Shown here: piece by piece, positions 1 to 64,000 of the stretch | Layout: each line of letters starts with the position of its first letter | Position numbering within the stretch: position 1 is the stretch's first letter | Assembly: GCA_963714275.1 (NCBI GenBank) | Contig: CAVQNT010000006.1 | Location: 224,001-288,000 of the forward strand | DNA: 64,000 bases | Direction: 5' to 3' | Origin: Candidatus Bathyarchaeota archaeon | GTDB lineage: Archaea > Thermoproteota > Bathyarchaeia > Bathyarchaeales > DTEX01 | Translations under genes and position numbers: made by a program | Notes under the pieces: generated by a model | Databases searched by the model: none | Seen by the model: the letters and a program-made list of their open reading frames with translations, nothing else | What the model was told of the DNA's origin: nothing

Positions 1-569
1 CAAAGCTCAAGAGCAAAGCTCTGAGTCAATCCTATACCTCCAAACTTGCTTCCTGCATAGGCTGAGTTTCTTTCGCTTCCCTGAAGGCCTGACTTCGAAT
101 TTATCTGAATAATGTCCATTATTCGCGACGGGTCCCGTTCGTGTTGTTCAGCCATGACTCGTGCTACATGCTTTACGCTAAGAAAGTATCCTGTGTAGTT
201 CACGCGTGTTACGTATTCAAAGTCTTTAAGGCTGAATTCTTTCACACTACCTGACTTCACTATGCCTGCACTGTAAATGAGTATGTCGACTCCACCAAAA
301 ACCTCAACTGTTTTCTCAACCATTCTTTGTACAGCTTCTTCATCCGTCGTATTCGCTTGCACCGTAATTACCCTTTCAGATCTGTATTTCCTGTTGAGTT
401 CATTTGCGATTTTTTCAGCCCTTTCTATTGACATGTTATAAACGATGACTACACGAGCTCCTCTTTTGGCAAAGTCTCTTACTATACCTTCACCAATGCC
501 ACTCGAGCCCCCAACTATTATAGCGACCTTTCCCGCAACTGGCTGTTCTTCCTCACTTTTTCTTTTCAC
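1..569 (-). CDS. SDR-family oxidoreductase, sorbitol-6-phosphate dehydrogenase (SrlD)-like; 3' end runs off the window
   Basis: Not in the ORF track. Manual translation from GTG at 569 gives MKRKSEEEQPVAGKVAIIVGGSSGIG (GxxxGIG) ... IIQINSKSGLQGSERNSAYAGSKFGGIGLTQSFALEL, with the YxxxK catalytic motif and an SrlD-type IQINSKSG segment. Confidence 0.8.
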   Translation of the reverse strand, partial: MKRKSEEEQPVAGKVAIIVGGSSGIGEGIVRDFAKRGARVVIVYNMSIERAEKIANELNRKYRSERVITVQANTTDEEAVQRMVEKTVEVFGGVDILIYSAGIVKSGSVKEFSLKDFEYVTRVNYTGYFLSVKHVARVMAEQHERDPSRIMDIIQINSKSGLQGSERNSAYAGSKFGGIGLTQSFALEL

Positions 570-654
570 TTTGACACCCAAATAAGACTTAAAAGAGTAT
601 GTGGGTAAAAATCTTGTGTTATTTCCATTTAAACTAGAATATTAGGTATGTTTT

Positions 655-960
655 TTATAATGATGCAAGTACTTTTCCCATAAAGTCCTTTGCTTTTGAA
701 AGTTGCTTCGCTCCCTTATCTGTGAGTTTATAATATTTTCGCCGTCCTTCAACATAGGAAACAACATACTTGTCCTTCTCAAGCAAATATAGAACTCTGT
801 ATCCCGTTACTCTTCCTGACCAAAAGCCGAACTCGGAATTGACCTTTTTTCTCAACTCGTAAGCATACTCATCGTTCTGGGCGAGGAGTTTGAACAAGAA
901 AACCCACAGATTCTCTTTAAGTATTTTGTCTTTGAGCCTTTCAACGGGTTCTTTGACCAT
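655..960 (-). CDS. PadR-family transcriptional regulator
   Basis: YAYELRKK...GYRVLYLLEKDKYV...RRKYYKLTDKG winged-helix PadR pattern; divergent from ino1. Confidence 0.85.
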   Translation of the reverse strand: MVKEPVERLKDKILKENLWVFLFKLLAQNDEYAYELRKKVNSEFGFWSGRVTGYRVLYLLEKDKYVVSYVEGRRKYYKLTDKGAKQLSKAKDFMGKVLASL

Positions 961-974
961 GGTCCTACTATTCT

Positions 975-1016
975 ATGATAGTATAAAACTTTATATGTTT
1001 CATGATACCATAAAAC
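975..1016. promoter_or_regulatory. Two imperfect 15-bp direct repeats flanking a TATA-like box; candidate PadR operator
   Basis: ATGATAGTATAAAAC (975-989) and ATGATACCATAAAAC (1002-1016), with TTTATAT (990-996) between them, in the 77-bp padR/ino1 divergent spacer. Confidence 0.5.
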
Positions 1017-1037
1017 AATCCTGTCTAAAGAAACAAT

Positions 1038-2151
1038 ATGGAGACGAAGTTCATGGGAAAAATTAAAGTCGGTGTCGTAGGAGTCGGCAACTGCTTTGCC
1101 GGGTTAGTTCAGGGAATAGAGTATTATAAAAAGAACCGAACTAAAAAAAATGGTTTGATGCACGAGACCCTTGGTGGCTACGGGATTGAGGACATAGAAT
1201 TCACAAGCGCCTTTGATGTCGCAGTTGATAAGGTGGGCAAGCCACTGAGCGAGGCAATCTATGCGGACCCTAATTACGTTCGCTGGATAGACAGCGTCTC
1301 ATCATGCGGTAAAACGATGGTCAAGGAATCCCCTATTCTGGACGGCGTCGGAGTGTACGTTGTCAGCATGATTAATCCGCTGAAGCAAACCAAATCCGCT
1401 AAGGAACTGCGAAAAGTAGCCATGGACGAAATCGAGAATTCAGGCACGAAAGTTTTGCTTAACTATTTGCCTGTAGGAAGCCAAAAGGCAACCGAGTTCT
1501 GGGCGGACGTTTCTTTGGAGGCGGGATGCGCCTTCGTGAACTGTATCCCAGTTTTCATCGCTTCAAACGGAACTTGGGAGAAGAAATTCCGTGAAAAGAA
1601 GCTGCCAATAGTGGGGGACGACATTAAGGCTCAGATTGGTTCAACCATAACGCACAGAACCTTGACGAAGTCTCTGCTTGGACAGAGGCGCAGTTATAGA
1701 TAGAACGTACCAGATTAACGTGGGCGGCAACACAGACTTCGCTAACATGCTGGAAAGGGAAAGGCTGGCAAGCAAAAAAATATCGAAAACTGAAGCGGTC
1801 CGCAGCTTGATGCCTGACGATTCGAAGCTGCAAGATAAGGACATCTACATCGGTCCAAGCGACTTCATTCCATTCTTGGGAAACACTAAGTTGGCTTTCA
1901 TTAGGATAGAGGGAAGAATGTTTGCTAACATCCCCTTCAACATGGAACTGAGGCTGGAAGTGAACGACAAGGCAAACTCAGGCGGGGTATCTATCGATGC
2001 AATAAGGTGCGTACAGATAGCTCTAGACAAAGGAGTGGGCGGCAATCTAAAATACGCGTCAGCATACTTCATGAAGCACCCGCCAGTCCAAATAGCCGAC
2101 GAAGAAGCGAGAAGAAAACTGGACGAGTGGATTGTTGAAACTTCAAGTTAA
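1038..2151 (+). CDS. ino1: myo-inositol-1-phosphate synthase (one frameshift at ~1671, probably an assembly error)
   Basis: GVGNC...LVQG, NYLPVGS, GDDIKAQIGSTITHR, then YQINVGGNTDFANM, SKKISKT, YFMKHPP in the next frame; AAGTCTC repairs to AAG CTC. Confidence 0.92.
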
Positions 2152-2284
2152 AACTGTTTAATTCTCTTTTTTTGTACACAGCTGCAATTATTTGCCAATA
2201 CCGAATCAAATACAAGTGCGCGCGCTTAAGGCGAACTTTATTAAGAAAAGGTTGGATTTTAGTAATTGAAGCGGAGGACTCAAC

Positions 2285-4285
2285 ATGCCAAGAAGTCCAG
2301 AGTCTAGCGAATTGGTTGACTATTTAGAAAAGATGCTTAAAATCAGGTTCTTCGAAGAGAAAGTCAGTGACCTACTCAGCCGAGACATCGTCAAAGGAGC
2401 GTCGCACCTTTACGTCGGACAAGAAGCCGTGGCGGTCGGCGCAGTAGCAGCCATCCGAGGCGACGACTACATCACCAGCACACACAGAGGTCATGGACAC
2501 TGCATCGCGAAAGGCGGAGATCCCAAACTGATGCTTGCTGAACTTTGCGGTAAAGTCACGGGCTACTGTAAAGGTAAAGGAGGTTCGATGCATATTGCGG
2601 ATGTCAACGCTGGAAACTTGGGTGCCACAGGAATCGTGGGTTCAAACATTCCTGTCGCCACTGGCGCTGGACTGTCTATAAGGCTCAAGAAAACTGACCA
2701 AGTTGTTCTGTGCTTCTTCGGCGACGGCGCAACGAACACAAGCGCCTTCCATGAATCCGTTAACATGGCTGCAATCTGGAACCTTCCAGTTGTCTACGTT
2801 TGCGAGAACAACCTTTATGGCATGTCCGTTGCCGTGAGTAGAGCTTTCCCGTTCACGGACCTTGCTGAAAGAGCCAAGGGCTACAACATTCCAGGCGTGA
2901 TTGCAGACGGCATGGATGTTCTGGACGTGAAGAGAAAAGTCCAAGAAGCCGTTCAGAGAGCTCGGAAAGGAGAAGGTCCAACCTTCATCGAGTGCAAGAC
3001 CTACAGATTCTATGGTCATTCTAAGGGTGACCCGCGGGCTTACCGAACAAGAGAAGAAGAGCAGTCGTGGAAAAGCCGTGATCCTGTAACCAACTTTGAG
3101 AAAAAACTTGTCGAAAAAGGAATTTTAACCCAAAAACAGGTTGAGGAGCTCGAAGAATCAATATCCAACGAAATTAACGAAGCTGAAAAGTTCGCCCTCA
3201 ACAGCCCGTATCCGCCTGTAGAGTCTCTTTTTGATGGACTCTACACCGAAATTTACGTTGACTCAAAAACTTCCATCAAGACCCTAGCTGAAGCCAAGAA
3301 AAAGGGTGTGAAAACGAGGAAAATTAAGTACGTTCAGGCTCTGAACGAGGCGTTGAGGGAGGAGATGTTGAGGGACGAAAGGGTGTTCCTCATGGGCGAG
3401 GACATTGCGATTTATGGCGGCGCTTACCAAGTCACCCGGGGACTTTACGACGAGTTTGGGGCTGAACGGGTTAGGGACACACCTATCTCGGAAGCCGCTA
3501 TAGCAGGCGCAGCGGCAGGAGCAGCCATGACGGGGACCAGGCCTGTCGCAGAGATCATGTACATCGATTTTTCGACGATTGCCACGGACCAGATAATCAA
3601 CATCGCAGCTAAGAACCGCTACATGTTTGGCGGAAAATCCATTGTGCCCGTTGTTTATCGCACTCAGGGAGGCGCAGGCAGAGGCATAGCTGAACACCAT
3701 TCTCAAAGCCTCGAAGCGTGGTACCAGCACATTCCCGGCATTTTCGTCGTGATGCCTTCGACACCTTTCGACGCTAAGGGGCTACTGAAGACCTGCATAA
3801 GAGACGATAATCCTGTCATGTTCATAGAACAAAAGCTGCTATACGGTACAGAAGGCGAAGTTCCCGAAGGAGAATACACTGTTCCGCTTGGAGTCGCAGA
3901 CGTGAAAAGGGAAGGCACCGATGTTACAATAGTTGCCTATTCGAGGATGGTTCTCCTAGCCTTGGAAGCAGCAGAGGAACTTGCTAAAGAAGGAATCAGC
4001 GTGGAAGTGGTTGACCCGCGGACACTGAAGCCGCTTGACGCTGAAACCATAATCGGTTCAGTGAAAAAGACAAGCAGAGCTGTCGTCGTGCATGAGGGCT
4101 ATCGAACTTGTGGCGTAGGAGCGGAAATAGCGGCGCAGATAATGGAGGAAGCCTTCGACTACCTCGACGCGCCAGTTCTGAGAGTTGCAGGAGAAGATGT
4201 GCCTATACCCATGAGTCCTGTGCTAGAGGAAGCCGCTGTTCCAAGTAAAACGAAAATCGTTGAAGCAATCAAGAAACTAGTCTAA
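2285..4285 (+). CDS. Fused E1 alpha/beta subunit of a TPP-dependent 2-oxoacid/acetoin dehydrogenase
   Basis: N-half has [19 protein letters not shown]...N (TPP motif) and YRFYGHS; C-half has [16 protein letters not shown] and [12 protein letters not shown], all in one intact 666-aa ORF. Confidence 0.9.
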
Positions 4286-4404
4286 CCTACACCATTCTCA
4301 GAACGTACCATAAAAAAACAACTTGCCCATATTTCAAATGATCAATAAATTTTACCTAGCCAAAGTGAATAATAGGTTTATAACCTATCAAATACATCTT
4401 AAAT

Positions 4405-5007
4405 TTGTTTTTTTTAAATGGGGAAATATGCGTGAATATACTCGGTGTAAATGGGAGTCCGCACAGATGCGGGAACACGGTTAAGCTAATAAGCGAAATC
4501 TTCCGCGGAGCAGAAACAAACGGTCACCATTGCGAAATAGTTCACTTAGTAGATTTGAACTTGGACTACTGCAACTGGTGCGAAGAATGTTACCCTGACG
4601 GCGTCTGCCCAATTGATGACGGGTTCCAAGAGCACCTAAAGAAGGTTTTCAAGGCTGATGTGCTGATTGTCGGAACGCCGTCCATAAATCGTTCAGTAAC
4701 GGGGTACATGAAGAATTGGCTGGACCGACTGTGTACCAGCCAGCTCATCTATACGGTTGACGAAAAAAGGAAAGTGACGATGCAATCGCGGGTACCCGCT
4801 GGAAAGAAGGCAATCGTCGTTGTTCAGGGATGCACCAACCTGTTACAGGAAACCGTGGAATCCATAAACGTGGTGATGAACGTGCTGGGAATCCCAATCG
4901 CCGAGAGACTCATAATTCCAAAGATAGGCTTAACGAAAGAAGACACGGTTGACAAAGAACACGACGTGATGCGAAAAGCCTTCGAAATCGGAAAAAACAT
5001 AAAATAA
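4405..5007 (+). CDS. Flavodoxin-like NADPH-dependent FMN reductase / iron-sulfur flavoprotein (start probably GTG 4432)
   Basis: ILGVNGSPHRCGNT, CxxCxxCx5C cluster (CNWCEECYPDGVC), ADVLIVGTP, MKNWLDR. Confidence 0.8.
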   Translation: MFFLNGEICVNILGVNGSPHRCGNTVKLISEIFRGAETNGHHCEIVHLVDLNLDYCNWCEECYPDGVCPIDDGFQEHLKKVFKADVLIVGTPSINRSVTGYMKNWLDRLCTSQLIYTVDEKRKVTMQSRVPAGKKAIVVVQGCTNLLQETVESINVVMNVLGIPIAERLIIPKIGLTKEDTVDKEHDVMRKAFEIGKNIK

Positions 5008-5056
5008 CCACAAAATTCACTCCCCCAAGCCTATTCAACATGACAAAATAGCATTG

Positions 5057-5134
5057 TGGCGCCCTGGCCGGGATTTGAACCCGGGTCGGGCGGGCGACAG
5101 CCGCCTATACTAGACCGGACTATACTACCAGGGC
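5057..5134 (-). tRNA. tRNA-Asp(GTC), CCA encoded, no intron
   Basis: Reverse complement GCCCTGG-TA-GTAT...-GGCGG CT GTC GC CCGC-...GGTTCAAATCC-CCAGGGC-G-CCA folds as a cloverleaf. Confidence 0.95.
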
Positions 5135-5586
5135 TCAGTTACGAAGCGCCAGAATTTGCTTAAAATTGACGTTATACTTAAGTATATCTGGGATGGCGTA
5201 TGGTTCAGATTATTTTGTGGTTTGCTTACATTGGTTTGTTTTATAGGATGTTTATATATTCATTACTGACATGCAATCTGATTTTTTCATCTTGTATGGT
5301 TAGGCACTAGGGTCACAAGCAGCTTCCCGTCTGAAAATCCAGTCGAGGTATGCTTTCATTAGTATCAGCGAATAATAGGGTCGGTAAAACAAAACCATTA
5401 CTGACAGATTAGGAAATTTAAGTCCTTAAGCATTCGTTGTTTTACTTTTTTGACCGACTCTGCAAGTAAGGGGTAATGTCAAAGGCTTAAAAGGTTTGCA
5501 GAAAGACTGTGGAATCTGGGAAGATCGATTTATGAACATGTTAATGTTAGGGGAGTGAAATCAAGAACCGTTTTCTTTTTCTTATC

Positions 5587-6437
5587 GTGTTGCTACTCGC
5601 TTTTTTCATAGGTTTCTATCTAATGCATACAATGTCGGGGAACAGCAGCTTTTATGTATCATTTGAATTCAGTGACAGAAGTAGGAGATACATGGTTCAC
5701 ATCCCGCTGAGTTATAACGGGAACAATCTTACGCCATTAATTATTTCGCTGCATGGATATGGAGGAACCGCGAGAAGAAATGAAGAAGCGACGGGGTTCA
5801 CTGAGAAGTCGAATAGTGAAGGCTTCATTGTCGTCTATCCTGAGGGAATAGGGCAAAGCTGGAACGTACCATACTGTTGTGGCGAGGCTTACACAAACAA
5901 CATTGACGACATAGGCTTCATACGCAAACTCATAAGCAGGCTTGAACAAGAATACAAAATCGATCCAGATAGAATCTACGTGGCAGGATTCTCAAACGGT
6001 GCAATCATGGCGTACCGTCTGGCAGTCTGAACTCAGATAAAATTGCTGCTATTGCTCCAGTCGCAGGCTCAATCGGTGGTAAGTTCAACGGGAACGCTCC
6101 GCTTCAAAAAATCGCAGAGCCTTTGCATCCCGTAGCAGTGATAATCTTCCACGGTACGAATGAAACATCAGTATACTGCTATGGGGGTCTATCCTCCAAC
6201 GGGTTGCTTAGCCTTTCAGTCGCTGAGTCAGCAAACTTCTAGGTTAATCATGACAGATGCTCCGAAATCCCACAGACGGAGACAAGCCCTGACGGGAACA
6301 CAATAAAGGATGTCTACTCAGGCGGCAAAAACGGTGCAGAAGTCGTTTTATACACTCCTGTCGGCTTCGGTCACAATTGGCCAGCGACAGCTACTAACAT
6401 AATCTGGAATTTCTTCGTCAGCCACCCCAAACAATAA
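5587..6437 (+). pseudogene. PHB-depolymerase/LpqC-like secreted esterase, interrupted by a frameshift (~6026) and an in-frame TAG (6240-6242)
   Basis: N-terminal hydrophobic segment, LHGYGG, GFIVVYPEG, GFSNGA nucleophile elbow. Downstream frame: KIAAIAPVAG...IIFHGT...F*VNHDRC...GHNWP...IWNFFVSHPKQ. The lesions may be sequencing errors. Confidence 0.6.
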
Positions 6438-6710
6438 GGTGTCTGTGTATCAAAAACCTTGGTCCGACATGGGTCTGCATGAGCGTGAGAAACAACATCG
6501 AAGAAGGAAGCTAGAAATATCATCAGAATAATGAAAATGATAACCTTTATTAGCACCGTCCATCGTTTACTCATTAGCTTTCAGAAAAAGCGAAAATAAT
6601 CGACTTCCCATCGGGCTGGAAGGCCAACAGTCCGTTGGAGGAATAATCCTGAATAGTCCCATATGTAACCATTTAGTCGTTTCAAAACCTGAAAGGGGAA
6701 TTTTCATAAA

Positions 6711-9700
6711 TTGATTAATTCTGAAGATGCATATTTAGTACAGAAGGCCCTCTTAGAGGAGAAAGGGTTAGTTAGGCAACATCTTGATTCATACAACGAG
6801 TTCGTGGAACGCGGTCTTCAACAAGTAATAGACGAGGTCAGCGAAGTCGAAATCGAGGTTCCTGAAGGACCATACAAAATAAAGTTCGGCAGAATATTCA
6901 TCGTACGCGAAATCGAAAACGACGTCATTTACGGTCCCTACGTAACCGAGGTCGACGGCACTCGACACGAAATCTATCCCATGGAAACACGGCTGAGAAA
7001 CCTAGCATATTCAATGCCCCTCTCCGTCGAGATGACGCCGATAATTGACGACAAGGAAATGGAGAAAGAACTCGTTTACATCGGCGACCTGCCAACCATG
7101 CTTAAGTCGAAATACTGTCTTCTTTCAGAACTTTCCGAGGAAGAATTGATCAGACAAGGCGAAGACCCTCTTGACCCAGGCGGCTACTTCGTCGTAAACG
7201 GGTCAGAACGGGTCATCGTAGCCATTGAAGACTTGGCGCCAAACCGCATACTCGTGGACATTGACTCAAGAGGAGTAAACCCCGTTTATCAAGCAAAAGT
7301 ATTCTCCACTACCGTTGGGTTTAGAGCCAGAATAGAACTCAGACTGAAGTCAAACGGTTCACTCCACATTTCGGTGCCAGGTGTCCCGTCAGAAATACCA
7401 TTCATAATCATGATGAGAGCCTTGGGTTTACAGTCCGACCGAGAAATTGCAGAAGCGGTTTCTGCGGACAAGACCATTCAAAGCGAACTTGAACCGTCAT
7501 TTGAGATGGCGGCTGACGTCGGAACCGCTGAAGACGCCTTGCTGTTCATTGGCAACAGGGTAGCTCACGGTCAAGTTAAAAGCTACAGGCTCATGAAGAC
7601 GGAAACGATTGTTGACAGAAACTTTTTACCTCACGTCGGCAGAACGACTGACCAAAGAAAAGACAAAGCCTACTTCCTCGGCGAGATGGCTTCACGCGTA
7701 ATCGAGCTGAAGCTGGGAAGACGAAAACCCGACGACAAAGACCACTTTAAAAACAAGAGGCTGAAGCTCGCAGGACCACTTCTCGCAGACCTTTTCAGGG
7801 TGGCCTTCAGAAACCTGTGCCGCGATATAAAGTACCAGCTTGAAAGAATGGGACTGAAAAGACGCATGATCAGCGTCTCAATAGCCGTAAGACCAGGCAT
7901 AGTCTCAGACAAGACTTCAACACTCGTTGGCAACAGGGAACTGGGGCAGAGGACGAGTCGGAATCACACAGCTTCTCGACAGAACAAACATGATGTCAAC
8001 TCACAGCCACCTAAGAAGACTGCAGTCCCCGCTTAGCCGCAGCCAACCCAACTTCGAAGCCCGAGACCTTCATGCGACGCACTGGGGAAGGCTTTGCCCA
8101 AACGAGACACCTGAAGGAGCAAACTGCGGGCTCGTTAAGAATCTGGCTTTGTCAGCGTCTATTTCTGTGGGTTTAGACCTCGAAAAAGTCAAACAGATAC
8201 TTTACAGGAGAGGCGTTGTTCCCCTTACCGAAGCAAGCGAGACTATACGTACCACTGGAGCCAAAGTGTTTATTGACGGCTGCCCGATTGGGTACCACGA
8301 TTCTCCCAAGGAGTTCGTGACAGAGATGAAAGATGACCGAAGAAGAGGAGAACTCTCACCCGAAATTAACTTTGCATATTTTTCAAAAGCTCACGGCATG
8401 AATGAGGAAGCCTACATAAATTGTGACCAAGGCCGAGTTCGACGGGCACTTATAATCGTCGAAGACGGTGCACCAAAACTTGGGAACGAAGAAACAGAGA
8501 GAATCCGTTCAAAAGAATGGAATTGGGAAGACCTCATAAAACGAGGTATAATCGAGTACTTGGATGCTGAAGAAGAGGAAAACGCCCTAGTTGCATTGAA
8601 CCCGGACGAAATCGTACCCGGAACATACCACCCACCTCGAAATAACGTCTTACTCGATTCTTGGAACCTGCGCGTCGCTGATACCTTACGCTGAACATAA
8701 CCAGTCTCCACGCAACTCTTACGAGTCCGCCATGTCTAAGCAGGCTTTAGGCATTTACGCGGTGAACTACCCGTTAAGAGTTGACTCGCGGTCGCACATA
8801 CTTCACTATCCGCAAATCCCTGTAGTCCAAACTAAGCCATTAGACATCATTGGGTATAACCTTAGACCTTCCGGGCAGAACTGCGTGGTAGCAGTTCTTT
8901 CGTTCGAAGGCTACAACATGGAAGACGCCTTAATCTTCAACAAAGCATCCATCGAAAGAGGCATAGCCCGCTCATCCTTTTACAGAATCTACGACGCCGA
9001 ATGCCGCCAATATCTCGGAGGCCTAAGAGACCGCCTCGTAATTCCTGAGGCTGGAACCCGCGGATACCGTGGGGAACAGTATTACCGTTTCATCGAAGAA
9101 GACGGCGTGGTCAATGTCGAAGCTGAAGTCGCAGGAGGAGACGTCCTGATTGGCAGGATAAGCCCGCCACGTTTCCTCGAAGAATACAAGGAGTTCGAAA
9201 TTAAAGGACCCACCATGAGGGATTCTTCAGTTGACATGCGACCCTCCGAAAACGGTATTGTTGACGCATCGTTCATCACCGAAACCAACGAAGGAAGCAA
9301 ACTCGTGAAAGTTAGGGTACGCGACGAACGTATCCCGGAGTTGGAGACAAGTTTGCTTCACGCCACGGACAGAAAGGCGTCATAGGAATGATTGTTCCAC
9401 AAGAAAACATGCCCTTCAGCGTCGACGGAATTGTGCCGGACATCATGATTAATCCGCATGCGTTTCCGTCAAGGATGACGATTGGGCAGTTCCTAGAATC
9501 TCTCGCTGGGAAAGTAGCATCCGCCAAGGGAGAATTTATGGACGGAACCCCATTCATCAACAAGAAGGGCGACGAGCTCAAACAAATGCTTATCGACCTA
9601 GGTTTCAGTTACAGCGGCAGAGAAGTCCTGTACGACGGTGTCACAGGGCAAAAGTTCGTCACCGACATTTTCATGGGAGTCATCTATTACCAGAAGCTTC

Positions 9701-10081
9701 ACCACATGGTTGCTGACAAAATCCACGCTAGGGCAAGAGGTCAAGTCCAAATGCTTACGAGACAGCCGACGGAAGGAAGAGCCAGAGGCGGCGGATTACG
9801 TTTCGGCGAAATGGAAAGAGACTGCCTAATCGGTCATGGTGCAGCGATGTTGCTTCGTGACAGGCTACTTGAGGAATCAGATAAATACGTGCTTTACGTC
9901 TGCGAAAGTTGCGGACTCATCGCGTACTACGACATAAAACAGCGGAAATATGTTTGCCAGATTTGCGGAGAGCAATCCAGGGTTTCGCCTGTTCAGGTTT
10001 CATACGCGTTCAAACTTTTGTTGCAGGAGTCTAATGAGCTTGTGCGTAACTCCTCGGTTAAGGCTTAAGGAGAGGGCATAA
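6711..10081 (+). CDS. rpoB: DNA-directed RNA polymerase subunit B, single unsplit gene with 4 apparent frameshifts
   Basis: [89 protein letters not shown]; repaired C-terminus ...[17 protein letters not shown] ends at TAA 10079-10081. Confidence 0.97.
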
Positions 10082-10082
10082 A

Positions 10083-14221
<4,139 letters not shown>

Positions 14222-14229
<8 letters not shown>

Positions 14230-14659
14230 AGGCATAAAGTTCACTAACCGAGAAATGAGGTTCATCGCCCTATTCGAAAGCATAACAGGCGCGACGGTGA
14301 GAGACTGCATCGTAGATGAGGATTTCGATCGATTGATTTTCATAATCAAAGAGGGCGACGTCGGAATGGCTATCGGCAAGAGAGGAAAAAACATCTTGAT
14401 GCTCGAAAAAATGACGGGCAAAAAACACGAAATAATCGAGTTCTCAGAAGACCCATCGCAGTTCATCAAAAATGCCCTAAAGCCAGCTAAACTTAAAGAA
14501 ATACGCATCTCTGAGAGACCTGATGGCAAAACCATAGCTGTAGTGTCAGTTGATCCTCGAGACAAGGGAATAGCAATCGGCAAGAACGGCAAAAACGCTG
14601 AAAGAATCAGGTTTCTGGCGAAACGTTACTTCCAAATTAACAACGTTTCCATCATGTGA
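14222..14659 (+). CDS. nusA: Archaeal NusA (KH-domain transcription factor)
   Basis: FIALFESITGA, two AIGKxG KH motifs; canonical position. Confidence 0.95.
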
Positions 14660-14799
14660 CCCTCGCTCGATTAGACCGTAAACGTCTAAATTTACACAAG
14701 CTTAACAAAATGAAACAGAAACGTTTAAAACGATGAATCACGTTCGCAGTAATGAAAAACCGAGACAAAACAGGAATTTGAAACAGCAAAGGTGGAAGA

Positions 14800-15237
14800 A
14801 TGGGAAAAGCGCCTAAGGGTAAGTTTGCCGCTAGACAGCTGCAGGCTAAACGTAAGAAGCTCCGCTGGAGTAGCATCAACTACAAACGCCGCATACTTAG
14901 GTTGGACGTTAAATCTGACCCTCTCGAAGGCGCTCCTATGGCTCGTGGCATTGTGCTCGAAAAAGTCGGTCGCGAAAGCAAACAGCCCAACAGCGCAATC
15001 AGGAAGTGCGTCCGCACACAACTCATTAAGAACGGCAAAGTCATCACGGCCTTCCTGCCTGGAGACGGAGCGTTAAACTCTGTCGACGAACACGACGAAG
15101 TCGTCGTTGAAGGCATCGGTGGCTCAAGGGGAGGAGCAATGGGCGACATTCCAGGCATCAAGTGGAAAGTCAGCACAGTTAACGGCGTTTCCCTAAAAGA
15201 ATTGGTGCTAGGCAGAAAAGAGAAACCTTTACGATAA
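14800..15237 (+). CDS. rps12: 30S ribosomal protein S12 (uS12)
   Basis: [39 protein letters not shown]. Confidence 0.97.
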
Positions 15238-15275
15238 AAAAATTTTGAACAAACAGTTTTTATTTTTTTAATCAT

Positions 15276-15749
15276 CTATGGCGAAGAAAGGGTCCAAGTC
15301 ATCAATGACACTTTCTCGATTATTTTTGCTTTTTCTTTTATATTCATGTATTCGATGGGAAAATGTTTCTTGACAGGCACAATAATCAGGTGCAGTATTC
15401 TGTTGGTTGTATCGTCCCATATTTCGATCATGTCTTTCTTGATTTGAAGTTCAGAGCGTGTCTTTATCACTTCGTAGACGTTGTCGAAATCGGTACTCGT
15501 TCTGGAAAGAAGGATACGGTCGTCGAGTTTCAGGGCGTAAACGTCCATTTTTTCTGTTTCTATGAACTGCACTATCAGTTCGTAAATACGGTTTATGTCA
15601 GACTTTATGTCCGTGATGGCTCCGTAGTTACTGTCGGACCTTAAGAAACTCTTCACCAACGTTCTCACAAGGTTGGAGACATCTATGGTTTGCTCTGAAA
15701 ATTCGCCTTCGACCTTCTTCTTTAGCGACGAGTCGCCCTCAGCCGTCAT
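15276..15749 (-). CDS. Hypothetical protein
   Basis: 157-aa ATG-started ORF filling the gap, protein-like composition, no motif recognised. Confidence 0.6.
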   Translation of the reverse strand: MTAEGDSSLKKKVEGEFSEQTIDVSNLVRTLVKSFLRSDSNYGAITDIKSDINRIYELIVQFIETEKMDVYALKLDDRILLSRTSTDFDNVYEVIKTRSELQIKKDMIEIWDDTTNRILHLIIVPVKKHFPIEYMNIKEKAKIIEKVSLMTWTLSSP

Positions 15750-15933
15750 CTGAGGCTCACTTTGTAGAATAATTTTTATCTAGCCTAGTATAGACAATAC
15801 TTGTTATTGAATAAAACATTTGCCATACCAAGGTTCCGACAGCAAATCCGCACGAAAAAAGCTGCCGTGAATAGTTGCATTTTTCTCTCTTCAGCTATGA
15901 CCAGACACGATAGAAACAACATAAATATCAAAA

Positions 15934-17530
15934 ATGATTAATGAACGAAAACAGGAAAACAATGCAGGTGAAAAAGTGGCTTTAAAAGCGCCGTTTATGG
16001 GAACGTCGGGCGGAGTCTCGTCTGAACATCCACTAGCCTCCGTCGCTGGACAAAAGGTTCTGTTAGAAGGCGGCAATGCGTTTGACGCAGCAATCGCCAC
16101 AAGCCTCACGTTGTCTGTCACTCAGCCGCATCTCGGGTCTTTAGGTAGCGACTTATTCGCCTTACTCTATGAAGCTTCAAGCGGAAAAGTTCACTGCATC
16201 AACGCAAGCGGATGGGCTCCCAGAAAGTTGAGCCTGGAAACCTTACGAAGCGAAGGACGAAACAGCATACCAGCAGAGTCGCCTTATTCCGTCGTTGTAC
16301 CAGGCATGATTGACGGATTAAACAAAATCCAACAAAAATTCTGCACCTTTACGTTCAGAAGACTCGCTGAGGATTCTATCATTATTGCAGAGAAAGGATT
16401 TCCTGTTTCCTTCGGTCTTCATAAGGCAATACAACGCAACTCATCCAGATTGACGGAACCGTTAGCGAAAGACCTTTTTTATAAAGGCGGTAAACCGCTT
16501 ACATTAGGCGGATTGCTTGTTCAGAAATCATTAGCTGAAACCCTTAAGAGTGTAGCTTCTGACCCTCGCTTTTTCTATGAAGGACGGATACCTGAAAGAA
16601 TTTGTGAATATCTCGGAGCCAAAGGTGGCGTCCATGGTGTTGACGACTTCGCAGAGTACGAAGCTGAGTATGTTGAGCCCTTAAAAGTTGCTTACAGAGA
16701 TCTCGATGTCTACGAGGTGCCGCCGAACAGTCAAGGGGCAACGACTCTCATGCTCCTTAACATTCTCGAAAACTTCGACATTAACAAGCTGAGGAGCCTT
16801 TAATGATGGAAGGATTCACCTGTTCGTGGAGGCTGCTAAAAAAGCTTATGCGGACAAGAACCTTTACCTTGCTGACCCACGTTTCGTCAAGATACCGTTG
16901 GAAAAGATTCTCGCGAAAGGTCATGCTAAGGAGTTGGCAAGCAGCGTAAAATTTGATGGTATGTCCGATGGGGAGTCTCTGAAGCCTGGGGACACCACTA
17001 ACTTTATAGTTTTCGACAAGTGGGGAAACGTTGTTTCAGCCATCCAGAGCATCTATTACAGTTTCGGGTCAGCCCTTATGGAGCCGAAAACGGGCATCAT
17101 CCTCAATTGCAGGGGGACACACTTTACCCAGACGGGAGCGAACAAGCTTGAGCCGAGGAAGAGACCCTTACACACTCTGTCTTCAGTCATTGCCACGTCC
17201 AAAGAGGAAGAAGTGTTCGCATTTGGAGCCAGCGGCGGAGATTACAGGCCTCAACAGCACGTTTTGTTGTTAACGAACCTTGTTGACTACGGCATGAACT
17301 TGCAGGAAGCCGTTGACGCGCCAAGATTTCTTTGGAACGGAGGCAAACAGGTGATTGTTGAGGCAGGATTCAAGCGACTCCGCAGTTTGAATAAACTTGG
17401 ATTTGAGCTGGTTCGTCAAAAACATCCTGGCGGAACAGGCGTCGCTCACTGCGGTATGAGAAAAGGTAAGGTTACTGTGCTTTCTGCTGACGTAAGAGGA
17501 GACGGGATTCCCATGGGACCGAATACTTAA
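15934..17530 (+). CDS. ggt: Gamma-glutamyltransferase family protein (frameshift at ~16792)
   Basis: GGNAFDAAIA, VVVPG, YEVPPNSQG, GDTTNF (Thr nucleophile), FGSALM...GIILNCRG, PRKRPLHTL. Confidence 0.88.
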
Positions 17531-17611
17531 TTCTGTCTTGTCCATGATTAGGCTGTTTAGAACAACGTTTTTAAACGAACCGTGTATTAAGTTGCAGCTG
17601 GTGGAATAGAA

Positions 17612-18176
17612 ATGCACATAGCAATTTGCGGAGAATTAGGCTCAGGATGCACCGAAGTAGGTCAGATACTTTCTGAAATGCTTGGAATAAAAGTCATTAA
17701 CTCAGCTACCGTCATAAAAAGTATAGTGACTGATTTTGGAGCCGTCAATCCCGGCGAGTCTTTTGGTGAATTTGAAAGGCACGTGCTTTCAGGCGAGGTG
17801 GATTTGGACAAGATGATTGCGGGCGAAATTGATGATTTTTTGGAACAGGGCGACACAATAGTGGAAGGTCGGTCAGCGTTTATGCTCCTAAGAAAACCCG
17901 GAGTCTTGAAGGTTCTTTTAGTTTCCCCGCTTGAAACAAGAGTTGAGCACATAGCGAAGAGACGAAAAATATTCATCGACGAAGCTTAAAGAGGCTATTC
18001 GGGTAAGCGACAGTGAAAGGCAACACATGGTTGACAAACTGTTTAAAAGCAACTGGCTTGACCCGCACAATTACGATTTAATTATCAACACTGGCTTAAG
18101 AAGCCATAAGGAAGCTGCAGAACAAATATACGATGACGTAAAAAAGAAAAAGGCTGCTTCTTCAAGTCCCTTGTAA
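17612..18176 (+). CDS. Cytidylate kinase-like protein (frameshift at ~17987)
   Basis: IAICGELGSGCTEVG P-loop variant, IVEGR, RVEHIAKR; repaired C-terminus ...WLDPHNYDLIINT... Confidence 0.75.
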
Positions 18177-18233
18177 CGTATAATCCCTTTTTTCAGTTAA
18201 AAACAAATATGCAATGTCCATTGATGACCAAAT

Positions 18234-18999
18234 ATGGTTTATTATGTAACTTATAGACCTCCGCTTGACCTAGAAATCCGTAGACAAGTAGAGGAACAAC
18301 TCAATACCTTGGGCGGCAGGCAGATACACGGGTCTTTCTGGGCAATCAGCAAACGGGACTTGTTGGCAGTTAGAACCGTCCTCCAGAAACTTTCACCTTT
18401 ACTTCTGAGAAGAACGCGCGAAATAAGGAAGCCGGACCTTGCGAACGGAAAAGAGCAGAAAGAACTTGGCAGCCTCATCATCATAGCATACAAAGCCACC
18501 AAAGACATGAAGAAGGAAAAAGTGAGAAACTGGCTTAGGAGAGCGCCATGTTTACGTTTAAGCCCCGGAGTGTATGCGTTTCCGCAGCGGCGGTTCTTTG
18601 ACAAGACTGGAAGGCTTGTGAATGCTGGCAGCTTCTGGGAGCTGAGTTCGACAGTTCGATGAAGACGCAGTCATAATTCCTCGGCTGGTCGTCGTTAACA
18701 CAAAGGCTGTTGACAGACTCATAGACGAAACTGGAAGGCGGGTCGTAAAGGAGACAATAAAAATCATTGAAGGATACAAAACTTTATTTAAAAAGGCAAT
18801 TCAAGACGACGTTAATAGGCAACATATGGTGGAAATTGCACGAAGGATCAGAAGAAGGTTCGTGACCTTAAAAAAAGTTGCCGCCATCTACGAGGAATGG
18901 CTGAAACTGGACCTTGGTTCAACGGTGATGAAGCCTTATCCTGCAATGAGGAAAGTCCGCTTAATGCTCGAAGAGAAATACGGCACACCCAGTTGGTGA
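18234..18999 (+). CDS. Hypothetical protein with two Cas2/ChrB-N/PaaX-like repeats and a helical C-terminus (frameshift at ~18644)
   Basis: ORF 18234-18662 continues in the next frame (VRQFDEDAVIIPRLVVVN...EEKYGTPSW) to TGA at 18997-18999. Confidence 0.55.
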
Positions 19000-19221
19000 A
19001 AAGCAGCCTTGTTTTTTCATCATGCCATTTTCGTAGCAATTTCGTGTCCTTTGACTTCGTCTTTCAGGAATCGACCGATGAACATTCAACGATATAAACC
19101 TTCATACTTGGTGTGGAAGGGCTTACTTTATGGTTTATATAGTTTATTTTTTAAATTCAGTGTTAATAATACACCAATAGAAACGTTATGTAGCTACTGA
19201 ATTTTGTGGGAAGGTTGCATC

Positions 19222-20560
19222 ATGAAACATTATGACGTTGTCGTGATCGGTGCAGGAACCGGAGGGTGCATGACCGCTAAAACAGCTGCTTCAGCGGGAC
19301 TCAAGGTTTGCTTGGTTGACAGAAAAGACAGAAACTCGATTGGGCAAAAAGTCTGCGGCGATGCCGTTGGGAGACACCATTTTGACAACCTAGGCTTAGC
19401 GTATCCGGCTGGGCAAGAGAAGGAAGGCGACATTTCGGGAATAAACATTTTTTCTCCCGACCAACAAACAGCGTTCAGAATTACTGGAGAAGGGCTAACG
19501 GGATTCATGATTAACCGTTACCTTTTTGGACAGAGGCTTTTAAGATACGCCTTGGACGCGGGAGCTGAACTGTTCGATTCAACTCATGTTTTGGAGCCAA
19601 TCGTCGAAAAAGGATACGTTAAAGGCGTTGAGACGCGAAGCCTAAAAGACGAAACAAAAACCAAACTAACAGGCACGGTCACAGTAGACGCAAGCGGCGT
19701 ATCAGCCATTGTTCGAGGCAAGCTGCCACCAGAGGTTGGGTTAGAAAACAACGTCCAAAGCGAAGACATGATAGTCTGTTACAGGGAAATACGCAAAATA
19801 AAGAAGAAAGTCGAAGAACCCGACTATTGCGAGATTTTCTTGGACCTTGAGAAGGCGCCAGGCGGCTATTACTGGATTTTCCCAGAAGGCGAAACAAAAG
19901 TTAACGTTGGACTCGGAGTCGCTGCTCTGAAGGGGCATCCAAATCCCAAAGACAAACTATACAAGCATGTTCTCACGATGCCCATGTTTGAAGGCTCCAC
20001 GGTCACCCATGGCGGAGGAGGCATAGTCCCAACAAGGAGACCCCTCTATTCTCTCGTCGGAAACGGCGTAGTCCTCGTTGGCGACACGGGCTGCCAAGTC
20101 AACCCCATTCACGGCGGAGGAATCGGTCCCTCAATGATGGGCGGAAAAATCAGCTGCTGAAGTCATCACCGAAGTTCTAGAAAAAAGTCAGCCTACCTGC
20201 GAAGCTTTGTGGTTAGTTAACGTCCGTTTCATGAACGGCTACGGGAGCAAGCAGGCGGGGTTGGACGTTTTCCGTTTGTTCCTTCAGGGATTGTCCAACG
20301 ATGACCTGAATTACGGAATGAGGTACCGCCTAATCAAAGAAGAAGACGTTTTAAGGGCAAGCTTGGGCGAAGAAATCAAGTTGAACGTGACGGACACAAC
20401 TCGGCGAGTCTTCAATGGGCTGGGCAGGCTGTCATTCCTGAAGGCATTGTATAGTATGAAGAAGACAGTCAAGAGAGCAAAAACTCTATACAAAGAATAC
20501 CCAAGTTCACCCCAAGGACTACAAAAATGGAAAACACAAGCTGCGAAGATATTCGTATAA
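19222..20560 (+). CDS. Geranylgeranyl reductase family flavoprotein (frameshift at ~20151)
   Basis: YDVVVIGAGTGG, KVCGDA, PGGYYWIFP, VLVGDTGCQVNPIHGGGI. Confidence 0.88.
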
Positions 20561-20816
20561 AATTCCTTCACATACAACTGCCACCGCCTGCATATGTTTG
20601 TACCCCAAAACAACAGAATGGATACGATATAAAAAAGACAAGTCTTAGACAATATTGTTTGTTGTTTTATTGCATATTCGGATAATTAATAAATCAGAAA
20701 TAGTATCAATAAAAAGTCCATAATCTAAAAAAACCTACTCAGACATTGAAAATGCAGAAAACAGAATTCTGTTATTTTTTTATATATCTATTGTGTTTAT
20801 TTTTTAGGGATCCAGA

Positions 20817-21709
20817 TTGAGGGTCAGAAGAGCTTCAGCTTGGGGATTTCACCCTTTCGACCATGAAGGAGAACGAAGTGAGGTAGAACGGTGTTTCAAG
20901 TCGAAGCAAGGCGTCGGCGAGCTGCCCAAAGCTTCCATGCATGGAGAGAGACGAATAATCGGAGCCGTGGTCCCTCACGCGGGATTAACTTACTCAGGAC
21001 CGATTGCTGCACACACCTACTATGAACTGGGGAAGGACGGAACCCCAGAAACCTTCGTCATCGTTGGAGTAAACCACAGAGGCTACCCGGGCTTTAACAT
21101 TATGCTTGAGGGAGTATGGCGGATGCCCATGGGCGACGTAGAAGTGGACTCGGACCTTGCGAAAGAAATAGCCCGAAATTCAGGGTTCATGGACATCAAC
21201 CCGGACGCCCATGACGAGGAGCACTCCATCGAGGTTCACTGCCATTTCTCCAATACGTCTACGGCGGAAACTTCAAAATTGTCCCAATAACCGTGGGCTA
21301 TGGAGATTACGAAATGTGCAAAGACGTTGGCAACGCAATAGCAAAAGCGGTCAAGAACAAACAAAAAGACGTTGTCGTGATTGGAAGCACCGACTTCATT
21401 CATTACGGACCTAACTATGGTTACGCTCCTGTCGGAATGAAGCCTTTTGAGAAAGCACTGAAATGGATGAACGACGCGGACAAATCCATCATTGACACGA
21501 TACTAGCGCTTGACGCAGAGAAACTGGTCAACCTTGTCCAAGAAAAGGGCTACACGATGTGTGGTTCTCTTCCAGTCGCCACAATGATGGTCGCAACCAA
21601 GGAACTATGCGCAAAAGAAGCTAGGCTCCTCAAGTACGGAACAGACTACGACACAGGCGGAAGCACAGACCTCATCGTGGGATATGCATCCATCGTCATA
21701 TTAAAGTAA
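20817..21709 (+). CDS. MEMO1-family protein (AmmeMemoRadiSam protein B; frameshift at ~21239)
   Basis: VPHAGLTYSG, GVNH, EEHSIEVQLPFLQ after repair, STDFIHYG, TMCG, IVGYASI. Confidence 0.88.
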
Positions 21710-21733
21710 AAAAAGCAAAAAGACAAAAACGCT

Positions 21734-22943
21734 TCAGCAGACAGGCATTTTTCCCATGGCAAGGTCCATGCAGAATTTGTCTATGTTTTCAAGCTCGTAG
21801 TCGACGACTTTTTCGGCTTCCTTCCTAATCTTTTCAAAAGCTGCACGGTTATCTGGGATTAGCTGCACAGCCGCAACTGCGGGCTGGTCAATAGGTTGCC
21901 CTATTTTGCTCAACAACCAAACATAAACTTCCTTCACGCCTGGAACCTGCTGATGAACCTCGTTCGCCATCCGATGAGTCAAAAGATTATAGATTTTCCC
22001 CACATGACTAACAGGATTCTTCCCAGCCGCAGCCTCAGAACATTGAGGTCTGTTAAGCGAAATTAATCCATTTACTCTGTTTCCTCTTCCTACTTGTCCT
22101 GAGTCGACTCCGTCTGCGCTTGTACCGAGTACAGTTAAGTAGATTCCGTCTATGCCTCTGCCGGGAGTGTCTAAGGTGTTCAGCTGCACCTGTATCTTGG
22201 CAAAGTTATTGTTTTCTTTAACGAACTGAGTTATGCGTTCGAGAATTTCGCCTTTCTTCCCGAAATATTGTTTTTCGTCATCGATGAAACGGTCAACGAA
22301 AGCTATGGAGATTATCGAGCTCCAATTCATCGTCTTTCCGGAGACCCATCACCTTAACATCCTCCCCGGACTCAGGAAACCTCTTCTTAAACTCTTTTGA
22401 GTTCACGTAATTCTCCGTTTTAAATACAGCCATCTCCGTCTTAGTCAGTGGTGCCCATCCTACAGCCGCCGAAGTATCATTCGCTTCGAGGACCTTTCCG
22501 CCTCTTCTGAAAATGTCTGTGAGCGCAGATGAACCGGGCCGAATCTCCACCTGATAAACCACGTGCTTGCTGGGGTCCACGAACCTCAGGTTTTTCTTAA
22601 GCCAGTCTTTCGCTGTCTGAACCGCGATTTCTTCAACGGGGATTTCGTCTCCGTCCACTTTATAGGTTGCTCTGTCTCCGAAAATCAGCTTCATCGGCTT
22701 CTTCATTACGCCACCTTTGAACCGTGTTTCAACCTCTCCAGCTACCAAGAGAGACTTGTCTATGTTGTGATGCAGTATGGTTCCCGCTTTTTTGAGGTAT
22801 TCTTTGCTCAGGCTGACTGAAACCTCGTTCATTATGCTGTCGCACATTGTGTCTGGGTGTCCGAGTCCCTTTCGCTCAACCACCTCAATCCTCTGATTTT
22901 GTAACGGGACCTGTTTTAAAGCTGCAACGATTATGTTCCTCAT
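21734..22943 (-). CDS. mat: Archaeal S-adenosylmethionine synthetase (frameshift at ~22318)
   Basis: EVVERKGLGHPDTMCD, ANDTS, GEDVKVMG, YLTVLGTSA, GRGNRVNGLI, AAGKNPVSHVGKIYN. Confidence 0.93.
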
Positions 22944-23136
22944 TGAAGATTCACCAATCCAATTTTCCATGAGATAATAACTTCTTTAAATATATATTTT
23001 ACGGAATAAAAACTTCATGAAACATGCATTATTATATATTTATCTTTCGTGTTTATCAAGAAATAGCTCTGACCAACAGAAAAGCTGATATGAACATAAC
23101 GCATATACACCATATAAAATAACTGGGGGTTATTGT

Positions 23137-23695
23137 TTGCCCATTACTGGTTCCCTATTGAAGAAGAAACGGCTCGTATCAAATTTAACGCAAAGTCAAC
23201 TGGCAAAGTTGGTCGGAGTGTCACAGGCTCACATATCGAAGATAGAAGGCGAAAAAGTTGACCCAAGACTGTCCACGGTGAACAAAATATTAGAAATTCT
23301 CGAGGGCGGAAAAGGACGAAAATGCGGAGAAATCATGACCCGAGACGTAATCACCACTCACCCAAAGGACAGGATTCAGGAAGCAAGCGAAACCATGGTT
23401 AGACACGCCGTTTCCCAATTACCAATCGTCGAAGATGGAAGAGTCGTCGGCATGATTACTGAAGAGGCAATCGTGAAAAATTTAGATCCGAACATCAGCT
23501 AATGAACATATTGAAAACATCATGGAGCCGCCTCTTCCTAGCGTACCAGAAGACACAGACATGACAATGATAAGACCTTTACTTGAAAAGAACTCCGGAG
23601 TTTTAGTAACTAAACAAGGAAAACTGGTCGGCATTATAACCCGTTCAGACCTGTTAAAGGTTATTTCAAGTATAGTTTCTGGAACTGTAACATAG
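23137..23695 (+). CDS. XRE-HTH plus CBS-pair transcriptional regulator (frameshift at ~23496)
   Basis: LTQSQLAKLVGVSQAHISKIE...DPRLST; CBS motifs SQLPIVE and GIITRSDLLK. Confidence 0.85.
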
Positions 23696-23788
23696 TTTCA
23701 GGTTGCGTCAAGTCTATTTTTTGGTTTCACAATTACTTTTTTTTAAAATCATAATGAAGACGTCTAAATTAACCCTCGTTGTAGCTTC

Positions 23789-25484
23789 CTAGCCTATGTA
23801 CTTGTTGACTATAGGCATCTTCCATCCGATTCCGAAAGCCTGTTTTGTGATTTTTATGCAAGGAACCGCCTGCCACCTTTTGTATTCAGTCCTTCTTATT
23901 CTTCTATAAACGTCATCGACCACGGTTTCGGGATAACCCTTCTCGACCAGTTCTTTTCTGCTTCTATGATGTTCGATTATTTCGTCAACCATGGGGCTGA
24001 CAACATCAAAGTCGAAAGGATCAAACTGACTTTCTTTTAGCTCAGGCGACGGCTTTTTATTAAACACATTCTCAGGAATCACTTTTCGACCAGCCTTTTC
24101 ATTAACATATTCAGCGAGTTGTAAACATCGAGCTTACTCACATCCCCAAGTGCCCCCAACCCGCCAGCCATGTCTCCGTAAAGTGTACAGTATCCCAACG
24201 CAAGTTCAGTTTTGTTTCCCGTGTTTAACACTAAAATTCTCAAAGATTTCAGACGGTTCGAAACATCCATGAGGCAGTTTCCTCTTGCCCTAGGCTGGAT
24301 GTTTTCGTCTGCAATCGGGTCATCCTCTAATTTGTCAACTCCAAAATGTTTTCTAATCGCTTCAAGGGGTTCCTCAAGCGTCCTTTTATAGCTCTCAACA
24401 ATAGCCTGTACTGGAAATTTGATGAAACAGATTCCCAGATTGTTCGCTAGCTTTTCCGCATCAGTCTTGCTGTGTTCACTTGAAAACTTCGACGGCATAG
24501 AAACGCCAATGACGTTTTCTCCACCCAAGGCTTCAACCGCTATACAAGTTGTCAATGACGAATCGATTCCGCCACTCATTCCCACAACGGCTTTCTTAAA
24601 ACCAGTTTTTCTATAATAGTCACGAATACCCAATACTAACGCGTTGAATTTTTCTTCTTCTCCGTTGTATTTTGGAATACTTACTTCTGATGCTGTCCAG
24701 TTTTCTGGGTCAATCTGGACGGTCACTATGTCCTCTTGGAATTGTTTACCAAACGCAATAAAGTTTCCCTCAGCGTCCACAGCCAGGCTTTGCCCATCAA
24801 AAACAAGTTCGTCTTGACCGCCAACAAGGTTAACATATACTATAGGGACATGCAGTTTTTGGGCTTTTTCTTTTAACAGTTTTTCGCGTTCAAAATTTTT
24901 TCCACCGTAGAAGGGTGATGCTGAAATATTGACAATCAACTGTGCTCCACGTTCAACAAGAATGTCAGTTACTTTTATTCTGTATTCTTGGTCCCACAGG
25001 TCTTCGCAGATTTCAACACCGAGCTTGACTTTCTACCATTTATGAGTACTTCAACTGGTTTGATATCTTCTTCCTTATTAGGCGTGAAATATCTGTCCTC
25101 ATCAAAAACATCATAGGTCGGTAACAATGTCTTGTAAACAACGCCAGCTAAATTATGTCCCTGAAAAACTGCTGCAGCATTGAACAAGTTTCCGTTTAGG
25201 TCTTGGTCAACAAAACCAACAATAATGATTTCATTGGAGTTTTCTGAAATAATCTTATTTACTAATTTTCTGTTCTCTTCGATAAATGTTTTTTCAAACA
25301 AGAGATCCTGAGGCGGATAACCTGTGACCGCAAGTTCAGGAAAAATAACAATGTCAGCCCCATATTTTAGAGCATTATCCAAGAATTTTTTCATTTTTTG
25401 TACGTTACCAGTCAAGTCGCCTACTGTTGAATTAATTTGAACCATTCCTACTTTCAATTGATTTTGGATTTCAGTAACCTCCAT
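23789..25484 (-). CDS. nadE: Glutamine-dependent NAD+ synthetase (2 frameshifts)
   Basis: Nitrilase-like N-domain (FPELAVTGYPP, K-LLPTYDVFDE, ICEDLW, SASPF) and synthetase domain (GMSGGIDS, ENIQPRARG, TGNKTELALGYCTLYGD, PSPELK, EYKRWQ). Confidence 0.93.
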
Positions 25485-25560
25485 TCATCATTGCTTATTT
25501 CGATAAATAGGAGACTGCCATATTTATCAGGTTTATTAGTAGTTATTGGTTGCCTAAAAT

Positions 25561-26501
25561 TCATGATGCGTAAACAGTCTGGATTATCAGTATTACTAAA
25601 TAGATGACGAATAAAATGATTCCATGCTTTTTCGTAAGTTTTCTTTTTGTGTTTGCTACTAGGAAGAAAAGTGTCATAGTCATGAAAATCATCGGTACCA
25701 TGGATATGAGCAGCTCTCTTGGCGAAATGTAAAATGGATTAAGTATGCCCGTTATTCCAAGTACCACAAATATTGTGAACATGTTGTCTCCTAACGAGTT
25801 GCTCACGCATATGCTTCCATGTCCTTTATGCGCAGCGACGATTGATACTGAAATTTCTGGAAGCACTGATCCTAGTGCCATGATCGTAAGTGCAACATAA
25901 AACTTCGAAATACCAAGGATCTCAGCAAAGCTTAGGGAAGACATGACGATCATTACGCAGCCTACAAGTAGAAAACTTCCTCCAAGAAGAAAGTTAAAAA
26001 TTATCTCCCTGTTGCTTTTGGAGCATTTTGTTTCTTCCACAGATATTTCATCATGGTTGTTGCCCCATTTTATAACGTATACTACATAGGCAACATAGCA
26101 AATCAACAACACTGCGCCCTTCCACGCATTCATCTGTCCGTCTATGACGAGAAGGGTTGAAAACAGTTCTGCTATAAGTAATGTCAAACAGACTTTTTTG
26201 GCAAATTTTTCATAGCTTAAAACAGTGAACAATGCAGGTAAGCCAATGGCAAGTGGAATATTGTGTATGTTGGTTCCTACTAGGTTTCCAAAACCTATGC
26301 TTGCAGATTCGTAGTAAACGCTATACACAGTTGAAAAAGCTCTGGTATCGCGGTTATTAAGGAAAAGAAAATAGCGCCCACTGCTACACCAGTTAAAACA
26401 AACTTAGAGGCTATGTCGTTTCCAGAGTGTTCAGTTCTCTTGCTCCCATGGAATATCAGCAAGAGTCCAGCTACGAATAGAATAATATCCAGCGCCAACA
26501 T
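25561..26501 (-). CDS. Na+/Ca2+ exchanger (YrbG-like) antiporter (frameshift at ~26335)
   Basis: Two alpha-repeats, TAIPE...GNLVGTNIHNI and GSVLPE...SNSLGDNMFTI; about 10 TM segments. Confidence 0.82.
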
Positions 26502-26525
26502 AAACGGCTAAGTCCTCCCCTATCT

Positions 26526-28075
26526 TCATTTCACCGATTTTCCTCTTGGTTCCTTGCCAGGATAGGGTAATAGAGCGGAAGGTGCTGTTCTCGAGTTTAT
26601 CACGAAGTAGTGTGACACCCACTATCGCCCATACTACAGTACCTGCTATTGCCACGAATGCTGCCCATTGAGTCATACCGCCACCAAGAATACCGAGCCA
26701 GATGACAGCGATCAGCATCGCTATGTTGGTTGCAGCGCCGAGGTTGGGGATTATCCTGCGAATGAAAACTGAACCGCGTTCTTTGGCTAAGGCAAAGAAA
26801 GCCACAGCATTAGTCAACCCGTAAAGCAAGAAAGTTCCAACATTTGATAAGTAGGGTGACTGCGGTTAAGTTGGCAATGGAAAGTACACCGAATCCTCCT
26901 ATAACCGCTGACACGACTGTTAGCATCGCCACGCACATGTGTGGAGTGCCACGCTTGGAATGCAATTTGCCAAATGCTCGAGGTAGTTCACCTTCAAGAC
27001 CCATCGCGTAGGAAACTCGAACCCCTGTGTTCGTGCAAGCAAGAGTAGTACCTAAGATTGCAGCTGCGACTGCTACGGCTACGACCAACATAAGTTCGAG
27101 ACCATGACCACCTAAGAGGACATCTCCTAGGGTACGAACCATGTCCCCCATGGGAGCACTTGACCGTGCAGCTGCAGCGAATCCAGTATAAGTCTGACCG
27201 TTAACGACTACCTTGTAGCTATCGTTAATCCAAGCTTGGGATCCAAAGTACTCGAAGAGATAAAAAAGCAGTCCTTGAATGACTAATGCGAGTATCACAC
27301 CGCGAGAGACATCGCTGGGTTTTTTGGCTTCCGCCATTAGAGCAGTGGCTGATTCGAATCCGACAAGGACCAGGATAGCGATGGACGCTTGAAAAAGCAC
27401 ATGACTGGCGTCGTGAGGTAATATGATAGCGCTAGGGTCTGAAAAAATGAAGGTCACTTGTTGCGGGTTTGCAAAACGGTAAATTAACGCTAATACTGTT
27501 ACACCCACAATCATGATCCACTGCACAACATTGAGAGTCACATTCACGATGGTCGATGCGTTAATTCCACGATAGGCTATGAAGCCTGCTAAAACCGAAA
27601 ATGCCACTGCAATGCCTATTTGAAGAACGGGAGAGACCGTAAAACCGAACGTTTGCAGGATGAAGGAGAGGAAAACAGCCATAAAAGCAACCATTACACC
27701 CGGATAGATCCAATAATAGAGGTGAGAAAGCCAGCCGAGAGTAAACTTCGCCATACGTGCAGTCTTACCGCTAGTACCTCTATCGAGGAACGCCTTAACA
27801 GTAAAAGTATACGAACTGCCAGTGCCAGTATCAGGGTAACGGCGTGCCAGCATCGCATATGAAGCAGCAGTCAGAAATGAAATGACCAAAGCCGCTACTA
27901 GCCCGAACCACATGTCAGGCGCCGTTGATGCTCCAGTAGGATCTGTCTGAGCTGCTTGAACTTGGTAGGTTATCCACAGAAATGCGCCTGGTGCGATTAG
28001 TGCCATAGCGTTCATGGTTACGCCTACGAGTCCTAGGGTCTTCTTCATGCCTGCGCTGGTTTCATTCTGGCTCAT
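26526..28075 (-). CDS. APC-superfamily amino acid permease (2 frameshifts)
   Basis: KKTLGL, PDTGTGSSYTF, LVLVGFES, RVSYAMG...GELP...KLH...TPH; repaired C-terminus YFVINSRTAPSALLPYPGKEPRGKSVK. Confidence 0.85.
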
Positions 28076-28345
28076 TCGAGGTTCACCGCATGATCATCTC
28101 TGGTCGTTAAACGTCTCAGAAATTTGGTTTGTTTCGTCTGGTTTACACTTACAACCTATTCTTCTAGATGCAGATCTTCCCTTGTTTTCTTTCTTGACAA
28201 CAAGGTGTAATCAAGAAATGCTAAAGTTAATGAAGTCACGCCTACACCTATAATGAATAGAGTTGTTAGGTCAAACATTTTTTATTCACCAATCTGATTT
28301 TCCTATTTTTCTTTTCCACTGCATTCAATATTTCATTAGTTACAC

Positions 28346-28359
28346 TGAATAATTATTCA
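28346..28359. promoter_or_regulatory. Perfect 14-bp palindrome TGAATAATTATTCA, candidate regulator site upstream of the permease
   Basis: TGAAT-N4-ATTCA also occurs at 29566-29579; a related TGAAATTTTCA lies at 28378-28388. Confidence 0.5.
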
Positions 28360-28436
28360 TCAATATAAACCTAATTGTGAAATTTTCATAAAGATTATGA
28401 AAAAATATGAATAAAAAAAGTTCCAAAAAAAGTGAA

Positions 28437-28982
28437 TTACTTACTTTTAGCCGTAATTCTTATTTTTGCGATATTTTCCTTTATCTCAACCTTTAAACCC
28501 GTAACTGAAAGAAATTCCTCAATAAACATCTTAACAAATTTCCTAGTTATTTCAGATCCCAAAACCAATGTGAAATCATTTTCCGAGTTTTTGGTTAATC
28601 TGAAGAAGTTACAGGTTTCCAAGCGTTTTAAAAGATCTTCTAGGGAACTAACTTTGTGTCTGAGTTGTTCCGCATGGGACCTGGCTACTTCTCTGTGCTT
28701 TTGCCAAAAGTACTCTTTTTCGGGCGAGGATTCGACAAGATTTAGAAAGAGAAGCCAGTGATCAACATCTAAAATTACGTGTTCGCCTGAAAGAAGCATA
28801 TCCATGTAACAATGAAGCTTCTCTTTGTTTTCAGGGTCAACCAGCGCTTTATTTTCCTGATAAGACCGCAGAGCTTTCCTTACCAATTCACTCTGAGAAG
28901 TTCTCATCTCCATAACCAAATTCTCGAATAGAGTGTTCGTCTCGCTGTCCAATGCGACTGTTACTCTCTTCGGGTTCCTCAT
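28437..28982 (-). CDS. Ribbon-helix-helix (CopG-family) regulator with a C-terminal domain
   Basis: RVTVALD...SQSELVRKAL RHH pattern at the N-terminus. Confidence 0.75.
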   Translation of the reverse strand: MRNPKRVTVALDSETNTLFENLVMEMRTSQSELVRKALRSYQENKALVDPENKEKLHCYMDMLLSGEHVILDVDHWLLFLNLVESSPEKEYFWQKHREVARSHAEQLRHKVSSLEDLLKRLETCNFFRLTKNSENDFTLVLGSEITRKFVKMFIEEFLSVTGLKVEIKENIAKIRITAKSK

Positions 28983-29068
28983 TGCAAAGCACTCATAGAT
29001 TGACTGAATCCGCATTTCTCTGGGTTTTTTGTAAAAACCGCCTTCTGCCTTACATTTTGTTATTTCTT

Positions 29069-29533
29069 TCAGACATTGGCTCTGAAATCTTCTTTAACTA
29101 CATTCAGGACAACGTTCGTCACAGTTCTTTTGATGTAAGGCATCGCCAAAAGGTTCTTAACAAAGCTGTTCATGTCCACTCTGTCTTTAAATCTGACCAC
29201 TACGGCAATATCAAAGTCGCCAGTGATATCATAGACACACAAAGCGTTGTCTGACTTGGCTATCTCTTTTTCGACATCAACAAGATGGGTTCCTTCAGCC
29301 TGAATCAACACAATAGCGGTCATCGTGAAGCCAAGTTTAAAAGGATCCACTAGTACTGTGTAACCCTTTAACGCGCCTTTATCCTCAAGATTTTTTATAC
29401 GATTATACGCTGTTCCCACAGATATTCCTAATTTACCCGCAATTTTGTTGAAGCTCAGCCGGGAATCTTTCTGTAGAAGCCTGATGATTTCAATGTCCGT
29501 GTCATCATACTTTTCTATCGATGCTGTTGTCAA
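29069..29533 (-). CDS. Lrp/AsnC-family transcriptional regulator (full length)
   Basis: DDTDIEIIRLLQKDSRLSFNKIA...GTAYNRIKNLE, VYDITGDFD, RTVTNVVL. Confidence 0.93.
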   Translation of the reverse strand: MTTASIEKYDDTDIEIIRLLQKDSRLSFNKIAGKLGISVGTAYNRIKNLEDKGALKGYTVLVDPFKLGFTMTAIVLIQAEGTHLVDVEKEIAKSDNALCVYDITGDFDIAVVVRFKDRVDMNSFVKNLLAMPYIKRTVTNVVLNVVKEDFRANV

Positions 29534-29565
29534 ATTTCATCACGCCCGATGCATGCTATACCACG

Positions 29566-29579
29566 TGAATGTTTATTCA
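29566..29579. promoter_or_regulatory. TGAAT-N4-ATTCA palindrome in the lrp/glnA divergent promoter
   Basis: TGAATGTTTATTCA, upstream of a TTTATATA TATA-like box near 29625. Confidence 0.5.
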
Positions 29580-29681
29580 ATAATTGGATGAATATTTAAA
29601 TATTTTCATCATTTCGGCGAAAGATTTATATATGTTTCATGTAAATTGAGAACGCATTGAATGAAATTGAAGGTGCGTTAC

Positions 29682-31146
29682 ATGGAGGCTGAAAACACCA
29701 AAAAAGCGATCGAAATCCTAAAGAAAAACAAAGTACGTTGGATACATTCCACATTCGTTGACATCAGAGGCCTAATGCAAGACATGGTCATACCAGCAAG
29801 AGACTATACTGAAGGAAATGCCTTCACCGCAGGTATAGGCTTCGACGGTTCATCAGTCAGAGGATTCAAATCAATCGAGGAATCAGACATGATCCTCATG
29901 CCTGACCCGGAAACACTGGCAATAATTCCTTGGACTACTGAAGAGAACCAGAAAAGCGCCATCGTATTAGGCGACGCATATGAAGCTTATGGCGGTAAAG
30001 AACCTTCCGAAGTATGCCCAAGAGGATATGTGGCTAAAAGAGCAGTGAAAGCAGCGGAAGAAGCGGGATACACGGGATTCTTTGCACCAGAACTTGAATA
30101 TTTTATTTTCTCTTCGATAGATCCGACGAAACTAACATGGGATCTTTGGGTAAGCCCAAAAGGAGGCGAAGGAGATTCGTGGGGAGCGCCCAGAGTCGTG
30201 CCACAATCACCAGAAATTACCCCTGGAAATTTCATCTTGAGACCTAAAGAAGCCTATTATAGGCCACCACCAGAAGACACGACAATCGAGTACCGAAACG
30301 AGGTAGCCTCAATACTCGAGGATTACTTTGGCTTCACCATTGAGAAACACCACCATGAAGTAGCTACTGCTGGCCAACTTGAAATCGACTTCCGCTTCGG
30401 TGAACTCATAAATACCGCTGACAAGACTCTCTTCTACAAGTTTGTAGCCAAAAATATTGCCAAGAAACGTGGGATGATAGCAACATTTATGCCAAAGCCT
30501 GTCTACCTGGATAATGCCAGCGGAATGCATGTTCACATCTCACTTTGGCATGACAAGAAGAACGTCATGTACGACCGAAACGACGAATACGCTGAGCTCA
30601 GCCAAACTGGAAGATACTTCATCGGAGGATTATTGGAACACGCTAAAGCTTTGACAGCTGTATGCTGTCCAACAGTAAGCTCGTACAAGCGATTGGTTCC
30701 TGGTTTTGAAGCCCCAATCTACATTATGTGGTCTCGCAGTAACAGGTCTGCTTTAGTAAGGATACCGTTGTACTATAAAGGACCGGAAGTATGCATCTCA
30801 CAAGCGTGTGGAATACCGAGGAGTTGACCCATCATGCAATTCATACCTTGCCTTCTCTTCCCTGCTGATGGCTGGGCTCGATGGCGTAAAAAAGAAGTTA
30901 GACCCAGGCGATCCCATCGACGAGGATGTCTACAAGTTGACTCCTGAACGTCGGAGAGCACTTGGCATTAAAGAACTTCCGACAACCTTGCGAGATGCTC
31001 TTGATGAAATGAAGAGCGACGAGATTATTCACTCGACTCTTGGAAGCCACATATTCGACGCCTTCATCGAATACAAGACGAACGATTGGAACCAGTATTG
31101 CCTTTATGTGACGCCTTGGGAAATAATGAAGTATCTTGACTATTAA
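29682..31146 (+). CDS. glnA: Glutamine synthetase type I (frameshift at ~30789)
   Basis: GFDGSSVRGF, APELEYF, HHHEVATAGQ, TFMPKP...NASGMHVH, SYKRLVPGFEAP, NRSALVRIP, RVEYRGVDP. Confidence 0.96.
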
Positions 31147-31185
31147 ATTTGGAGGAAAAAAAAGAAAAAAGGAAATGGTGAAAAA

Positions 31186-31422
31186 ATGAGAGCCTACATA
31201 TTCCTGGAAACGAAACCTGCAACATCGCTGCAAGTCATCGAGAGAATAAAGAAAAAAGTCAAAGAAGTTGTTCAAGCGGACGCCATTTACGGGAGATACG
31301 ACGCGGTTATCGTCATAGAAGTACCAAACCTCGAAAGCATCAACGAGATCCTGTACAGAGTCATCGAAAAAGACCCCAACATAATACACACGGAAACATC
31401 CTTGGTGCTTAGCAGTCTCTAG
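31186..31422 (+). CDS. Stand-alone Lrp/AsnC ligand-binding (RAM) domain protein
   Basis: RAYIFLETKP...IYGRYDAVIVIE...IIHTETSLV; no HTH. Confidence 0.85.
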   Translation: MRAYIFLETKPATSLQVIERIKKKVKEVVQADAIYGRYDAVIVIEVPNLESINEILYRVIEKDPNIIHTETSLVLSSL

Positions 31423-31456
31423 ACTTAGAAAAGGTCTATGCCCGGAGGAAAGCAGA

Positions 31457-31741
31457 GTGTCTTCGACAAAAGATTTACGCCAGAAAGTTCTCAGAGCATT
31501 CGTAATGGTTACTGTGAAACCTGGAACATCAGAGGAGATTGTGGGATCGAGAAAAATTAAAGGCGTCAAAATGGCCAATTCAGTTATGGGAAGGTTTGAC
31601 GCTGTGGTCGTTGTTGAAGCGGGAAGCCTTGACGAACTGAACCGAATCATCTACGAGATGGTGGAACAGCACACGAACGTCATTCACACTGAAACCATGA
31701 TCTCAATCTTTCATCCTTCTCCATCTGGTTCATCACAGTAA
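31457..31741 (+). CDS. Second stand-alone Lrp/AsnC ligand-binding (RAM) domain protein
   Basis: RAFVMVTVKPG...VMGRFDAVVVVE...VIHTETMI; no HTH. Confidence 0.85.
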   Translation: MSSTKDLRQKVLRAFVMVTVKPGTSEEIVGSRKIKGVKMANSVMGRFDAVVVVEAGSLDELNRIIYEMVEQHTNVIHTETMISIFHPSPSGSSQ

Positions 31742-31780
31742 CCTGCCTTCTTTTTTTGAAAGCAGACTTCACTGACACAA

Positions 31781-33049
31781 TTGAGTAGTGAACATGACTT
31801 GAATTCTAAAGAATTCGGATTCCGCATTCTTCCCTTAGACACGGACCCCATAATCGACGATACTACATTAAGGGACGGCGTTCAAATGCCGGGATTAGCG
31901 GTTACTCCGAAGGATGCTGCTGAGATTGCCCGTCTCTTGGACGAAGTTGGCGTGGAAAGAATTGAGGTTCACCATTACCAAAAAACGGACAAACAGGCAG
32001 TAAAAATCATGCAAAAAATGGGCTTACACGCAAGCATAGCTGGGTGGTGCAGAGCCATGAAAGAAGACATTGATGACGCCATAGAATGTGGATTTAAGGA
32101 CATCGGAATTTCACATCCTGTTTCGAACATTCATTTCAAAGCCAAGTGGCCAGAAAAGACTCCTGATGAGCTTCTGAATAGGGTCGTTGAGGTCGTCGAG
32201 TACGCTGCGAAGGATCATGGATTAAGGGTTTTTGTTCACGGCGAAGACAGCACAAGGGCAGATTGGAACTTTGAAAAAAGGTTCATCAACGCTGTTGCTG
32301 ACGCGGGAGCGGAATGCTACAGGATATGTGACACTGTTGGCATCGGATTGTCTTCTCAAGAGGCTGCTTTGCCCATTGGGATACCAGCCAAGATTAAAGC
32401 GATAAGGGCTGAAACAAGGATTAACAGTGTTGAGATTCATGCACATGACGATTTCGGGAATGCAGTTGAGAACACGTTGGCTGCTGTCAGAGCAGCTTCA
32501 GGGGTTTGGCCTAAGATTTACGTCAGCACAACCTACTTAGGCATCGGTGAAAGAGCTGGGAACGCTGAGACTGAAAAGGTCATAATGAACCTTCTGATGC
32601 ACCATGGCGTCAAGAAGTTTGAGGGAAAAATCAATAAACTTAAGGAAACAGCTGATCTCATAGGGAAAGCTACGGGCTACGTGGTTCCTCCGAACAAGGC
32701 TATTGTGGGCGACTACGCCTTTGCCCATGAATCTGGAATTCACACGCACGGCGTTTTGAGTAATGCTTTAACTTATGAGCCTTACCCTCCTGAGCTCGTT
32801 GGGAACAAGCGCCGCTTAACCATTGGCAAGCAGTCGGGTAAGACCCTGGTCAAGTATTTGATTGAGGAGACAACTGGGAAGACACCGAGCAACGAAGCGG
32901 TCACAGACGTTCTTCAGAGAATTAAGGCAATGTACGTGGGCGGAAGAAAAGCGTCATTAAGGGAAGAGGAGTTTAAAAGAATTCTGAGAGAAGTCGGGTT
33001 GTTGGAGAAACCAACTAAAAACTCTCACTCGCTTAATCGGAAGCCTTAA
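31781..33049 (+). CDS. DRE-TIM metallolyase (homocitrate/isopropylmalate synthase family), Re-citrate-synthase-like
   Basis: DTTLRDG, EDSTRAD, HAHDDFG, GIGERAGN, PPNKAIVG, AFAHESGIH; no LeuA C-terminal regulatory domain. Confidence 0.85.
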   Translation: MSSEHDLNSKEFGFRILPLDTDPIIDDTTLRDGVQMPGLAVTPKDAAEIARLLDEVGVERIEVHHYQKTDKQAVKIMQKMGLHASIAGWCRAMKEDIDDAIECGFKDIGISHPVSNIHFKAKWPEKTPDELLNRVVEVVEYAAKDHGLRVFVHGEDSTRADWNFEKRFINAVADAGAECYRICDTVGIGLSSQEAALPIGIPAKIKAIRAETRINSVEIHAHDDFGNAVENTLAAVRAASGVWPKIYVSTTYLGIGERAGNAETEKVIMNLLMHHGVKKFEGKINKLKETADLIGKATGYVVPPNKAIVGDYAFAHESGIHTHGVLSNALTYEPYPPELVGNKRRLTIGKQSGKTLVKYLIEETTGKTPSNEAVTDVLQRIKAMYVGGRKASLREEEFKRILREVGLLEKPTKNSHSLNRKP

Positions 33050-34016
33050 AATTCTTTAACGCAGCGACCATGTTTCTCAGCTTACTCAACGATATTCGGT
33101 AAGCTTCCTCCGTATCCATGTTATTCCGTAGTAGTTTTCTAAATCCGCAGTCTGGAGTAAAAATTAAGGCTTCTTTATGCCCATTGAACTGTTTCATAAA
33201 ATTAAGGATTTCTTTTGGGCTTTCTATTCTTGGATTTTTTGTTGACAAGCAGCCGACGGACAATACTTTTTCGTTTTCTCGAAGTTTTTCTGGCGAGTAT
33301 AATGTTATGTTTTGCGGGGTGTCGAAAAATTCGTGGCTAATGAAGTCAAGTTCGGTTCTTAACAGAATTTCTGCTAGTTGGGGGAGATTCTTCCGCAGAT
33401 GTGGGAACCCACAATCCTTTCTCCGCAAGCCTTCTTGAGACTATTGTACACGCCGATTATGTCTTCATCTCGGTATCCGAAAGTCTGTTCTGGCTCCCAC
33501 CAACACGCTCAGGATGGGTTCGTCGATAGATATCATGCTGGCGTTTTCAGAGGCTGCTTCGCAGCTTTCGGAAAGGATTCCAGCGATCTGGTTAACCAAG
33601 TTAAAATCTGAAACAGCGGTGTTGTAGGGAAACATGCCCGGTTTTGTTTCAATGAATGAAGCGAGAGTAAACGGTCCTGTTATGGGGGCTTTCAATCTGA
33701 CGTTGTTTGTTAATCCTTTTTCGTCCAGATATTTTGTTGCCCAAAAAAAGGGTTCTAAACCCAACGGAGGACCATTGTATTCGATTATTTTTCCGCTGAT
33801 TCTATAACGGTTTTTTTCCTGCTGGACTCCGCTGCCATGTTTAGTTAGGTCGTTTAGGAATTGTGGACCCATTTCTGATAGCTGGGGGTAAGATGGATAA
33901 TCTAAACCAACCGCTAGGAGGTCGTTTATGCACCTTTTTCTATTGGCTTCAGTGTCTTCGAGCGTGAAACTACCAATAGTTGACGTGAAAATTCCAGATA
34001 TTTGCAGCTCAGCCAC
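33033..34016 (-). CDS. Single-barrel (core) cobalamin-independent methionine synthase-like protein (2 frameshifts)
   Basis: TIGSF, ITGPFTL, ISIDEP, repaired GSHICG (HxC), HEF, TPDCG...KLRNMV zinc-ligand pattern. Confidence 0.75.
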
Positions 34017-34099
34017 CTAAACAGAAAAAATACTTGCATTAAGAAAAACTTTCCGCCTAAAGGTAAAGTTAAAAGACATCGTATTTTTTAGTTTTAACT

Positions 34100-34342
34100 C
34101 TATTTTTCCAGATTGCTTAGCAGTTCGAAGCCTTCCAAAATTATGGTGTTATGGCACTTTTTGCAGGAAATCGTTAATGTTTTCAGTGAACCATCTGTGA
34201 ATGTTTCGATGTCTATTATTTTGTAGGATTTCTCTGAGTCGTCGTCAGGCGAAATCGTGGCTCCACAGGATGGGCACGGAAACTCTCCGTCGCCTTCTAT
34301 GGAATTGAGGTTTACCTTCAAATCTGCCACTTGCCTCATCAC
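34100..34342 (-). CDS. Small zinc-ribbon protein
   Basis: Two CxxC pairs (CPSCG, CKKCH) in 80 aa. Confidence 0.7.
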   Translation of the reverse strand: MMRQVADLKVNLNSIEGDGEFPCPSCGATISPDDDSEKSYKIIDIETFTDGSLKTLTISCKKCHNTIILEGFELLSNLEK

Positions 34343-34773
34343 TGTTCCATCCGTTTATGGTTTTATTTAAAGTGGTGATTTAAATTGCTTTTTAAAGATA
34401 ATGAATCATAAGTCCATATCCACAAAAAATGTTATAAATGAATGGAATAAGCCAAGCTCATCACTGCTTCCCTAATTTGCGTTTCAATTATATACATGAT
34501 TTTAAAACGTTTCAGTCTGGTCTGTTTTGTTCATCATCTGATTTTGCTGTTTGAACAACAAATCGTATTGCCTAAGACCTGTCTGAAGTGTGTAACACCC
34601 GACTTTCAATTTTGTATAACAAATCGTTTTCCGAGAAGACCTATCTGTTTTGTGTGACAATGCTAGAGTTTATGAAAATTAAACTATTTTGTGGCACATT
34701 TGTTCTGTTATTTTAGAATGATTGGTCATTGTTTTTTGTTGGTTTCTAGTTTAATTAGAAAAAGGTTTCGTAA

Positions 34774-35710
34774 TTAGAATTGCTGAATACATGAATTAAG
34801 CTTTGATGCTGAATCGGTCTTTTTTGACATGTCGACTATGAGATAAGCACCCCTGCTATTGTTGTATGGCGGTCCCTTTCTCGAAAAAATTGTTAAAATT
34901 TTGCTATTATGGTTGAACTTGTAGCCTTCGTCAACTGGTTCATGACCCCTAACTAAAAATTCTGCTTTAACCATTTTGAGGAAAGCGTCTGTCACGTCTT
35001 CGCCGAAAAGGCGTCCTGCGCCGCGGGGCGAAAAAAGTGTTCCTATGATACCTTCAGTCTGGGTCGCTCCACAATATTTCTTCCAAGTGGGTTTCAGCTG
35101 GATGCTTCTGATACGCGTAAGCAACGTCGTCAAGCGTTTTTGCCTTACTTGGGACTCCACCGTGCAACATTACGAAATTGTCCTCTACGAGAACCGCTGT
35201 GTAGAAACGTCTAAAAAGCGCACTGAGCTCCGTGTAAACCACTTGCCAATCAGAACCAAATTTCCTCTGCAAATGAAAAGGCAAATCGTGAGGGTCAGCC
35301 AAAAGGTCTTGTGGTCCTTCATGATTTCCCTGAAGCAAAATAACGTTTTCTGGGAACATCATTTTCAGACTCAAGACGACATAGTAGACTTCAGGCGAAA
35401 AGGGTCCTCGGTCACCATAATCTCCAAGAAAAACGAGGTATACTTGCATTCCGCTTTTGGATTTTTCATGAAAATTCGTTTTGTTTAAAATCTCATTGAG
35501 GCTGTTTATGTCGCCATGTAGGTCTCCAATGACGATTGCTTCCCCTTCTGGAGAAAGATGTATGAGCCTTCCCGTAATTCGCATCCTAGCATTACTTTTT
35601 TCTACAGAGAGTATCTGGACAACTTGGTTAACTGCTTTCATGAAAGATTTGCTGTCAACATTGGATGCTTCGTTGAATAGACCTGTAAGAGTTCCCATCT
35701 GAACCTTCAA
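34774..35710 (-). CDS. PPP-family Ser/Thr protein phosphatase (frameshift at ~35058)
   Basis: GDLHG, GDYGDRG, GNHE, HGG, LWSDP, SPRG, RGHE, TIFS motifs. Confidence 0.9.
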
Positions 35711-35775
35711 TTCAAAAATCGGAGAAGCATATATTAAAGTTTATGAGGTATCAATAAATTTCAGAATGTAAACAA

Positions 35776-36842
35776 ATGGTGAAGGAATTGCCTCAAATAC
35801 TGAAGGCGAGTTTCGAAGAAACTCTTGAAAAACATGTATTGCCTTCATTATGCATAGGGTGTGCCACTTGTGTCGCAGTGTGCCCCTTTAACTGCCTAGA
35901 GTATGTAAATGAAAAACCTATTTTGGTAAGAGAATGCAGGTCATGCGGCATTTGTGCACAAGTTTGTCCCCGATATCATTTGTCTGTTCCCGAGTTAGAA
36001 CGTTTCGTGTTTGGCAGGGAAAGAAGGGACGATGAGGAATTCGGCATCTTTCGCCGTGCGGTTATTGCACAAACCGCTGACCAAAAAATAAAAAAAGTTT
36101 GCCAGGACGGCGGGGTCGTCACAACGCTTTTGGTATACGCCTTAAATGAGGGACTCATTGATGGCGCGGTTCTTTCAGGCGTAAGCGAGACTGAGCCGTT
36201 GAAGGCGGCTCCGAAACTAGCCACTACCATGAAAGAAATTGTGGATTGTGCTGGAACAAGGTACACTTATTCACCGAGTATGCTTGCTTTAAAAGAAGGC
36301 ATACTACAAAAAAAGAAAAGCCTGGCGTTCGTTGGAACACCTGACCAGATACAAGCGTTTAGGAGGATTCAAGCCCTTCCCTTAAAGAAATACTCCGAAG
36401 CCGTTGCCTTCACGGTTGGCGTCTTCTGCAGCGAATGCTTCACCTATGAAGGACTGGTTAATCAGTTGATGCGAAAAGAGCTGGGAATCGATGCAGCAGA
36501 AGTGGAAAAAATCAACATCAAGGGCAAACTTCTCGTCACAACCAAGTCAGGCAAGGTTAAGGAAATCCGCCTAAAAGAAGCAAAAAAACACGTCAGAAAC
36601 TGCATTACACAATGCTCAGACTTTTCCGCCGAATTGGCTGACATATCAGTGGGAGGATTAGGATTGGAAGGCTGGACCTTCACCATTCTGAGGACAGAGA
36701 AAGGCTTAGACCTCTTTCAGGAAGTCTGAAACCAAAGGCTTAATCCGAACAAGAAAAGTCTGAGGAAGAAAACCAAGTTCTGGACCTATTGGTCAAGTTA
36801 TCAAAGAAAAAACGTGAAAATGCTGTAAATGTAAACCTGTGA
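35776..36842 (+). CDS. Coenzyme F420 hydrogenase/dehydrogenase beta-subunit (FrhB/FpoF family) with 2x[4Fe-4S]; C-terminal frameshifts
   Basis: CIGCATCVAVCP, CRSCGICAQVCP, QDGGVVTTLL, AGTRY, GVFC, CSDFSAELADISVG. Confidence 0.88.
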
Positions 36843-36920
36843 ATAAGCTTCTGAATTTGATAAAATTCTACATTCATACAACCCATTTTTGGGTAGTAAC
36901 TCTTATTTAGGAAGAACCGT

Positions 36921-37532
36921 TTGAAGAAAGCACAAAAATGCTTCACGTTGGAATTCAAGTTGAACACAAAAAAATTGGCGGCCACAGCCGTCTTCGCCGC
37001 ACTTACGGTGGCACTTAATCTGAGCCCAATAAAGTTTCCCGCGCCTTACCTTCCGTTCCTGTATTACCAAGTGTGGGAGATTCCGATAGTGGTAGCATTT
37101 CTTTTGTTCGGACCGATAACTGGATTTTCAGTGTTAATCATAAACACCGCAGCCTTGTTTGCTCTTTTTCCCGGAGCCCTGCCGACAGGCCCGATTTACA
37201 ATTTGATAGCGGTCTTGAGCATGCTGACTGGAATCTACTGCGCACAGTGGCTGACAAAAAGCTTAGACAAGAAGCAAAAAGAGGTTTTTCTGATAGTCAC
37301 GGTTACTTTTTTAGGGGTCGTATTAAGAGTTGTTGTAATGTCTTTCGTTAATTGGGAACTAATCAAGTATCCTCCACCAGTCGGTTTCAGCATGCCAGAA
37401 GAAGTCGTGGTCGCCATTCTGCCCTTCGTGGCTTTCTTCAATGCCACCCTCGCAGCTTACACGGTTCCAGCAGGATACTTTTTAGCCAAAACCATAAGTC
37501 ACGGAATAAAAACACCCTTATGGTCGCCATAA
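36921..37532 (+). CDS. ECF transporter S component (start perhaps TTG 36960)
   Basis: About 6 TM segments, KKLAATAVFAAL...PFLYYQVWEIP...FGP...LPFVAFFN. Confidence 0.7.
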   Translation: MKKAQKCFTLEFKLNTKKLAATAVFAALTVALNLSPIKFPAPYLPFLYYQVWEIPIVVAFLLFGPITGFSVLIINTAALFALFPGALPTGPIYNLIAVLSMLTGIYCAQWLTKSLDKKQKEVFLIVTVTFLGVVLRVVVMSFVNWELIKYPPPVGFSMPEEVVVAILPFVAFFNATLAAYTVPAGYFLAKTISHGIKTPLWSP

Positions 37533-37562
37533 CCAGAAAAGCTTATGGATCTCGGTTCTTTT

Positions 37563-38522
37563 CTAACGATCCAATGTCTGCATTAAAACATCAATATTGA
37601 TTTTTCCAGCAGAAAACGTTCTGCCAGACTTCATGTTTTTTATTGTCATTGCAGCTGAAGCGAAAAGACCAAAATCAATCTTGTAAAAGTCAAATTCCGC
37701 CCTTCTAAGAACCTCCGCAAAGGGTTGCCCATACTGTTTGGAAGATGAAGAAACCGATTTCTCCGCTAGCTGCCTAAGTTCATCGTCATCGTCGTAATTC
37801 ACCACAACGTGAACCTCCCCACCGTAAAGTATGGCATCATTCGACCTTCCCATCGCCTCAACAGGATCTTGATGAACAGGAAGGATTGGCGCAGACCCCC
37901 ATGCGCGTGTGATGAGTTTTGGGTCGAACCCCAGGTTCATGAGCTTGTAAATTCCCATCTCAACAACTCTCCCCGAAACTTGGGTAAATCCAGAGATGGA
38001 CGTGATAGGCACCAGAATAATGTAGAGCCTATCCGTTGCGACACGGCAGGACTCAGCGACGCTGGAAACGACGTCTCTCGGCGGCTCTTTGTCAGTCTCA
38101 AGAACCAGCACCGTTTCATCGTAATCGTCCTTATAGGCGATTTTTTCGAAAACCGACTTCGGCTTCAAAACCAAAGCACGGGCAGGACCAGAACCCAACG
38201 CTTGAAAGCTGCCTGACTTGATCTGCCATCCCGCCAGTTGCGACCCAAGGGTTGAGATTGCTGGATAATCAGTTGAAACCGAGATTGAGGGAACACTCTG
38301 GTTTCCAAGCTGTATTGAAGAGATGGTTGCCTTGCCGAGTCCTCCGAGGCAGATTTCGGTTATGGCTTTGCCAGCTTCGATGCTTCCTTTGGCTTCTATC
38401 CCAGCGTCTATAATGGTTGCTCCCAAGTCGCTCTTCGTAACTTTGACTCCGTAATAGCCCGCCTTGCTGCATAGGTTCTTGACTAGTTCCATTGCCTTTT
38501 GGTTCACACTTACCCTTGGCAT
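37563..38522 (-). CDS. mch: Methenyltetrahydromethanopterin cyclohydrolase
   Basis: SVN, ICLGGLG, LGSQLAGW, LGSGPARAL, QVSGRVVE, AMGRSNDAILYGG, DFYKID. Confidence 0.95.
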   Translation of the reverse strand: MPRVSVNQKAMELVKNLCSKAGYYGVKVTKSDLGATIIDAGIEAKGSIEAGKAITEICLGGLGKATISSIQLGNQSVPSISVSTDYPAISTLGSQLAGWQIKSGSFQALGSGPARALVLKPKSVFEKIAYKDDYDETVLVLETDKEPPRDVVSSVAESCRVATDRLYIILVPITSISGFTQVSGRVVEMGIYKLMNLGFDPKLITRAWGSAPILPVHQDPVEAMGRSNDAILYGGEVHVVVNYDDDDELRQLAEKSVSSSSKQYGQPFAEVLRRAEFDFYKIDFGLFASAAMTIKNMKSGRTFSAGKINIDVLMQTLDR

Positions 38523-38547
38523 CTCATTTTCTCCTATCGTGCTTGGT

Positions 38548-39357
38548 TTACAGGAATTTTTCGTAGAAAGCGAGGTGCGGATTCTTGTTCTTTGCGACGA
38601 AAAGTTTGCCTTTGCCCTCGTCCACGATGTCGCCTACGAAACGGTAGAATGGACCTGCGATTTTCCCTTCATCAATTTTCACGTCAGGTCTAACGCCGTC
38701 TATCGTGAACGTTGGAAGAACCGAAGGCAAGTGCCCGCAAATTATTATTCTGCCGTCAAGCATTTCCGCGCCGGGTCTTCCTTTGCAGTCTCCTCCCACA
38801 ATTATGGTTCCGTCCCTCATGTGAACGCCCACGAATTCGCCGATGTTGCCTTCTACTTTAATTAGACCGCCCTTCATGTAACATCCAACCTCGTTTCCCG
38901 CGTCCCCATGCATAAGAATTGTTCCGCTCGTCATGCCTTCGGTGGTTCCGCGGTACGATGCGCCAACGTAGTCTCCCGCTGTCCCTGTAGCCTCGATTTT
39001 TCCGCCCTTCATCGTGCAGCCGACCCAAGAGTCAACATTGCCTTTCACAAAGATTTCGCCGCCCTTCATGCCCTCGCCTAGGCGCATTCCTACGTCGCCT
39101 TCTATGAGGATTGTGCCAGAAGTCATCATGTATCCTATCATTCGGACCTTGCGTAGGTCGCCGACAAGCTGAATAACGACTTTTTCAGCGGAGTCCGCAG
39201 CTTCTTCGTTAACGTTGAAGACTTCACTAAGATTCTTTTGCTTGTTGCCTTCCCAAACCTTTAACCCACTAATTTCGTCATGTGTTTTTCCCGCAAAGCT
39301 GTCTGGCGAAATGCCCTCGGCGTAGACGGGTACTTTAAAAACGTGTTTGGGATGCAA
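38548..39357 (-). CDS. fwdC: Formylmethanofuran dehydrogenase subunit C
   Basis: GxxMxxGxIxxxG beta-helix repeats, GASYRG...GM, FVGDIVDEGKGKL. Confidence 0.93.
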   Translation of the reverse strand: MHPKHVFKVPVYAEGISPDSFAGKTHDEISGLKVWEGNKQKNLSEVFNVNEEAADSAEKVVIQLVGDLRKVRMIGYMMTSGTILIEGDVGMRLGEGMKGGEIFVKGNVDSWVGCTMKGGKIEATGTAGDYVGASYRGTTEGMTSGTILMHGDAGNEVGCYMKGGLIKVEGNIGEFVGVHMRDGTIIVGGDCKGRPGAEMLDGRIIICGHLPSVLPTFTIDGVRPDVKIDEGKIAGPFYRFVGDIVDEGKGKLFVAKNKNPHLAFYEKFL

Positions 39358-39359
39358 AA

Positions 39360-41084
39360 TTATGGTGATTTCGTCTGCACCTCCGGCTTAACCTGTATCG
39401 GCGCTGAAGATTTCAGGTAATTTTCGGGAATGACGTAATTTTCCATTTCCACCGTCCAGTATTCGCGGAACCGTTTTTTCAGGTCTCGAAGAACCTCCGG
39501 GCAAAAAGCGTCTTTGGCACATGAGGAAACTCCTGTGTCAGCCCACATAGTCTTTCCCATCACTGATTTCGTTATGACGCCATTTTTTGCCACAACTTCG
39601 CCACCCTTTATTGTGTAAGCAGTTTTCTCGAAGGCACCGCGGACAGTCCAATAATCTCTCGAACAATCAGTCATCTTCGGATTAAGGTCGTACACTGCGA
39701 TGTCGGCATCAGCATCTAAACCCAGATGCCCCTTGTTCTTCATACCTAAAGCCTTCGCTTGACCTGCACGAGTCACCACCGCAACGTCATAGAGGTCGTA
39801 TTCTCTGTCGATGCCTTGAAGCAAGGAGCGTTTCCTAGCTTTTTTGTTTATTTTTCCTAGCATTTTTTCTCTCGCCCTGCTGCTCATGAGCCAAGAAACG
39901 ATTTTCGGGTATGTTGTGAAGGGCGCAGCGTTGGGGTGGTCGGTTGTCAAGTACACCCTCCAGGGGTCTTCCACGAGCAAGGCGAGCTCAAGCCCAATCG
40001 TCCACATGGTTGCGTGCACGAAGTTTCTTCGTCTGTAAGTGAAGGGGACAATGCCAGCTGCAGTTTCAGTCTCAACGTCGTGGTTGACCCACTTGTTTCC
40101 GCTGAGCTCATGCAAGGTGTATTGCCATGGTCCATCAGCCGTCATCGTGGTCGTGTCCGTGAAGACAACCTGCCCCATGTCTATGGTCACGTGGCTGTGG
40201 CTGTTTACGTATTTGGCTATCTCTTCCGCGCCTGACCTCAGGGTTCCCCAGCTGTCGCCCTTAAACGCGCTGAACTGGCAGTGAGTTATGTGAATCACGG
40301 GTTGATTATCGGTTGCGAGGTCCTCAACGCACTTCATTGTTTCTATTGCTGTGAGGTAGTTGCCAGGTTGCCCCAGCCTGTTAGTGTGAACGTGGATTGT
40401 GTGAGGCAAATTCAGAATCTGGTTCACCTTGCACAGTCCGCGGATGATGTCTCTCGGGGTTATACCGAAATTGGGAACGGGGTCATCGAGGTCTTTAACG
40501 TTTCTGCCGAACCCCCATGATTCGACGCCGCCGGGATTCACGATTTTTATGGCATAACCTTTCGTTGCAGCGATCAGCCAAGCCACATAGGAAGCGCATT
40601 CTTTGATTTGATCCTTGTGTAGGAGTTCGAGGACGAACCACCAATCACCCAGCAGCAGAAAAGTGGTCTTGTCAACCATCGGGGTGTCGTCAAGCTCTTC
40701 ATGAGTGTGTCGGGCTTCAAGTGGAGGCATAGACGGGTTGCAGATGGTCGTGTACCCCATGCGTGAGTACCTGTAGCCCGTTGTAAAAGTGGAGGGAACA
40801 GAATGCCCCACTCCTGATCTGGTCGTAGCTGTTTTGGTTTCAGTATCGCTGTAGTGGTCTTCGGGTCTTAGGAGCCTTCCAGCGTTAACTTCTGAGCCTG
40901 CTATGTGGGTGTGGATGTCGACGCCGCCCGGCATCACAACCATGTCAGAAGCGTCGATCACCTCTGCTTTTTCTTCGTTCACTTTTTCGACGATCTTGCC
41001 GTTTTCGATGGCAACGTCCATTCTGTCGCCTTTCACACCGTTCAGGGGATCATAGACGAACCCATTCTTGATCAGCAAGACCAT
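39360..41084 (-). CDS. fwdA: Formylmethanofuran dehydrogenase subunit A (amidohydrolase)
   Basis: PGGVDIHTHIAG, GRLLRPEDH, KIVNPGG, HVHTNRLG, THCQF, GLELALL, TTDHPN. Confidence 0.95.
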   Translation of the reverse strand: MVLLIKNGFVYDPLNGVKGDRMDVAIENGKIVEKVNEEKAEVIDASDMVVMPGGVDIHTHIAGSEVNAGRLLRPEDHYSDTETKTATTRSGVGHSVPSTFTTGYRYSRMGYTTICNPSMPPLEARHTHEELDDTPMVDKTTFLLLGDWWFVLELLHKDQIKECASYVAWLIAATKGYAIKIVNPGGVESWGFGRNVKDLDDPVPNFGITPRDIIRGLCKVNQILNLPHTIHVHTNRLGQPGNYLTAIETMKCVEDLATDNQPVIHITHCQFSAFKGDSWGTLRSGAEEIAKYVNSHSHVTIDMGQVVFTDTTTMTADGPWQYTLHELSGNKWVNHDVETETAAGIVPFTYRRRNFVHATMWTIGLELALLVEDPWRVYLTTDHPNAAPFTTYPKIVSWLMSSRAREKMLGKINKKARKRSLLQGIDREYDLYDVAVVTRAGQAKALGMKNKGHLGLDADADIAVYDLNPKMTDCSRDYWTVRGAFEKTAYTIKGGEVVAKNGVITKSVMGKTMWADTGVSSCAKDAFCPEVLRDLKKRFREYWTVEMENYVIPENYLKSSAPIQVKPEVQTKSP

Positions 41085-41289
41085 AAACAGCCTTCTCCGA
41101 CATGGGTTGGGCAATCTAGTTTGTGAAATCTTTACTTTTTCCTCTAAGACAATATTGCTTAGTCAACCCAGAATTTACGGGTTGGGTTTATTTATCCATT
41201 ATCTACAGGTTGTGACGAGAAAACAAAAATGCCCATTCATAGAATTAGACAAATAAAGATTGGGAAAAATAAAAGAATCACCGTGCTTT

Positions 41290-41871
41290 TTAACGAGCGT
41301 GTATGGCTATTCTTTCCATCTCGTTCCGTTTTTGCACTGCGTAACTTTTGGTGTCTCTGTTGGCTGCAGCAACTATCTCGTCAGAAAGACATTCCTCGAA
41401 AGGTTTCGGGTTGCCAAACGCTGCTTTTCTGGCGCCTTCTGTGATTAAACGTAGGGCTATGTCAACCCTTCTTTGAGGCGAAATGTCAACAGCCTGCTGA
41501 TACGCGATTCCGCCGTAGCTAATCCTCGTCGTGTCTTCGCATGGTGCAGAATTCTCAACGGCATTAACAAGAATCTGAACTGGGTTCTGTTCTGTCTGCA
41601 GGTGGATGATTTCGAACGCGTTTTTCACGTTGTTGATTGCTCTGACTTTTTTTCCAGCGTTTTGGCCTGGTCTCATCATGTTGTTTATGAGCCTTTCAAC
41701 GATGTTTACTCTTGACTTGTGGAACTTTCGATGCTCGTGTCTTCCCATCGAGTGCGGAATAGTGACTGGATCAACCGACACGTACCTTTGGAGCCCCAAG
41801 TCTTTAACTTCGACTGCGAAGCTCCACTTACCGAACAGTTGAGGCGCCTCTTGCTTACTCACATGCTTCAC
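41290..41871 (-). CDS. rps7: 30S ribosomal protein S7 (uS7)
   Basis: [48 protein letters not shown]. Confidence 0.96.
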
Positions 41872-41940
41872 CCTGAACGTAACAGACTAAACTTGAAACC
41901 CCGCAGAATTATATAAGTATTATGAAAAACTTTGGCTTAA

Positions 41941-42911
41941 TTAAGCAACGACCTTTGCGAGTAAAGCCTTAGCTGTGTGTAGTCGGTTTTCAGCTTGGTC
42001 CCAGACTACTGAATAAGAACCGTCCATGACTTCGTCTGTGACTTCTTCGTTGCGGTGTGCTGGCAGGCAATGCATGAACAAAGCGTCTTTTGAGGCATGT
42101 TTGAAAAGGTCTGAGGTCACTTTGTATTTTGGAAGGAACGTTTTTAGTCTTGTTTCGCGTTCAGCTTCGTCGCCCATTGAAACAAAGGTGTCCGTGTAAA
42201 TAACATCCGCATTCTTAACGAGCTTCTGATGGTTCACGGAGTATTTCGACTTTTGAGATGCTGTCTTGTGCGTTTGTTTTAGCCATAATTTGCACACTAT
42301 TATAAGGTTCGTAGCCTTGTGGGCATGCGACCGAAACGTTGACGCCTAGTTTGGAGCATCCGATAAGCAGAGAGTTGCACACGTTGTTTCCATCTCCTAC
42401 ATAGGCAACCTTTAAACCTTCCAAGGATCCAAATTTCTCCCAGACGGTGTAAAGGTCTGCGACAGACTTGGCATGGATGATGCAAATCTGACAGGGCATT
42501 GATTACCGGGATGTCTGCGTACTCAGCTATCTCCTCGAGGTCTTCATGATTATTGACCCTAGCCACCACGCAATCCACATATCGGCTTAAGACACGGGCA
42601 GTGTCCGCGGTTGACTCTCCTCGTCCCAGCTGTGACTCAGCCCACCCAAGGTAAATGGAGTGTCCGCCGAGCTGGTGGATTGCGACCTCAAAAGAGATTC
42701 GTGTACGGGTTGAAGGTTTCTGGAAAAGAAGTGCGATTGATTTGCCTTCGAGATTGTTTGCTTCTTTACCTTTAATGGTTTTCTCCTTAAATTTTTTCGT
42801 AGACTTCAATAGTTGCCATATTTCGTCTTTAGTGAACTCCTGTAACGTGAGGAAATTTTGTTTCTTCATTTTCGTCATTACCTTCTTTTTTTGTGGTTTT
42901 GATATGCTCAT
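41941..42911 (-). CDS. argF: Ornithine carbamoyltransferase (2 frameshifts)
   Basis: STRTRISFE, HPCQ(A)VADL, GDGNNV, YTDTFVSMG, FMHCLPAHR, QAENRLH. Confidence 0.95.
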
Positions 42912-43010
42912 TGAGAATCAAATGCTTTACTTATATATTTTTTGGTCAAAATACACCAAAAAATATACATCATGACCATTTTTGGTCATTATTTTTTAAT
43001 ATACCGAATT

Positions 43011-44375
43011 TTAGAACCCAGCTTCAATGAGATCAGCTGATTTCATGAACTCTTTGAGAACAACAGTCGCATAGGAACCTTTATGCAACATGAATCGGAA
43101 TTTTATGGTTTGACTGTTTTGGTCAACTTTGTTTTCATCAACACTGAAGCTAAAGTCCAGAATCGATGACAAGGCATTTCTTAAACCGCCTTCAGCGCTT
43201 GCTTCAGGCATTTCTTTTAGGCGGAAATTTTCAGCTTTGGCTCCTTCTTCCTCTAGAATGTTTGTTTCGATCTGTCCTTGAGCTCCGCCTGAAATATCCT
43301 GGTTGTACCCTATTAAGGGCAAGGCAACAGCCATTTCCTTTTTACTGATTGCTTCGTTGATTGCTGAAGCTTCGTCAGGTCCTGTTTTCCTGATACTGTT
43401 CGTAGGCGACCCTTTTTCGTCTAAACTTACCACGTAATCTCCTGGATAGGCTTCAGTAAGTGATATTCCATGTTTCATTCTCTCGCTGAGGAACCTGTTA
43501 AAAAGGAAGGACTGGTAAGCCTGCACGAAAAAGGCACGTAAGTTGCGAGGGATTCTACGGAAAGCTCCCAAGAAGTCGTTTGAATACCTTGAAAGATGCA
43601 TCATCATCAGCCTTTCGTAAACAAGCCTTCTGGGAAAGAATCGCAGACAGTCCCTGTAATCTCTGGTTTCTCTCAGCCGTTCACGAGCTCTGGCAGAACG
43701 GCGATGTTCATGGACGCTTGGCTCTGAAAGAAAAATTAAAGCCGCCTCCTCAAACTCGCCTTTCACGATGCAACGCCCAACTCTATGAGTGAAAGGTCTA
43801 ATTGTGCCAAATCTTTGATGCCCAAAAAAGTTCGGAACACCACCAAGAACCTTAAGCATATTCCACGTCTCTTCAATCCTTTGCCTAACAATGTCAGCAG
43901 AATAATTAACTGACCTCATGGTTATGTCGAATCGGTTCCCGAAAAGAACCTTCGAGGAAATTTTGTCAGACGAGAAACGTGTCGGAATAACACTCGCATC
44001 TTCTAAGTGAACCTTTAAAATCCTCTCAATTGAGACACCACCTAGGCTTATGTGTTGAGCTGTCAGAGCTCGAGCGTCCTTTATTCCAGCAATGCTGATT
44101 CGTTCAGGATCAACGCCTACTTTCTTTGCTATCGCCCTGACAGCTGCGAATGTGTCCCACCCCTTCTTTATCAGAACACACACGACGTATCGTCCATGAC
44201 CCGAACTCAACGCCTTCATGTCTGATGGATTAACAGAAGCTTTTGAACCGTCAACAAGCATTTCTTCGACTACGAAATCTTCGGGGAAAGTCCGAATTTT
44301 GCCACCTACTCCAAGACTTTGTGAAGCGTATACCTCGATTCCGAAGACGGCCTCAAGTTCAGGAACTTTTTCCAT
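43011..44375 (-). CDS. truD: tRNA pseudouridine(13) synthase
   Basis: PEDFVVEE, AGIKDARALTAQ, GNRFDI, PNFFGHQRFG, KGSYATVVLKE. Confidence 0.95.
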   Translation of the reverse strand: MEKVPELEAVFGIEVYASQSLGVGGKIRTFPEDFVVEEMLVDGSKASVNPSDMKALSSGHGRYVVCVLIKKGWDTFAAVRAIAKKVGVDPERISIAGIKDARALTAQHISLGGVSIERILKVHLEDASVIPTRFSSDKISSKVLFGNRFDITMRSVNYSADIVRQRIEETWNMLKVLGGVPNFFGHQRFGTIRPFTHRVGRCIVKGEFEEAALIFLSEPSVHEHRRSARARERLRETRDYRDCLRFFPRRLVYERLMMMHLSRYSNDFLGAFRRIPRNLRAFFVQAYQSFLFNRFLSERMKHGISLTEAYPGDYVVSLDEKGSPTNSIRKTGPDEASAINEAISKKEMAVALPLIGYNQDISGGAQGQIETNILEEEGAKAENFRLKEMPEASAEGGLRNALSSILDFSFSVDENKVDQNSQTIKFRFMLHKGSYATVVLKEFMKSADLIEAGF

Positions 44376-44394
44376 AAATATCCTCTTGACGACT

Positions 44395-44790
44395 TCAGTA
44401 AAGCGGAAGGTTTCCTGTGACCTTGTCAACCAGATTCGAAGGGGCAGGACCAACCCCAAGTGCAGTCGTCGTGCCTGGAGGGAGCTCAGTTAATCCCATG
44501 TCTAAAACCAAATACGTGGGAATCCGCAGCTTCAAGGCTTTCTTTTCCAGCTCCAACAGTTCCGCTTCTGATTCCGCCTTCAAAACTATCTTCCGCTGCC
44601 CCTCTTCGATCCAGCTGCGAAACCATGATGGACGTTGTTTTTTGGCTGCTTCAGACGCAGAGACTGCTCCATGGCATGCTTGAACAGCAGCTTTGCCGCA
44701 GCTCATCTTCAAATCCGACCTTAGGACCACTGCCTGTTTAAACCCAAACGCTTGAGGCAAAATCTCGTTAACGTTGTCTTTAGTCTTCAT
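44395..44790 (-). CDS. pth2: Peptidyl-tRNA hydrolase Pth2
   Basis: KQAVVLRSDLKMSCGKAAVQACH, GQRKIVLK, DMGLTEL, GVGPA, KVTGNL. Confidence 0.95.
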   Translation of the reverse strand: MKTKDNVNEILPQAFGFKQAVVLRSDLKMSCGKAAVQACHGAVSASEAAKKQRPSWFRSWIEEGQRKIVLKAESEAELLELEKKALKLRIPTYLVLDMGLTELPPGTTTALGVGPAPSNLVDKVTGNLPLY

Positions 44791-45171
44791 CGTCTCGTCC
44801 CAGACAGTATATTACATAATTATAGAATATTAGGTTTCAGCCAATTTCAGAATGTTTTTTACTCATTATATGGAATAAAATTTCAAAGATACTTCATAAA
44901 GCTAACTGACTAATGCTTGACTATAAGAATATGCGATTTCATGGATGATTAATCCATTCAACGCACTAATCATGTATATACAGGCGTGTTAGAAACAAAT
45001 ATTTTGGTTCCTCATCGTTTCTAATTTTGAAGTAGAAGTTCAGCCAGAATGACGTCTAACAAATTCCAGAGCAGTGGATATACTTGCCAAGGCGAACCAA
45101 CAGCAAAAAAGCATCGTCCAGTAAAGGTTACTGTAGTCTCTCGTGTTTAACATCAAAGGGGTGTTTCAGAA

Positions 45172-45711
45172 TTGGACTATGAGGCTGCTTGGGAGCTTAT
45201 ATCTAACTTGATTGCGGAGCTGCGGAAAAGCGGAGAAACAATCCCCATGAAGGTGATGAGCGACCTTCGTGCTGCTAAGACCATGATGGAAGTATACAAG
45301 GTCGACAAGTCTCATTCTGAGAATTTTCAGAGAATCGAGGAGTACCTTACTAATCTCGAAACTTGCCTAGTGCCTATTGCAAACAGAAAATTCGGTAAAG
45401 AATATATCGACATGTGGCTGAAAAAACTCGAAGAAACTCACAGGCAATTCCCCAAGGGGGAATTAGGACCTTCAAAAAGATTTCCTGTAGGTGTTCCTCG
45501 GGAAAGTAAATGGATTAGGATTGAGGCTTCAGAAAAAATCGCAACAGAAAAGATTAAACATCTCGCGAGGCAAATTGGTTTAAAATCAAAAATCCAAACG
45601 GACGGATGTGCCCTCGTGTTCGGAGAGGAACAAAAACTAAAACAGTTCGTGAAAAACTTGGCTGAACTGCTTCGTGAAGACAATAAAAAACGTTCAAGTG
45701 CGTCGAGGTAA
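45172..45711 (+). CDS. Conserved archaeal protein (DUF2096-like)
   Basis: W-ELI--L--ELRK-G--IP...DLR-AK...W...FPVGVPR...WIR pattern recalled for this family. Confidence 0.6.
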   Translation: MDYEAAWELISNLIAELRKSGETIPMKVMSDLRAAKTMMEVYKVDKSHSENFQRIEEYLTNLETCLVPIANRKFGKEYIDMWLKKLEETHRQFPKGELGPSKRFPVGVPRESKWIRIEASEKIATEKIKHLARQIGLKSKIQTDGCALVFGEEQKLKQFVKNLAELLREDNKKRSSASR

Positions 45712-45768
45712 CTGGTGGCTGAGTGATGATACATCAATCTGCTGGATGGATTTAAGGAGCATTGAAGG

Positions 45769-48700
45769 ATGCCTTTCATAAAGAAGATCGAGGTTAACGG
45801 CTTCAAAACGTTTGGCAGAAAGACGACTCTGATGTTTGAAAAGGGATTCACAGCGATAACTGGACCGAACGGAAGCGGGAAAACCAACATTATCGACGCG
45901 GTTCTGTTTTGTTTAGGTGAGCTCAGCTCAAGAAGGCTCCGGGCGGAAAACTTTTCGAAACTCATTTTTCACGGAGGCATAGACCCAGATGTTAGAAAGA
46001 AGGGTAACGCTAAAGTCGTCATCCAGTTTGACAACACAGACAGTCGGTTGCCAACAGACACCTCTACGGTTACGCTTTCTCGGGAGATCGACGAAGATGG
46101 CCAAAGTGTCTTCAGAATCAACGGTCGCAGAGTCTCCAGAGCCTACGCTATAGAAATCCTTTCAATAGCGGGCATCAGCCCCTATGGATATAATGTTGTC
46201 CTCCAAGGAACACTTACAAGACTGGCAGAAATTTCGCCCCAAGAACGCAGGAAAATAATCGAAGACATGATAGGAATCGCCACCTATGACACAGAAAAGG
46301 AGGAAGCGGAAAAGAAGCTGCAGACAGCGGATATTTCAATAAAGACCGCGATGGGGCAAGTAAGCGAAGTCCAGAACAGGATAGAGGCTCTTGAAAAAGA
46401 AAGAAACGACCTGCTTCGTCACAATTTTATCCAAAAAGAAATTAGACGTTTTGCTGCAGTCAAAATTTCTTACGAAATTAGGAGCACCCAAGAAAAAATC
46501 GACGAACTGGAAAAGCAGATCGGTAGCCTAGAAAAAAAGATTGAAGAAATTAGAACCCAAAGAGAAAACCTCCGTTCGAAGCGTCACGAAATCGAGGCTG
46601 AATGGAGAAGACTCGGCTTCGAAGAGGTTGAGGAAAACCAAACGAGGGTTCTACAGATTCAGATAGAAATAGGGGAACTACGGTCAAGACTCGTTGAGTC
46701 TTTCGACAAAACTGACAGCAAACAAATCCAGCGTAGACGGTCTCATCAGAATAAAAGACAACTCCACACAGCAAATAGAAACCTTGAAAAATGAGATTGA
46801 TGGAGTCAAGAATAGTGTCAAGCAGCTCACGCCAGTTCAGGATTCACTGAGTAAAGAAATCGCGGAGAACCAGTCAGTTTATGACGCAGTCAACGAAGAA
46901 ACCATGAAAGCCAGAGCAAACGTAAACGAAATAACTAAAAAAATACGGGAAGCCGAAGTCCAGCTGGAACAACTACACCAAGAGACAATAAATCTTCGCA
47001 GCCAACGGGCAGAAACAGAGTCCAAAATTAACGTTTATTCGGAAAGGCTGAGGAACCTTAAAGAAAGAAAAAACGACCTTGGCAACGCATCGAACAGGCT
47101 CGAAGAGTCCCTTAAAAGAGCTTGAAAACATACACAAGGAAAGAACAGAACGGTTAAAATTTCTGCAGGAGTCTCTTCAGAAAAAGGCTGAAAGAAAAGG
47201 AGTCTTGGAAACCGAAATCAAAGAGGCAGGAAAAATCGCTGACATAGCCAGGGAAGCTCTGGTCGAGTTTGAGACCCGCAAAGACCTCGTGGGTAAGTTC
47301 ACAACCGAAGAAAACGCATTGAAACAAGTCGAGGAACTGGGTCAACTCGGCGTCATCAATGGCATTGACGGTCGCCTCAAAAACCTCATAAACGTCCGAA
47401 AAGGGTACGAACGCGCAGTGGAAGCTGCAGCTGCAGGATGGCTGAATGCGCTTGTTGTCGAAAATTTAGAAACAGCCTTCACGTGCGTCGAAACTTTACG
47501 GCAGCTTAAGCTGAGGAAGGATCAAAATTGTTCCGCTTCAAGGTTTGTCGCCAGCCAAATTGGTCAGCTTACCACAAATTAAGGGTGTAGGTGACAAGGT
47601 CCTATCCTTCGTGTCATACGGCGAGAAATATGTTTCAGCAGTAACATTTGTCCTAGGTGATACTTATCTAGCAGCTGACGAAAAAGCAGCGCTTGTTGCT
47701 TCGCACGTTGGCTTCCGTTCAGTCACGAAGACTGGTGACCTTTTTGAACTGGGGGCGGAGTTGAAAGCGGATTCTACAGGGCGCCCATTGATTTCTCTTC
47801 TTTCGTGCCAAGCGAGTCAGCACTTAAGAATCTTGACAAAGCCATAACCGTGTTGAAGGAGAACCTGACGAAAAGGGAAACCGACATCGGCGAACTGGAA
47901 AAGGAGATTGCGGACATTCAACAGGAGATTACATCTTACGCGGAGGCTTTAGGCAATCTCGAAGCTGAGACGGAAAGGACACGAAAAAGCATACATGACA
48001 CGAAAGCCAACATCGAACGCGCTGAGAAGAACATATCTAGTCTACAAAGTTACCTTGAGGAAGAAAGGGCGCATATTAAATCTTACGACGATGCCAATGA
48101 GGATTTGACAGCTAGAGAGAAGAGTTTGCGTGAAGAGCGGGAAAATCTCAGGAAGAACGTTGACCTTTCAGCAACGCAAGAAAGAGAACAGAAACGAGAA
48201 GCTTTAGGAACCGAGACTATTGAGCTAAGACAGAAACTCGGTAAAGTGGAGACTGAGCTCTCAGTATTGCAGTCAAAATTGGACAATGTGTTGAATACTG
48301 GGTTGGAGAATGCTCACGTTCAGCAAGAAAAGGCGTTGAACCAGATATCCACGTTGGAACGTGAAATTAACGAATCCAACAAAGAGAAAGAGGTGGTTCA
48401 AAACAAAATCAAGGAGCTTGAAGCAAACAAGGAGAAGCTCTCTAGCACTCTGTTGAATGCAAAGGGCGAAGCGAAGAAGTACACTTCACAGATCGACGAG
48501 ATAGATGGCAAACTCCGAGTTCTGGAAGGAGAATATGAACAGGCTGACATCCTGCTTGACGAGTTAAGGCTTAACCTTCAAACCCTTCGTCTTCAGATCG
48601 GGAGATATCTTGAGCAGCTCAAAATTTTAGGCTACGAAGAACCCTTGCCAGTTACATCAGGCAACATTCAAGACGTTGAGACGTCGCTTAAGATGATGAG

Positions 48701-49319
48701 GTTTGAACTGGAACGAATAGGGGCGGTTAACCAGCTCGCGCAGGCACAGTACGAGGACCAAATTTCGAAGTACAAGGAACTTTCGATTCGCATGAATGAG
48801 CTCGAAAAAGAAAGGATGGCGATAGTTGAGTTCATCGAAGAGATCGAAAGGAAAAAATACAACGCCTTCATGGAAGCCTTCAATAAAATAAACGAAAAGA
48901 TCGACAAGTACTTCTCTAAGCTCACGGATGGAGGAAATGCGGCGTTAAAACTTGAAAACCCGGAGAGTCCATTCGCTGGGGGCGTGGATATGATCGTCCA
49001 GTTCATAGATAAACCGCCCATTCTCGTAAGCGGAGCCAGCAGCGGAGAACGTTCAATCTCAGCCGTCGCTTTTCTGTTTGCATTGCAGGAATTTACCCCA
49101 GCCTCATTCTACCTCTTAGATGAGATTGACGCTCATCTGGATGCTTTCCATGTTGAAAAGCTGGGTGAGCTGCTTGCTGAGGAGGCTGCTAAGTCTCAGT
49201 TTGTTGTGATTACACTGAAGCCTGAGATGGTCAGTAAAGCTGACAGGATTTACGGCGTCTATGGTCACGAAGGCGTCTCGCATGTGATTTCAACAACCTT
49301 TAAGGGAGTTACGCAATGA
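45769..49319 (+). CDS. smc: Chromosome segregation protein SMC (4 frameshifts)
   Basis: GFKTF, GPNGSGKTNIIDA Walker A, VLQG Q-loop, hinge (GIDGRLKNLI...AVEAAAAG), IGAVN, SSGE signature, YLLDEIDAHLD. Confidence 0.95.
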
Positions 49320-49990
49320 CTGAAACCAGCCTTAACAAGCCGTTTTATTTTCGTCCACCGTGGAATATTCTGTTCGACCTGCAGTTGCTGGAGAGGTTGA
49401 ACCCTTGGGACATCAACCTGTCTTTCCTGCTCCTGTCTTTTCTTGAAGAGATGGAAAGAAGAACCGAAGTTGATTTCAGAGCTTCGGGCATGGCGCTTAG
49501 TTCATCCGCTACTGTTCATCTCTTGAAGTCGGAGCTTTTGCTCAAACTTGAACACCCCCCTTCAATTCCTGAGCCGCCATCTGATTTTATTCCGCCTCCT
49601 TTGATTCTTCCCCTCAGATACGAGCTGACTACGACGACGATTCAGAACTTGCTTGAGGCTTTGGATAACGCATTGAAGACCGAGAAGCTTTTTGCCCTTA
49701 AGACGCCTGCTAGAACTGGGTTTCTCCCTCAAGCTGAAGTCATCCCCGCAATCAGCGTTTATTTGATAGAACTGGAGGAGCAGATGGAGAAGCTGCTTAA
49801 GAAAATGTGTTCGCTTTTCGACGAAGGTAAGGTTATCACCCTTTCAAAACTGGTTCTGGGATCGGAGAAGCTTGACCAGATACGAAACTTCATCATTTTG
49901 CTCTTTTTGGCGCAGAAAAACAGGGTGACATTGTGGCAGGAAGAGAACTCCGACGAGGTGTTCATAACCATTAATGGGGGTCAACAATGA
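49316..49990 (+). CDS. scpA: Kleisin subunit ScpA
   Basis: NPWDINL, SGMAL...LKSELLL, FIILLFLAQ...LWQEE; overlaps the smc stop. Confidence 0.88.
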   Translation: MTETSLNKPFYFRPPWNILFDLQLLERLNPWDINLSFLLLSFLEEMERRTEVDFRASGMALSSSATVHLLKSELLLKLEHPPSIPEPPSDFIPPPLILPLRYELTTTTIQNLLEALDNALKTEKLFALKTPARTGFLPQAEVIPAISVYLIELEEQMEKLLKKMCSLFDEGKVITLSKLVLGSEKLDQIRNFIILLFLAQKNRVTLWQEENSDEVFITINGGQQ

Positions 49991-50595
49991 CAACCGAGGC
50001 TCAAAAGACATCTGCAGACACTGAAGAGGAAAAACAAAAAAAAGACTTAGCCATGCTGGAGGCTGCCCTTTACGTGGCGGGTCGCCCACTTGACATCAAC
50101 ACGTTAGGTTATGTCATTAAGACTCGGTCGAAAAAGAAAGTTCAGCAGCTAGCCAGAATGCTGATAGAAAAATATGGGCATCTGGAAACACCGCTCGAAG
50201 TTTTGGAGCTTGACGACCAAAGGTTCGTCCTCCAGTTAAAAGCGGAATACTCACCGAGGGTTAGAAAACTTGCGGTGAGACCTTTACTCACAGACGGTCC
50301 ATTGAGAACTTTGGCTTACATAGCTTACAGGCAGCCTGTTACACAAAAGCAGGTTGTTGACGCAAGGGGAGCTCATGCATATGGTCACGTGCGGCAGCTG
50401 GTTGACAATGGGCTTGTTGACCGTGAAAGCAGCGGACGAAATAAAATATTACGGGTTACTGAATTTTTCGCAGACTATTTCGGTTTAAGCCACAATCCTC
50501 GAATCATGAAGCGGCAGCTGAAAAGAACATTCTCTGACGTAATGAATGTGCCACCTCCAAATCTCGAAGGAGAGCCAGAAACAGAGGAAGAATAA
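49987..50595 (+). CDS. scpB: SMC-Scp complex subunit ScpB
   Basis: LEAALYVAG, LRTLAYIAYRQPVT, ARG, TEFFADYFGL. Confidence 0.93.
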   Translation: MTTEAQKTSADTEEEKQKKDLAMLEAALYVAGRPLDINTLGYVIKTRSKKKVQQLARMLIEKYGHLETPLEVLELDDQRFVLQLKAEYSPRVRKLAVRPLLTDGPLRTLAYIAYRQPVTQKQVVDARGAHAYGHVRQLVDNGLVDRESSGRNKILRVTEFFADYFGLSHNPRIMKRQLKRTFSDVMNVPPPNLEGEPETEEE

Positions 50596-50660
50596 TCATA
50601 ATCCGCTAGATTTATATTAACCTGAACCTTTCCTTCTTTTCTGGCTAAGGAGAATGTGAC

Positions 50661-51053
50661 ATGTCAGGATGGCACGGCAACTTACATAAAAAGAAACCTA
50701 CTGGCGGAAAAAAAAGGGCGTATCGAGGAAAACGAAGGTTTGAAAGAGGATCCTTTCCAGCAGAGACAGTCGTAGGCGAAAACAAAACTAAAACCGACCG
50801 AAGAAGAGGAGCCAATCTGAAGGTTCGGTTAGTTAGCACCAAATACGTTAACGTTTCAGACCTCTCAACCGGAGAAACCAAAAAAGTTGAAATTCTTAGG
50901 GTTCTAGAAAATCCCGCTGACGTGGACTATGACCGAAGAGGCGTAATCACGAAAGGAGCACTTCTAGAAACATCCCTAGGAACAGTCCGCGTAACCTCTA
51001 GACCCGGACAATCCGGAGTCCTCAACGCAGTCCCAGTTTCTGAAACTACATAA
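50661..51053 (+). CDS. rps8e: 30S ribosomal protein S8e
   Basis: KPTGGKKRAYRGKRRFERG, RGAN, NPA...RRGVITKG, VTSRPGQSG. Confidence 0.96.
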   Translation: MSGWHGNLHKKKPTGGKKRAYRGKRRFERGSFPAETVVGENKTKTDRRRGANLKVRLVSTKYVNVSDLSTGETKKVEILRVLENPADVDYDRRGVITKGALLETSLGTVRVTSRPGQSGVLNAVPVSETT

Positions 51054-51108
51054 ACACACGTAAAACCCCAGCGAATTCTTGTAAATATTAGTTTGGGGAT
51101 TTAAGGCT

Positions 51109-51393
51109 GTGCGGAAACGGGACGAAGTCGTCTTATGGTCTGTTTATTTTGATTCAACGAGAACTAGGGCTGAAGGAAGAAAGATTCCTAGAAGGCTCGC
51201 AAAACCAGCTCCGACATTAGACATGGTTGGGAAGGCGGTCGGAAATTTAGGTCATTCGTATGAGGTTGTTTCTGAAGCTGCCCACCCTCGTTTTCATTGG
51301 AAAAAGACTGGTTTCATACTTGTTAAGAAAACGAAGCCTAAAAACCAGCTTATCTTGGAAGTTGCTCAGGAAATTTCGAGACTTGTGGTCTGA
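51109..51393 (+). CDS. srp19: Signal recognition particle 19 kDa protein
   Basis: VLWSVYFDSTRTRAEGRKIP, HPRFHW...G. Confidence 0.92.
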   Translation: MRKRDEVVLWSVYFDSTRTRAEGRKIPRRLAKPAPTLDMVGKAVGNLGHSYEVVSEAAHPRFHWKKTGFILVKKTKPKNQLILEVAQEISRLVV

Positions 51394-51464
51394 ATTTCAA
51401 ATAAGAAACGTTTATATAACAAGGTTGGTGTCTTTTCGTTACTTGTTTTTGTGGAGCTGACGAT

Positions 51465-51722
51465 TTGAGGAGAATAGGGCAAGTCATTCATATCAGTCCA
51501 GGCGGAAAAGCCATTGTGAAGGCTGAGATAACTCCAAGAATCGGCGAAACAGCTTTAGACGAAAAGAACAGACAGGTGGGAAGAATTTTCGACATCATTG
51601 GACCCACTGTTTCTCCATACGTCGAACTCAACCTTAGCGTTGAGGACCCCCAAAGCATCGTTGGAAGCTTTCTTTACATTCCTTCTTCACAGAATCATAA
51701 GAAATGGAGCAAAAAAAGATGA
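51465..51722 (+). CDS. gar1: H/ACA RNP component Gar1
   Basis: [25 protein letters not shown]; conserved position upstream of tfb. Confidence 0.88.
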
Positions 51723-52666
51723 GTGTAAAAAAGAATTTGGCTACTACTCCCGGACTCAGGGACATCCAGCGATGTTCTGAATGTGGTGGGACAAGGCTGA
51801 TGAGAGACTACGAGTCAGCTGAGGTTGTGTGTATGGACTGCGGGTTCGTGCTTGACATGAAACTGACGGATCAGGGACCTGAGTGGAGAGCGTTTGACAC
51901 TGAACAAAGAGAAAAGAGGGCTCGAACAGGCGCTCCAGTGACGTTCACGATTCACGACAAAGGGCTTTCAACGATGATCGACTGGCATGACCGAGACATC
52001 TATGGCAAAAAATTCTCAGCAGGCCAGAAGGCTCAGATCTACCGTTTAAGGAAGTGGCAAAGACGGATCAGGGTTTCCGACGCAATGGAGCGGAACCTTG
52101 CCTTCGCTCTTTCCGAAATCACAAAGATAGCCAACAACCTTTCATTGCCTAAGAGCATTTTTGAAACAGCCTCCGTCATTTACAGGAAAGCAGTGAAGGA
52201 AAGGCTCATTCGCGGACGGTCAATTCAGGGAATCAGCGCAGCCTCCGTGTACATCGCGTGCAGACAGTGCGGGCTTGCTAGGACTCTTGAGGAAATCTCT
52301 AAGGCGTCAAACGTCAGCAAAAGAGAAGTGGGGCGGAGCTACCGTTTCCTCGTCAAGGAGCTCGATTACTTCATCCCTCCTGTTCGGGCAAACCAGTATG
52401 TTTCAAAGTTTTCGAATCAGCTAACGATGCAGGGAAAAGTTGAGGAAATAGCCAACAAGATACTCGTGACAGCAGGAGACCTCGAGCTAACATCAGGCAG
52501 AGGACCCACAGGCATAGCTGCAGCTGCGAGCTACATTGCCTCAGTTCTGGTCGGAGAAAGAAGGACTCAAAGGGAAATTGCCGAGATTGCGAAAGTGACG
52601 GAAGTCACTATAAGAAATAGGTATAAAGAACTCGTCGAGTGTCTACTCTTCAACATGGACCTCTAA
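51704..52666 (+). CDS. tfb: Transcription initiation factor B
   Basis: Zn ribbon [45 protein letters not shown]. Confidence 0.97.
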
Positions 52667-52944
52667 CTGAATGTCTTTTTTAAAGTTTCGTTTCCATCAA
52701 TATTGTTGTGTGTTTCTTCCGTATTTCTAAGTAACAAATTTTTTGTTACAAGTTTTGGCTAGTGTATCCCAAAAAAGACATTAGCCAGATTGTTCATAAT
52801 TTTCGTAAACCATAAGAATTAAATACTATGTAATTAGAAAAAAACATCTACGAATATAGTAAATGAAGATCATAACGATAAAAATATATTCAAATCCAAC
52901 GTAAAAGGACACTTTAATGAACGGGAAGCTGGTTGCGGTAAAGT

Positions 52945-55900
52945 TTGGAGATAAAAATTCGAGGCGCAAGCGAACACAACCTGAAAGACGTAGACATCGA
53001 CATCGGCGACGGATTGACCGTTGTGACGGGAGTTTCAGGTTCAGGAAAAACCTCGCTCGTGTTCGACACCTTATACCATGAGGCTAGACGCCGATTCCTC
53101 GAAGTCTTCTCCAAAGGCAACTTCGCCTCGAAACTGTCGCCAGCCAACGTGCAATCCATAAATGGCATGGGACCAGCGGTCGCGGTGGGACAAAATCTCC
53201 TTAACCGTAACCCATTCTCGACTTTGGCCACAGCTTCAGGGCTGCACCCGTTCTTCAGGTTGCTTTACGCTAGATTCGGGACGCAGTACTGCCCACGTTG
53301 CGACGCTGAAATCTCTATCTTGTCTGAAGATGAGACTGTTGAACGACTATTGTCCATGGCTAAGCAGGAACAAGTCACGGTTTACGCACCTTTGGTTCGT
53401 GGTGCAAAAGGAAGCCACCGTACGCTGCTCAAGCTTCTCGCAGACCAATTCGGGAACGAGGTTCTATTTGTGGACGGGGAAAAGTGGCAGGAACAGACTC
53501 TTGATCCAAGAGAGCCTCATGGCATCGATGTAGAAGTCGGAGAGGTTAATGGTGAAACTTCTGCACAGATTGTTCGGCAAATCGTCCAGAAGGTTGCTGC
53601 ACTTGGGGGAAATGTAGTAAGAGCTCATTCAGCCAGTGCCGAGGTTACGCTTTCACGGGTTTTAACTTGCTATAAATGTGGAGAATGGTTTTCCGTCCTT
53701 GAACCTGTGCATTTCCACACGCCTTGCCCGCACTGCAAAGGGAAGGGATGTCAGCATTGCGGACAAACTGGGCTGCACCCGAGGGCTGCTTCCATCCGTT
53801 GGAAAGGACTGCGGTTGCCTGAACTTCTAGATTTATCGGTCGATGAAGCGTACAATCTTTTTGCTTGTTCGGAACTGCCTTCGTCTGCCTCAAGGTTAAT
53901 GTCCGAAATATCGCGTAGACTCGACGCATTGTTGACTGTGGGTTTAGGGTATGTCCAGCTCGACAGACCATCTCCGACGTTGTCGCGAGGAGAGTCGCAA
54001 AGGGTACGGCTTGCGGTTTCCTTAACCAGCCAGTTGGAGGACATCATCCATGTTCTTGACGAGCCGACCATCGGTCAACATCCAGCGGACATTGTCAGAT
54101 TACTTCCAGCCTTCAGAAAGCTTCACGGACCCGTCATCTACGTTGAGCACGACAGAGTCGCAGCTGCACTGCTGATACAACCATCGACATCGGTCCCGGA
54201 GCTGGAAATGAAGGTGGCCAAATCGTTTTTACGGGAACCCCATTGGAGCTTTGGAAGGCAGACACGGCGACGGGGCGATACTTCAGTTTCAGAGACAATG
54301 TACCTGTGCCTAAAGCACGTTCCGAACCTGAAATGTTTATCGTCATTCGTGGAGCAAGTGAACATAACCTGCAAAACATTGACGCCCCGATTCCTGTTGG
54401 CAGACTCACAGTTATAACTGGGGTTTCTGGTTCTGGAAAAAGCACGTTTGTTGAGGAAGTATTGGTTCCATCGCTTAAGAACCAGAAGCCGGTGGGTTGT
54501 GTCGCTGTTGATGGTCCCAAGTTAAAACCTGTGTTGGTGGACCAAAGCCCTATTGGGAGGAATCCGCGGTCCAATCCTGCCACTTATACTAAGCTTTCTA
54601 ATGTCATCAGAGACTTATTCGCCAATGCAACAGGGCTTTCAGCTTCCCATTTCTCATTCAACCGTCCTGAAGGAGCGTGCCGAAGATGCAAAGGCATAGG
54701 AGCCATAGAGGTCAGGATGAGGTTTTTACCCTCAACGTGGATTCCGTGTTCTGAATGCGAAGGCCAACGGTTCACAGACAAGGTACTGTCAGCTGGCGTC
54801 AGGTTTGAAAACGCTGAGTTGTCAATTGCGGATTTTTACAAGCCTGTCGATTTCCCAAGTCGACTCTCTGTTAAGGAAGGACCGAAGACTTTCAATAGCG
54901 GAGCACAGGACTGCTGTCCGAGTCCTTGACGCATTAGAAACGGTTGGGCTAGGATACCTGAGACTAGGACAGCCTTCTCCCACGCTTTCTGGTGGAGAGG
55001 CGCAACGTGTCAAGATGGTAAAGTTTCTCGGCAGGGGAATGCTTGCGGATCGGGTGCTTGTTCTTGATGAGCCTTCGACTGGGTTGCATCCTAAGGACCT
55101 TTCAGGTTTACTTAAGGTTCTTGACCGTCTTGTCCGAACTGGAGCCACCATTGTGGTTGTTGAACACAACACCGATGTAATTCGTGCGGCAGACTGGATT
55201 ATCGATTTGGGTCCCGGAGCTGGACCGAAGGGAGGAAAAGTCATCTACGCGGGACCACCAGCCGAGCTGCCACAAGTTAATAATTCTATTACTGGCCAAT
55301 TCTTGAAACAAGAAGCATCCATTTACCCTAATGCTGGTGAACAAAAAATTAAGTTTGCTGCTTCAAGGTGTATTTCTATCAGGAACGCTCAAGCAAACAA
55401 CCTCAAGAACGTAGACATTGATTTCCCTAAAGATGCATTCACGGTTGTGACAGGCGTTTCAGGTTCAGGCAAGTCCAGTCTTATTCGCGACATTCTTGAA
55501 GCGGAAGCGAAACGAAGGTTTCTGGAAACCCTTTCCATGTACGAAAGGCAGGGAACTCACGAAGGACCAGAGGCTCTCGTTGACTCTGTCGCTGGACTGG
55601 GCGTCTCAGTTTTCGTTTCATCAAGCAGCGGACCTTACGGGCGCCGGTCAACTGTTGGAACAATTTCAGAAATCTTGCATCACTTGGCTATCTTGTTGGC
55701 TACGGTTGGCGAAAGGGTCTGCCTGAATTGTGGAGTCACGATGAAACGCAACGAAGAATGGGATTGCCCCGCTGCCATAGTAAAGCTCCTATAGCAAAAC
55801 CTCGTCACTTCTTTTCTTCCACCTATGCTGCTGCCTGCCAAAAATGTCACGGTGTAGGAACAGTTCAGGTTCCTGTTCCAGAAAAACTCATCATCCACCC

Positions 55901-57806
55901 AGAGAAGCCACTTTGTAATGGCGCAATGTATTCTCCGGGCTTCTTCCCAAAAGGCTACCTCTGCAAGCCCTACAATGGTGGACACTACATTGTTCAGGCA
56001 GTGGCAAGGCGCTACGGGTTTGACCCGTCGACGACCCCGTGGAACAAGATGACCGTTGAGGCGCAAAAAGCGTTCTTGTTCGGTGACTCGGAACCTTTGA
56101 ACGTGATTTTTGAGAGCCACAAGAGACCGCCTACAACGCGTAAGCTCGTTTTCCACGGCTTCTACGGTTGGGTTGGAGACTGGGATGTTGGAGGAACCTA
56201 CACTAGGACAAGTCCCTGCCCGCAATGCAACGGAAGCGGGTTCAAACCTGAGTATTTGGCTGTGAAACTTGGCAGCTACAATGTTCAGGAACTTGACGCA
56301 ATGTCGCTGACAAGGCTCGCTCAAGTTATCGATGAGATACCGGTTCCAGATTTTGACCCATTTCATATTGAAGGCAGCTTACATACGATACGGAAGCGTC
56401 TCCGCTTTCTTCTTCAAGTCGGGCTTGGCTATCTGAGCTTAAGCCAGGTTTTTGGCACGTTGTCCGCTGGGGAGGCGCAAAGGATTCGGCTTGCTGGTTT
56501 ATTAGGCAGTGGGCTGACATCCTTGACGGTTCTTGTTGATGAGCCGACTCGTGGGATGCATCCTTCCGAGGTTGAAGCGTTAGTGGAAGCTTTGTTGGAA
56601 CTGCGGAACGAAGGAAACACCGTCATCGCTGTTGAGCATGACCCGGTCGTAATTCAACGTGCTGATCAGCTGATTGACATGGGACCTGGAGCTGGCGTCA
56701 ATGGCGGAAAAGTTGTGGCAGCGGGAGCTCCAAACGTGGTTTCCAGAAGCGGAACTTTGACTGCCAAGTGGTTGCTTGGCGAAAGGAGAATCAACGTGAA
56801 AAGGAAAAGGCGTTCTCCAAAGGGTTGGCTGACAATTAAAGGTGCCTGCGCGAACAACCTGAAGGGTGAAACCATCCAGATTCCGTTGGGAACGCTGGTT
56901 GGAGTTTGCGGAGTCTCGGGTTCTGGTAAGAGCACCCTTTTGATTGATACGGTTGGGCGCGTGTTGGCTCCGAGAAACATTACTACAAGCGTTGCCCATG
57001 AACCGATTGAGCCAGGCAAACATGACGCCATTGAAGGAGCGCCCTTCAAAACCATTCTTCTAGATCAGTCTCGGGGAGGAATTCGAAGTCCAGGCGAGTT
57101 TCTCAACCTTTTCCAGCCGCTTCTTCGTCTCTTTGCGGAGAGTGAGGATGCTAAGGCACTGGGACTTGATGAAAGAACGCTTTCTAGACCATGTGAAACG
57201 TGCGGAGGCGGCGGATTAATACGTTTAGACATGGGGTTCCTGCCTGACGTGTCTAACGTTTGCGAGTCCTGTCACGGAACTGGTCGACGCCCAGAAGCCA
57301 GAGAAGTACGCGTCAAAGGTGTGGCTTACTCTGAGTTAAGCGGTTTAGCGATTGACGAAGTTTATAATCTGTTTGGTGATGAAGAGTCGTTGTCAAGAAA
57401 ACTGAAGGCAGCTAAAGACGTGGGCTTGGGGTATCTGGTCCTTCGTCAACCGGGATACACGTTGTCAGGTGGTGAAGCGCAACGGTTAAGGATTGCTGTG
57501 GACCTTTCCCAAAAGACAAACGATAAGATGTTGTACATTCTTGATGAGCCAACGGTTGGTCAACACATGGAGGACGTGGATAGGCTGATCGGAGTATTGC
57601 ATAGGCTTGTAGACGAGGGACACAGCGTAATCGTCATTGAACACCATCCGCACCTGCTTGCTGCTTGTGACTGGCTCATTGAGCTGGGTCCAAGCGGCGG
57701 ACCGGAAGGCGGACGGGTCATCGCTTGTGGGACGCCTGAGGAAGTAGCCAAAATGCATACTCCAACAGCACCCTATCTCAATGATGTGCTGGAGGGTAAA
57801 CTATGA
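52945..57806 (+). CDS. Tandem (double-length) UvrA-like ABC ATPase, ~1620 aa, four nucleotide-binding domains (3 frameshifts)
   Basis: Four GVSGSGK(T/S) Walker A motifs, four LS(R/G/A)GE(S/A)QR signatures, four DEP Walker B motifs, multiple CxxC zinc modules; the ORF pieces join by single-base repairs. Confidence 0.88.
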
Positions 57807-58840
57807 GTTGGGCTTCTCTTCTTTTGGCTGATCCTTCGCCGTGTTTACGTACTCTGGTTCTGAAGGAGTTATTGCATCGGTCTGATAGCGACCCTGAGGT
57901 TCAGGAGCTTACGGTTTTGCGTGAAACTGATCCGATTGTTACTCGGCTGTTGTCTCTGCAATCTGAAGATGGGTCTTGGGGCGAAGAAGCTTTGGGGGGA
58001 AACGTGCCGGGAGGCAGGATTCAGGCAACATCTCAAGCCTTGACTAGACTCGGTTATCTCGGGTTTGGCTCAGAACACAAGTCTGTACAGAAAGGTGCTG
58101 AGTTCCTTTTTTCAAAACAAAATAACGATGGTTCTTGGCATCGTCCCAGCGAGGTTGAAAAGGAGGAAACAGCAAAGGAAAGCTACACAATGATGCCTCT
58201 TCAGACCGCGTTGCCTTTACGTGGATTAGCAGAATGCGGATACGCAACGGATGAAAGGGCGGAACAGGCATACGATTGGCTCTTAAAACAAAGGCTTGAA
58301 GACGGGTCTTGGCCGACTGGGAAGGCAGGAAACGTTTTTGGTTATGTGGCGGGGTACCGCAGGTTGGCTCATACACGTTGGGGTTGCCGAAGCAACACTA
58401 CAGCTTCGTTAATTTGCTTCGCCTTGCATCCGAAGCGCCGTTTCAGCAACGAAGCGCAGAGGGCTTTGGACCTTTTGCTGGGGCGCGAGACGCGTGAAAG
58501 GCAGAACATCGGATTCGAGATAGCGAGAATCGTCGGCGTTGAGGTTCCGAGCGGTTTTATTACATTCTTTGCGAAGTACGATTTAGCTCTTATTCTGGAT
58601 ATTTGCTGGAGGGTTGGTGCAGACCTAGGCGATGAACGGGTCGCTGAAATAGTTGATTACATCAAGCAGTCGCAGGGGCCTTACGGACTTTGGGACTACG
58701 TTCCTCGTCCAGAAGCCTCCCACTGGGTCACTTTTGACCTCCTCCGTTCGCTTTCTCGCCTAGACAAAGAGACAGACTGGTTGAGCTTGGAACCTCGTAC
58801 ACCGTTCGCTGCTTATCTTAGGCGACCCAAAAGGTTTTAG
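57803..58840 (+). CDS. Prenyltransferase/squalene-cyclase-repeat (alpha-alpha toroid) protein
   Basis: QW-like repeats LSLQSEDGSW, FSKQNNDGSW, LKQRLEDGSW, KQSQGPYGLW; ATGA overlap with the UvrA-like gene. Confidence 0.78.
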   Translation: MSWASLLLADPSPCLRTLVLKELLHRSDSDPEVQELTVLRETDPIVTRLLSLQSEDGSWGEEALGGNVPGGRIQATSQALTRLGYLGFGSEHKSVQKGAEFLFSKQNNDGSWHRPSEVEKEETAKESYTMMPLQTALPLRGLAECGYATDERAEQAYDWLLKQRLEDGSWPTGKAGNVFGYVAGYRRLAHTRWGCRSNTTASLICFALHPKRRFSNEAQRALDLLLGRETRERQNIGFEIARIVGVEVPSGFITFFAKYDLALILDICWRVGADLGDERVAEIVDYIKQSQGPYGLWDYVPRPEASHWVTFDLLRSLSRLDKETDWLSLEPRTPFAAYLRRPKRF

Positions 58841-58867
58841 CTTCAAAAAAGGCTTCATTGTTTAAGT

Positions 58868-59361
58868 TTATGTTTTTCCATATTTTCTGAATAGCGCTAT
58901 GCTTAGGACTAGGACGAGAATGCTGGAAACTGTGACTGTTAAGGCGTCAAACAGTATTGTTGGGCTTGATGGAGATGCGCCCATGAGAAACAGCGACATT
59001 AATGCGTCAGTGACGTAATAGCTCGGTATGAACTTTGCTACTTCCTGCATCATCGATGATGTATTGAACGAAATGTACGTTCCCAGAAGCATCTGGGGAA
59101 TTATGAACAAGAAAGCAGCGCCAGTAGCTGTGCTTGAGGGTTTGACTAGGGTTGCAGCGACAAGTCCGAATCCGACGCAGTAAAATGAGAACACTGAAAG
59201 AATGATGAAAGCCATGACATAGCTTACTGGAGTGATGGCTGGTCGGAAGCCCACAAGGTAGGTTGAAATGAAGACGATTGCCACCTGTGTGACCGCTGTA
59301 ACGTCGTTATATTTTTTGTCAAGTTCTCGATGATTAAGGCTTTTTCTTTTGGTGTAGGCAT
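58868..59361 (-). pseudogene. Internally deleted ABC-2 exporter operon remnant (ATPase N-terminus joined to permease C-terminus)
   Basis: ATG 59361 gives MPTPKEKALIIENLTK(K)YNDVTAV, then directly TQVAIVFISTYLVGF...PQMLLG...FIPSYYVTDAL. Confidence 0.6.
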
Positions 59362-59417
59362 GTTTCTCTGAACAACTTTTGGCACGGTAATTAAATCTTT
59401 TTTGGGATTTTGTCGCT

Positions 59418-59879
59418 TTATAGACTATTCTGTCTAATCATTTCAACGAACTTGGCATACAATTTGTTAAAGAATTCTTTTTCTAATTGAGGTCCTTTAC
59501 CAATACCGGGACATTCGTTAGTGTAGTTAAAAGCATATTTTTTGGTTCCCTGAAAATCCAACTTAAGTGGGTAGAACCTGCAGATTAAGGGTCTTGCGCC
59601 ATAGATTGTGCACAGGTTGTTACTCAAAAAGACGCACTTGCCATCAGAGGTTTTCCTCATAATGAAAGCATATGGCTTTACACCTTCTTTTCTATGTGCG
59701 AAATCGGAAATTTTTTTCGAAGTTATCTGTGAAATTCTTTCAGCCTCACTTTTTAGTAACAGAATCATTCGGCGTTTGGTTTCTGTGTTTCCGCAACATA
59801 TGGCACATCGGCTGCATTCGAAATGAACATCTTGTGGAAACGTGAACTTCCTAGAGTCGACGGGAATAGGCGTCACCAA
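59418..59879 (-). CDS. YkgJ-family cysteine-cluster (Zn/Fe-S) protein
   Basis: FECSRCAICC, CVFL...CTIYGARPLICRFYP, CPGIG. Confidence 0.88.
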   Translation of the reverse strand: MVTPIPVDSRKFTFPQDVHFECSRCAICCGNTETKRRMILLLKSEAERISQITSKKISDFAHRKEGVKPYAFIMRKTSDGKCVFLSNNLCTIYGARPLICRFYPLKLDFQGTKKYAFNYTNECPGIGKGPQLEKEFFNKLYAKFVEMIRQNSL

Positions 59880-60305
59880 GACCCTTTTTCGTCTTCAGCA
59901 AACTAGCTTCATCATTGAACAGTATATAATTTTGTGTTATGTGCAACTTTTTAGTCGTTCAAACAAGGCTTGATTCGTTGCTACCTGAGATAATGGCACG
60001 ATTGCTTGGATAGGCTCTGTCTTGTTCAACATCCGAGTTTCATTTTTGAACAAAAAACAGCATTACCTAAGATCCGTCTGGTTTGTGTGACCTTCGAGTT
60101 TCAATTTTGTATGACATACCGCAACAAAAAGACTTTCTGTTTTTGTGACAATAGCCATTATCCGTTGAGTCCTGTCCTGATTTGCGGCATACCCGTTCTG
60201 TTGTTTTTGGGGCGCAAACACTGGTGACCATTTGTTAGGAACCTTTTTTAGGGTTATGTGAAGTTAACTGCATATCATTATTAACTCAGACGGAGCGCAA
60301 CCAAG

Positions 60306-61700
60306 ATGAACGTGGTGGTCATAATTCTTGATAGTTTCCGGCAAGACCACACAAGCTTCTACAACCATAAGCACCCCGTTTTCAGCGGCGTTCGTCCATG
60401 CAAGACGCCGAACATCGACGGTTTCGCGGAACAATGCATCGTCTTCGAGAACGCCTACCCAAGCGGACTGCCGACAATCCCCGTGAGAACCGAGCTCATG
60501 ACGGGTCACGACACGCTTCCCTTCAAGCCATGGGAACCTCTTGGTCCCCGAGAAATAACAGCAACCGACATTCTCAGGCGCGAAGGATATATCTGCGGCA
60601 TGGTTTCAGACAACTACCATTACCGGGCTCCAGGCATGAATTTCCATAGGAGCTTCCATGCTTATCGCTGGGTTCGTGGCCAAGAATACGACTCGTACGC
60701 TTCGCACGTGTCCAAACGGAGGTTGAACGATTACGTGAATGCGAACTATTCCGAGGCTTGGAGAAGTAGGATTCACCAGTTCTTGGCTAATACTGACGAT
60801 TTTGGGAAAGAGGAAGACTGGTTTCCAGCCAAAGTCGTAGAAGAGTCCGTTGACTGGCTTAAAAAGAACAGAGTTCACAAAAACGTTTTCTTGTGGATCG
60901 ACTCGTTTGACCCGCATGAGCCTTGGGATCCACCTCGAAGGTTCGACACGTACACTGACCCAGGCTACAGGGGGAAAAGGTTGATTATGCCAATGGGAGG
61001 AAAAGCGTCTGACTGGGCAACAGAAGCCGAAATCCGCTATATCCGTGGACTTTACGCGGGCGAAGCCTCCTTCGTTGACCACTGCTTGGGAAAATTGTTC
61101 TCTAAGCTGGAGGAGCTCGGGTACTACGACGATTCGATCATAGTATTGTTAGCTGACCACGGTCACCCGCTAGCTGACCACGGAAAGTTTCTGAAGGGAA
61201 CCGACCGACTTTACAATGAGCTCCTGAAAATACCGTTCATGGTGCGGATGCCGGGTGGAGAAAAAGCCAGATGGTCGAAGGCGATTGTGCAGTTTCCAGA
61301 CGTTTTGCCCACAATTTTGGACACCGTTGGGCTGGGAAACAATGCTTATTCGATGCATGGCAAAAGTTTCCTTTCCGTCCTCAACGCCGAAACGGACAAG
61401 CACCGAAAAGCCGTAATAATGGGCTACTATGAAGGCGTGGACCGCTGTGTAAGAGATAACCTGTGGAGTGACATTCAACGCCCCGAAGGCGAACCCGACG
61501 AACTCTACAACCTGAGCGAAGACCCGAAAGAAGCGGTCAACCTTGTCGACAAACGTCCCGAAGAAGCCCAGAGGTTGTCATCGCTCTTCGGTCAACACTA
61601 TCGCCACTTACCAACAAAAACAATAAAGGGCGTACAAGGACGATACGAACTGGCATCAGGAACAACGGAATATACAGATAGAACCTTACAACATGTTTAG
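60306..61700 (+). CDS. Sulfatase-like hydrolase (alkaline phosphatase superfamily)
   Basis: ILDSFRQDH, KTPNID, TIPVR...MTG, FDPHEPW, LADHG, LYNELLKIP, ELYNL..DP.E..NL. Confidence 0.88.
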   Translation: MNVVVIILDSFRQDHTSFYNHKHPVFSGVRPCKTPNIDGFAEQCIVFENAYPSGLPTIPVRTELMTGHDTLPFKPWEPLGPREITATDILRREGYICGMVSDNYHYRAPGMNFHRSFHAYRWVRGQEYDSYASHVSKRRLNDYVNANYSEAWRSRIHQFLANTDDFGKEEDWFPAKVVEESVDWLKKNRVHKNVFLWIDSFDPHEPWDPPRRFDTYTDPGYRGKRLIMPMGGKASDWATEAEIRYIRGLYAGEASFVDHCLGKLFSKLEELGYYDDSIIVLLADHGHPLADHGKFLKGTDRLYNELLKIPFMVRMPGGEKARWSKAIVQFPDVLPTILDTVGLGNNAYSMHGKSFLSVLNAETDKHRKAVIMGYYEGVDRCVRDNLWSDIQRPEGEPDELYNLSEDPKEAVNLVDKRPEEAQRLSSLFGQHYRHLPTKTIKGVQGRYELASGTTEYTDRTLQHV

Positions 61701-62115
61701 ATTATTTCATAGCTTACATTGTTTCCTTCTCGATCAAGTACAATAATGTCTTGTTCTGACTTGTAAGGATAAGTCGACTGATGATCATGACTCTCCCGTA
61801 GAAGTGGTTCAAATCCGTTGTTGACGGTCTTAGTGCGCCTGAAGGATGAGAATGCATCGTGCCTACAATAGAGAAATCGATCGATAACATGTGCAACGGA
61901 AAATTGGAGAAACCTGAACCACGAACGGACAAGGGAGGAATCACAACCTCCTCGATTATGGTCTTGTCTTTCCGTAACTTTCCCCTTAGAAGCAGTATTC
62001 CCTCTTTAGGATGGCAAGCTTTGGCGTAATCTAGGACGCTTTCCATGACCTGCCTTTCTATGCGAACCAGAAGATTCAAAAAAGAAACCTCCAACAATGG
62101 ACAACAAAGTTCCAA
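61697..62115 (-). CDS. JAB1/MPN/Mov34 (JAMM) domain metalloprotease (frameshift near the C-terminus; start uncertain)
   Basis: HPKE...LLRG, GTMHSHPSG...PSTTDL JAMM motif. Confidence 0.85.
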
Positions 62116-62188
62116 CCGTAAAGATAAATATTTTCAAAAACCCCAAAAAAACCGAATAGGCGTTCAAAAAACTTTATAGAAGAATTTA

Positions 62189-62262
62189 TGGACTGGGGGG
62201 GATTTGAACCCCCGGCCTCCGCCGTGCGAGGGCGGCATTCATCCAGGCTGAACTACCAGCCC
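62189..62262 (-). tRNA. tRNA-Ala(CGC), CCA not encoded
   Basis: Reverse complement GGGCTGG...CCGCC CT CGC AC GGCGG...GGTTCAAATCC...CCAGTCC-A, with the G3:U70 alanine identity pair. Confidence 0.95.
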
Positions 62263-62370
62263 TTATTATTTAACAGAAAAGTCGGTTGGATTTAAGCCTT
62301 TTATGGTTTATTGTCAGGGAATTCCGAAACAATAATGTTCGTTGATGTGTAGTTTCTTGTTGAGATTGGG

Positions 62371-63210
62371 TTGCGAATGAAACAAGTATCTCCATTAATC
62401 TTTGCGATAACAATTTTTTTAGTAGCCACCTCGATAATAGCAATGAATCGCATAATAATTAAAAACCAAACCGTGATGAAAACCCTCAGATACGGCGGAG
62501 AAAACCGTTCATACTGGATTTTCGTCCCCTCGGGCTACAACGGTTCAGATCCTGTTCCGCTGGTGGTGATGCTTCACGGTGCAGGAGGAAACGGCAGGGG
62601 AGCTGACGAAATGAGTGGCTGGTCGACCATAGCGGAATCCGAGGGCTTCATTACCGTGTTTCCTGACGGCGGCGTGTGGAATATCTACGATTGGAATGGC
62701 ACAGGCAGAGATGACGACGGGTTCTTGTTGGCTATCATCAACAAGGTTCAAGAAGACTACGTGATTGATACTAGCCGAATCTACATGACGGGGCACTCGA
62801 TGGGAGCAGGCATGACCATCACATTTGCATTAGAGCACGCCGACATTTTGGCAGCCATCGCACCAGCCTCTGGACCGTGGCTAATCAGCAACCGTTCGTT
62901 CAACATTGACCCACGCTCGGTTCCACAACTCAACGTCCCCATCCCAGTGTACATCTGGCGAGGAGGAAACGAGGAATGGCCGTCGGCAAATGAGAATAGG
63001 CTTCAGATTCAGTATTGGGTAAAATTAGATAAAGATAACGAGATTCCCCAAGTCATCAGAGAAGGTTTGTACATAACCGAAATCTACGCAGGCGGAGACG
63101 CGAAGGTCATGTATACAGAAATAAAGGATGGCAACCACGACTCCTACAGGCATGGGACGACCCAAAAAATATGGTACGAATTCTTCAAAAACCTTAGAAG
63201 AAACCCATAA
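62371..63210 (+). CDS. PHB-depolymerase/LpqC-like secreted or membrane-anchored esterase
   Basis: N-terminal TM, PLVVMLHGAGG, GFITVFPDG, RIYMTGHSMGAGM (GxSxG), C-terminal GNH...IWYEFF. Confidence 0.85.
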   Translation: MRMKQVSPLIFAITIFLVATSIIAMNRIIIKNQTVMKTLRYGGENRSYWIFVPSGYNGSDPVPLVVMLHGAGGNGRGADEMSGWSTIAESEGFITVFPDGGVWNIYDWNGTGRDDDGFLLAIINKVQEDYVIDTSRIYMTGHSMGAGMTITFALEHADILAAIAPASGPWLISNRSFNIDPRSVPQLNVPIPVYIWRGGNEEWPSANENRLQIQYWVKLDKDNEIPQVIREGLYITEIYAGGDAKVMYTEIKDGNHDSYRHGTTQKIWYEFFKNLRRNP

Positions 63211-63308
63211 CCGTAAAAAAACCTGCACAAACCTAAAAATAACTTGGAGAACAATCTTAGCAAATAACGAAAAACATATATTCAGTCTGTCATTTTTGAA
63301 AGGATTGT

Positions 63309-63491
63309 CGGGCGGTAGCTCAGCTTGGCAGAGCTTCCGGCTGTAGGCGTCTACCGTGCGGTGGATGCTGCTCAGCTGCCGAGCGTACAGAAACCGGACC
63401 GTCGCAGGAGAACCGAAGCAAGCCTTCGGTTCGGTGAATTCAAAATAGGATGGCTGAAAAGCTGCCTATGAAAGTCCCGCCCGCCCGACCA
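63309..63491 (+). tRNA. tRNA-Tyr(GTA) with three introns (63347-63392, 63409-63438, 63445-63474), CCA encoded
   Basis: Acceptor CGGGCGG/CCGCCCG-A-CCA (C1:G72, A73), D-arm GCTC/GAGC, anticodon stem TCCGG/CCGGA with CT-GTA-G; the T-arm GCAGG-TTCAAAT-CCCGC is restored after removing two hairpin introns. Confidence 0.88.
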
Positions 63492-63497
63492 CTAAAA

Positions 63498-64000
63498 TTA
63501 TAGCGTATTTGCTGGTTCAACGGTTTCTTGCAGTTTCACGCCCTGCAATCTGCCTATGGCTTTTACTAGTGACGGTACAAACAGTGCGAAGATTATGGTG
63601 TTTGTGAACGTGTGGATGATGGGAGGATAAGGCATATAGATGGTAGGAATGAAGGTCAACAAGATTGCCTCCCAAACGGAACTATAATACACGGAGTAAG
63701 CCAAGTAAAAGCCCACACTTCCAAGCACATCATAGGTGAAAGTCAACAGGAACCCCAAAAAAGCCAATTCCACAATCATCCTTCGGCTCATTTTTTGGGT
63801 GCTATACCTTTTTCCAAGGATTCCGCCTACTATACCGTAGAGTGCACCAAGCCCAATCATTACTGCGAGAAGTATCGGAGTAGTAACAAAAAGAAAGGCT
63901 GCAGGACTAGTGAGTGGATAAGGAATCAACATTATAATTGCTACGGAAATGGCGCCATCCAAGGCTCCGACCACCAATCCGAACATAAGCCCGCTAACAA
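63498..64000 (-). CDS. Membrane protein, probable ECF transporter S component; 5' end off-window
   Basis: G-LFGLVVG pattern, multiple TM segments, LTFTYD...HTFTNTIIFAL. Confidence 0.6.
   Translation of the reverse strand, partial: VSGLMFGLVVGALDGAISVAIIMLIPYPLTSPAAFLFVTTPILLAVMIGLGALYGIVGGILGKRYSTQKMSRRMIVELAFLGFLLTFTYDVLGSVGFYLAYSVYYSSVWEAILLTFIPTIYMPYPPIIHTFTNTIIFALFVPSLVKAIGRLQGVKLQETVEPANTL

Follow-up and report, generated by a model that had tools for sequence, protein, structure and literature searches.

Frameshifts at AGCT in a Bathyarchaeia genome are long-read consensus errors, most likely caused by modification of the motif

A 64,000-nucleotide stretch of a Bathyarchaeia genome, hereafter the window (contig C6:224001-288000 of genome G000, which is 91% complete and comprises 2.64 Mb in 10 contigs), carries genes broken by single-base frameshifts, and a reading of the sequence alone had placed most of these breaks at the word AGCT. 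This raises the question of whether the breaks are mutations or errors of the assembly, and of what singles out AGCT. Here, we compare the window by blastn with G002, a relative of about 90% identity, and with contigs from four public runs (X1-X4), each from a separate study. The library type of these runs is not on record, their contig sizes suggest short-read assembly, and the source sample itself may be one of the four.

All 27 positions listed in the sequence-only reading turn out to be real 1-bp indels, at most 3 nt off (26 by alignment to G002, 18644 by the run contigs). The broken genes had been named correctly as those for RpoB, RpoA', SMC, ornithine carbamoyltransferase, methionine adenosyltransferase and NAD synthase, and UvrA and others are broken too. 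The proposed link to AGCT stands for 26 of the 27 sites; the 1-bp indel at 24119/24120 is confirmed, but the AGACT of G002 there leaves its AGCT link unsupported. The inserted letters had been misread at three places, with 33484 and 35058 giving AGTCT on the + strand (not AGACT) and 42466 giving AGACT, which changes nothing because AGTCT and AGACT are reverse complements. Four AGCT-linked sites, at 25029, 47117, 55771 and 59904, had been missed. The sites are as follows, in window coordinates, with the sequences that each was compared with.

1669..1673, extra T inside AGCT (AG[T]CT), inositol-3-phosphate synthase gene; G002 AAG-CTCT
6024..6028, extra T inside AGCT; G002 CAG-CTG
7912..7916, extra A inside AGCT (AG[A]CT), rpoB; G002, base absent in 4/4 runs
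8615..8618, extra base away from AGCT, rpoB; G002, absent in 4/4 runs
9339..9342, C of AGCT lost, rpoB; G002 GAGCTC, C present in 4/4 runs
10028..10032, extra T inside AGCT, rpoB; G002, 4/4 runs
11185..11189, extra A inside AGCT where two same-strand ORFs meet, immediately upstream of the C-terminal part of RpoA'; G002, 4/4 runs
12830..12833, C of AGCT lost, rpoA'; G002, 3/3 covering runs
14659..14661, extra C in a C run, away from AGCT; G002, 2/2 covering runs
16787..16792, extra G directly after intact AGCT, gamma-glutamyltransferase gene; G002, 3/3 covering runs
17983..17987, extra T at the AGCT end, (d)CMP kinase gene; G002, run contigs
18640..18645, extra base beside AGCT; absent in 3/3 covering runs, outside the G002 alignment
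20150..20155, extra C directly before AGCT, digeranylgeranylglycerophospholipid reductase gene; G002, run contigs
21237..21241, G of AGCT lost, MEMO1-family gene; G002 CAGCTG, G present in 3 runs
22315..22322, extra C two bases before GAGCT, methionine adenosyltransferase gene; G002
23495..23500, extra C directly before AGCT; G002
24118..24122, 1-bp deletion, NAD synthase gene, AGCT link unsupported; G002 AGACT
25027..25031, G of AGCT lost, absent from the earlier list; G002 GAGCTT
33376..33380, C of AGCT lost; G002
33482..33486, extra T inside AGCT; G002
35056..35060, extra T inside AGCT; G002
36723..36727, extra T inside AGCT, F420-hydrogenase beta-like gene; G002
36757..36761, AGTCT in the window and AGTT in G002, removal of one base giving AGCT; G002
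42218..42225, extra base beside AGCT, ornithine carbamoyltransferase gene; G002
42464..42470, AGACT in the window and AGCCT in G002, ornithine carbamoyltransferase gene; G002
46697..46701, extra T inside AGCT, smc; G002
47116..47123, extra A two bases before GAGCT, smc, absent from the earlier list; G002
47509..47515, extra base directly after AGCT, smc; G002
47747..47751, G of AGCT lost, smc; G002
54167..54171, G of AGCT lost, uvrA; G002
54841..54845, extra C inside AGCT (AG[C]CT), uvrA; G002
55769..55773, A of AGCT lost, uvrA, absent from the earlier list; G002
59902..59909, C lost two bases before AGCT, absent from the earlier list; G002

Relative to G002, the window contains 46 isolated 1-bp indels, intergenic ones included, and 27 of these are AGCT-linked. 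Four further AGCT-linked sites (6026, 36725, 36760 and 18644) fail the isolation filter or lie outside the G002 alignment. The errors take several forms: a base may be added between G and C (AG[T/A]CT, with AG[C]CT fewer), the central C or G may be lost, or a base may be gained or lost directly beside an intact AGCT. Frameshift indels away from AGCT fall within homopolymers at 14660, 15971, 17573 and 31163, and outside them at 8616, 26610, 26851 and 30788. Among the 16 listed letter differences between runs and window, two substitutions (7999 and 8121) restore AGCT, which is suggestive in a sample too small to count.

The link to AGCT extends well beyond the window. In coding DNA aligned to G002 (299 kb; isolated 1-bp indels only), 88 of the 1,573 AGCT sites carry an indel (5.6%), 11.6-fold over the background of 1,443 among 299,154 4-mer positions (0.48%; Fisher p ~1e-62), as the claim of enrichment over background had it. 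The 4-mers ranked next (GCTA, CAGC, GAGC, AAGC) all overlap AGCT, and no independent 4-mer is prominent among the indel sites of this tally. AGCT is also the top indel 4-mer within the window, at 24/308 sites versus 1.2% overall. When all aligned AGCT sites are taken (333 kb aligned to G002), 119 of 1,709 bear an indel (7.0%); the rate over the same DNA is 1.6-2.5% at the palindromes GATC, CATG and TGCA, and 0.7 to 1.0% at TCGA, GTAC, GCGC, CCGG, CGCG, GGCC and ACGT. GATC shows no excess in the coding tally (2/415 sites), despite a Dam-type gene in G000. All ten NAGCTN flank classes are affected (4.4 to 18.8%). Seen from the side of the indels, AGCT lies within 5 nt, in either genome, for 102 of the 185 isolated 1-bp indels in coding DNA, and about 119 are AGCT-linked once AGCT-restoring edits are counted too, leaving about 36% away from AGCT. 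A reference-free test, in which frames across the whole genome are joined by a 1-base edit, ranks AGACT second and AGTCT fourth among 5-mers (2.1 to 2.3-fold). This lends weak support to the link, the signal being swamped by ordinary gene junctions.

Are the genes truly broken? Had they decayed to pseudogenes, or were they subject to programmed recoding or editing at AGCT, the deposited sequence would likewise have its frames broken at one reproducible word, but we regard such an account as having practically no chance of being right. Four breaks in rpoB alone, with more in rpoA', smc and others, would not be viable, and the mixture of insertions, deletions and flanking changes is unlike a recoding signal. 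Near-identical contigs from the four other runs lack the indels: at 12/12 of the places listed, on which these figures rest and of which 10/12 are AGCT-linked, the contigs correct the window, with 2 to 4 runs at each, so that the breaks vanish in independent data, a check that the sequence-only reading had named. One contig of 1,122 bp is identical to the window apart from the rpoB indel at 7912..7916, and X2 contigs, 0.7 to 1.45 kb long, depart from it by 0 to 3 letters plus a single gap. Correction is partial in depth at 21238 in X1 (14.6/30.7) and at 9340 in X4 (21.5/32.3). Among six relatives, rpoB matches the 1,128-aa G002 frame in one unbroken piece (one shows intact flanking genes instead), and a search for the AGCT error signature found the 10-kb rpo region unbroken in all six. 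What breaks these frames is error in the consensus of a long-read assembly and not mutation; the genes concerned (rpoB, rpoA', smc, nadE, uvrA, those for ornithine carbamoyltransferase and methionine adenosyltransferase, and others) are intact in vivo.

Motif-linked consensus error in long reads is an already known kind of artefact. Methylation motifs are described as concentrating nanopore consensus errors, for example at Dcm CCWGG sites in Enterobacteriaceae, in the available text of PMC6591954 and PMC11610603. The present case resembles these in that a single short palindromic word is involved, the errors are gone in independent data, a methyltransferase of matching lineage is present, and homopolymer errors form a second class. 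It differs in its motif, in its uncultured Bathyarchaeia host and in consisting mostly of 1-bp indels, with platform and modification both presumed, whereas errors linked to methylation under current nanopore chemistry are chiefly substitutions according to the available part of PMC11610603. From the 10 contigs per 2.64 Mb and the error profile, we infer that the reads behind the assembly are nanopore reads. It is also conceivable that the base-caller or polisher handles AGCT-containing k-mers poorly whether or not they are modified. The hit rate of merely 5.6 to 7% implies that wider context matters, and homopolymer-type errors indicate a consensus that is imperfect in general. A generic weakness of this sort should, however, appear across every assembly of that platform, and the published motif errors are tied, in the available portion of PMC6591954, to organism-specific methylation and disappear with taxon-trained models. 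Since G000 also encodes a methylase of a lineage that matches organisms with published AGCT N4-methylcytosine (m4C), we consider this explanation improbable. Base modification of AGCT most likely misled the long-read base-calling, and we put the probability that it caused the indel artefacts at roughly 0.8.

In this reading the archaeon modifies the AGCT cytosine of each strand, with m4C as the probable product. The altered signal would lead base-caller or polisher to miscount by one base in or beside a minority of AGCT sites, about 5.6% of coding ones by isolated indels and 7% of all aligned. The two chemistries suggested at the outset fare differently. AluI-type C-5 methylation has the same target word, but its PF00145 domain returned no match in G000, a 91%-complete genome, in a search that matched 9/14 control genomes; m4C is favoured because PF00145 is absent and G000 encodes a homologue from the lineage of archaeal AGCT-m4C orphan methylases. 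The expectation that the enzyme lies outside the window is borne out as well, with PF01555 matches on C2, C5 and C6 (139 kb, 356 kb).

Intact PF01555 genes number three in G000, which also has one Dam-type gene. The writer of the mark would be an orphan PF01555 methyltransferase on another contig (C5:127528-128244), a protein of 239 aa whose residues 31-227 match the N6_N4 methyltransferase domain (E 1e-34). It is flanked by a transaldolase gene (PF00923) on one side and a gene with a CDC48 N domain on the other, and one 155-aa neighbour is without a Pfam match; there is no nuclease alongside. We assign AGCT to this gene with better than even confidence, since the distribution of the gene matches that of organisms with published AGCT m4C. 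Searches for the specificity in solved structures, NCBIfam, PADLOC and the ESM Atlas returned a generic 'type II methyltransferase' and no motif. By the classical rule for motif IV, DPPF marks N6-adenine enzymes and SPPY/F marks N4-cytosine enzymes. The C5 candidate has DPPF, atypical for an N4-cytosine enzyme by that rule and common to its homologues in ammonia oxidisers and in a Methanoregulaceae genome.

Within its own lineage the candidate is conserved. It is kept in 6/6 same-genus and 15/18 same-family genomes, with identities that track relatedness (89, 84, then 67 to 79%), and is missing from 10/12 genomes in other families of its order. Across a 401-genome sample of the phylum, homologues occur in 9/9 genomes of its own family (f1) and 50/61 of the ammonia-oxidiser family (f21); scattered matches are found in f11 (1/2), f17 (1/1), f33 (1/27) and one genome without a family. 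In five f21 genomes tested (1.2-1.6 Mb), all of which bear amoA, the orthologue is the sole full-length PF01555 gene. Identity to the ammonia-oxidiser homologues is 42 to 47% over 190-210 residues (blastp 40-42%, 209 aa). Beyond this phylum, 58/111 genomes of Methanomicrobiales, the order of the Methanoregulaceae genome, have a homologue, and the Methanoregulaceae protein is 47% identical. Shared blocks comprise DPPF, SGSMxxxSGWNNL, NHxIWxYQFGVxTK and TSHYH.

These distributions resemble those of known systems. The available text of PMC10609329 describes AGCT m4C orphan methylases, accompanied by GATC m6A, as persistent in Nitrosopumilales (14/14), Methanoculleus and the Methanoregula/Methanospirillum group, and defines the archaeal AGCT-m4C groups HG11, HG16 and HG19. 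In the available sections of PMC6329791, a Nitrosopumilales genome has exactly two methylases, assigned to AGCT m4C and GATC m6A, and the AGCT enzymes M.Mma5219II, M.Nca01I, M.NspBD3I and M.MhuIV are named there and in those of PMC11033074. The C5 gene is like these orphans in its lack of a nuclease neighbour and its vertical conservation within a family, a likeness drawn through genome homologues, not through the named REBASE enzymes. One difference is that ammonia oxidisers keep a Dam-type partner (PF02086 in 61/61 f21 genomes), whereas the Bathyarchaeia family f1 has it in 0/9, and the Dam-type gene of G000 lies in a variable region. A search of printed text, with supplementary motif tables outside its scope, found no report of AGCT modification for Bathyarchaeia; the available portion of the archaeal methylome survey PMC10609329 has 0 mentions of the group, and those of the Bathyarchaeia papers PMC13340088 and PMC11529989 have nothing on AGCT.

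AGCT could instead be modified by one of the two PF01555 enzymes on C2, both encoded by intact genes. One (C2:149557-150387) carries SPPY, typical of N4-cytosine methylases, and sits with an HNH nuclease in what would be an AluI-like restriction-modification system; its orthologue is present in 4/6 same-genus genomes, and at four loci in relatives (G002, G004, G003, G006) the HNH partner is kept, with three more orthologue loci lacking it. The other (C2:292379-293428) is of HPPY type and adjoins the Dam-type gene. We judge this alternative unlikely, though clearly less so than a fault of the base-caller. The spread of both genes is sporadic, at 37/401 phylum genomes for the SPPY type and 76/401 for the HPPY type, and in the ammonia-oxidiser family, for which published work gives AGCT m4C as universal, they occur in 5/61 and 0/61. 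Members of the SPPY family with 63 to 77% identity turn up in highly diverse bacteria and archaea, a spread expected of a mobile restriction-modification module; a database scan with this methylase across many phyla gave no organism with a published methylome among the matches. The genome shows avoidance of GGCC (observed/expected 0.34) and none of AGCT (0.95). No other motif has errors that could be the target of the SPPY or HPPY enzymes. The C5 orphan remains the preferred candidate.

A broader picture can be drawn, which we offer tentatively and with slightly less than even confidence. A vertically inherited orphan methylase would mark AGCT genome-wide in one Bathyarchaeia family, its lineage being fixed in Nitrosopumilaceae and common in Methanomicrobiales; the mark would be an epigenetic one with a conserved housekeeping role, common to distant archaeal phyla, and not one of defence, and the DPPF of the enzyme would break the rule that separates N6-adenine from N4-cytosine methylases.

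The practical consequences follow from the number of errors. Extrapolation from 185 isolated coding indels in 299 kb gives about 1,400 false frameshifts genome-wide, of which AGCT would account for about two thirds. A large fraction of the genes would be mis-annotated as pseudogenes or split genes, affecting, for this species representative, completeness estimates, pangenome counts and inferences of 'gene loss'. Motif-aware or short-read polishing would mend most of these frameshifts. At the same time, the error footprint reveals, at no extra cost, a probable methylation motif of an uncultured lineage that is absent from the available part of the archaeal survey (PMC10609329), and it points to one specific, testable gene. 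The distribution of that gene would add a third archaeal group, beside the ammonia oxidisers and Methanomicrobiales, to the pattern of AGCT orphan methylases.

Here, we find that the frameshifts of the window gather at AGCT, in line with the sequence-only reading, which had listed 27 such sites and proposed AGCT methylation. The source genome (2.64 Mb in 10 contigs, G+C ~43%) was compared with a relative, G002, by blastn alignment of the window to the G002 contigs spanning it. DNA identity is 84 to 93% over most of the window, and the alignment contains 123 indels. A 1-bp indel lies within 3 nt of every listed position except 18644, which is just beyond the alignment and where the indel is confirmed by contigs of public runs. 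The proposed link to AGCT (the word at or beside the indel in either genome, or restored on removing the extra base) holds at 26 of the 27 sites and fails at 24120, because G002 has AGACT there. Restricting the analysis to isolated 1-bp indels with flanks at least 75% identical, intergenic DNA included, leaves 46, of which 27 are AGCT-linked; four more (6026, 36725, 36760, 18644) are lost to the filter or the alignment edge. Sites 25029, 47117, 55771 and 59904 are AGCT-linked and absent from the earlier list. Broken genes include rpoB, rpoA', smc, uvrA and those for ornithine carbamoyltransferase, methionine adenosyltransferase and NAD synthase. The corresponding region is unbroken in six relatives: in five, rpoB yields a single match of 1,128 aa, and in the other the locus starts beyond rpoB. 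A stretch of ~150 bp at 34500-34660 has dozens of matches, at 70 to 93% identity, spread over many G002 contigs, and is therefore a dispersed intergenic repeat.

Adding 20 further G002 stretches gave 333 kb of alignment, 299 kb of it within long G002 reading frames, and the AGCT association proved far beyond chance. Counting isolated 1-bp indels within 2 nt of a site, 88 of 1,573 coding AGCT sites are hit, against 1,443 of 299,154 positions overall. This 11.6-fold excess (Fisher p ~1e-62) puts AGCT at the top of the canonical 4-mers of coding DNA, followed by GCTA, CAGC, GAGC and AAGC, all of which overlap it. Other G/C-containing palindromes have indels at 0.1 to 1.0% of sites; the exception, CTAG (1.8%), can share bases with AGCT. 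Coding GATC sites show a background rate (2/415). Indels fall in each of the ten NAGCTN flank classes (4.4 to 18.8%), so the error word is simply AGCT. AGCT lies no more than 5 nt from 102 of the 185 isolated coding indels in one of the genomes, a figure that rises to ~119 once AGCT-restoring edits are included; homopolymer errors and miscellaneous ones make up the other third. In a scripted tally with rough class borders, the main classes are a base added between the G and C of AGCT (T in 22 cases, A in 17 and C in 5), a base added next to an intact AGCT (24 cases, plus ~25 in borderline classes), a base missing inside AGCT (18 cases) and one missing next to it (7).

Independent contigs support the view that the window's frameshifts are assembly errors. 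Part of window 6001-16000 was found in 20 public runs, and the best four (X1-X4, sediment and wetland metagenomes from four studies), whose library types are not on record and any one of which could be the window's own sample, were compared over 6001-26000. Their contigs omit the extra base or supply the missing C or G at 12 of the 12 indel places listed (7914, 8617, 9340, 10030, 11187, 12831, 14660, 16791, 17986, 18644, 20151 and 21238), with another 16 indel rows lying outside this listing, so the indels do not persist in these data, even if one run is the source sample. The corrected form accounts for all covering depth at 10 places and for part of it at 9340 in X4 (21.5 of 32.3) and 21238 in X1 (14.6 of 30.7). 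Contigs of X2, 0.7 to 1.45 kb long, show 0 to 3 letter differences from the window and exactly one gap each, and thus represent a nearly identical population lacking the frameshifts. Of 16 single-letter differences listed, 2 restore AGCT (7999, 8121). At 6562, 6629, 7094 and 8839 the window has A and contigs of three or four independent runs have G; at 8169 it has G and they have C. In each case the letter read in the runs gives a CG dinucleotide (CCG or ACG context). Possible causes are ordinary strain variation, the A/G bias that nanopore calls show in general, and a second sequence context prone to error.

Modification of AGCT is the most likely cause of the errors. We infer both this modification and the nanopore platform. 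An earlier study places the concentration of nanopore consensus errors at organism-specific methylation motifs, with Dcm sites contributing ~70% of the errors before training of models on taxa that matched (PMC6591954); under newer chemistry, modification-induced errors persist, chiefly as substitutions (PMC11610603). The present case is an artefact of a known kind, set apart by its word, AGCT, by a majority of indels and by a concrete candidate for the enzyme.

Methyltransferase genes of the source genome, all outside the window
C2:149557-150387, candidate 1 (PF01555), 277 aa, motif SPPY, HNH nuclease gene downstream
C5:127528-128244, candidate 2 (PF01555), 239 aa, motif DPPF
C2:292379-293428, candidate 4 (PF01555), 350 aa, motif HPPY, adjacent to a Dam-type PF02086 gene
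C6:356353-357199, DPPF-type PF01555 gene split into several frames
C6:358739-359704, PF02384 methylase split into several frames

The two split genes may be victims of consensus error rather than dead genes. One more PF01555 match falls on a gene resembling tRNA methylases. The genome also has PF02384 genes of type I and of IIG-like type, and no PF00145 gene was found in it. Genome-wide, GGCC is markedly depleted (observed/expected 0.34); CCGG (0.65) and GATC (0.66) are low too, and AGCT is not (0.95).

We favor candidate 2 as the writer of the AGCT mark, with a probability of about 0.6; the link between gene and word comes from matching distributions. The gene occurs in 6/6 same-genus and 15/18 same-family genomes, with identity dropping with relatedness. 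Within the phylum sample, only its own family (9/9), one other family, f21 (50/61), and a few strays carry it. Since amoA is present in 5/5 f21 genomes tested, f21 comprises ammonia-oxidising archaea of Nitrosopumilus type; its genomes are largely 1.1 to 1.9 Mb, many of them single-contig, and a few are larger. All 61 carry a Dam-type gene, and the candidate 2 orthologue is the sole full-length PF01555 gene in 5/5 tested. In G031, G116, G209, G227 and G245, the five ammonia-oxidiser genomes examined, the Dam-type gene lies within ~300 bp of amoA. These distributions fit the published methylase pair: an archaeal survey describes two persistent orphan methylases in Nitrosopumilales, a GATC m6A enzyme common to Nitrososphaerota and an AGCT m4C enzyme specific to Nitrosopumilales, 14/14 (PMC10609329), and another study matches the two methylases of one Nitrosopumilales MAG, which has exactly two, to AGCT m4C and GATC m6A (PMC6329791). 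In another family, two genomes of 2.7 to 2.8 Mb without candidate 2 also carry PF02086, which is what one would expect were PF02086 the GATC enzyme across the phylum and the candidate 2 family the AGCT enzyme. Homologues of candidate 2 occur in 58 of the 111 genomes in the order of a Methanoregulaceae MAG, the other group with published AGCT m4C orphans. DPPF is common to every homologue aligned, as are several blocks specific to the family. The neighbors of candidate 2 are genes for a transaldolase and for a CDC48-N protein, and none encodes a nuclease.

Against candidate 2, DPPF is an adenine-type motif by the classical rule. We consider it unlikely that the SPPY or HPPY enzymes, candidates 1 and 4 taken together, mark AGCT instead. 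Candidate 1 is sporadic (37/401 phylum genomes), and members of its family, at 63 to 77% identity, turn up in widely different bacteria and archaea of many phyla, with matches numbering >571 across the genome collection. The HNH partner is kept at four relative loci (G002, G004, G003 and G006) and absent at three other orthologue loci. Candidate 1 and this partner, a nuclease of 195 aa that combines winged-helix and HNH domains, form a compact restriction-modification pair. Candidate 4 is patchy (76/401), and it and the Dam-type gene lie next to a ParB-N-domain gene (C2:291517-293428); since the Dam-type gene is found in 0/9 other genomes of the family, the locus looks like a mobile or variable module. 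The genome carries this Dam-type gene, yet GATC has no indel excess. That AGCT is marked by something other than these three candidates is a smaller chance again. Candidate 2, the reading we prefer, would extend the published archaeal AGCT pattern to Bathyarchaeia.

Follow-up and report, generated by a model that had tools for sequence, protein, structure and literature searches.

Positions 63309-63491 of the window, the window being the whole 64,000-nucleotide stretch of DNA analysed here (Candidatus Bathyarchaeota archaeon, GCA_963714275.1, contig CAVQNT010000006.1), very probably constitute a functional, single-copy tRNA-Tyr(GUA) gene on the forward strand, with three protein-spliced introns, a four-intron ancestor, and a first intron that can hold the precursor in an alternative fold. 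In the proposed course of maturation, a BRE/TATA-like promoter would give rise to a precursor of about 183 nt containing all three introns. An EndA of the heterotetramer type, with a catalytic alpha subunit carrying the crenarchaea-specific loop (CSL) and a second subunit lacking the catalytic His, would then cut relaxed BHB motifs at 37/38, 53/54 and 59/60, and RtcB would join the four exons, including a 6-nt piece of the T-loop. The gene would descend from a four-intron state by precise loss of a 30/31 intron, and a conserved box in intron 1 could keep the precursor in an alternative fold with no D-stem, no anticodon stem and no 37/38 splice motif. Since this fold is without that splice motif, a conformational switch is probably needed for splicing at 37/38.

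Reading of window positions 63100-64000 gave a tRNA-Tyr(GUA) gene that is interrupted by introns at positions 37/38, 53/54 and 59/60 and includes a micro-exon of 6 nt. The features of the locus are as follows.

63269..63282, forward strand: promoter-like box, a purine-rich BRE-like run plus a TATA-like ATATAT, 27-40 nt 5' of tRNA position 1.
63309..63346, forward strand: exon 1, tRNA positions 1-37 (acceptor 5' strand, D-arm, anticodon stem 5' strand, GTA, G37).
63323..63331, forward strand: D-loop/D-stem nucleotides (gene positions 15-23) that pair with the intron 1 box, as judged from pair counts and covariation.
63340..63343, forward strand: G31 C32 U33 G34, possible partner of the box's CAGC in the alternative fold and, offset by one, of ACAG near the 3' end of intron 1 in the splicing fold.
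63347..63392, forward strand: intron 1 (37/38), 46 nt, with hairpin 63347-63368, box 63373-63384 and ACAG 63387-63390.
63373..63384, forward strand: conserved box of intron 1, CAGCUGCCGAGC, first the complement of G31-G34 and then that of the D-loop.
63393..63408, forward strand: exon 2, positions 38-53 (anticodon stem 3' strand, variable loop, T-stem 5' strand).
63409..63438, forward strand: intron 2 (53/54), 30 nt, with a 9-bp hairpin, GG|A and AA|T bulges and central helix CGCA/GGTG.
63439..63444, forward strand: exon 3, the 6-nt micro-exon TTCAAA, T-loop positions 54-59.
63445..63474, forward strand: intron 3 (59/60), 30 nt, with central helix TTCA/TGAA, AA|A and AG|T bulges and outer helix TAGG/CCTA.
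63475..63491, forward strand: exon 4, positions 60-76 (T-stem 3' strand, acceptor 3' strand, A73, encoded CCA).

A three-intron tRNA-Tyr with these boundaries and a 6-nt exon had been proposed in the initial annotation, and it was borne out by re-reading, by the joined exons and by the gaps between orthologues. When the four exons were joined in silico by their coordinates, ARAGORN called a 77-nt tRNA-Tyr(gta) with C1-G72, A73 and CCA. The C1-G72 pair and the A73 discriminator are identity elements of archaeal-type tRNA-Tyr; the pair was found in 52/52 orthologues, and A73 together with CCA in 29/29. Exon 1 was invariant or nearly so in the alignment of 52 orthologues, and the micro-exon TTCAAA aligned collinearly with the unbroken T-loop of orthologues without both T-arm introns. 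The T-stem of the window's gene has one A.C mismatch, A51 opposite C63 (window 63477). The same A51/C63 combination occurs in all seven genomes of the window's genus and at loci L017, L079 and L083, and elsewhere among the orthologues U63 is found, or G63 paired with U51 or C51.

The promoter-like box lies at an equal distance from the gene in most of 30 orthologous loci; it was not seen in L023, L025, L027 and L030, and the sequence of L018 ends early. From its position and composition the box may be regarded as a putative BRE/TATA promoter. Upstream of tRNA-Tyr and on the opposite strand lies a tRNA-Ala(CGC) gene, about 1 kb away in the window (62189-62262) and about 100 nt away in a relative of another family (L030:1323-1400).

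When 61 related genomes were searched, the gene could be read in 53 of them (52 complete, one broken by a contig end), and the other 8, which gave weak matches only, were left out of the orthologue counts. Alignments of 29 and of 52 orthologues have their gaps precisely at the 53/54 and 59/60 boundaries. With exact boundaries, the 53/54 intron was absent in 24/52 genes, the 59/60 intron in 21/52 and the 30/31 intron in 10/52, and genes without the T-arm introns have an unbroken T arm that is collinear with exons 2, 3 and 4 of the window. The exact gaps and the collinearity of the T arm thus identify each insertion as an independent, precisely bounded unit. The 37/38 intron was present in 114/114 genes of a wider sample of the phylum, and since no orthologue (0/114) is without it, this boundary was placed solely by the BHB rule and the resulting 7-nt anticodon loop.

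Six intron combinations were seen in all among the 52 genes. All four introns (30/31, 37/38, 53/54 and 59/60) are present in 21/52, 30/31 with 37/38 in 14/52, the window's own set (37/38, 53/54 and 59/60) in 5/52, 37/38 only in 5/52, 30/31 with 37/38 and 59/60 in 5/52, and 30/31 with 37/38 and 53/54 in 2/52. The initial view that triple-intron tRNAs are rare and known mainly from Thermoproteales therefore fails for this lineage, where three or four introns occur in 33/52 orthologues. Such a series, one orthologous gene with six combinations of four introns in 52 relatives, offers a clear setting in which to follow how archaeal tRNA introns are gained and precisely lost.

Within the window's genus the 30/31 intron is absent in three genomes, the window's included, and present in four. 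As the intron is found in 42/52 genes, its precise loss in the window's lineage would be the parsimonious reading, and the window's gene has probably lost it. In the four-intron orthologues (21/52; loci L004-L009, L011-L014, L017-L022, L024, L026, L028, L029 and L062) the 30/31 intron is 27-43 nt long, and its splice motif pairs intron GGAG with exon C25-C28, a pairing that cannot coexist with the cloverleaf's D-stem and anticodon stem. At one further locus, L074 (G040:C33:775-1145), there is a second, partial tRNA-Tyr 5' part that includes the start of the 30/31 intron and has no matching 3' end; this partial copy may represent a remnant or have arisen by duplication at an integration site.

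A search pattern that runs from intron 2 through the micro-exon into the first part of intron 3 matched 27 records in a named genome collection. The titles of 25 of these refer to Bathyarchaeia or Bathyarchaeota (B26-1 and B26-2 included), and all 25 have a tRNA-Tyr 5' part. The other two, with Chloroflexi in their titles and no tRNA 5' part, were rejected as chance matches.

The intron structures were supported by the pattern of substitutions. Over 2026 cells of the orthologue alignment the named helices were paired in 95.8%, and 23/49 pairs had changed on both sides; slid controls were paired in 38-46% of cells, and no shuffle reached the observed values. Compensatory changes were located mostly in the four intron hairpins, and the central helices pair with invariant exon bases, where variation is possible on one side only. 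All helices and bulges that had been read from the letters of the window at the outset (CTGT/ACAG, the 9-bp hairpin of intron 2, TTCA/TGAA and TAGG/CCTA) were present.

In intron 1, the hairpin showed changes on both sides in 8/9 pairs, an AA|A bulge holds the 3' splice site, and the central helix CTGT/ACAG is canonical. The 5' splice site is located at a three-way junction and not in a clean 3-nt bulge, giving a BHL-like, relaxed motif. A canonical outer helix between the first intron nucleotide and position 78 was considered and rejected, since position 78, inspected by eye, varies without matching; the first intron nucleotide covaries with its hairpin partner instead (AU 24, GC 19). The hairpin of intron 2 had changed on both sides in 5/6 tested pairs. 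Its central helix was paired in 85.7% of cells across orthologues. In the window this helix consists of three pairs and one A.G mismatch, and the fourth pair is not formed in 16/28 orthologues. In intron 3, the outer helix had changed on both sides in 4/4 pairs with 99.2% of cells paired, and the central helix was 91.1% paired. The predicted splice motifs would accordingly comprise one strict core, that of intron 3, and two relaxed ones, those of introns 1 and 2.

The initial annotation had also called for an EndA of relaxed specificity, and the host genome encodes a candidate. Two EndA paralogues, encoded at L031:1471-2028 on the reverse strand and at L032:1216-1785 on the forward strand, score above the Pfam cut-off, each with an N-terminal and a C-terminal EndA domain. 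EndA alpha is closest to chain B of A. pernix EndA (E 2.6e-42, 175 residues aligned) and has Lys and Lys at the positions of CSL residues K44 and R46. In the A. pernix enzyme, the CSL confers broad substrate specificity, and relaxed motifs lacking a helix are cut (PMC3241643). The second subunit has no His at the position aligned to the catalytic site of M. jannaschii EndA and, with the catalytic His missing, fits a non-catalytic partner. Judged by its sequence, the host enzyme is a two-subunit, broad-specificity EndA of the crenarchaeal type. RtcB is likewise present in the host genome (592 bits).

An obligatory order of splicing, in which intron 2 (53/54) leaves before intron 3 (59/60) and the T-stem then supplies the outer helix of intron 3, had been suggested from the start and is possible, though we consider it the less likely case. 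The geometric part of the suggestion stood: intron 2 parts G52 G53 from T54, so the outer helix that G52 G53 form with C61 C62 is interrupted in the primary transcript and made continuous only by removal of intron 2. The tRNAscan-SE 2.0 paper (PMC8450103) moreover states that closely spaced introns can require sequential removal. The three bulge-helix cores use different nucleotides and could all form in the primary transcript, and the EndA alpha of the host appears to have the CSL that has been linked to cleavage of relaxed motifs without a helix. Folding of splicing intermediates favoured neither view: the central helix of intron 3 was predicted to be less, not more, probable once intron 2 was gone, its probability falling from 0.39 in the full precursor to 0.02. 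In addition, each T-arm intron occurs without the other in relatives (59/60 in 5/52 genes, 53/54 in 2/52), and neither therefore depends on the sequence of the other. An order of removal would thus follow from geometry, and in general form the idea has been published with tRNAscan-SE 2.0 (PMC8450103).

The 37/38 intron contains a box of 12-13 nt that pairs with the D-loop and with G31-G34, and that covaries across 114 genomes of the phylum. In 52 genes of the order, 467/468 cells of the box/D-loop helix were paired, compared with 15-44% in slid controls. This order-level set includes about 30 G.U cells and not a single A.C cell at the box/D-loop positions, which indicates selection on RNA pairing. 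The wider set comprised 114 genes, 54 from the order, 30 from other orders of Bathyarchaeia and 30 from other classes of the phylum; 23/151 genomes of the phylum gave no BLAST match and are outside it. Here, 96.7% of 1004 cells were paired and two pairs covary, pair 17 with CG 64, UA 44, UG 2 and GC 1, and pair 21 with UA 59, CG 20, AU 13 and UG 13. A.C and other mismatches occur in this set at the two outer box/D-loop pairs. Directly 5' of the complement of the D-loop, the sequence CAGC can pair with G31 C32 U33 G34, and this pairing is kept in 103-113/114 genes. The box is absent in 4/114 genes and present in weaker versions in some, in a sample that is biased towards box-bearing genes because it was retrieved with queries containing the intron. 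In loci L153 and L160, from other classes of the phylum, the tRNA-Tyr introns are without the box and have GATGAG-like and other motifs that might be box C/D-like.

Shuffling of the D-arm/intron complementarity gene by gene gave a helix of 9 bp against a shuffled mean of about 6, which is weak when taken alone, and in genes with 8-9 bp the observed value was reached by 0-46/300 shuffles. The case for the box/D-loop helix accordingly rests on its constant position and on covariation. A local hairpin was rejected as the reason for conservation of the box, with 70.8% of cells paired and 73/500 shuffles reaching this value. We found no description of intron/D-loop pairing in pre-tRNA-Tyr in the openly accessible papers searched, and the Sulfolobales Psi35 paper never mentions the D-loop or the D-arm.

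The consequences of this pairing for the precursor were explored with nearest-neighbour models at 37 C, in folds with no pseudoknots or proteins. In nested folds, the two predicted helices of the box, one with the D-loop and one with G31-G34, leave no room for the D-stem, the anticodon stem or the 37/38 splice motif. The alternative fold is the predicted MFE structure of the window's precursor once introns 2 and 3 have been removed, and it would dominate in 24/41 single-intron orthologues. In genes with the 30/31 intron, the modelled box/D-loop helix has a probability of 0.9 or more in 18/21 and the anticodon stem one of 0.01 or less in 21/21. The models further suggest that the hairpin and central helix of the 30/31 intron can form inside the alternative fold, and that U35 and A36 are unpaired in it.

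A tentative reading of these results, to which we would give rather less than even chances, is that the canonical tRNA-Tyr intron of Bathyarchaeia and other classes of the phylum acts as a conserved cis-acting conformational switch that times maturation. If this were so, the box would keep the precursor open, in a non-cloverleaf form without the 37/38 motif and with U35-A36 unpaired, and the 30/31 motif, which needs the D-stem and the anticodon stem melted, could form in the open fold. The other introns and intron-dependent modifications would then come first and the canonical intron last. Candidates for early modification would be Psi35 by a Pus7/TruD homologue, or the action of T-loop enzymes freed from the D-loop contact, and the box may also have made the gene permissive to gaining extra introns. 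A homologue of the TruD/Pus7 family of pseudouridine synthases (408 bits) is encoded at window positions of about 43047-44345 on the reverse strand (G000:C6:267047-268345); it is a candidate for tRNA-Tyr Psi35, a link that is speculative. What tRNA introns do has long been asked, and the box provides a concrete and testable hypothesis.

Two other explanations of the box appear unlikely. According to the first, the box works in trans once the intron has been cut out; a stable circular intron might, for instance, bind D-loops or guide a modification. The D-loop target sequence is common to many tRNAs, as reflected in weak matches to exon 1, and released yeast introns have been described to pair with mRNAs. 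Guide introns are also known in archaea, as in the box C/D intron of pre-tRNA-Trp, and in introns of that type the C (RUGAUGA) and D (CUGA) boxes flank the guide. We consider the explanation improbable all the same: the box covaries with the D-loop of its own gene (pairs 17 and 21), and the neighbouring CAGC has its partner on the anticodon-loop side of that very molecule. Inspection of the alignments by eye showed no conserved C or D box in the intron columns, no C/D family match in Rfam overlapped the gene at E up to 10, and a role of intron 1 as a box C/D guide was rejected on these grounds.

According to the second, the box is conserved solely as part of the structure recognized by EndA, a BHL-type motif, and its complementarity to the D-loop has no role of its own. 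The box is indeed only 2 nt from ACAG, the strand of the central helix, and a thaumarchaeal pre-tRNA-Tyr intron is a BHL substrate in the A. pernix EndA paper (PMC3241643). This too seems a poor prospect, given that the covariation follows the D-loop and no partner within the intron, and that the local hairpin is no better paired than shuffles.

The warning that standard scanners may miss the gene proved correct for both programs used. ARAGORN left the tRNA-Tyr locus uncalled and called only tRNA-Asp and tRNA-Ala in the window, and Rfam found the same two tRNAs at gathering score, with no match at the tRNA-Tyr locus even at E up to 10. In single-intron orthologues, ARAGORN called tRNA-Tyr with an intron at 37/38 in 8/8 cases. 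The search for a second tRNA-Tyr gene was bounded by a host genome of 2.64 Mb in 10 contigs that is 91% complete. Over this whole genome, ARAGORN with introns allowed reported 38 tRNA genes, none of them Tyr, and none of the 42 matches to RF00005 that Infernal returned at E up to 10 was located at a Tyr gene. BLAST of the locus against its own genome returned the locus itself and weak matches to other tRNAs only, and four stem-loops that resemble a Tyr anticodon arm were not in a tRNA context in any case. The gene in the window is thus the sole tRNA-Tyr found in the 91%-complete genome, and its description corrects the annotation, as without it the genome seems to have no tRNA-Tyr. That the locus is a decayed tRNA pseudogene, or that its insertions are not introns, would fit the missing scanner calls and the A.C mismatch in the T-stem but is extremely improbable, considering that no second Tyr gene was found in the genome, that the exons are nearly invariant over 52 genomes and the introns vary with compensatory changes, that the promoter box is conserved, and that each of the insertions at 53/54, 59/60 and 30/31 is precisely present or absent in orthologues.

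The extra weak Infernal matches in the genome are other interrupted tRNAs, for example Leu and His, and at least six other tRNA genes of the same genome are similarly interrupted. Those that probably have non-canonical or multiple introns lie at G000 C6:33986-34101, C2:557700-557762, C2:207817-207899, C3:236832-236919, C6:381659-381714 and C2:664693-664792; the anticodons that ARAGORN assigns to these six loci are unreliable.

Multiple-intron tRNA genes, with at least two introns of which at least one is at a non-canonical position, have been described before, and the window's gene with its three introns, like the 21/52 orthologues with four, belongs among them. No paper on the tRNA introns of Bathyarchaeia was found in a search of the openly accessible literature. 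The multi-intron tRNA genes of Thermoproteales (Pyrobaculum, Thermofilum; PMC8450103; Chan et al. 2011, PMC3218864) are alike in having several EndA-type introns at canonical and non-canonical positions, a heterotetrameric EndA and closely spaced introns, and in being hidden from simple scanners. On the other hand, the present host belongs to Bathyarchaeia, its relatives have four introns in tRNA-Tyr, whereas the tRNAscan-SE 2.0 paper states up to three per archaeal tRNA gene (PMC8450103), and the 6-nt exon lies inside the T-loop. The interrupted tRNA genes of Asgard archaea, for which as many as five introns within a single gene were reported in a 2026 preprint, many of them unannotated (bioRxiv 10.64898/2026.10.13.758758), resemble the present case in the many introns per gene and in how many were missed by annotation. 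They come from a different phylum, and the available text of the preprint has 0 occurrences of either Bathyarchaeia or Tyr.

Both 59/60 and 30/31 are known break points (PMC3218864). The permuted tRNA-Tyr of Thermofilum pendens shares the 59/60 break and also has a canonical intron, and the split tRNA-Lys shares the 30/31 break at which the relatives of the window's gene have their fourth intron (PMC3218864). Unlike in permuted and split tRNAs, the pieces are here collinear in one gene and separated by introns. The (alpha-beta)2 EndA of A. pernix (PDB 3P1Z/3AJV; PMC3241643) is similar in its CSL-type alpha subunit and in a second paralogue that serves as non-catalytic partner, but for the second subunit of the host the M. 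kandleri and M. jannaschii EndA entries are nearer matches than the A. pernix beta chain.

In eukaryotes, the intron of tRNA-Tyr is required for modification (Psi35 and m1A58; PMC12168002), and its role there goes beyond removal and extends to an effect on the distant T-loop; the archaeal intron, deeply conserved as well, may be similar in this respect. In contrast to the archaeal box, recognition of the eukaryotic intron by protein is proposed there, and the available text describes no D-loop pairing (PMC12168002); a link between the role of the eukaryotic intron and the archaeal box is tentative. The layout of the gene itself is already known in kind and is common in this lineage.
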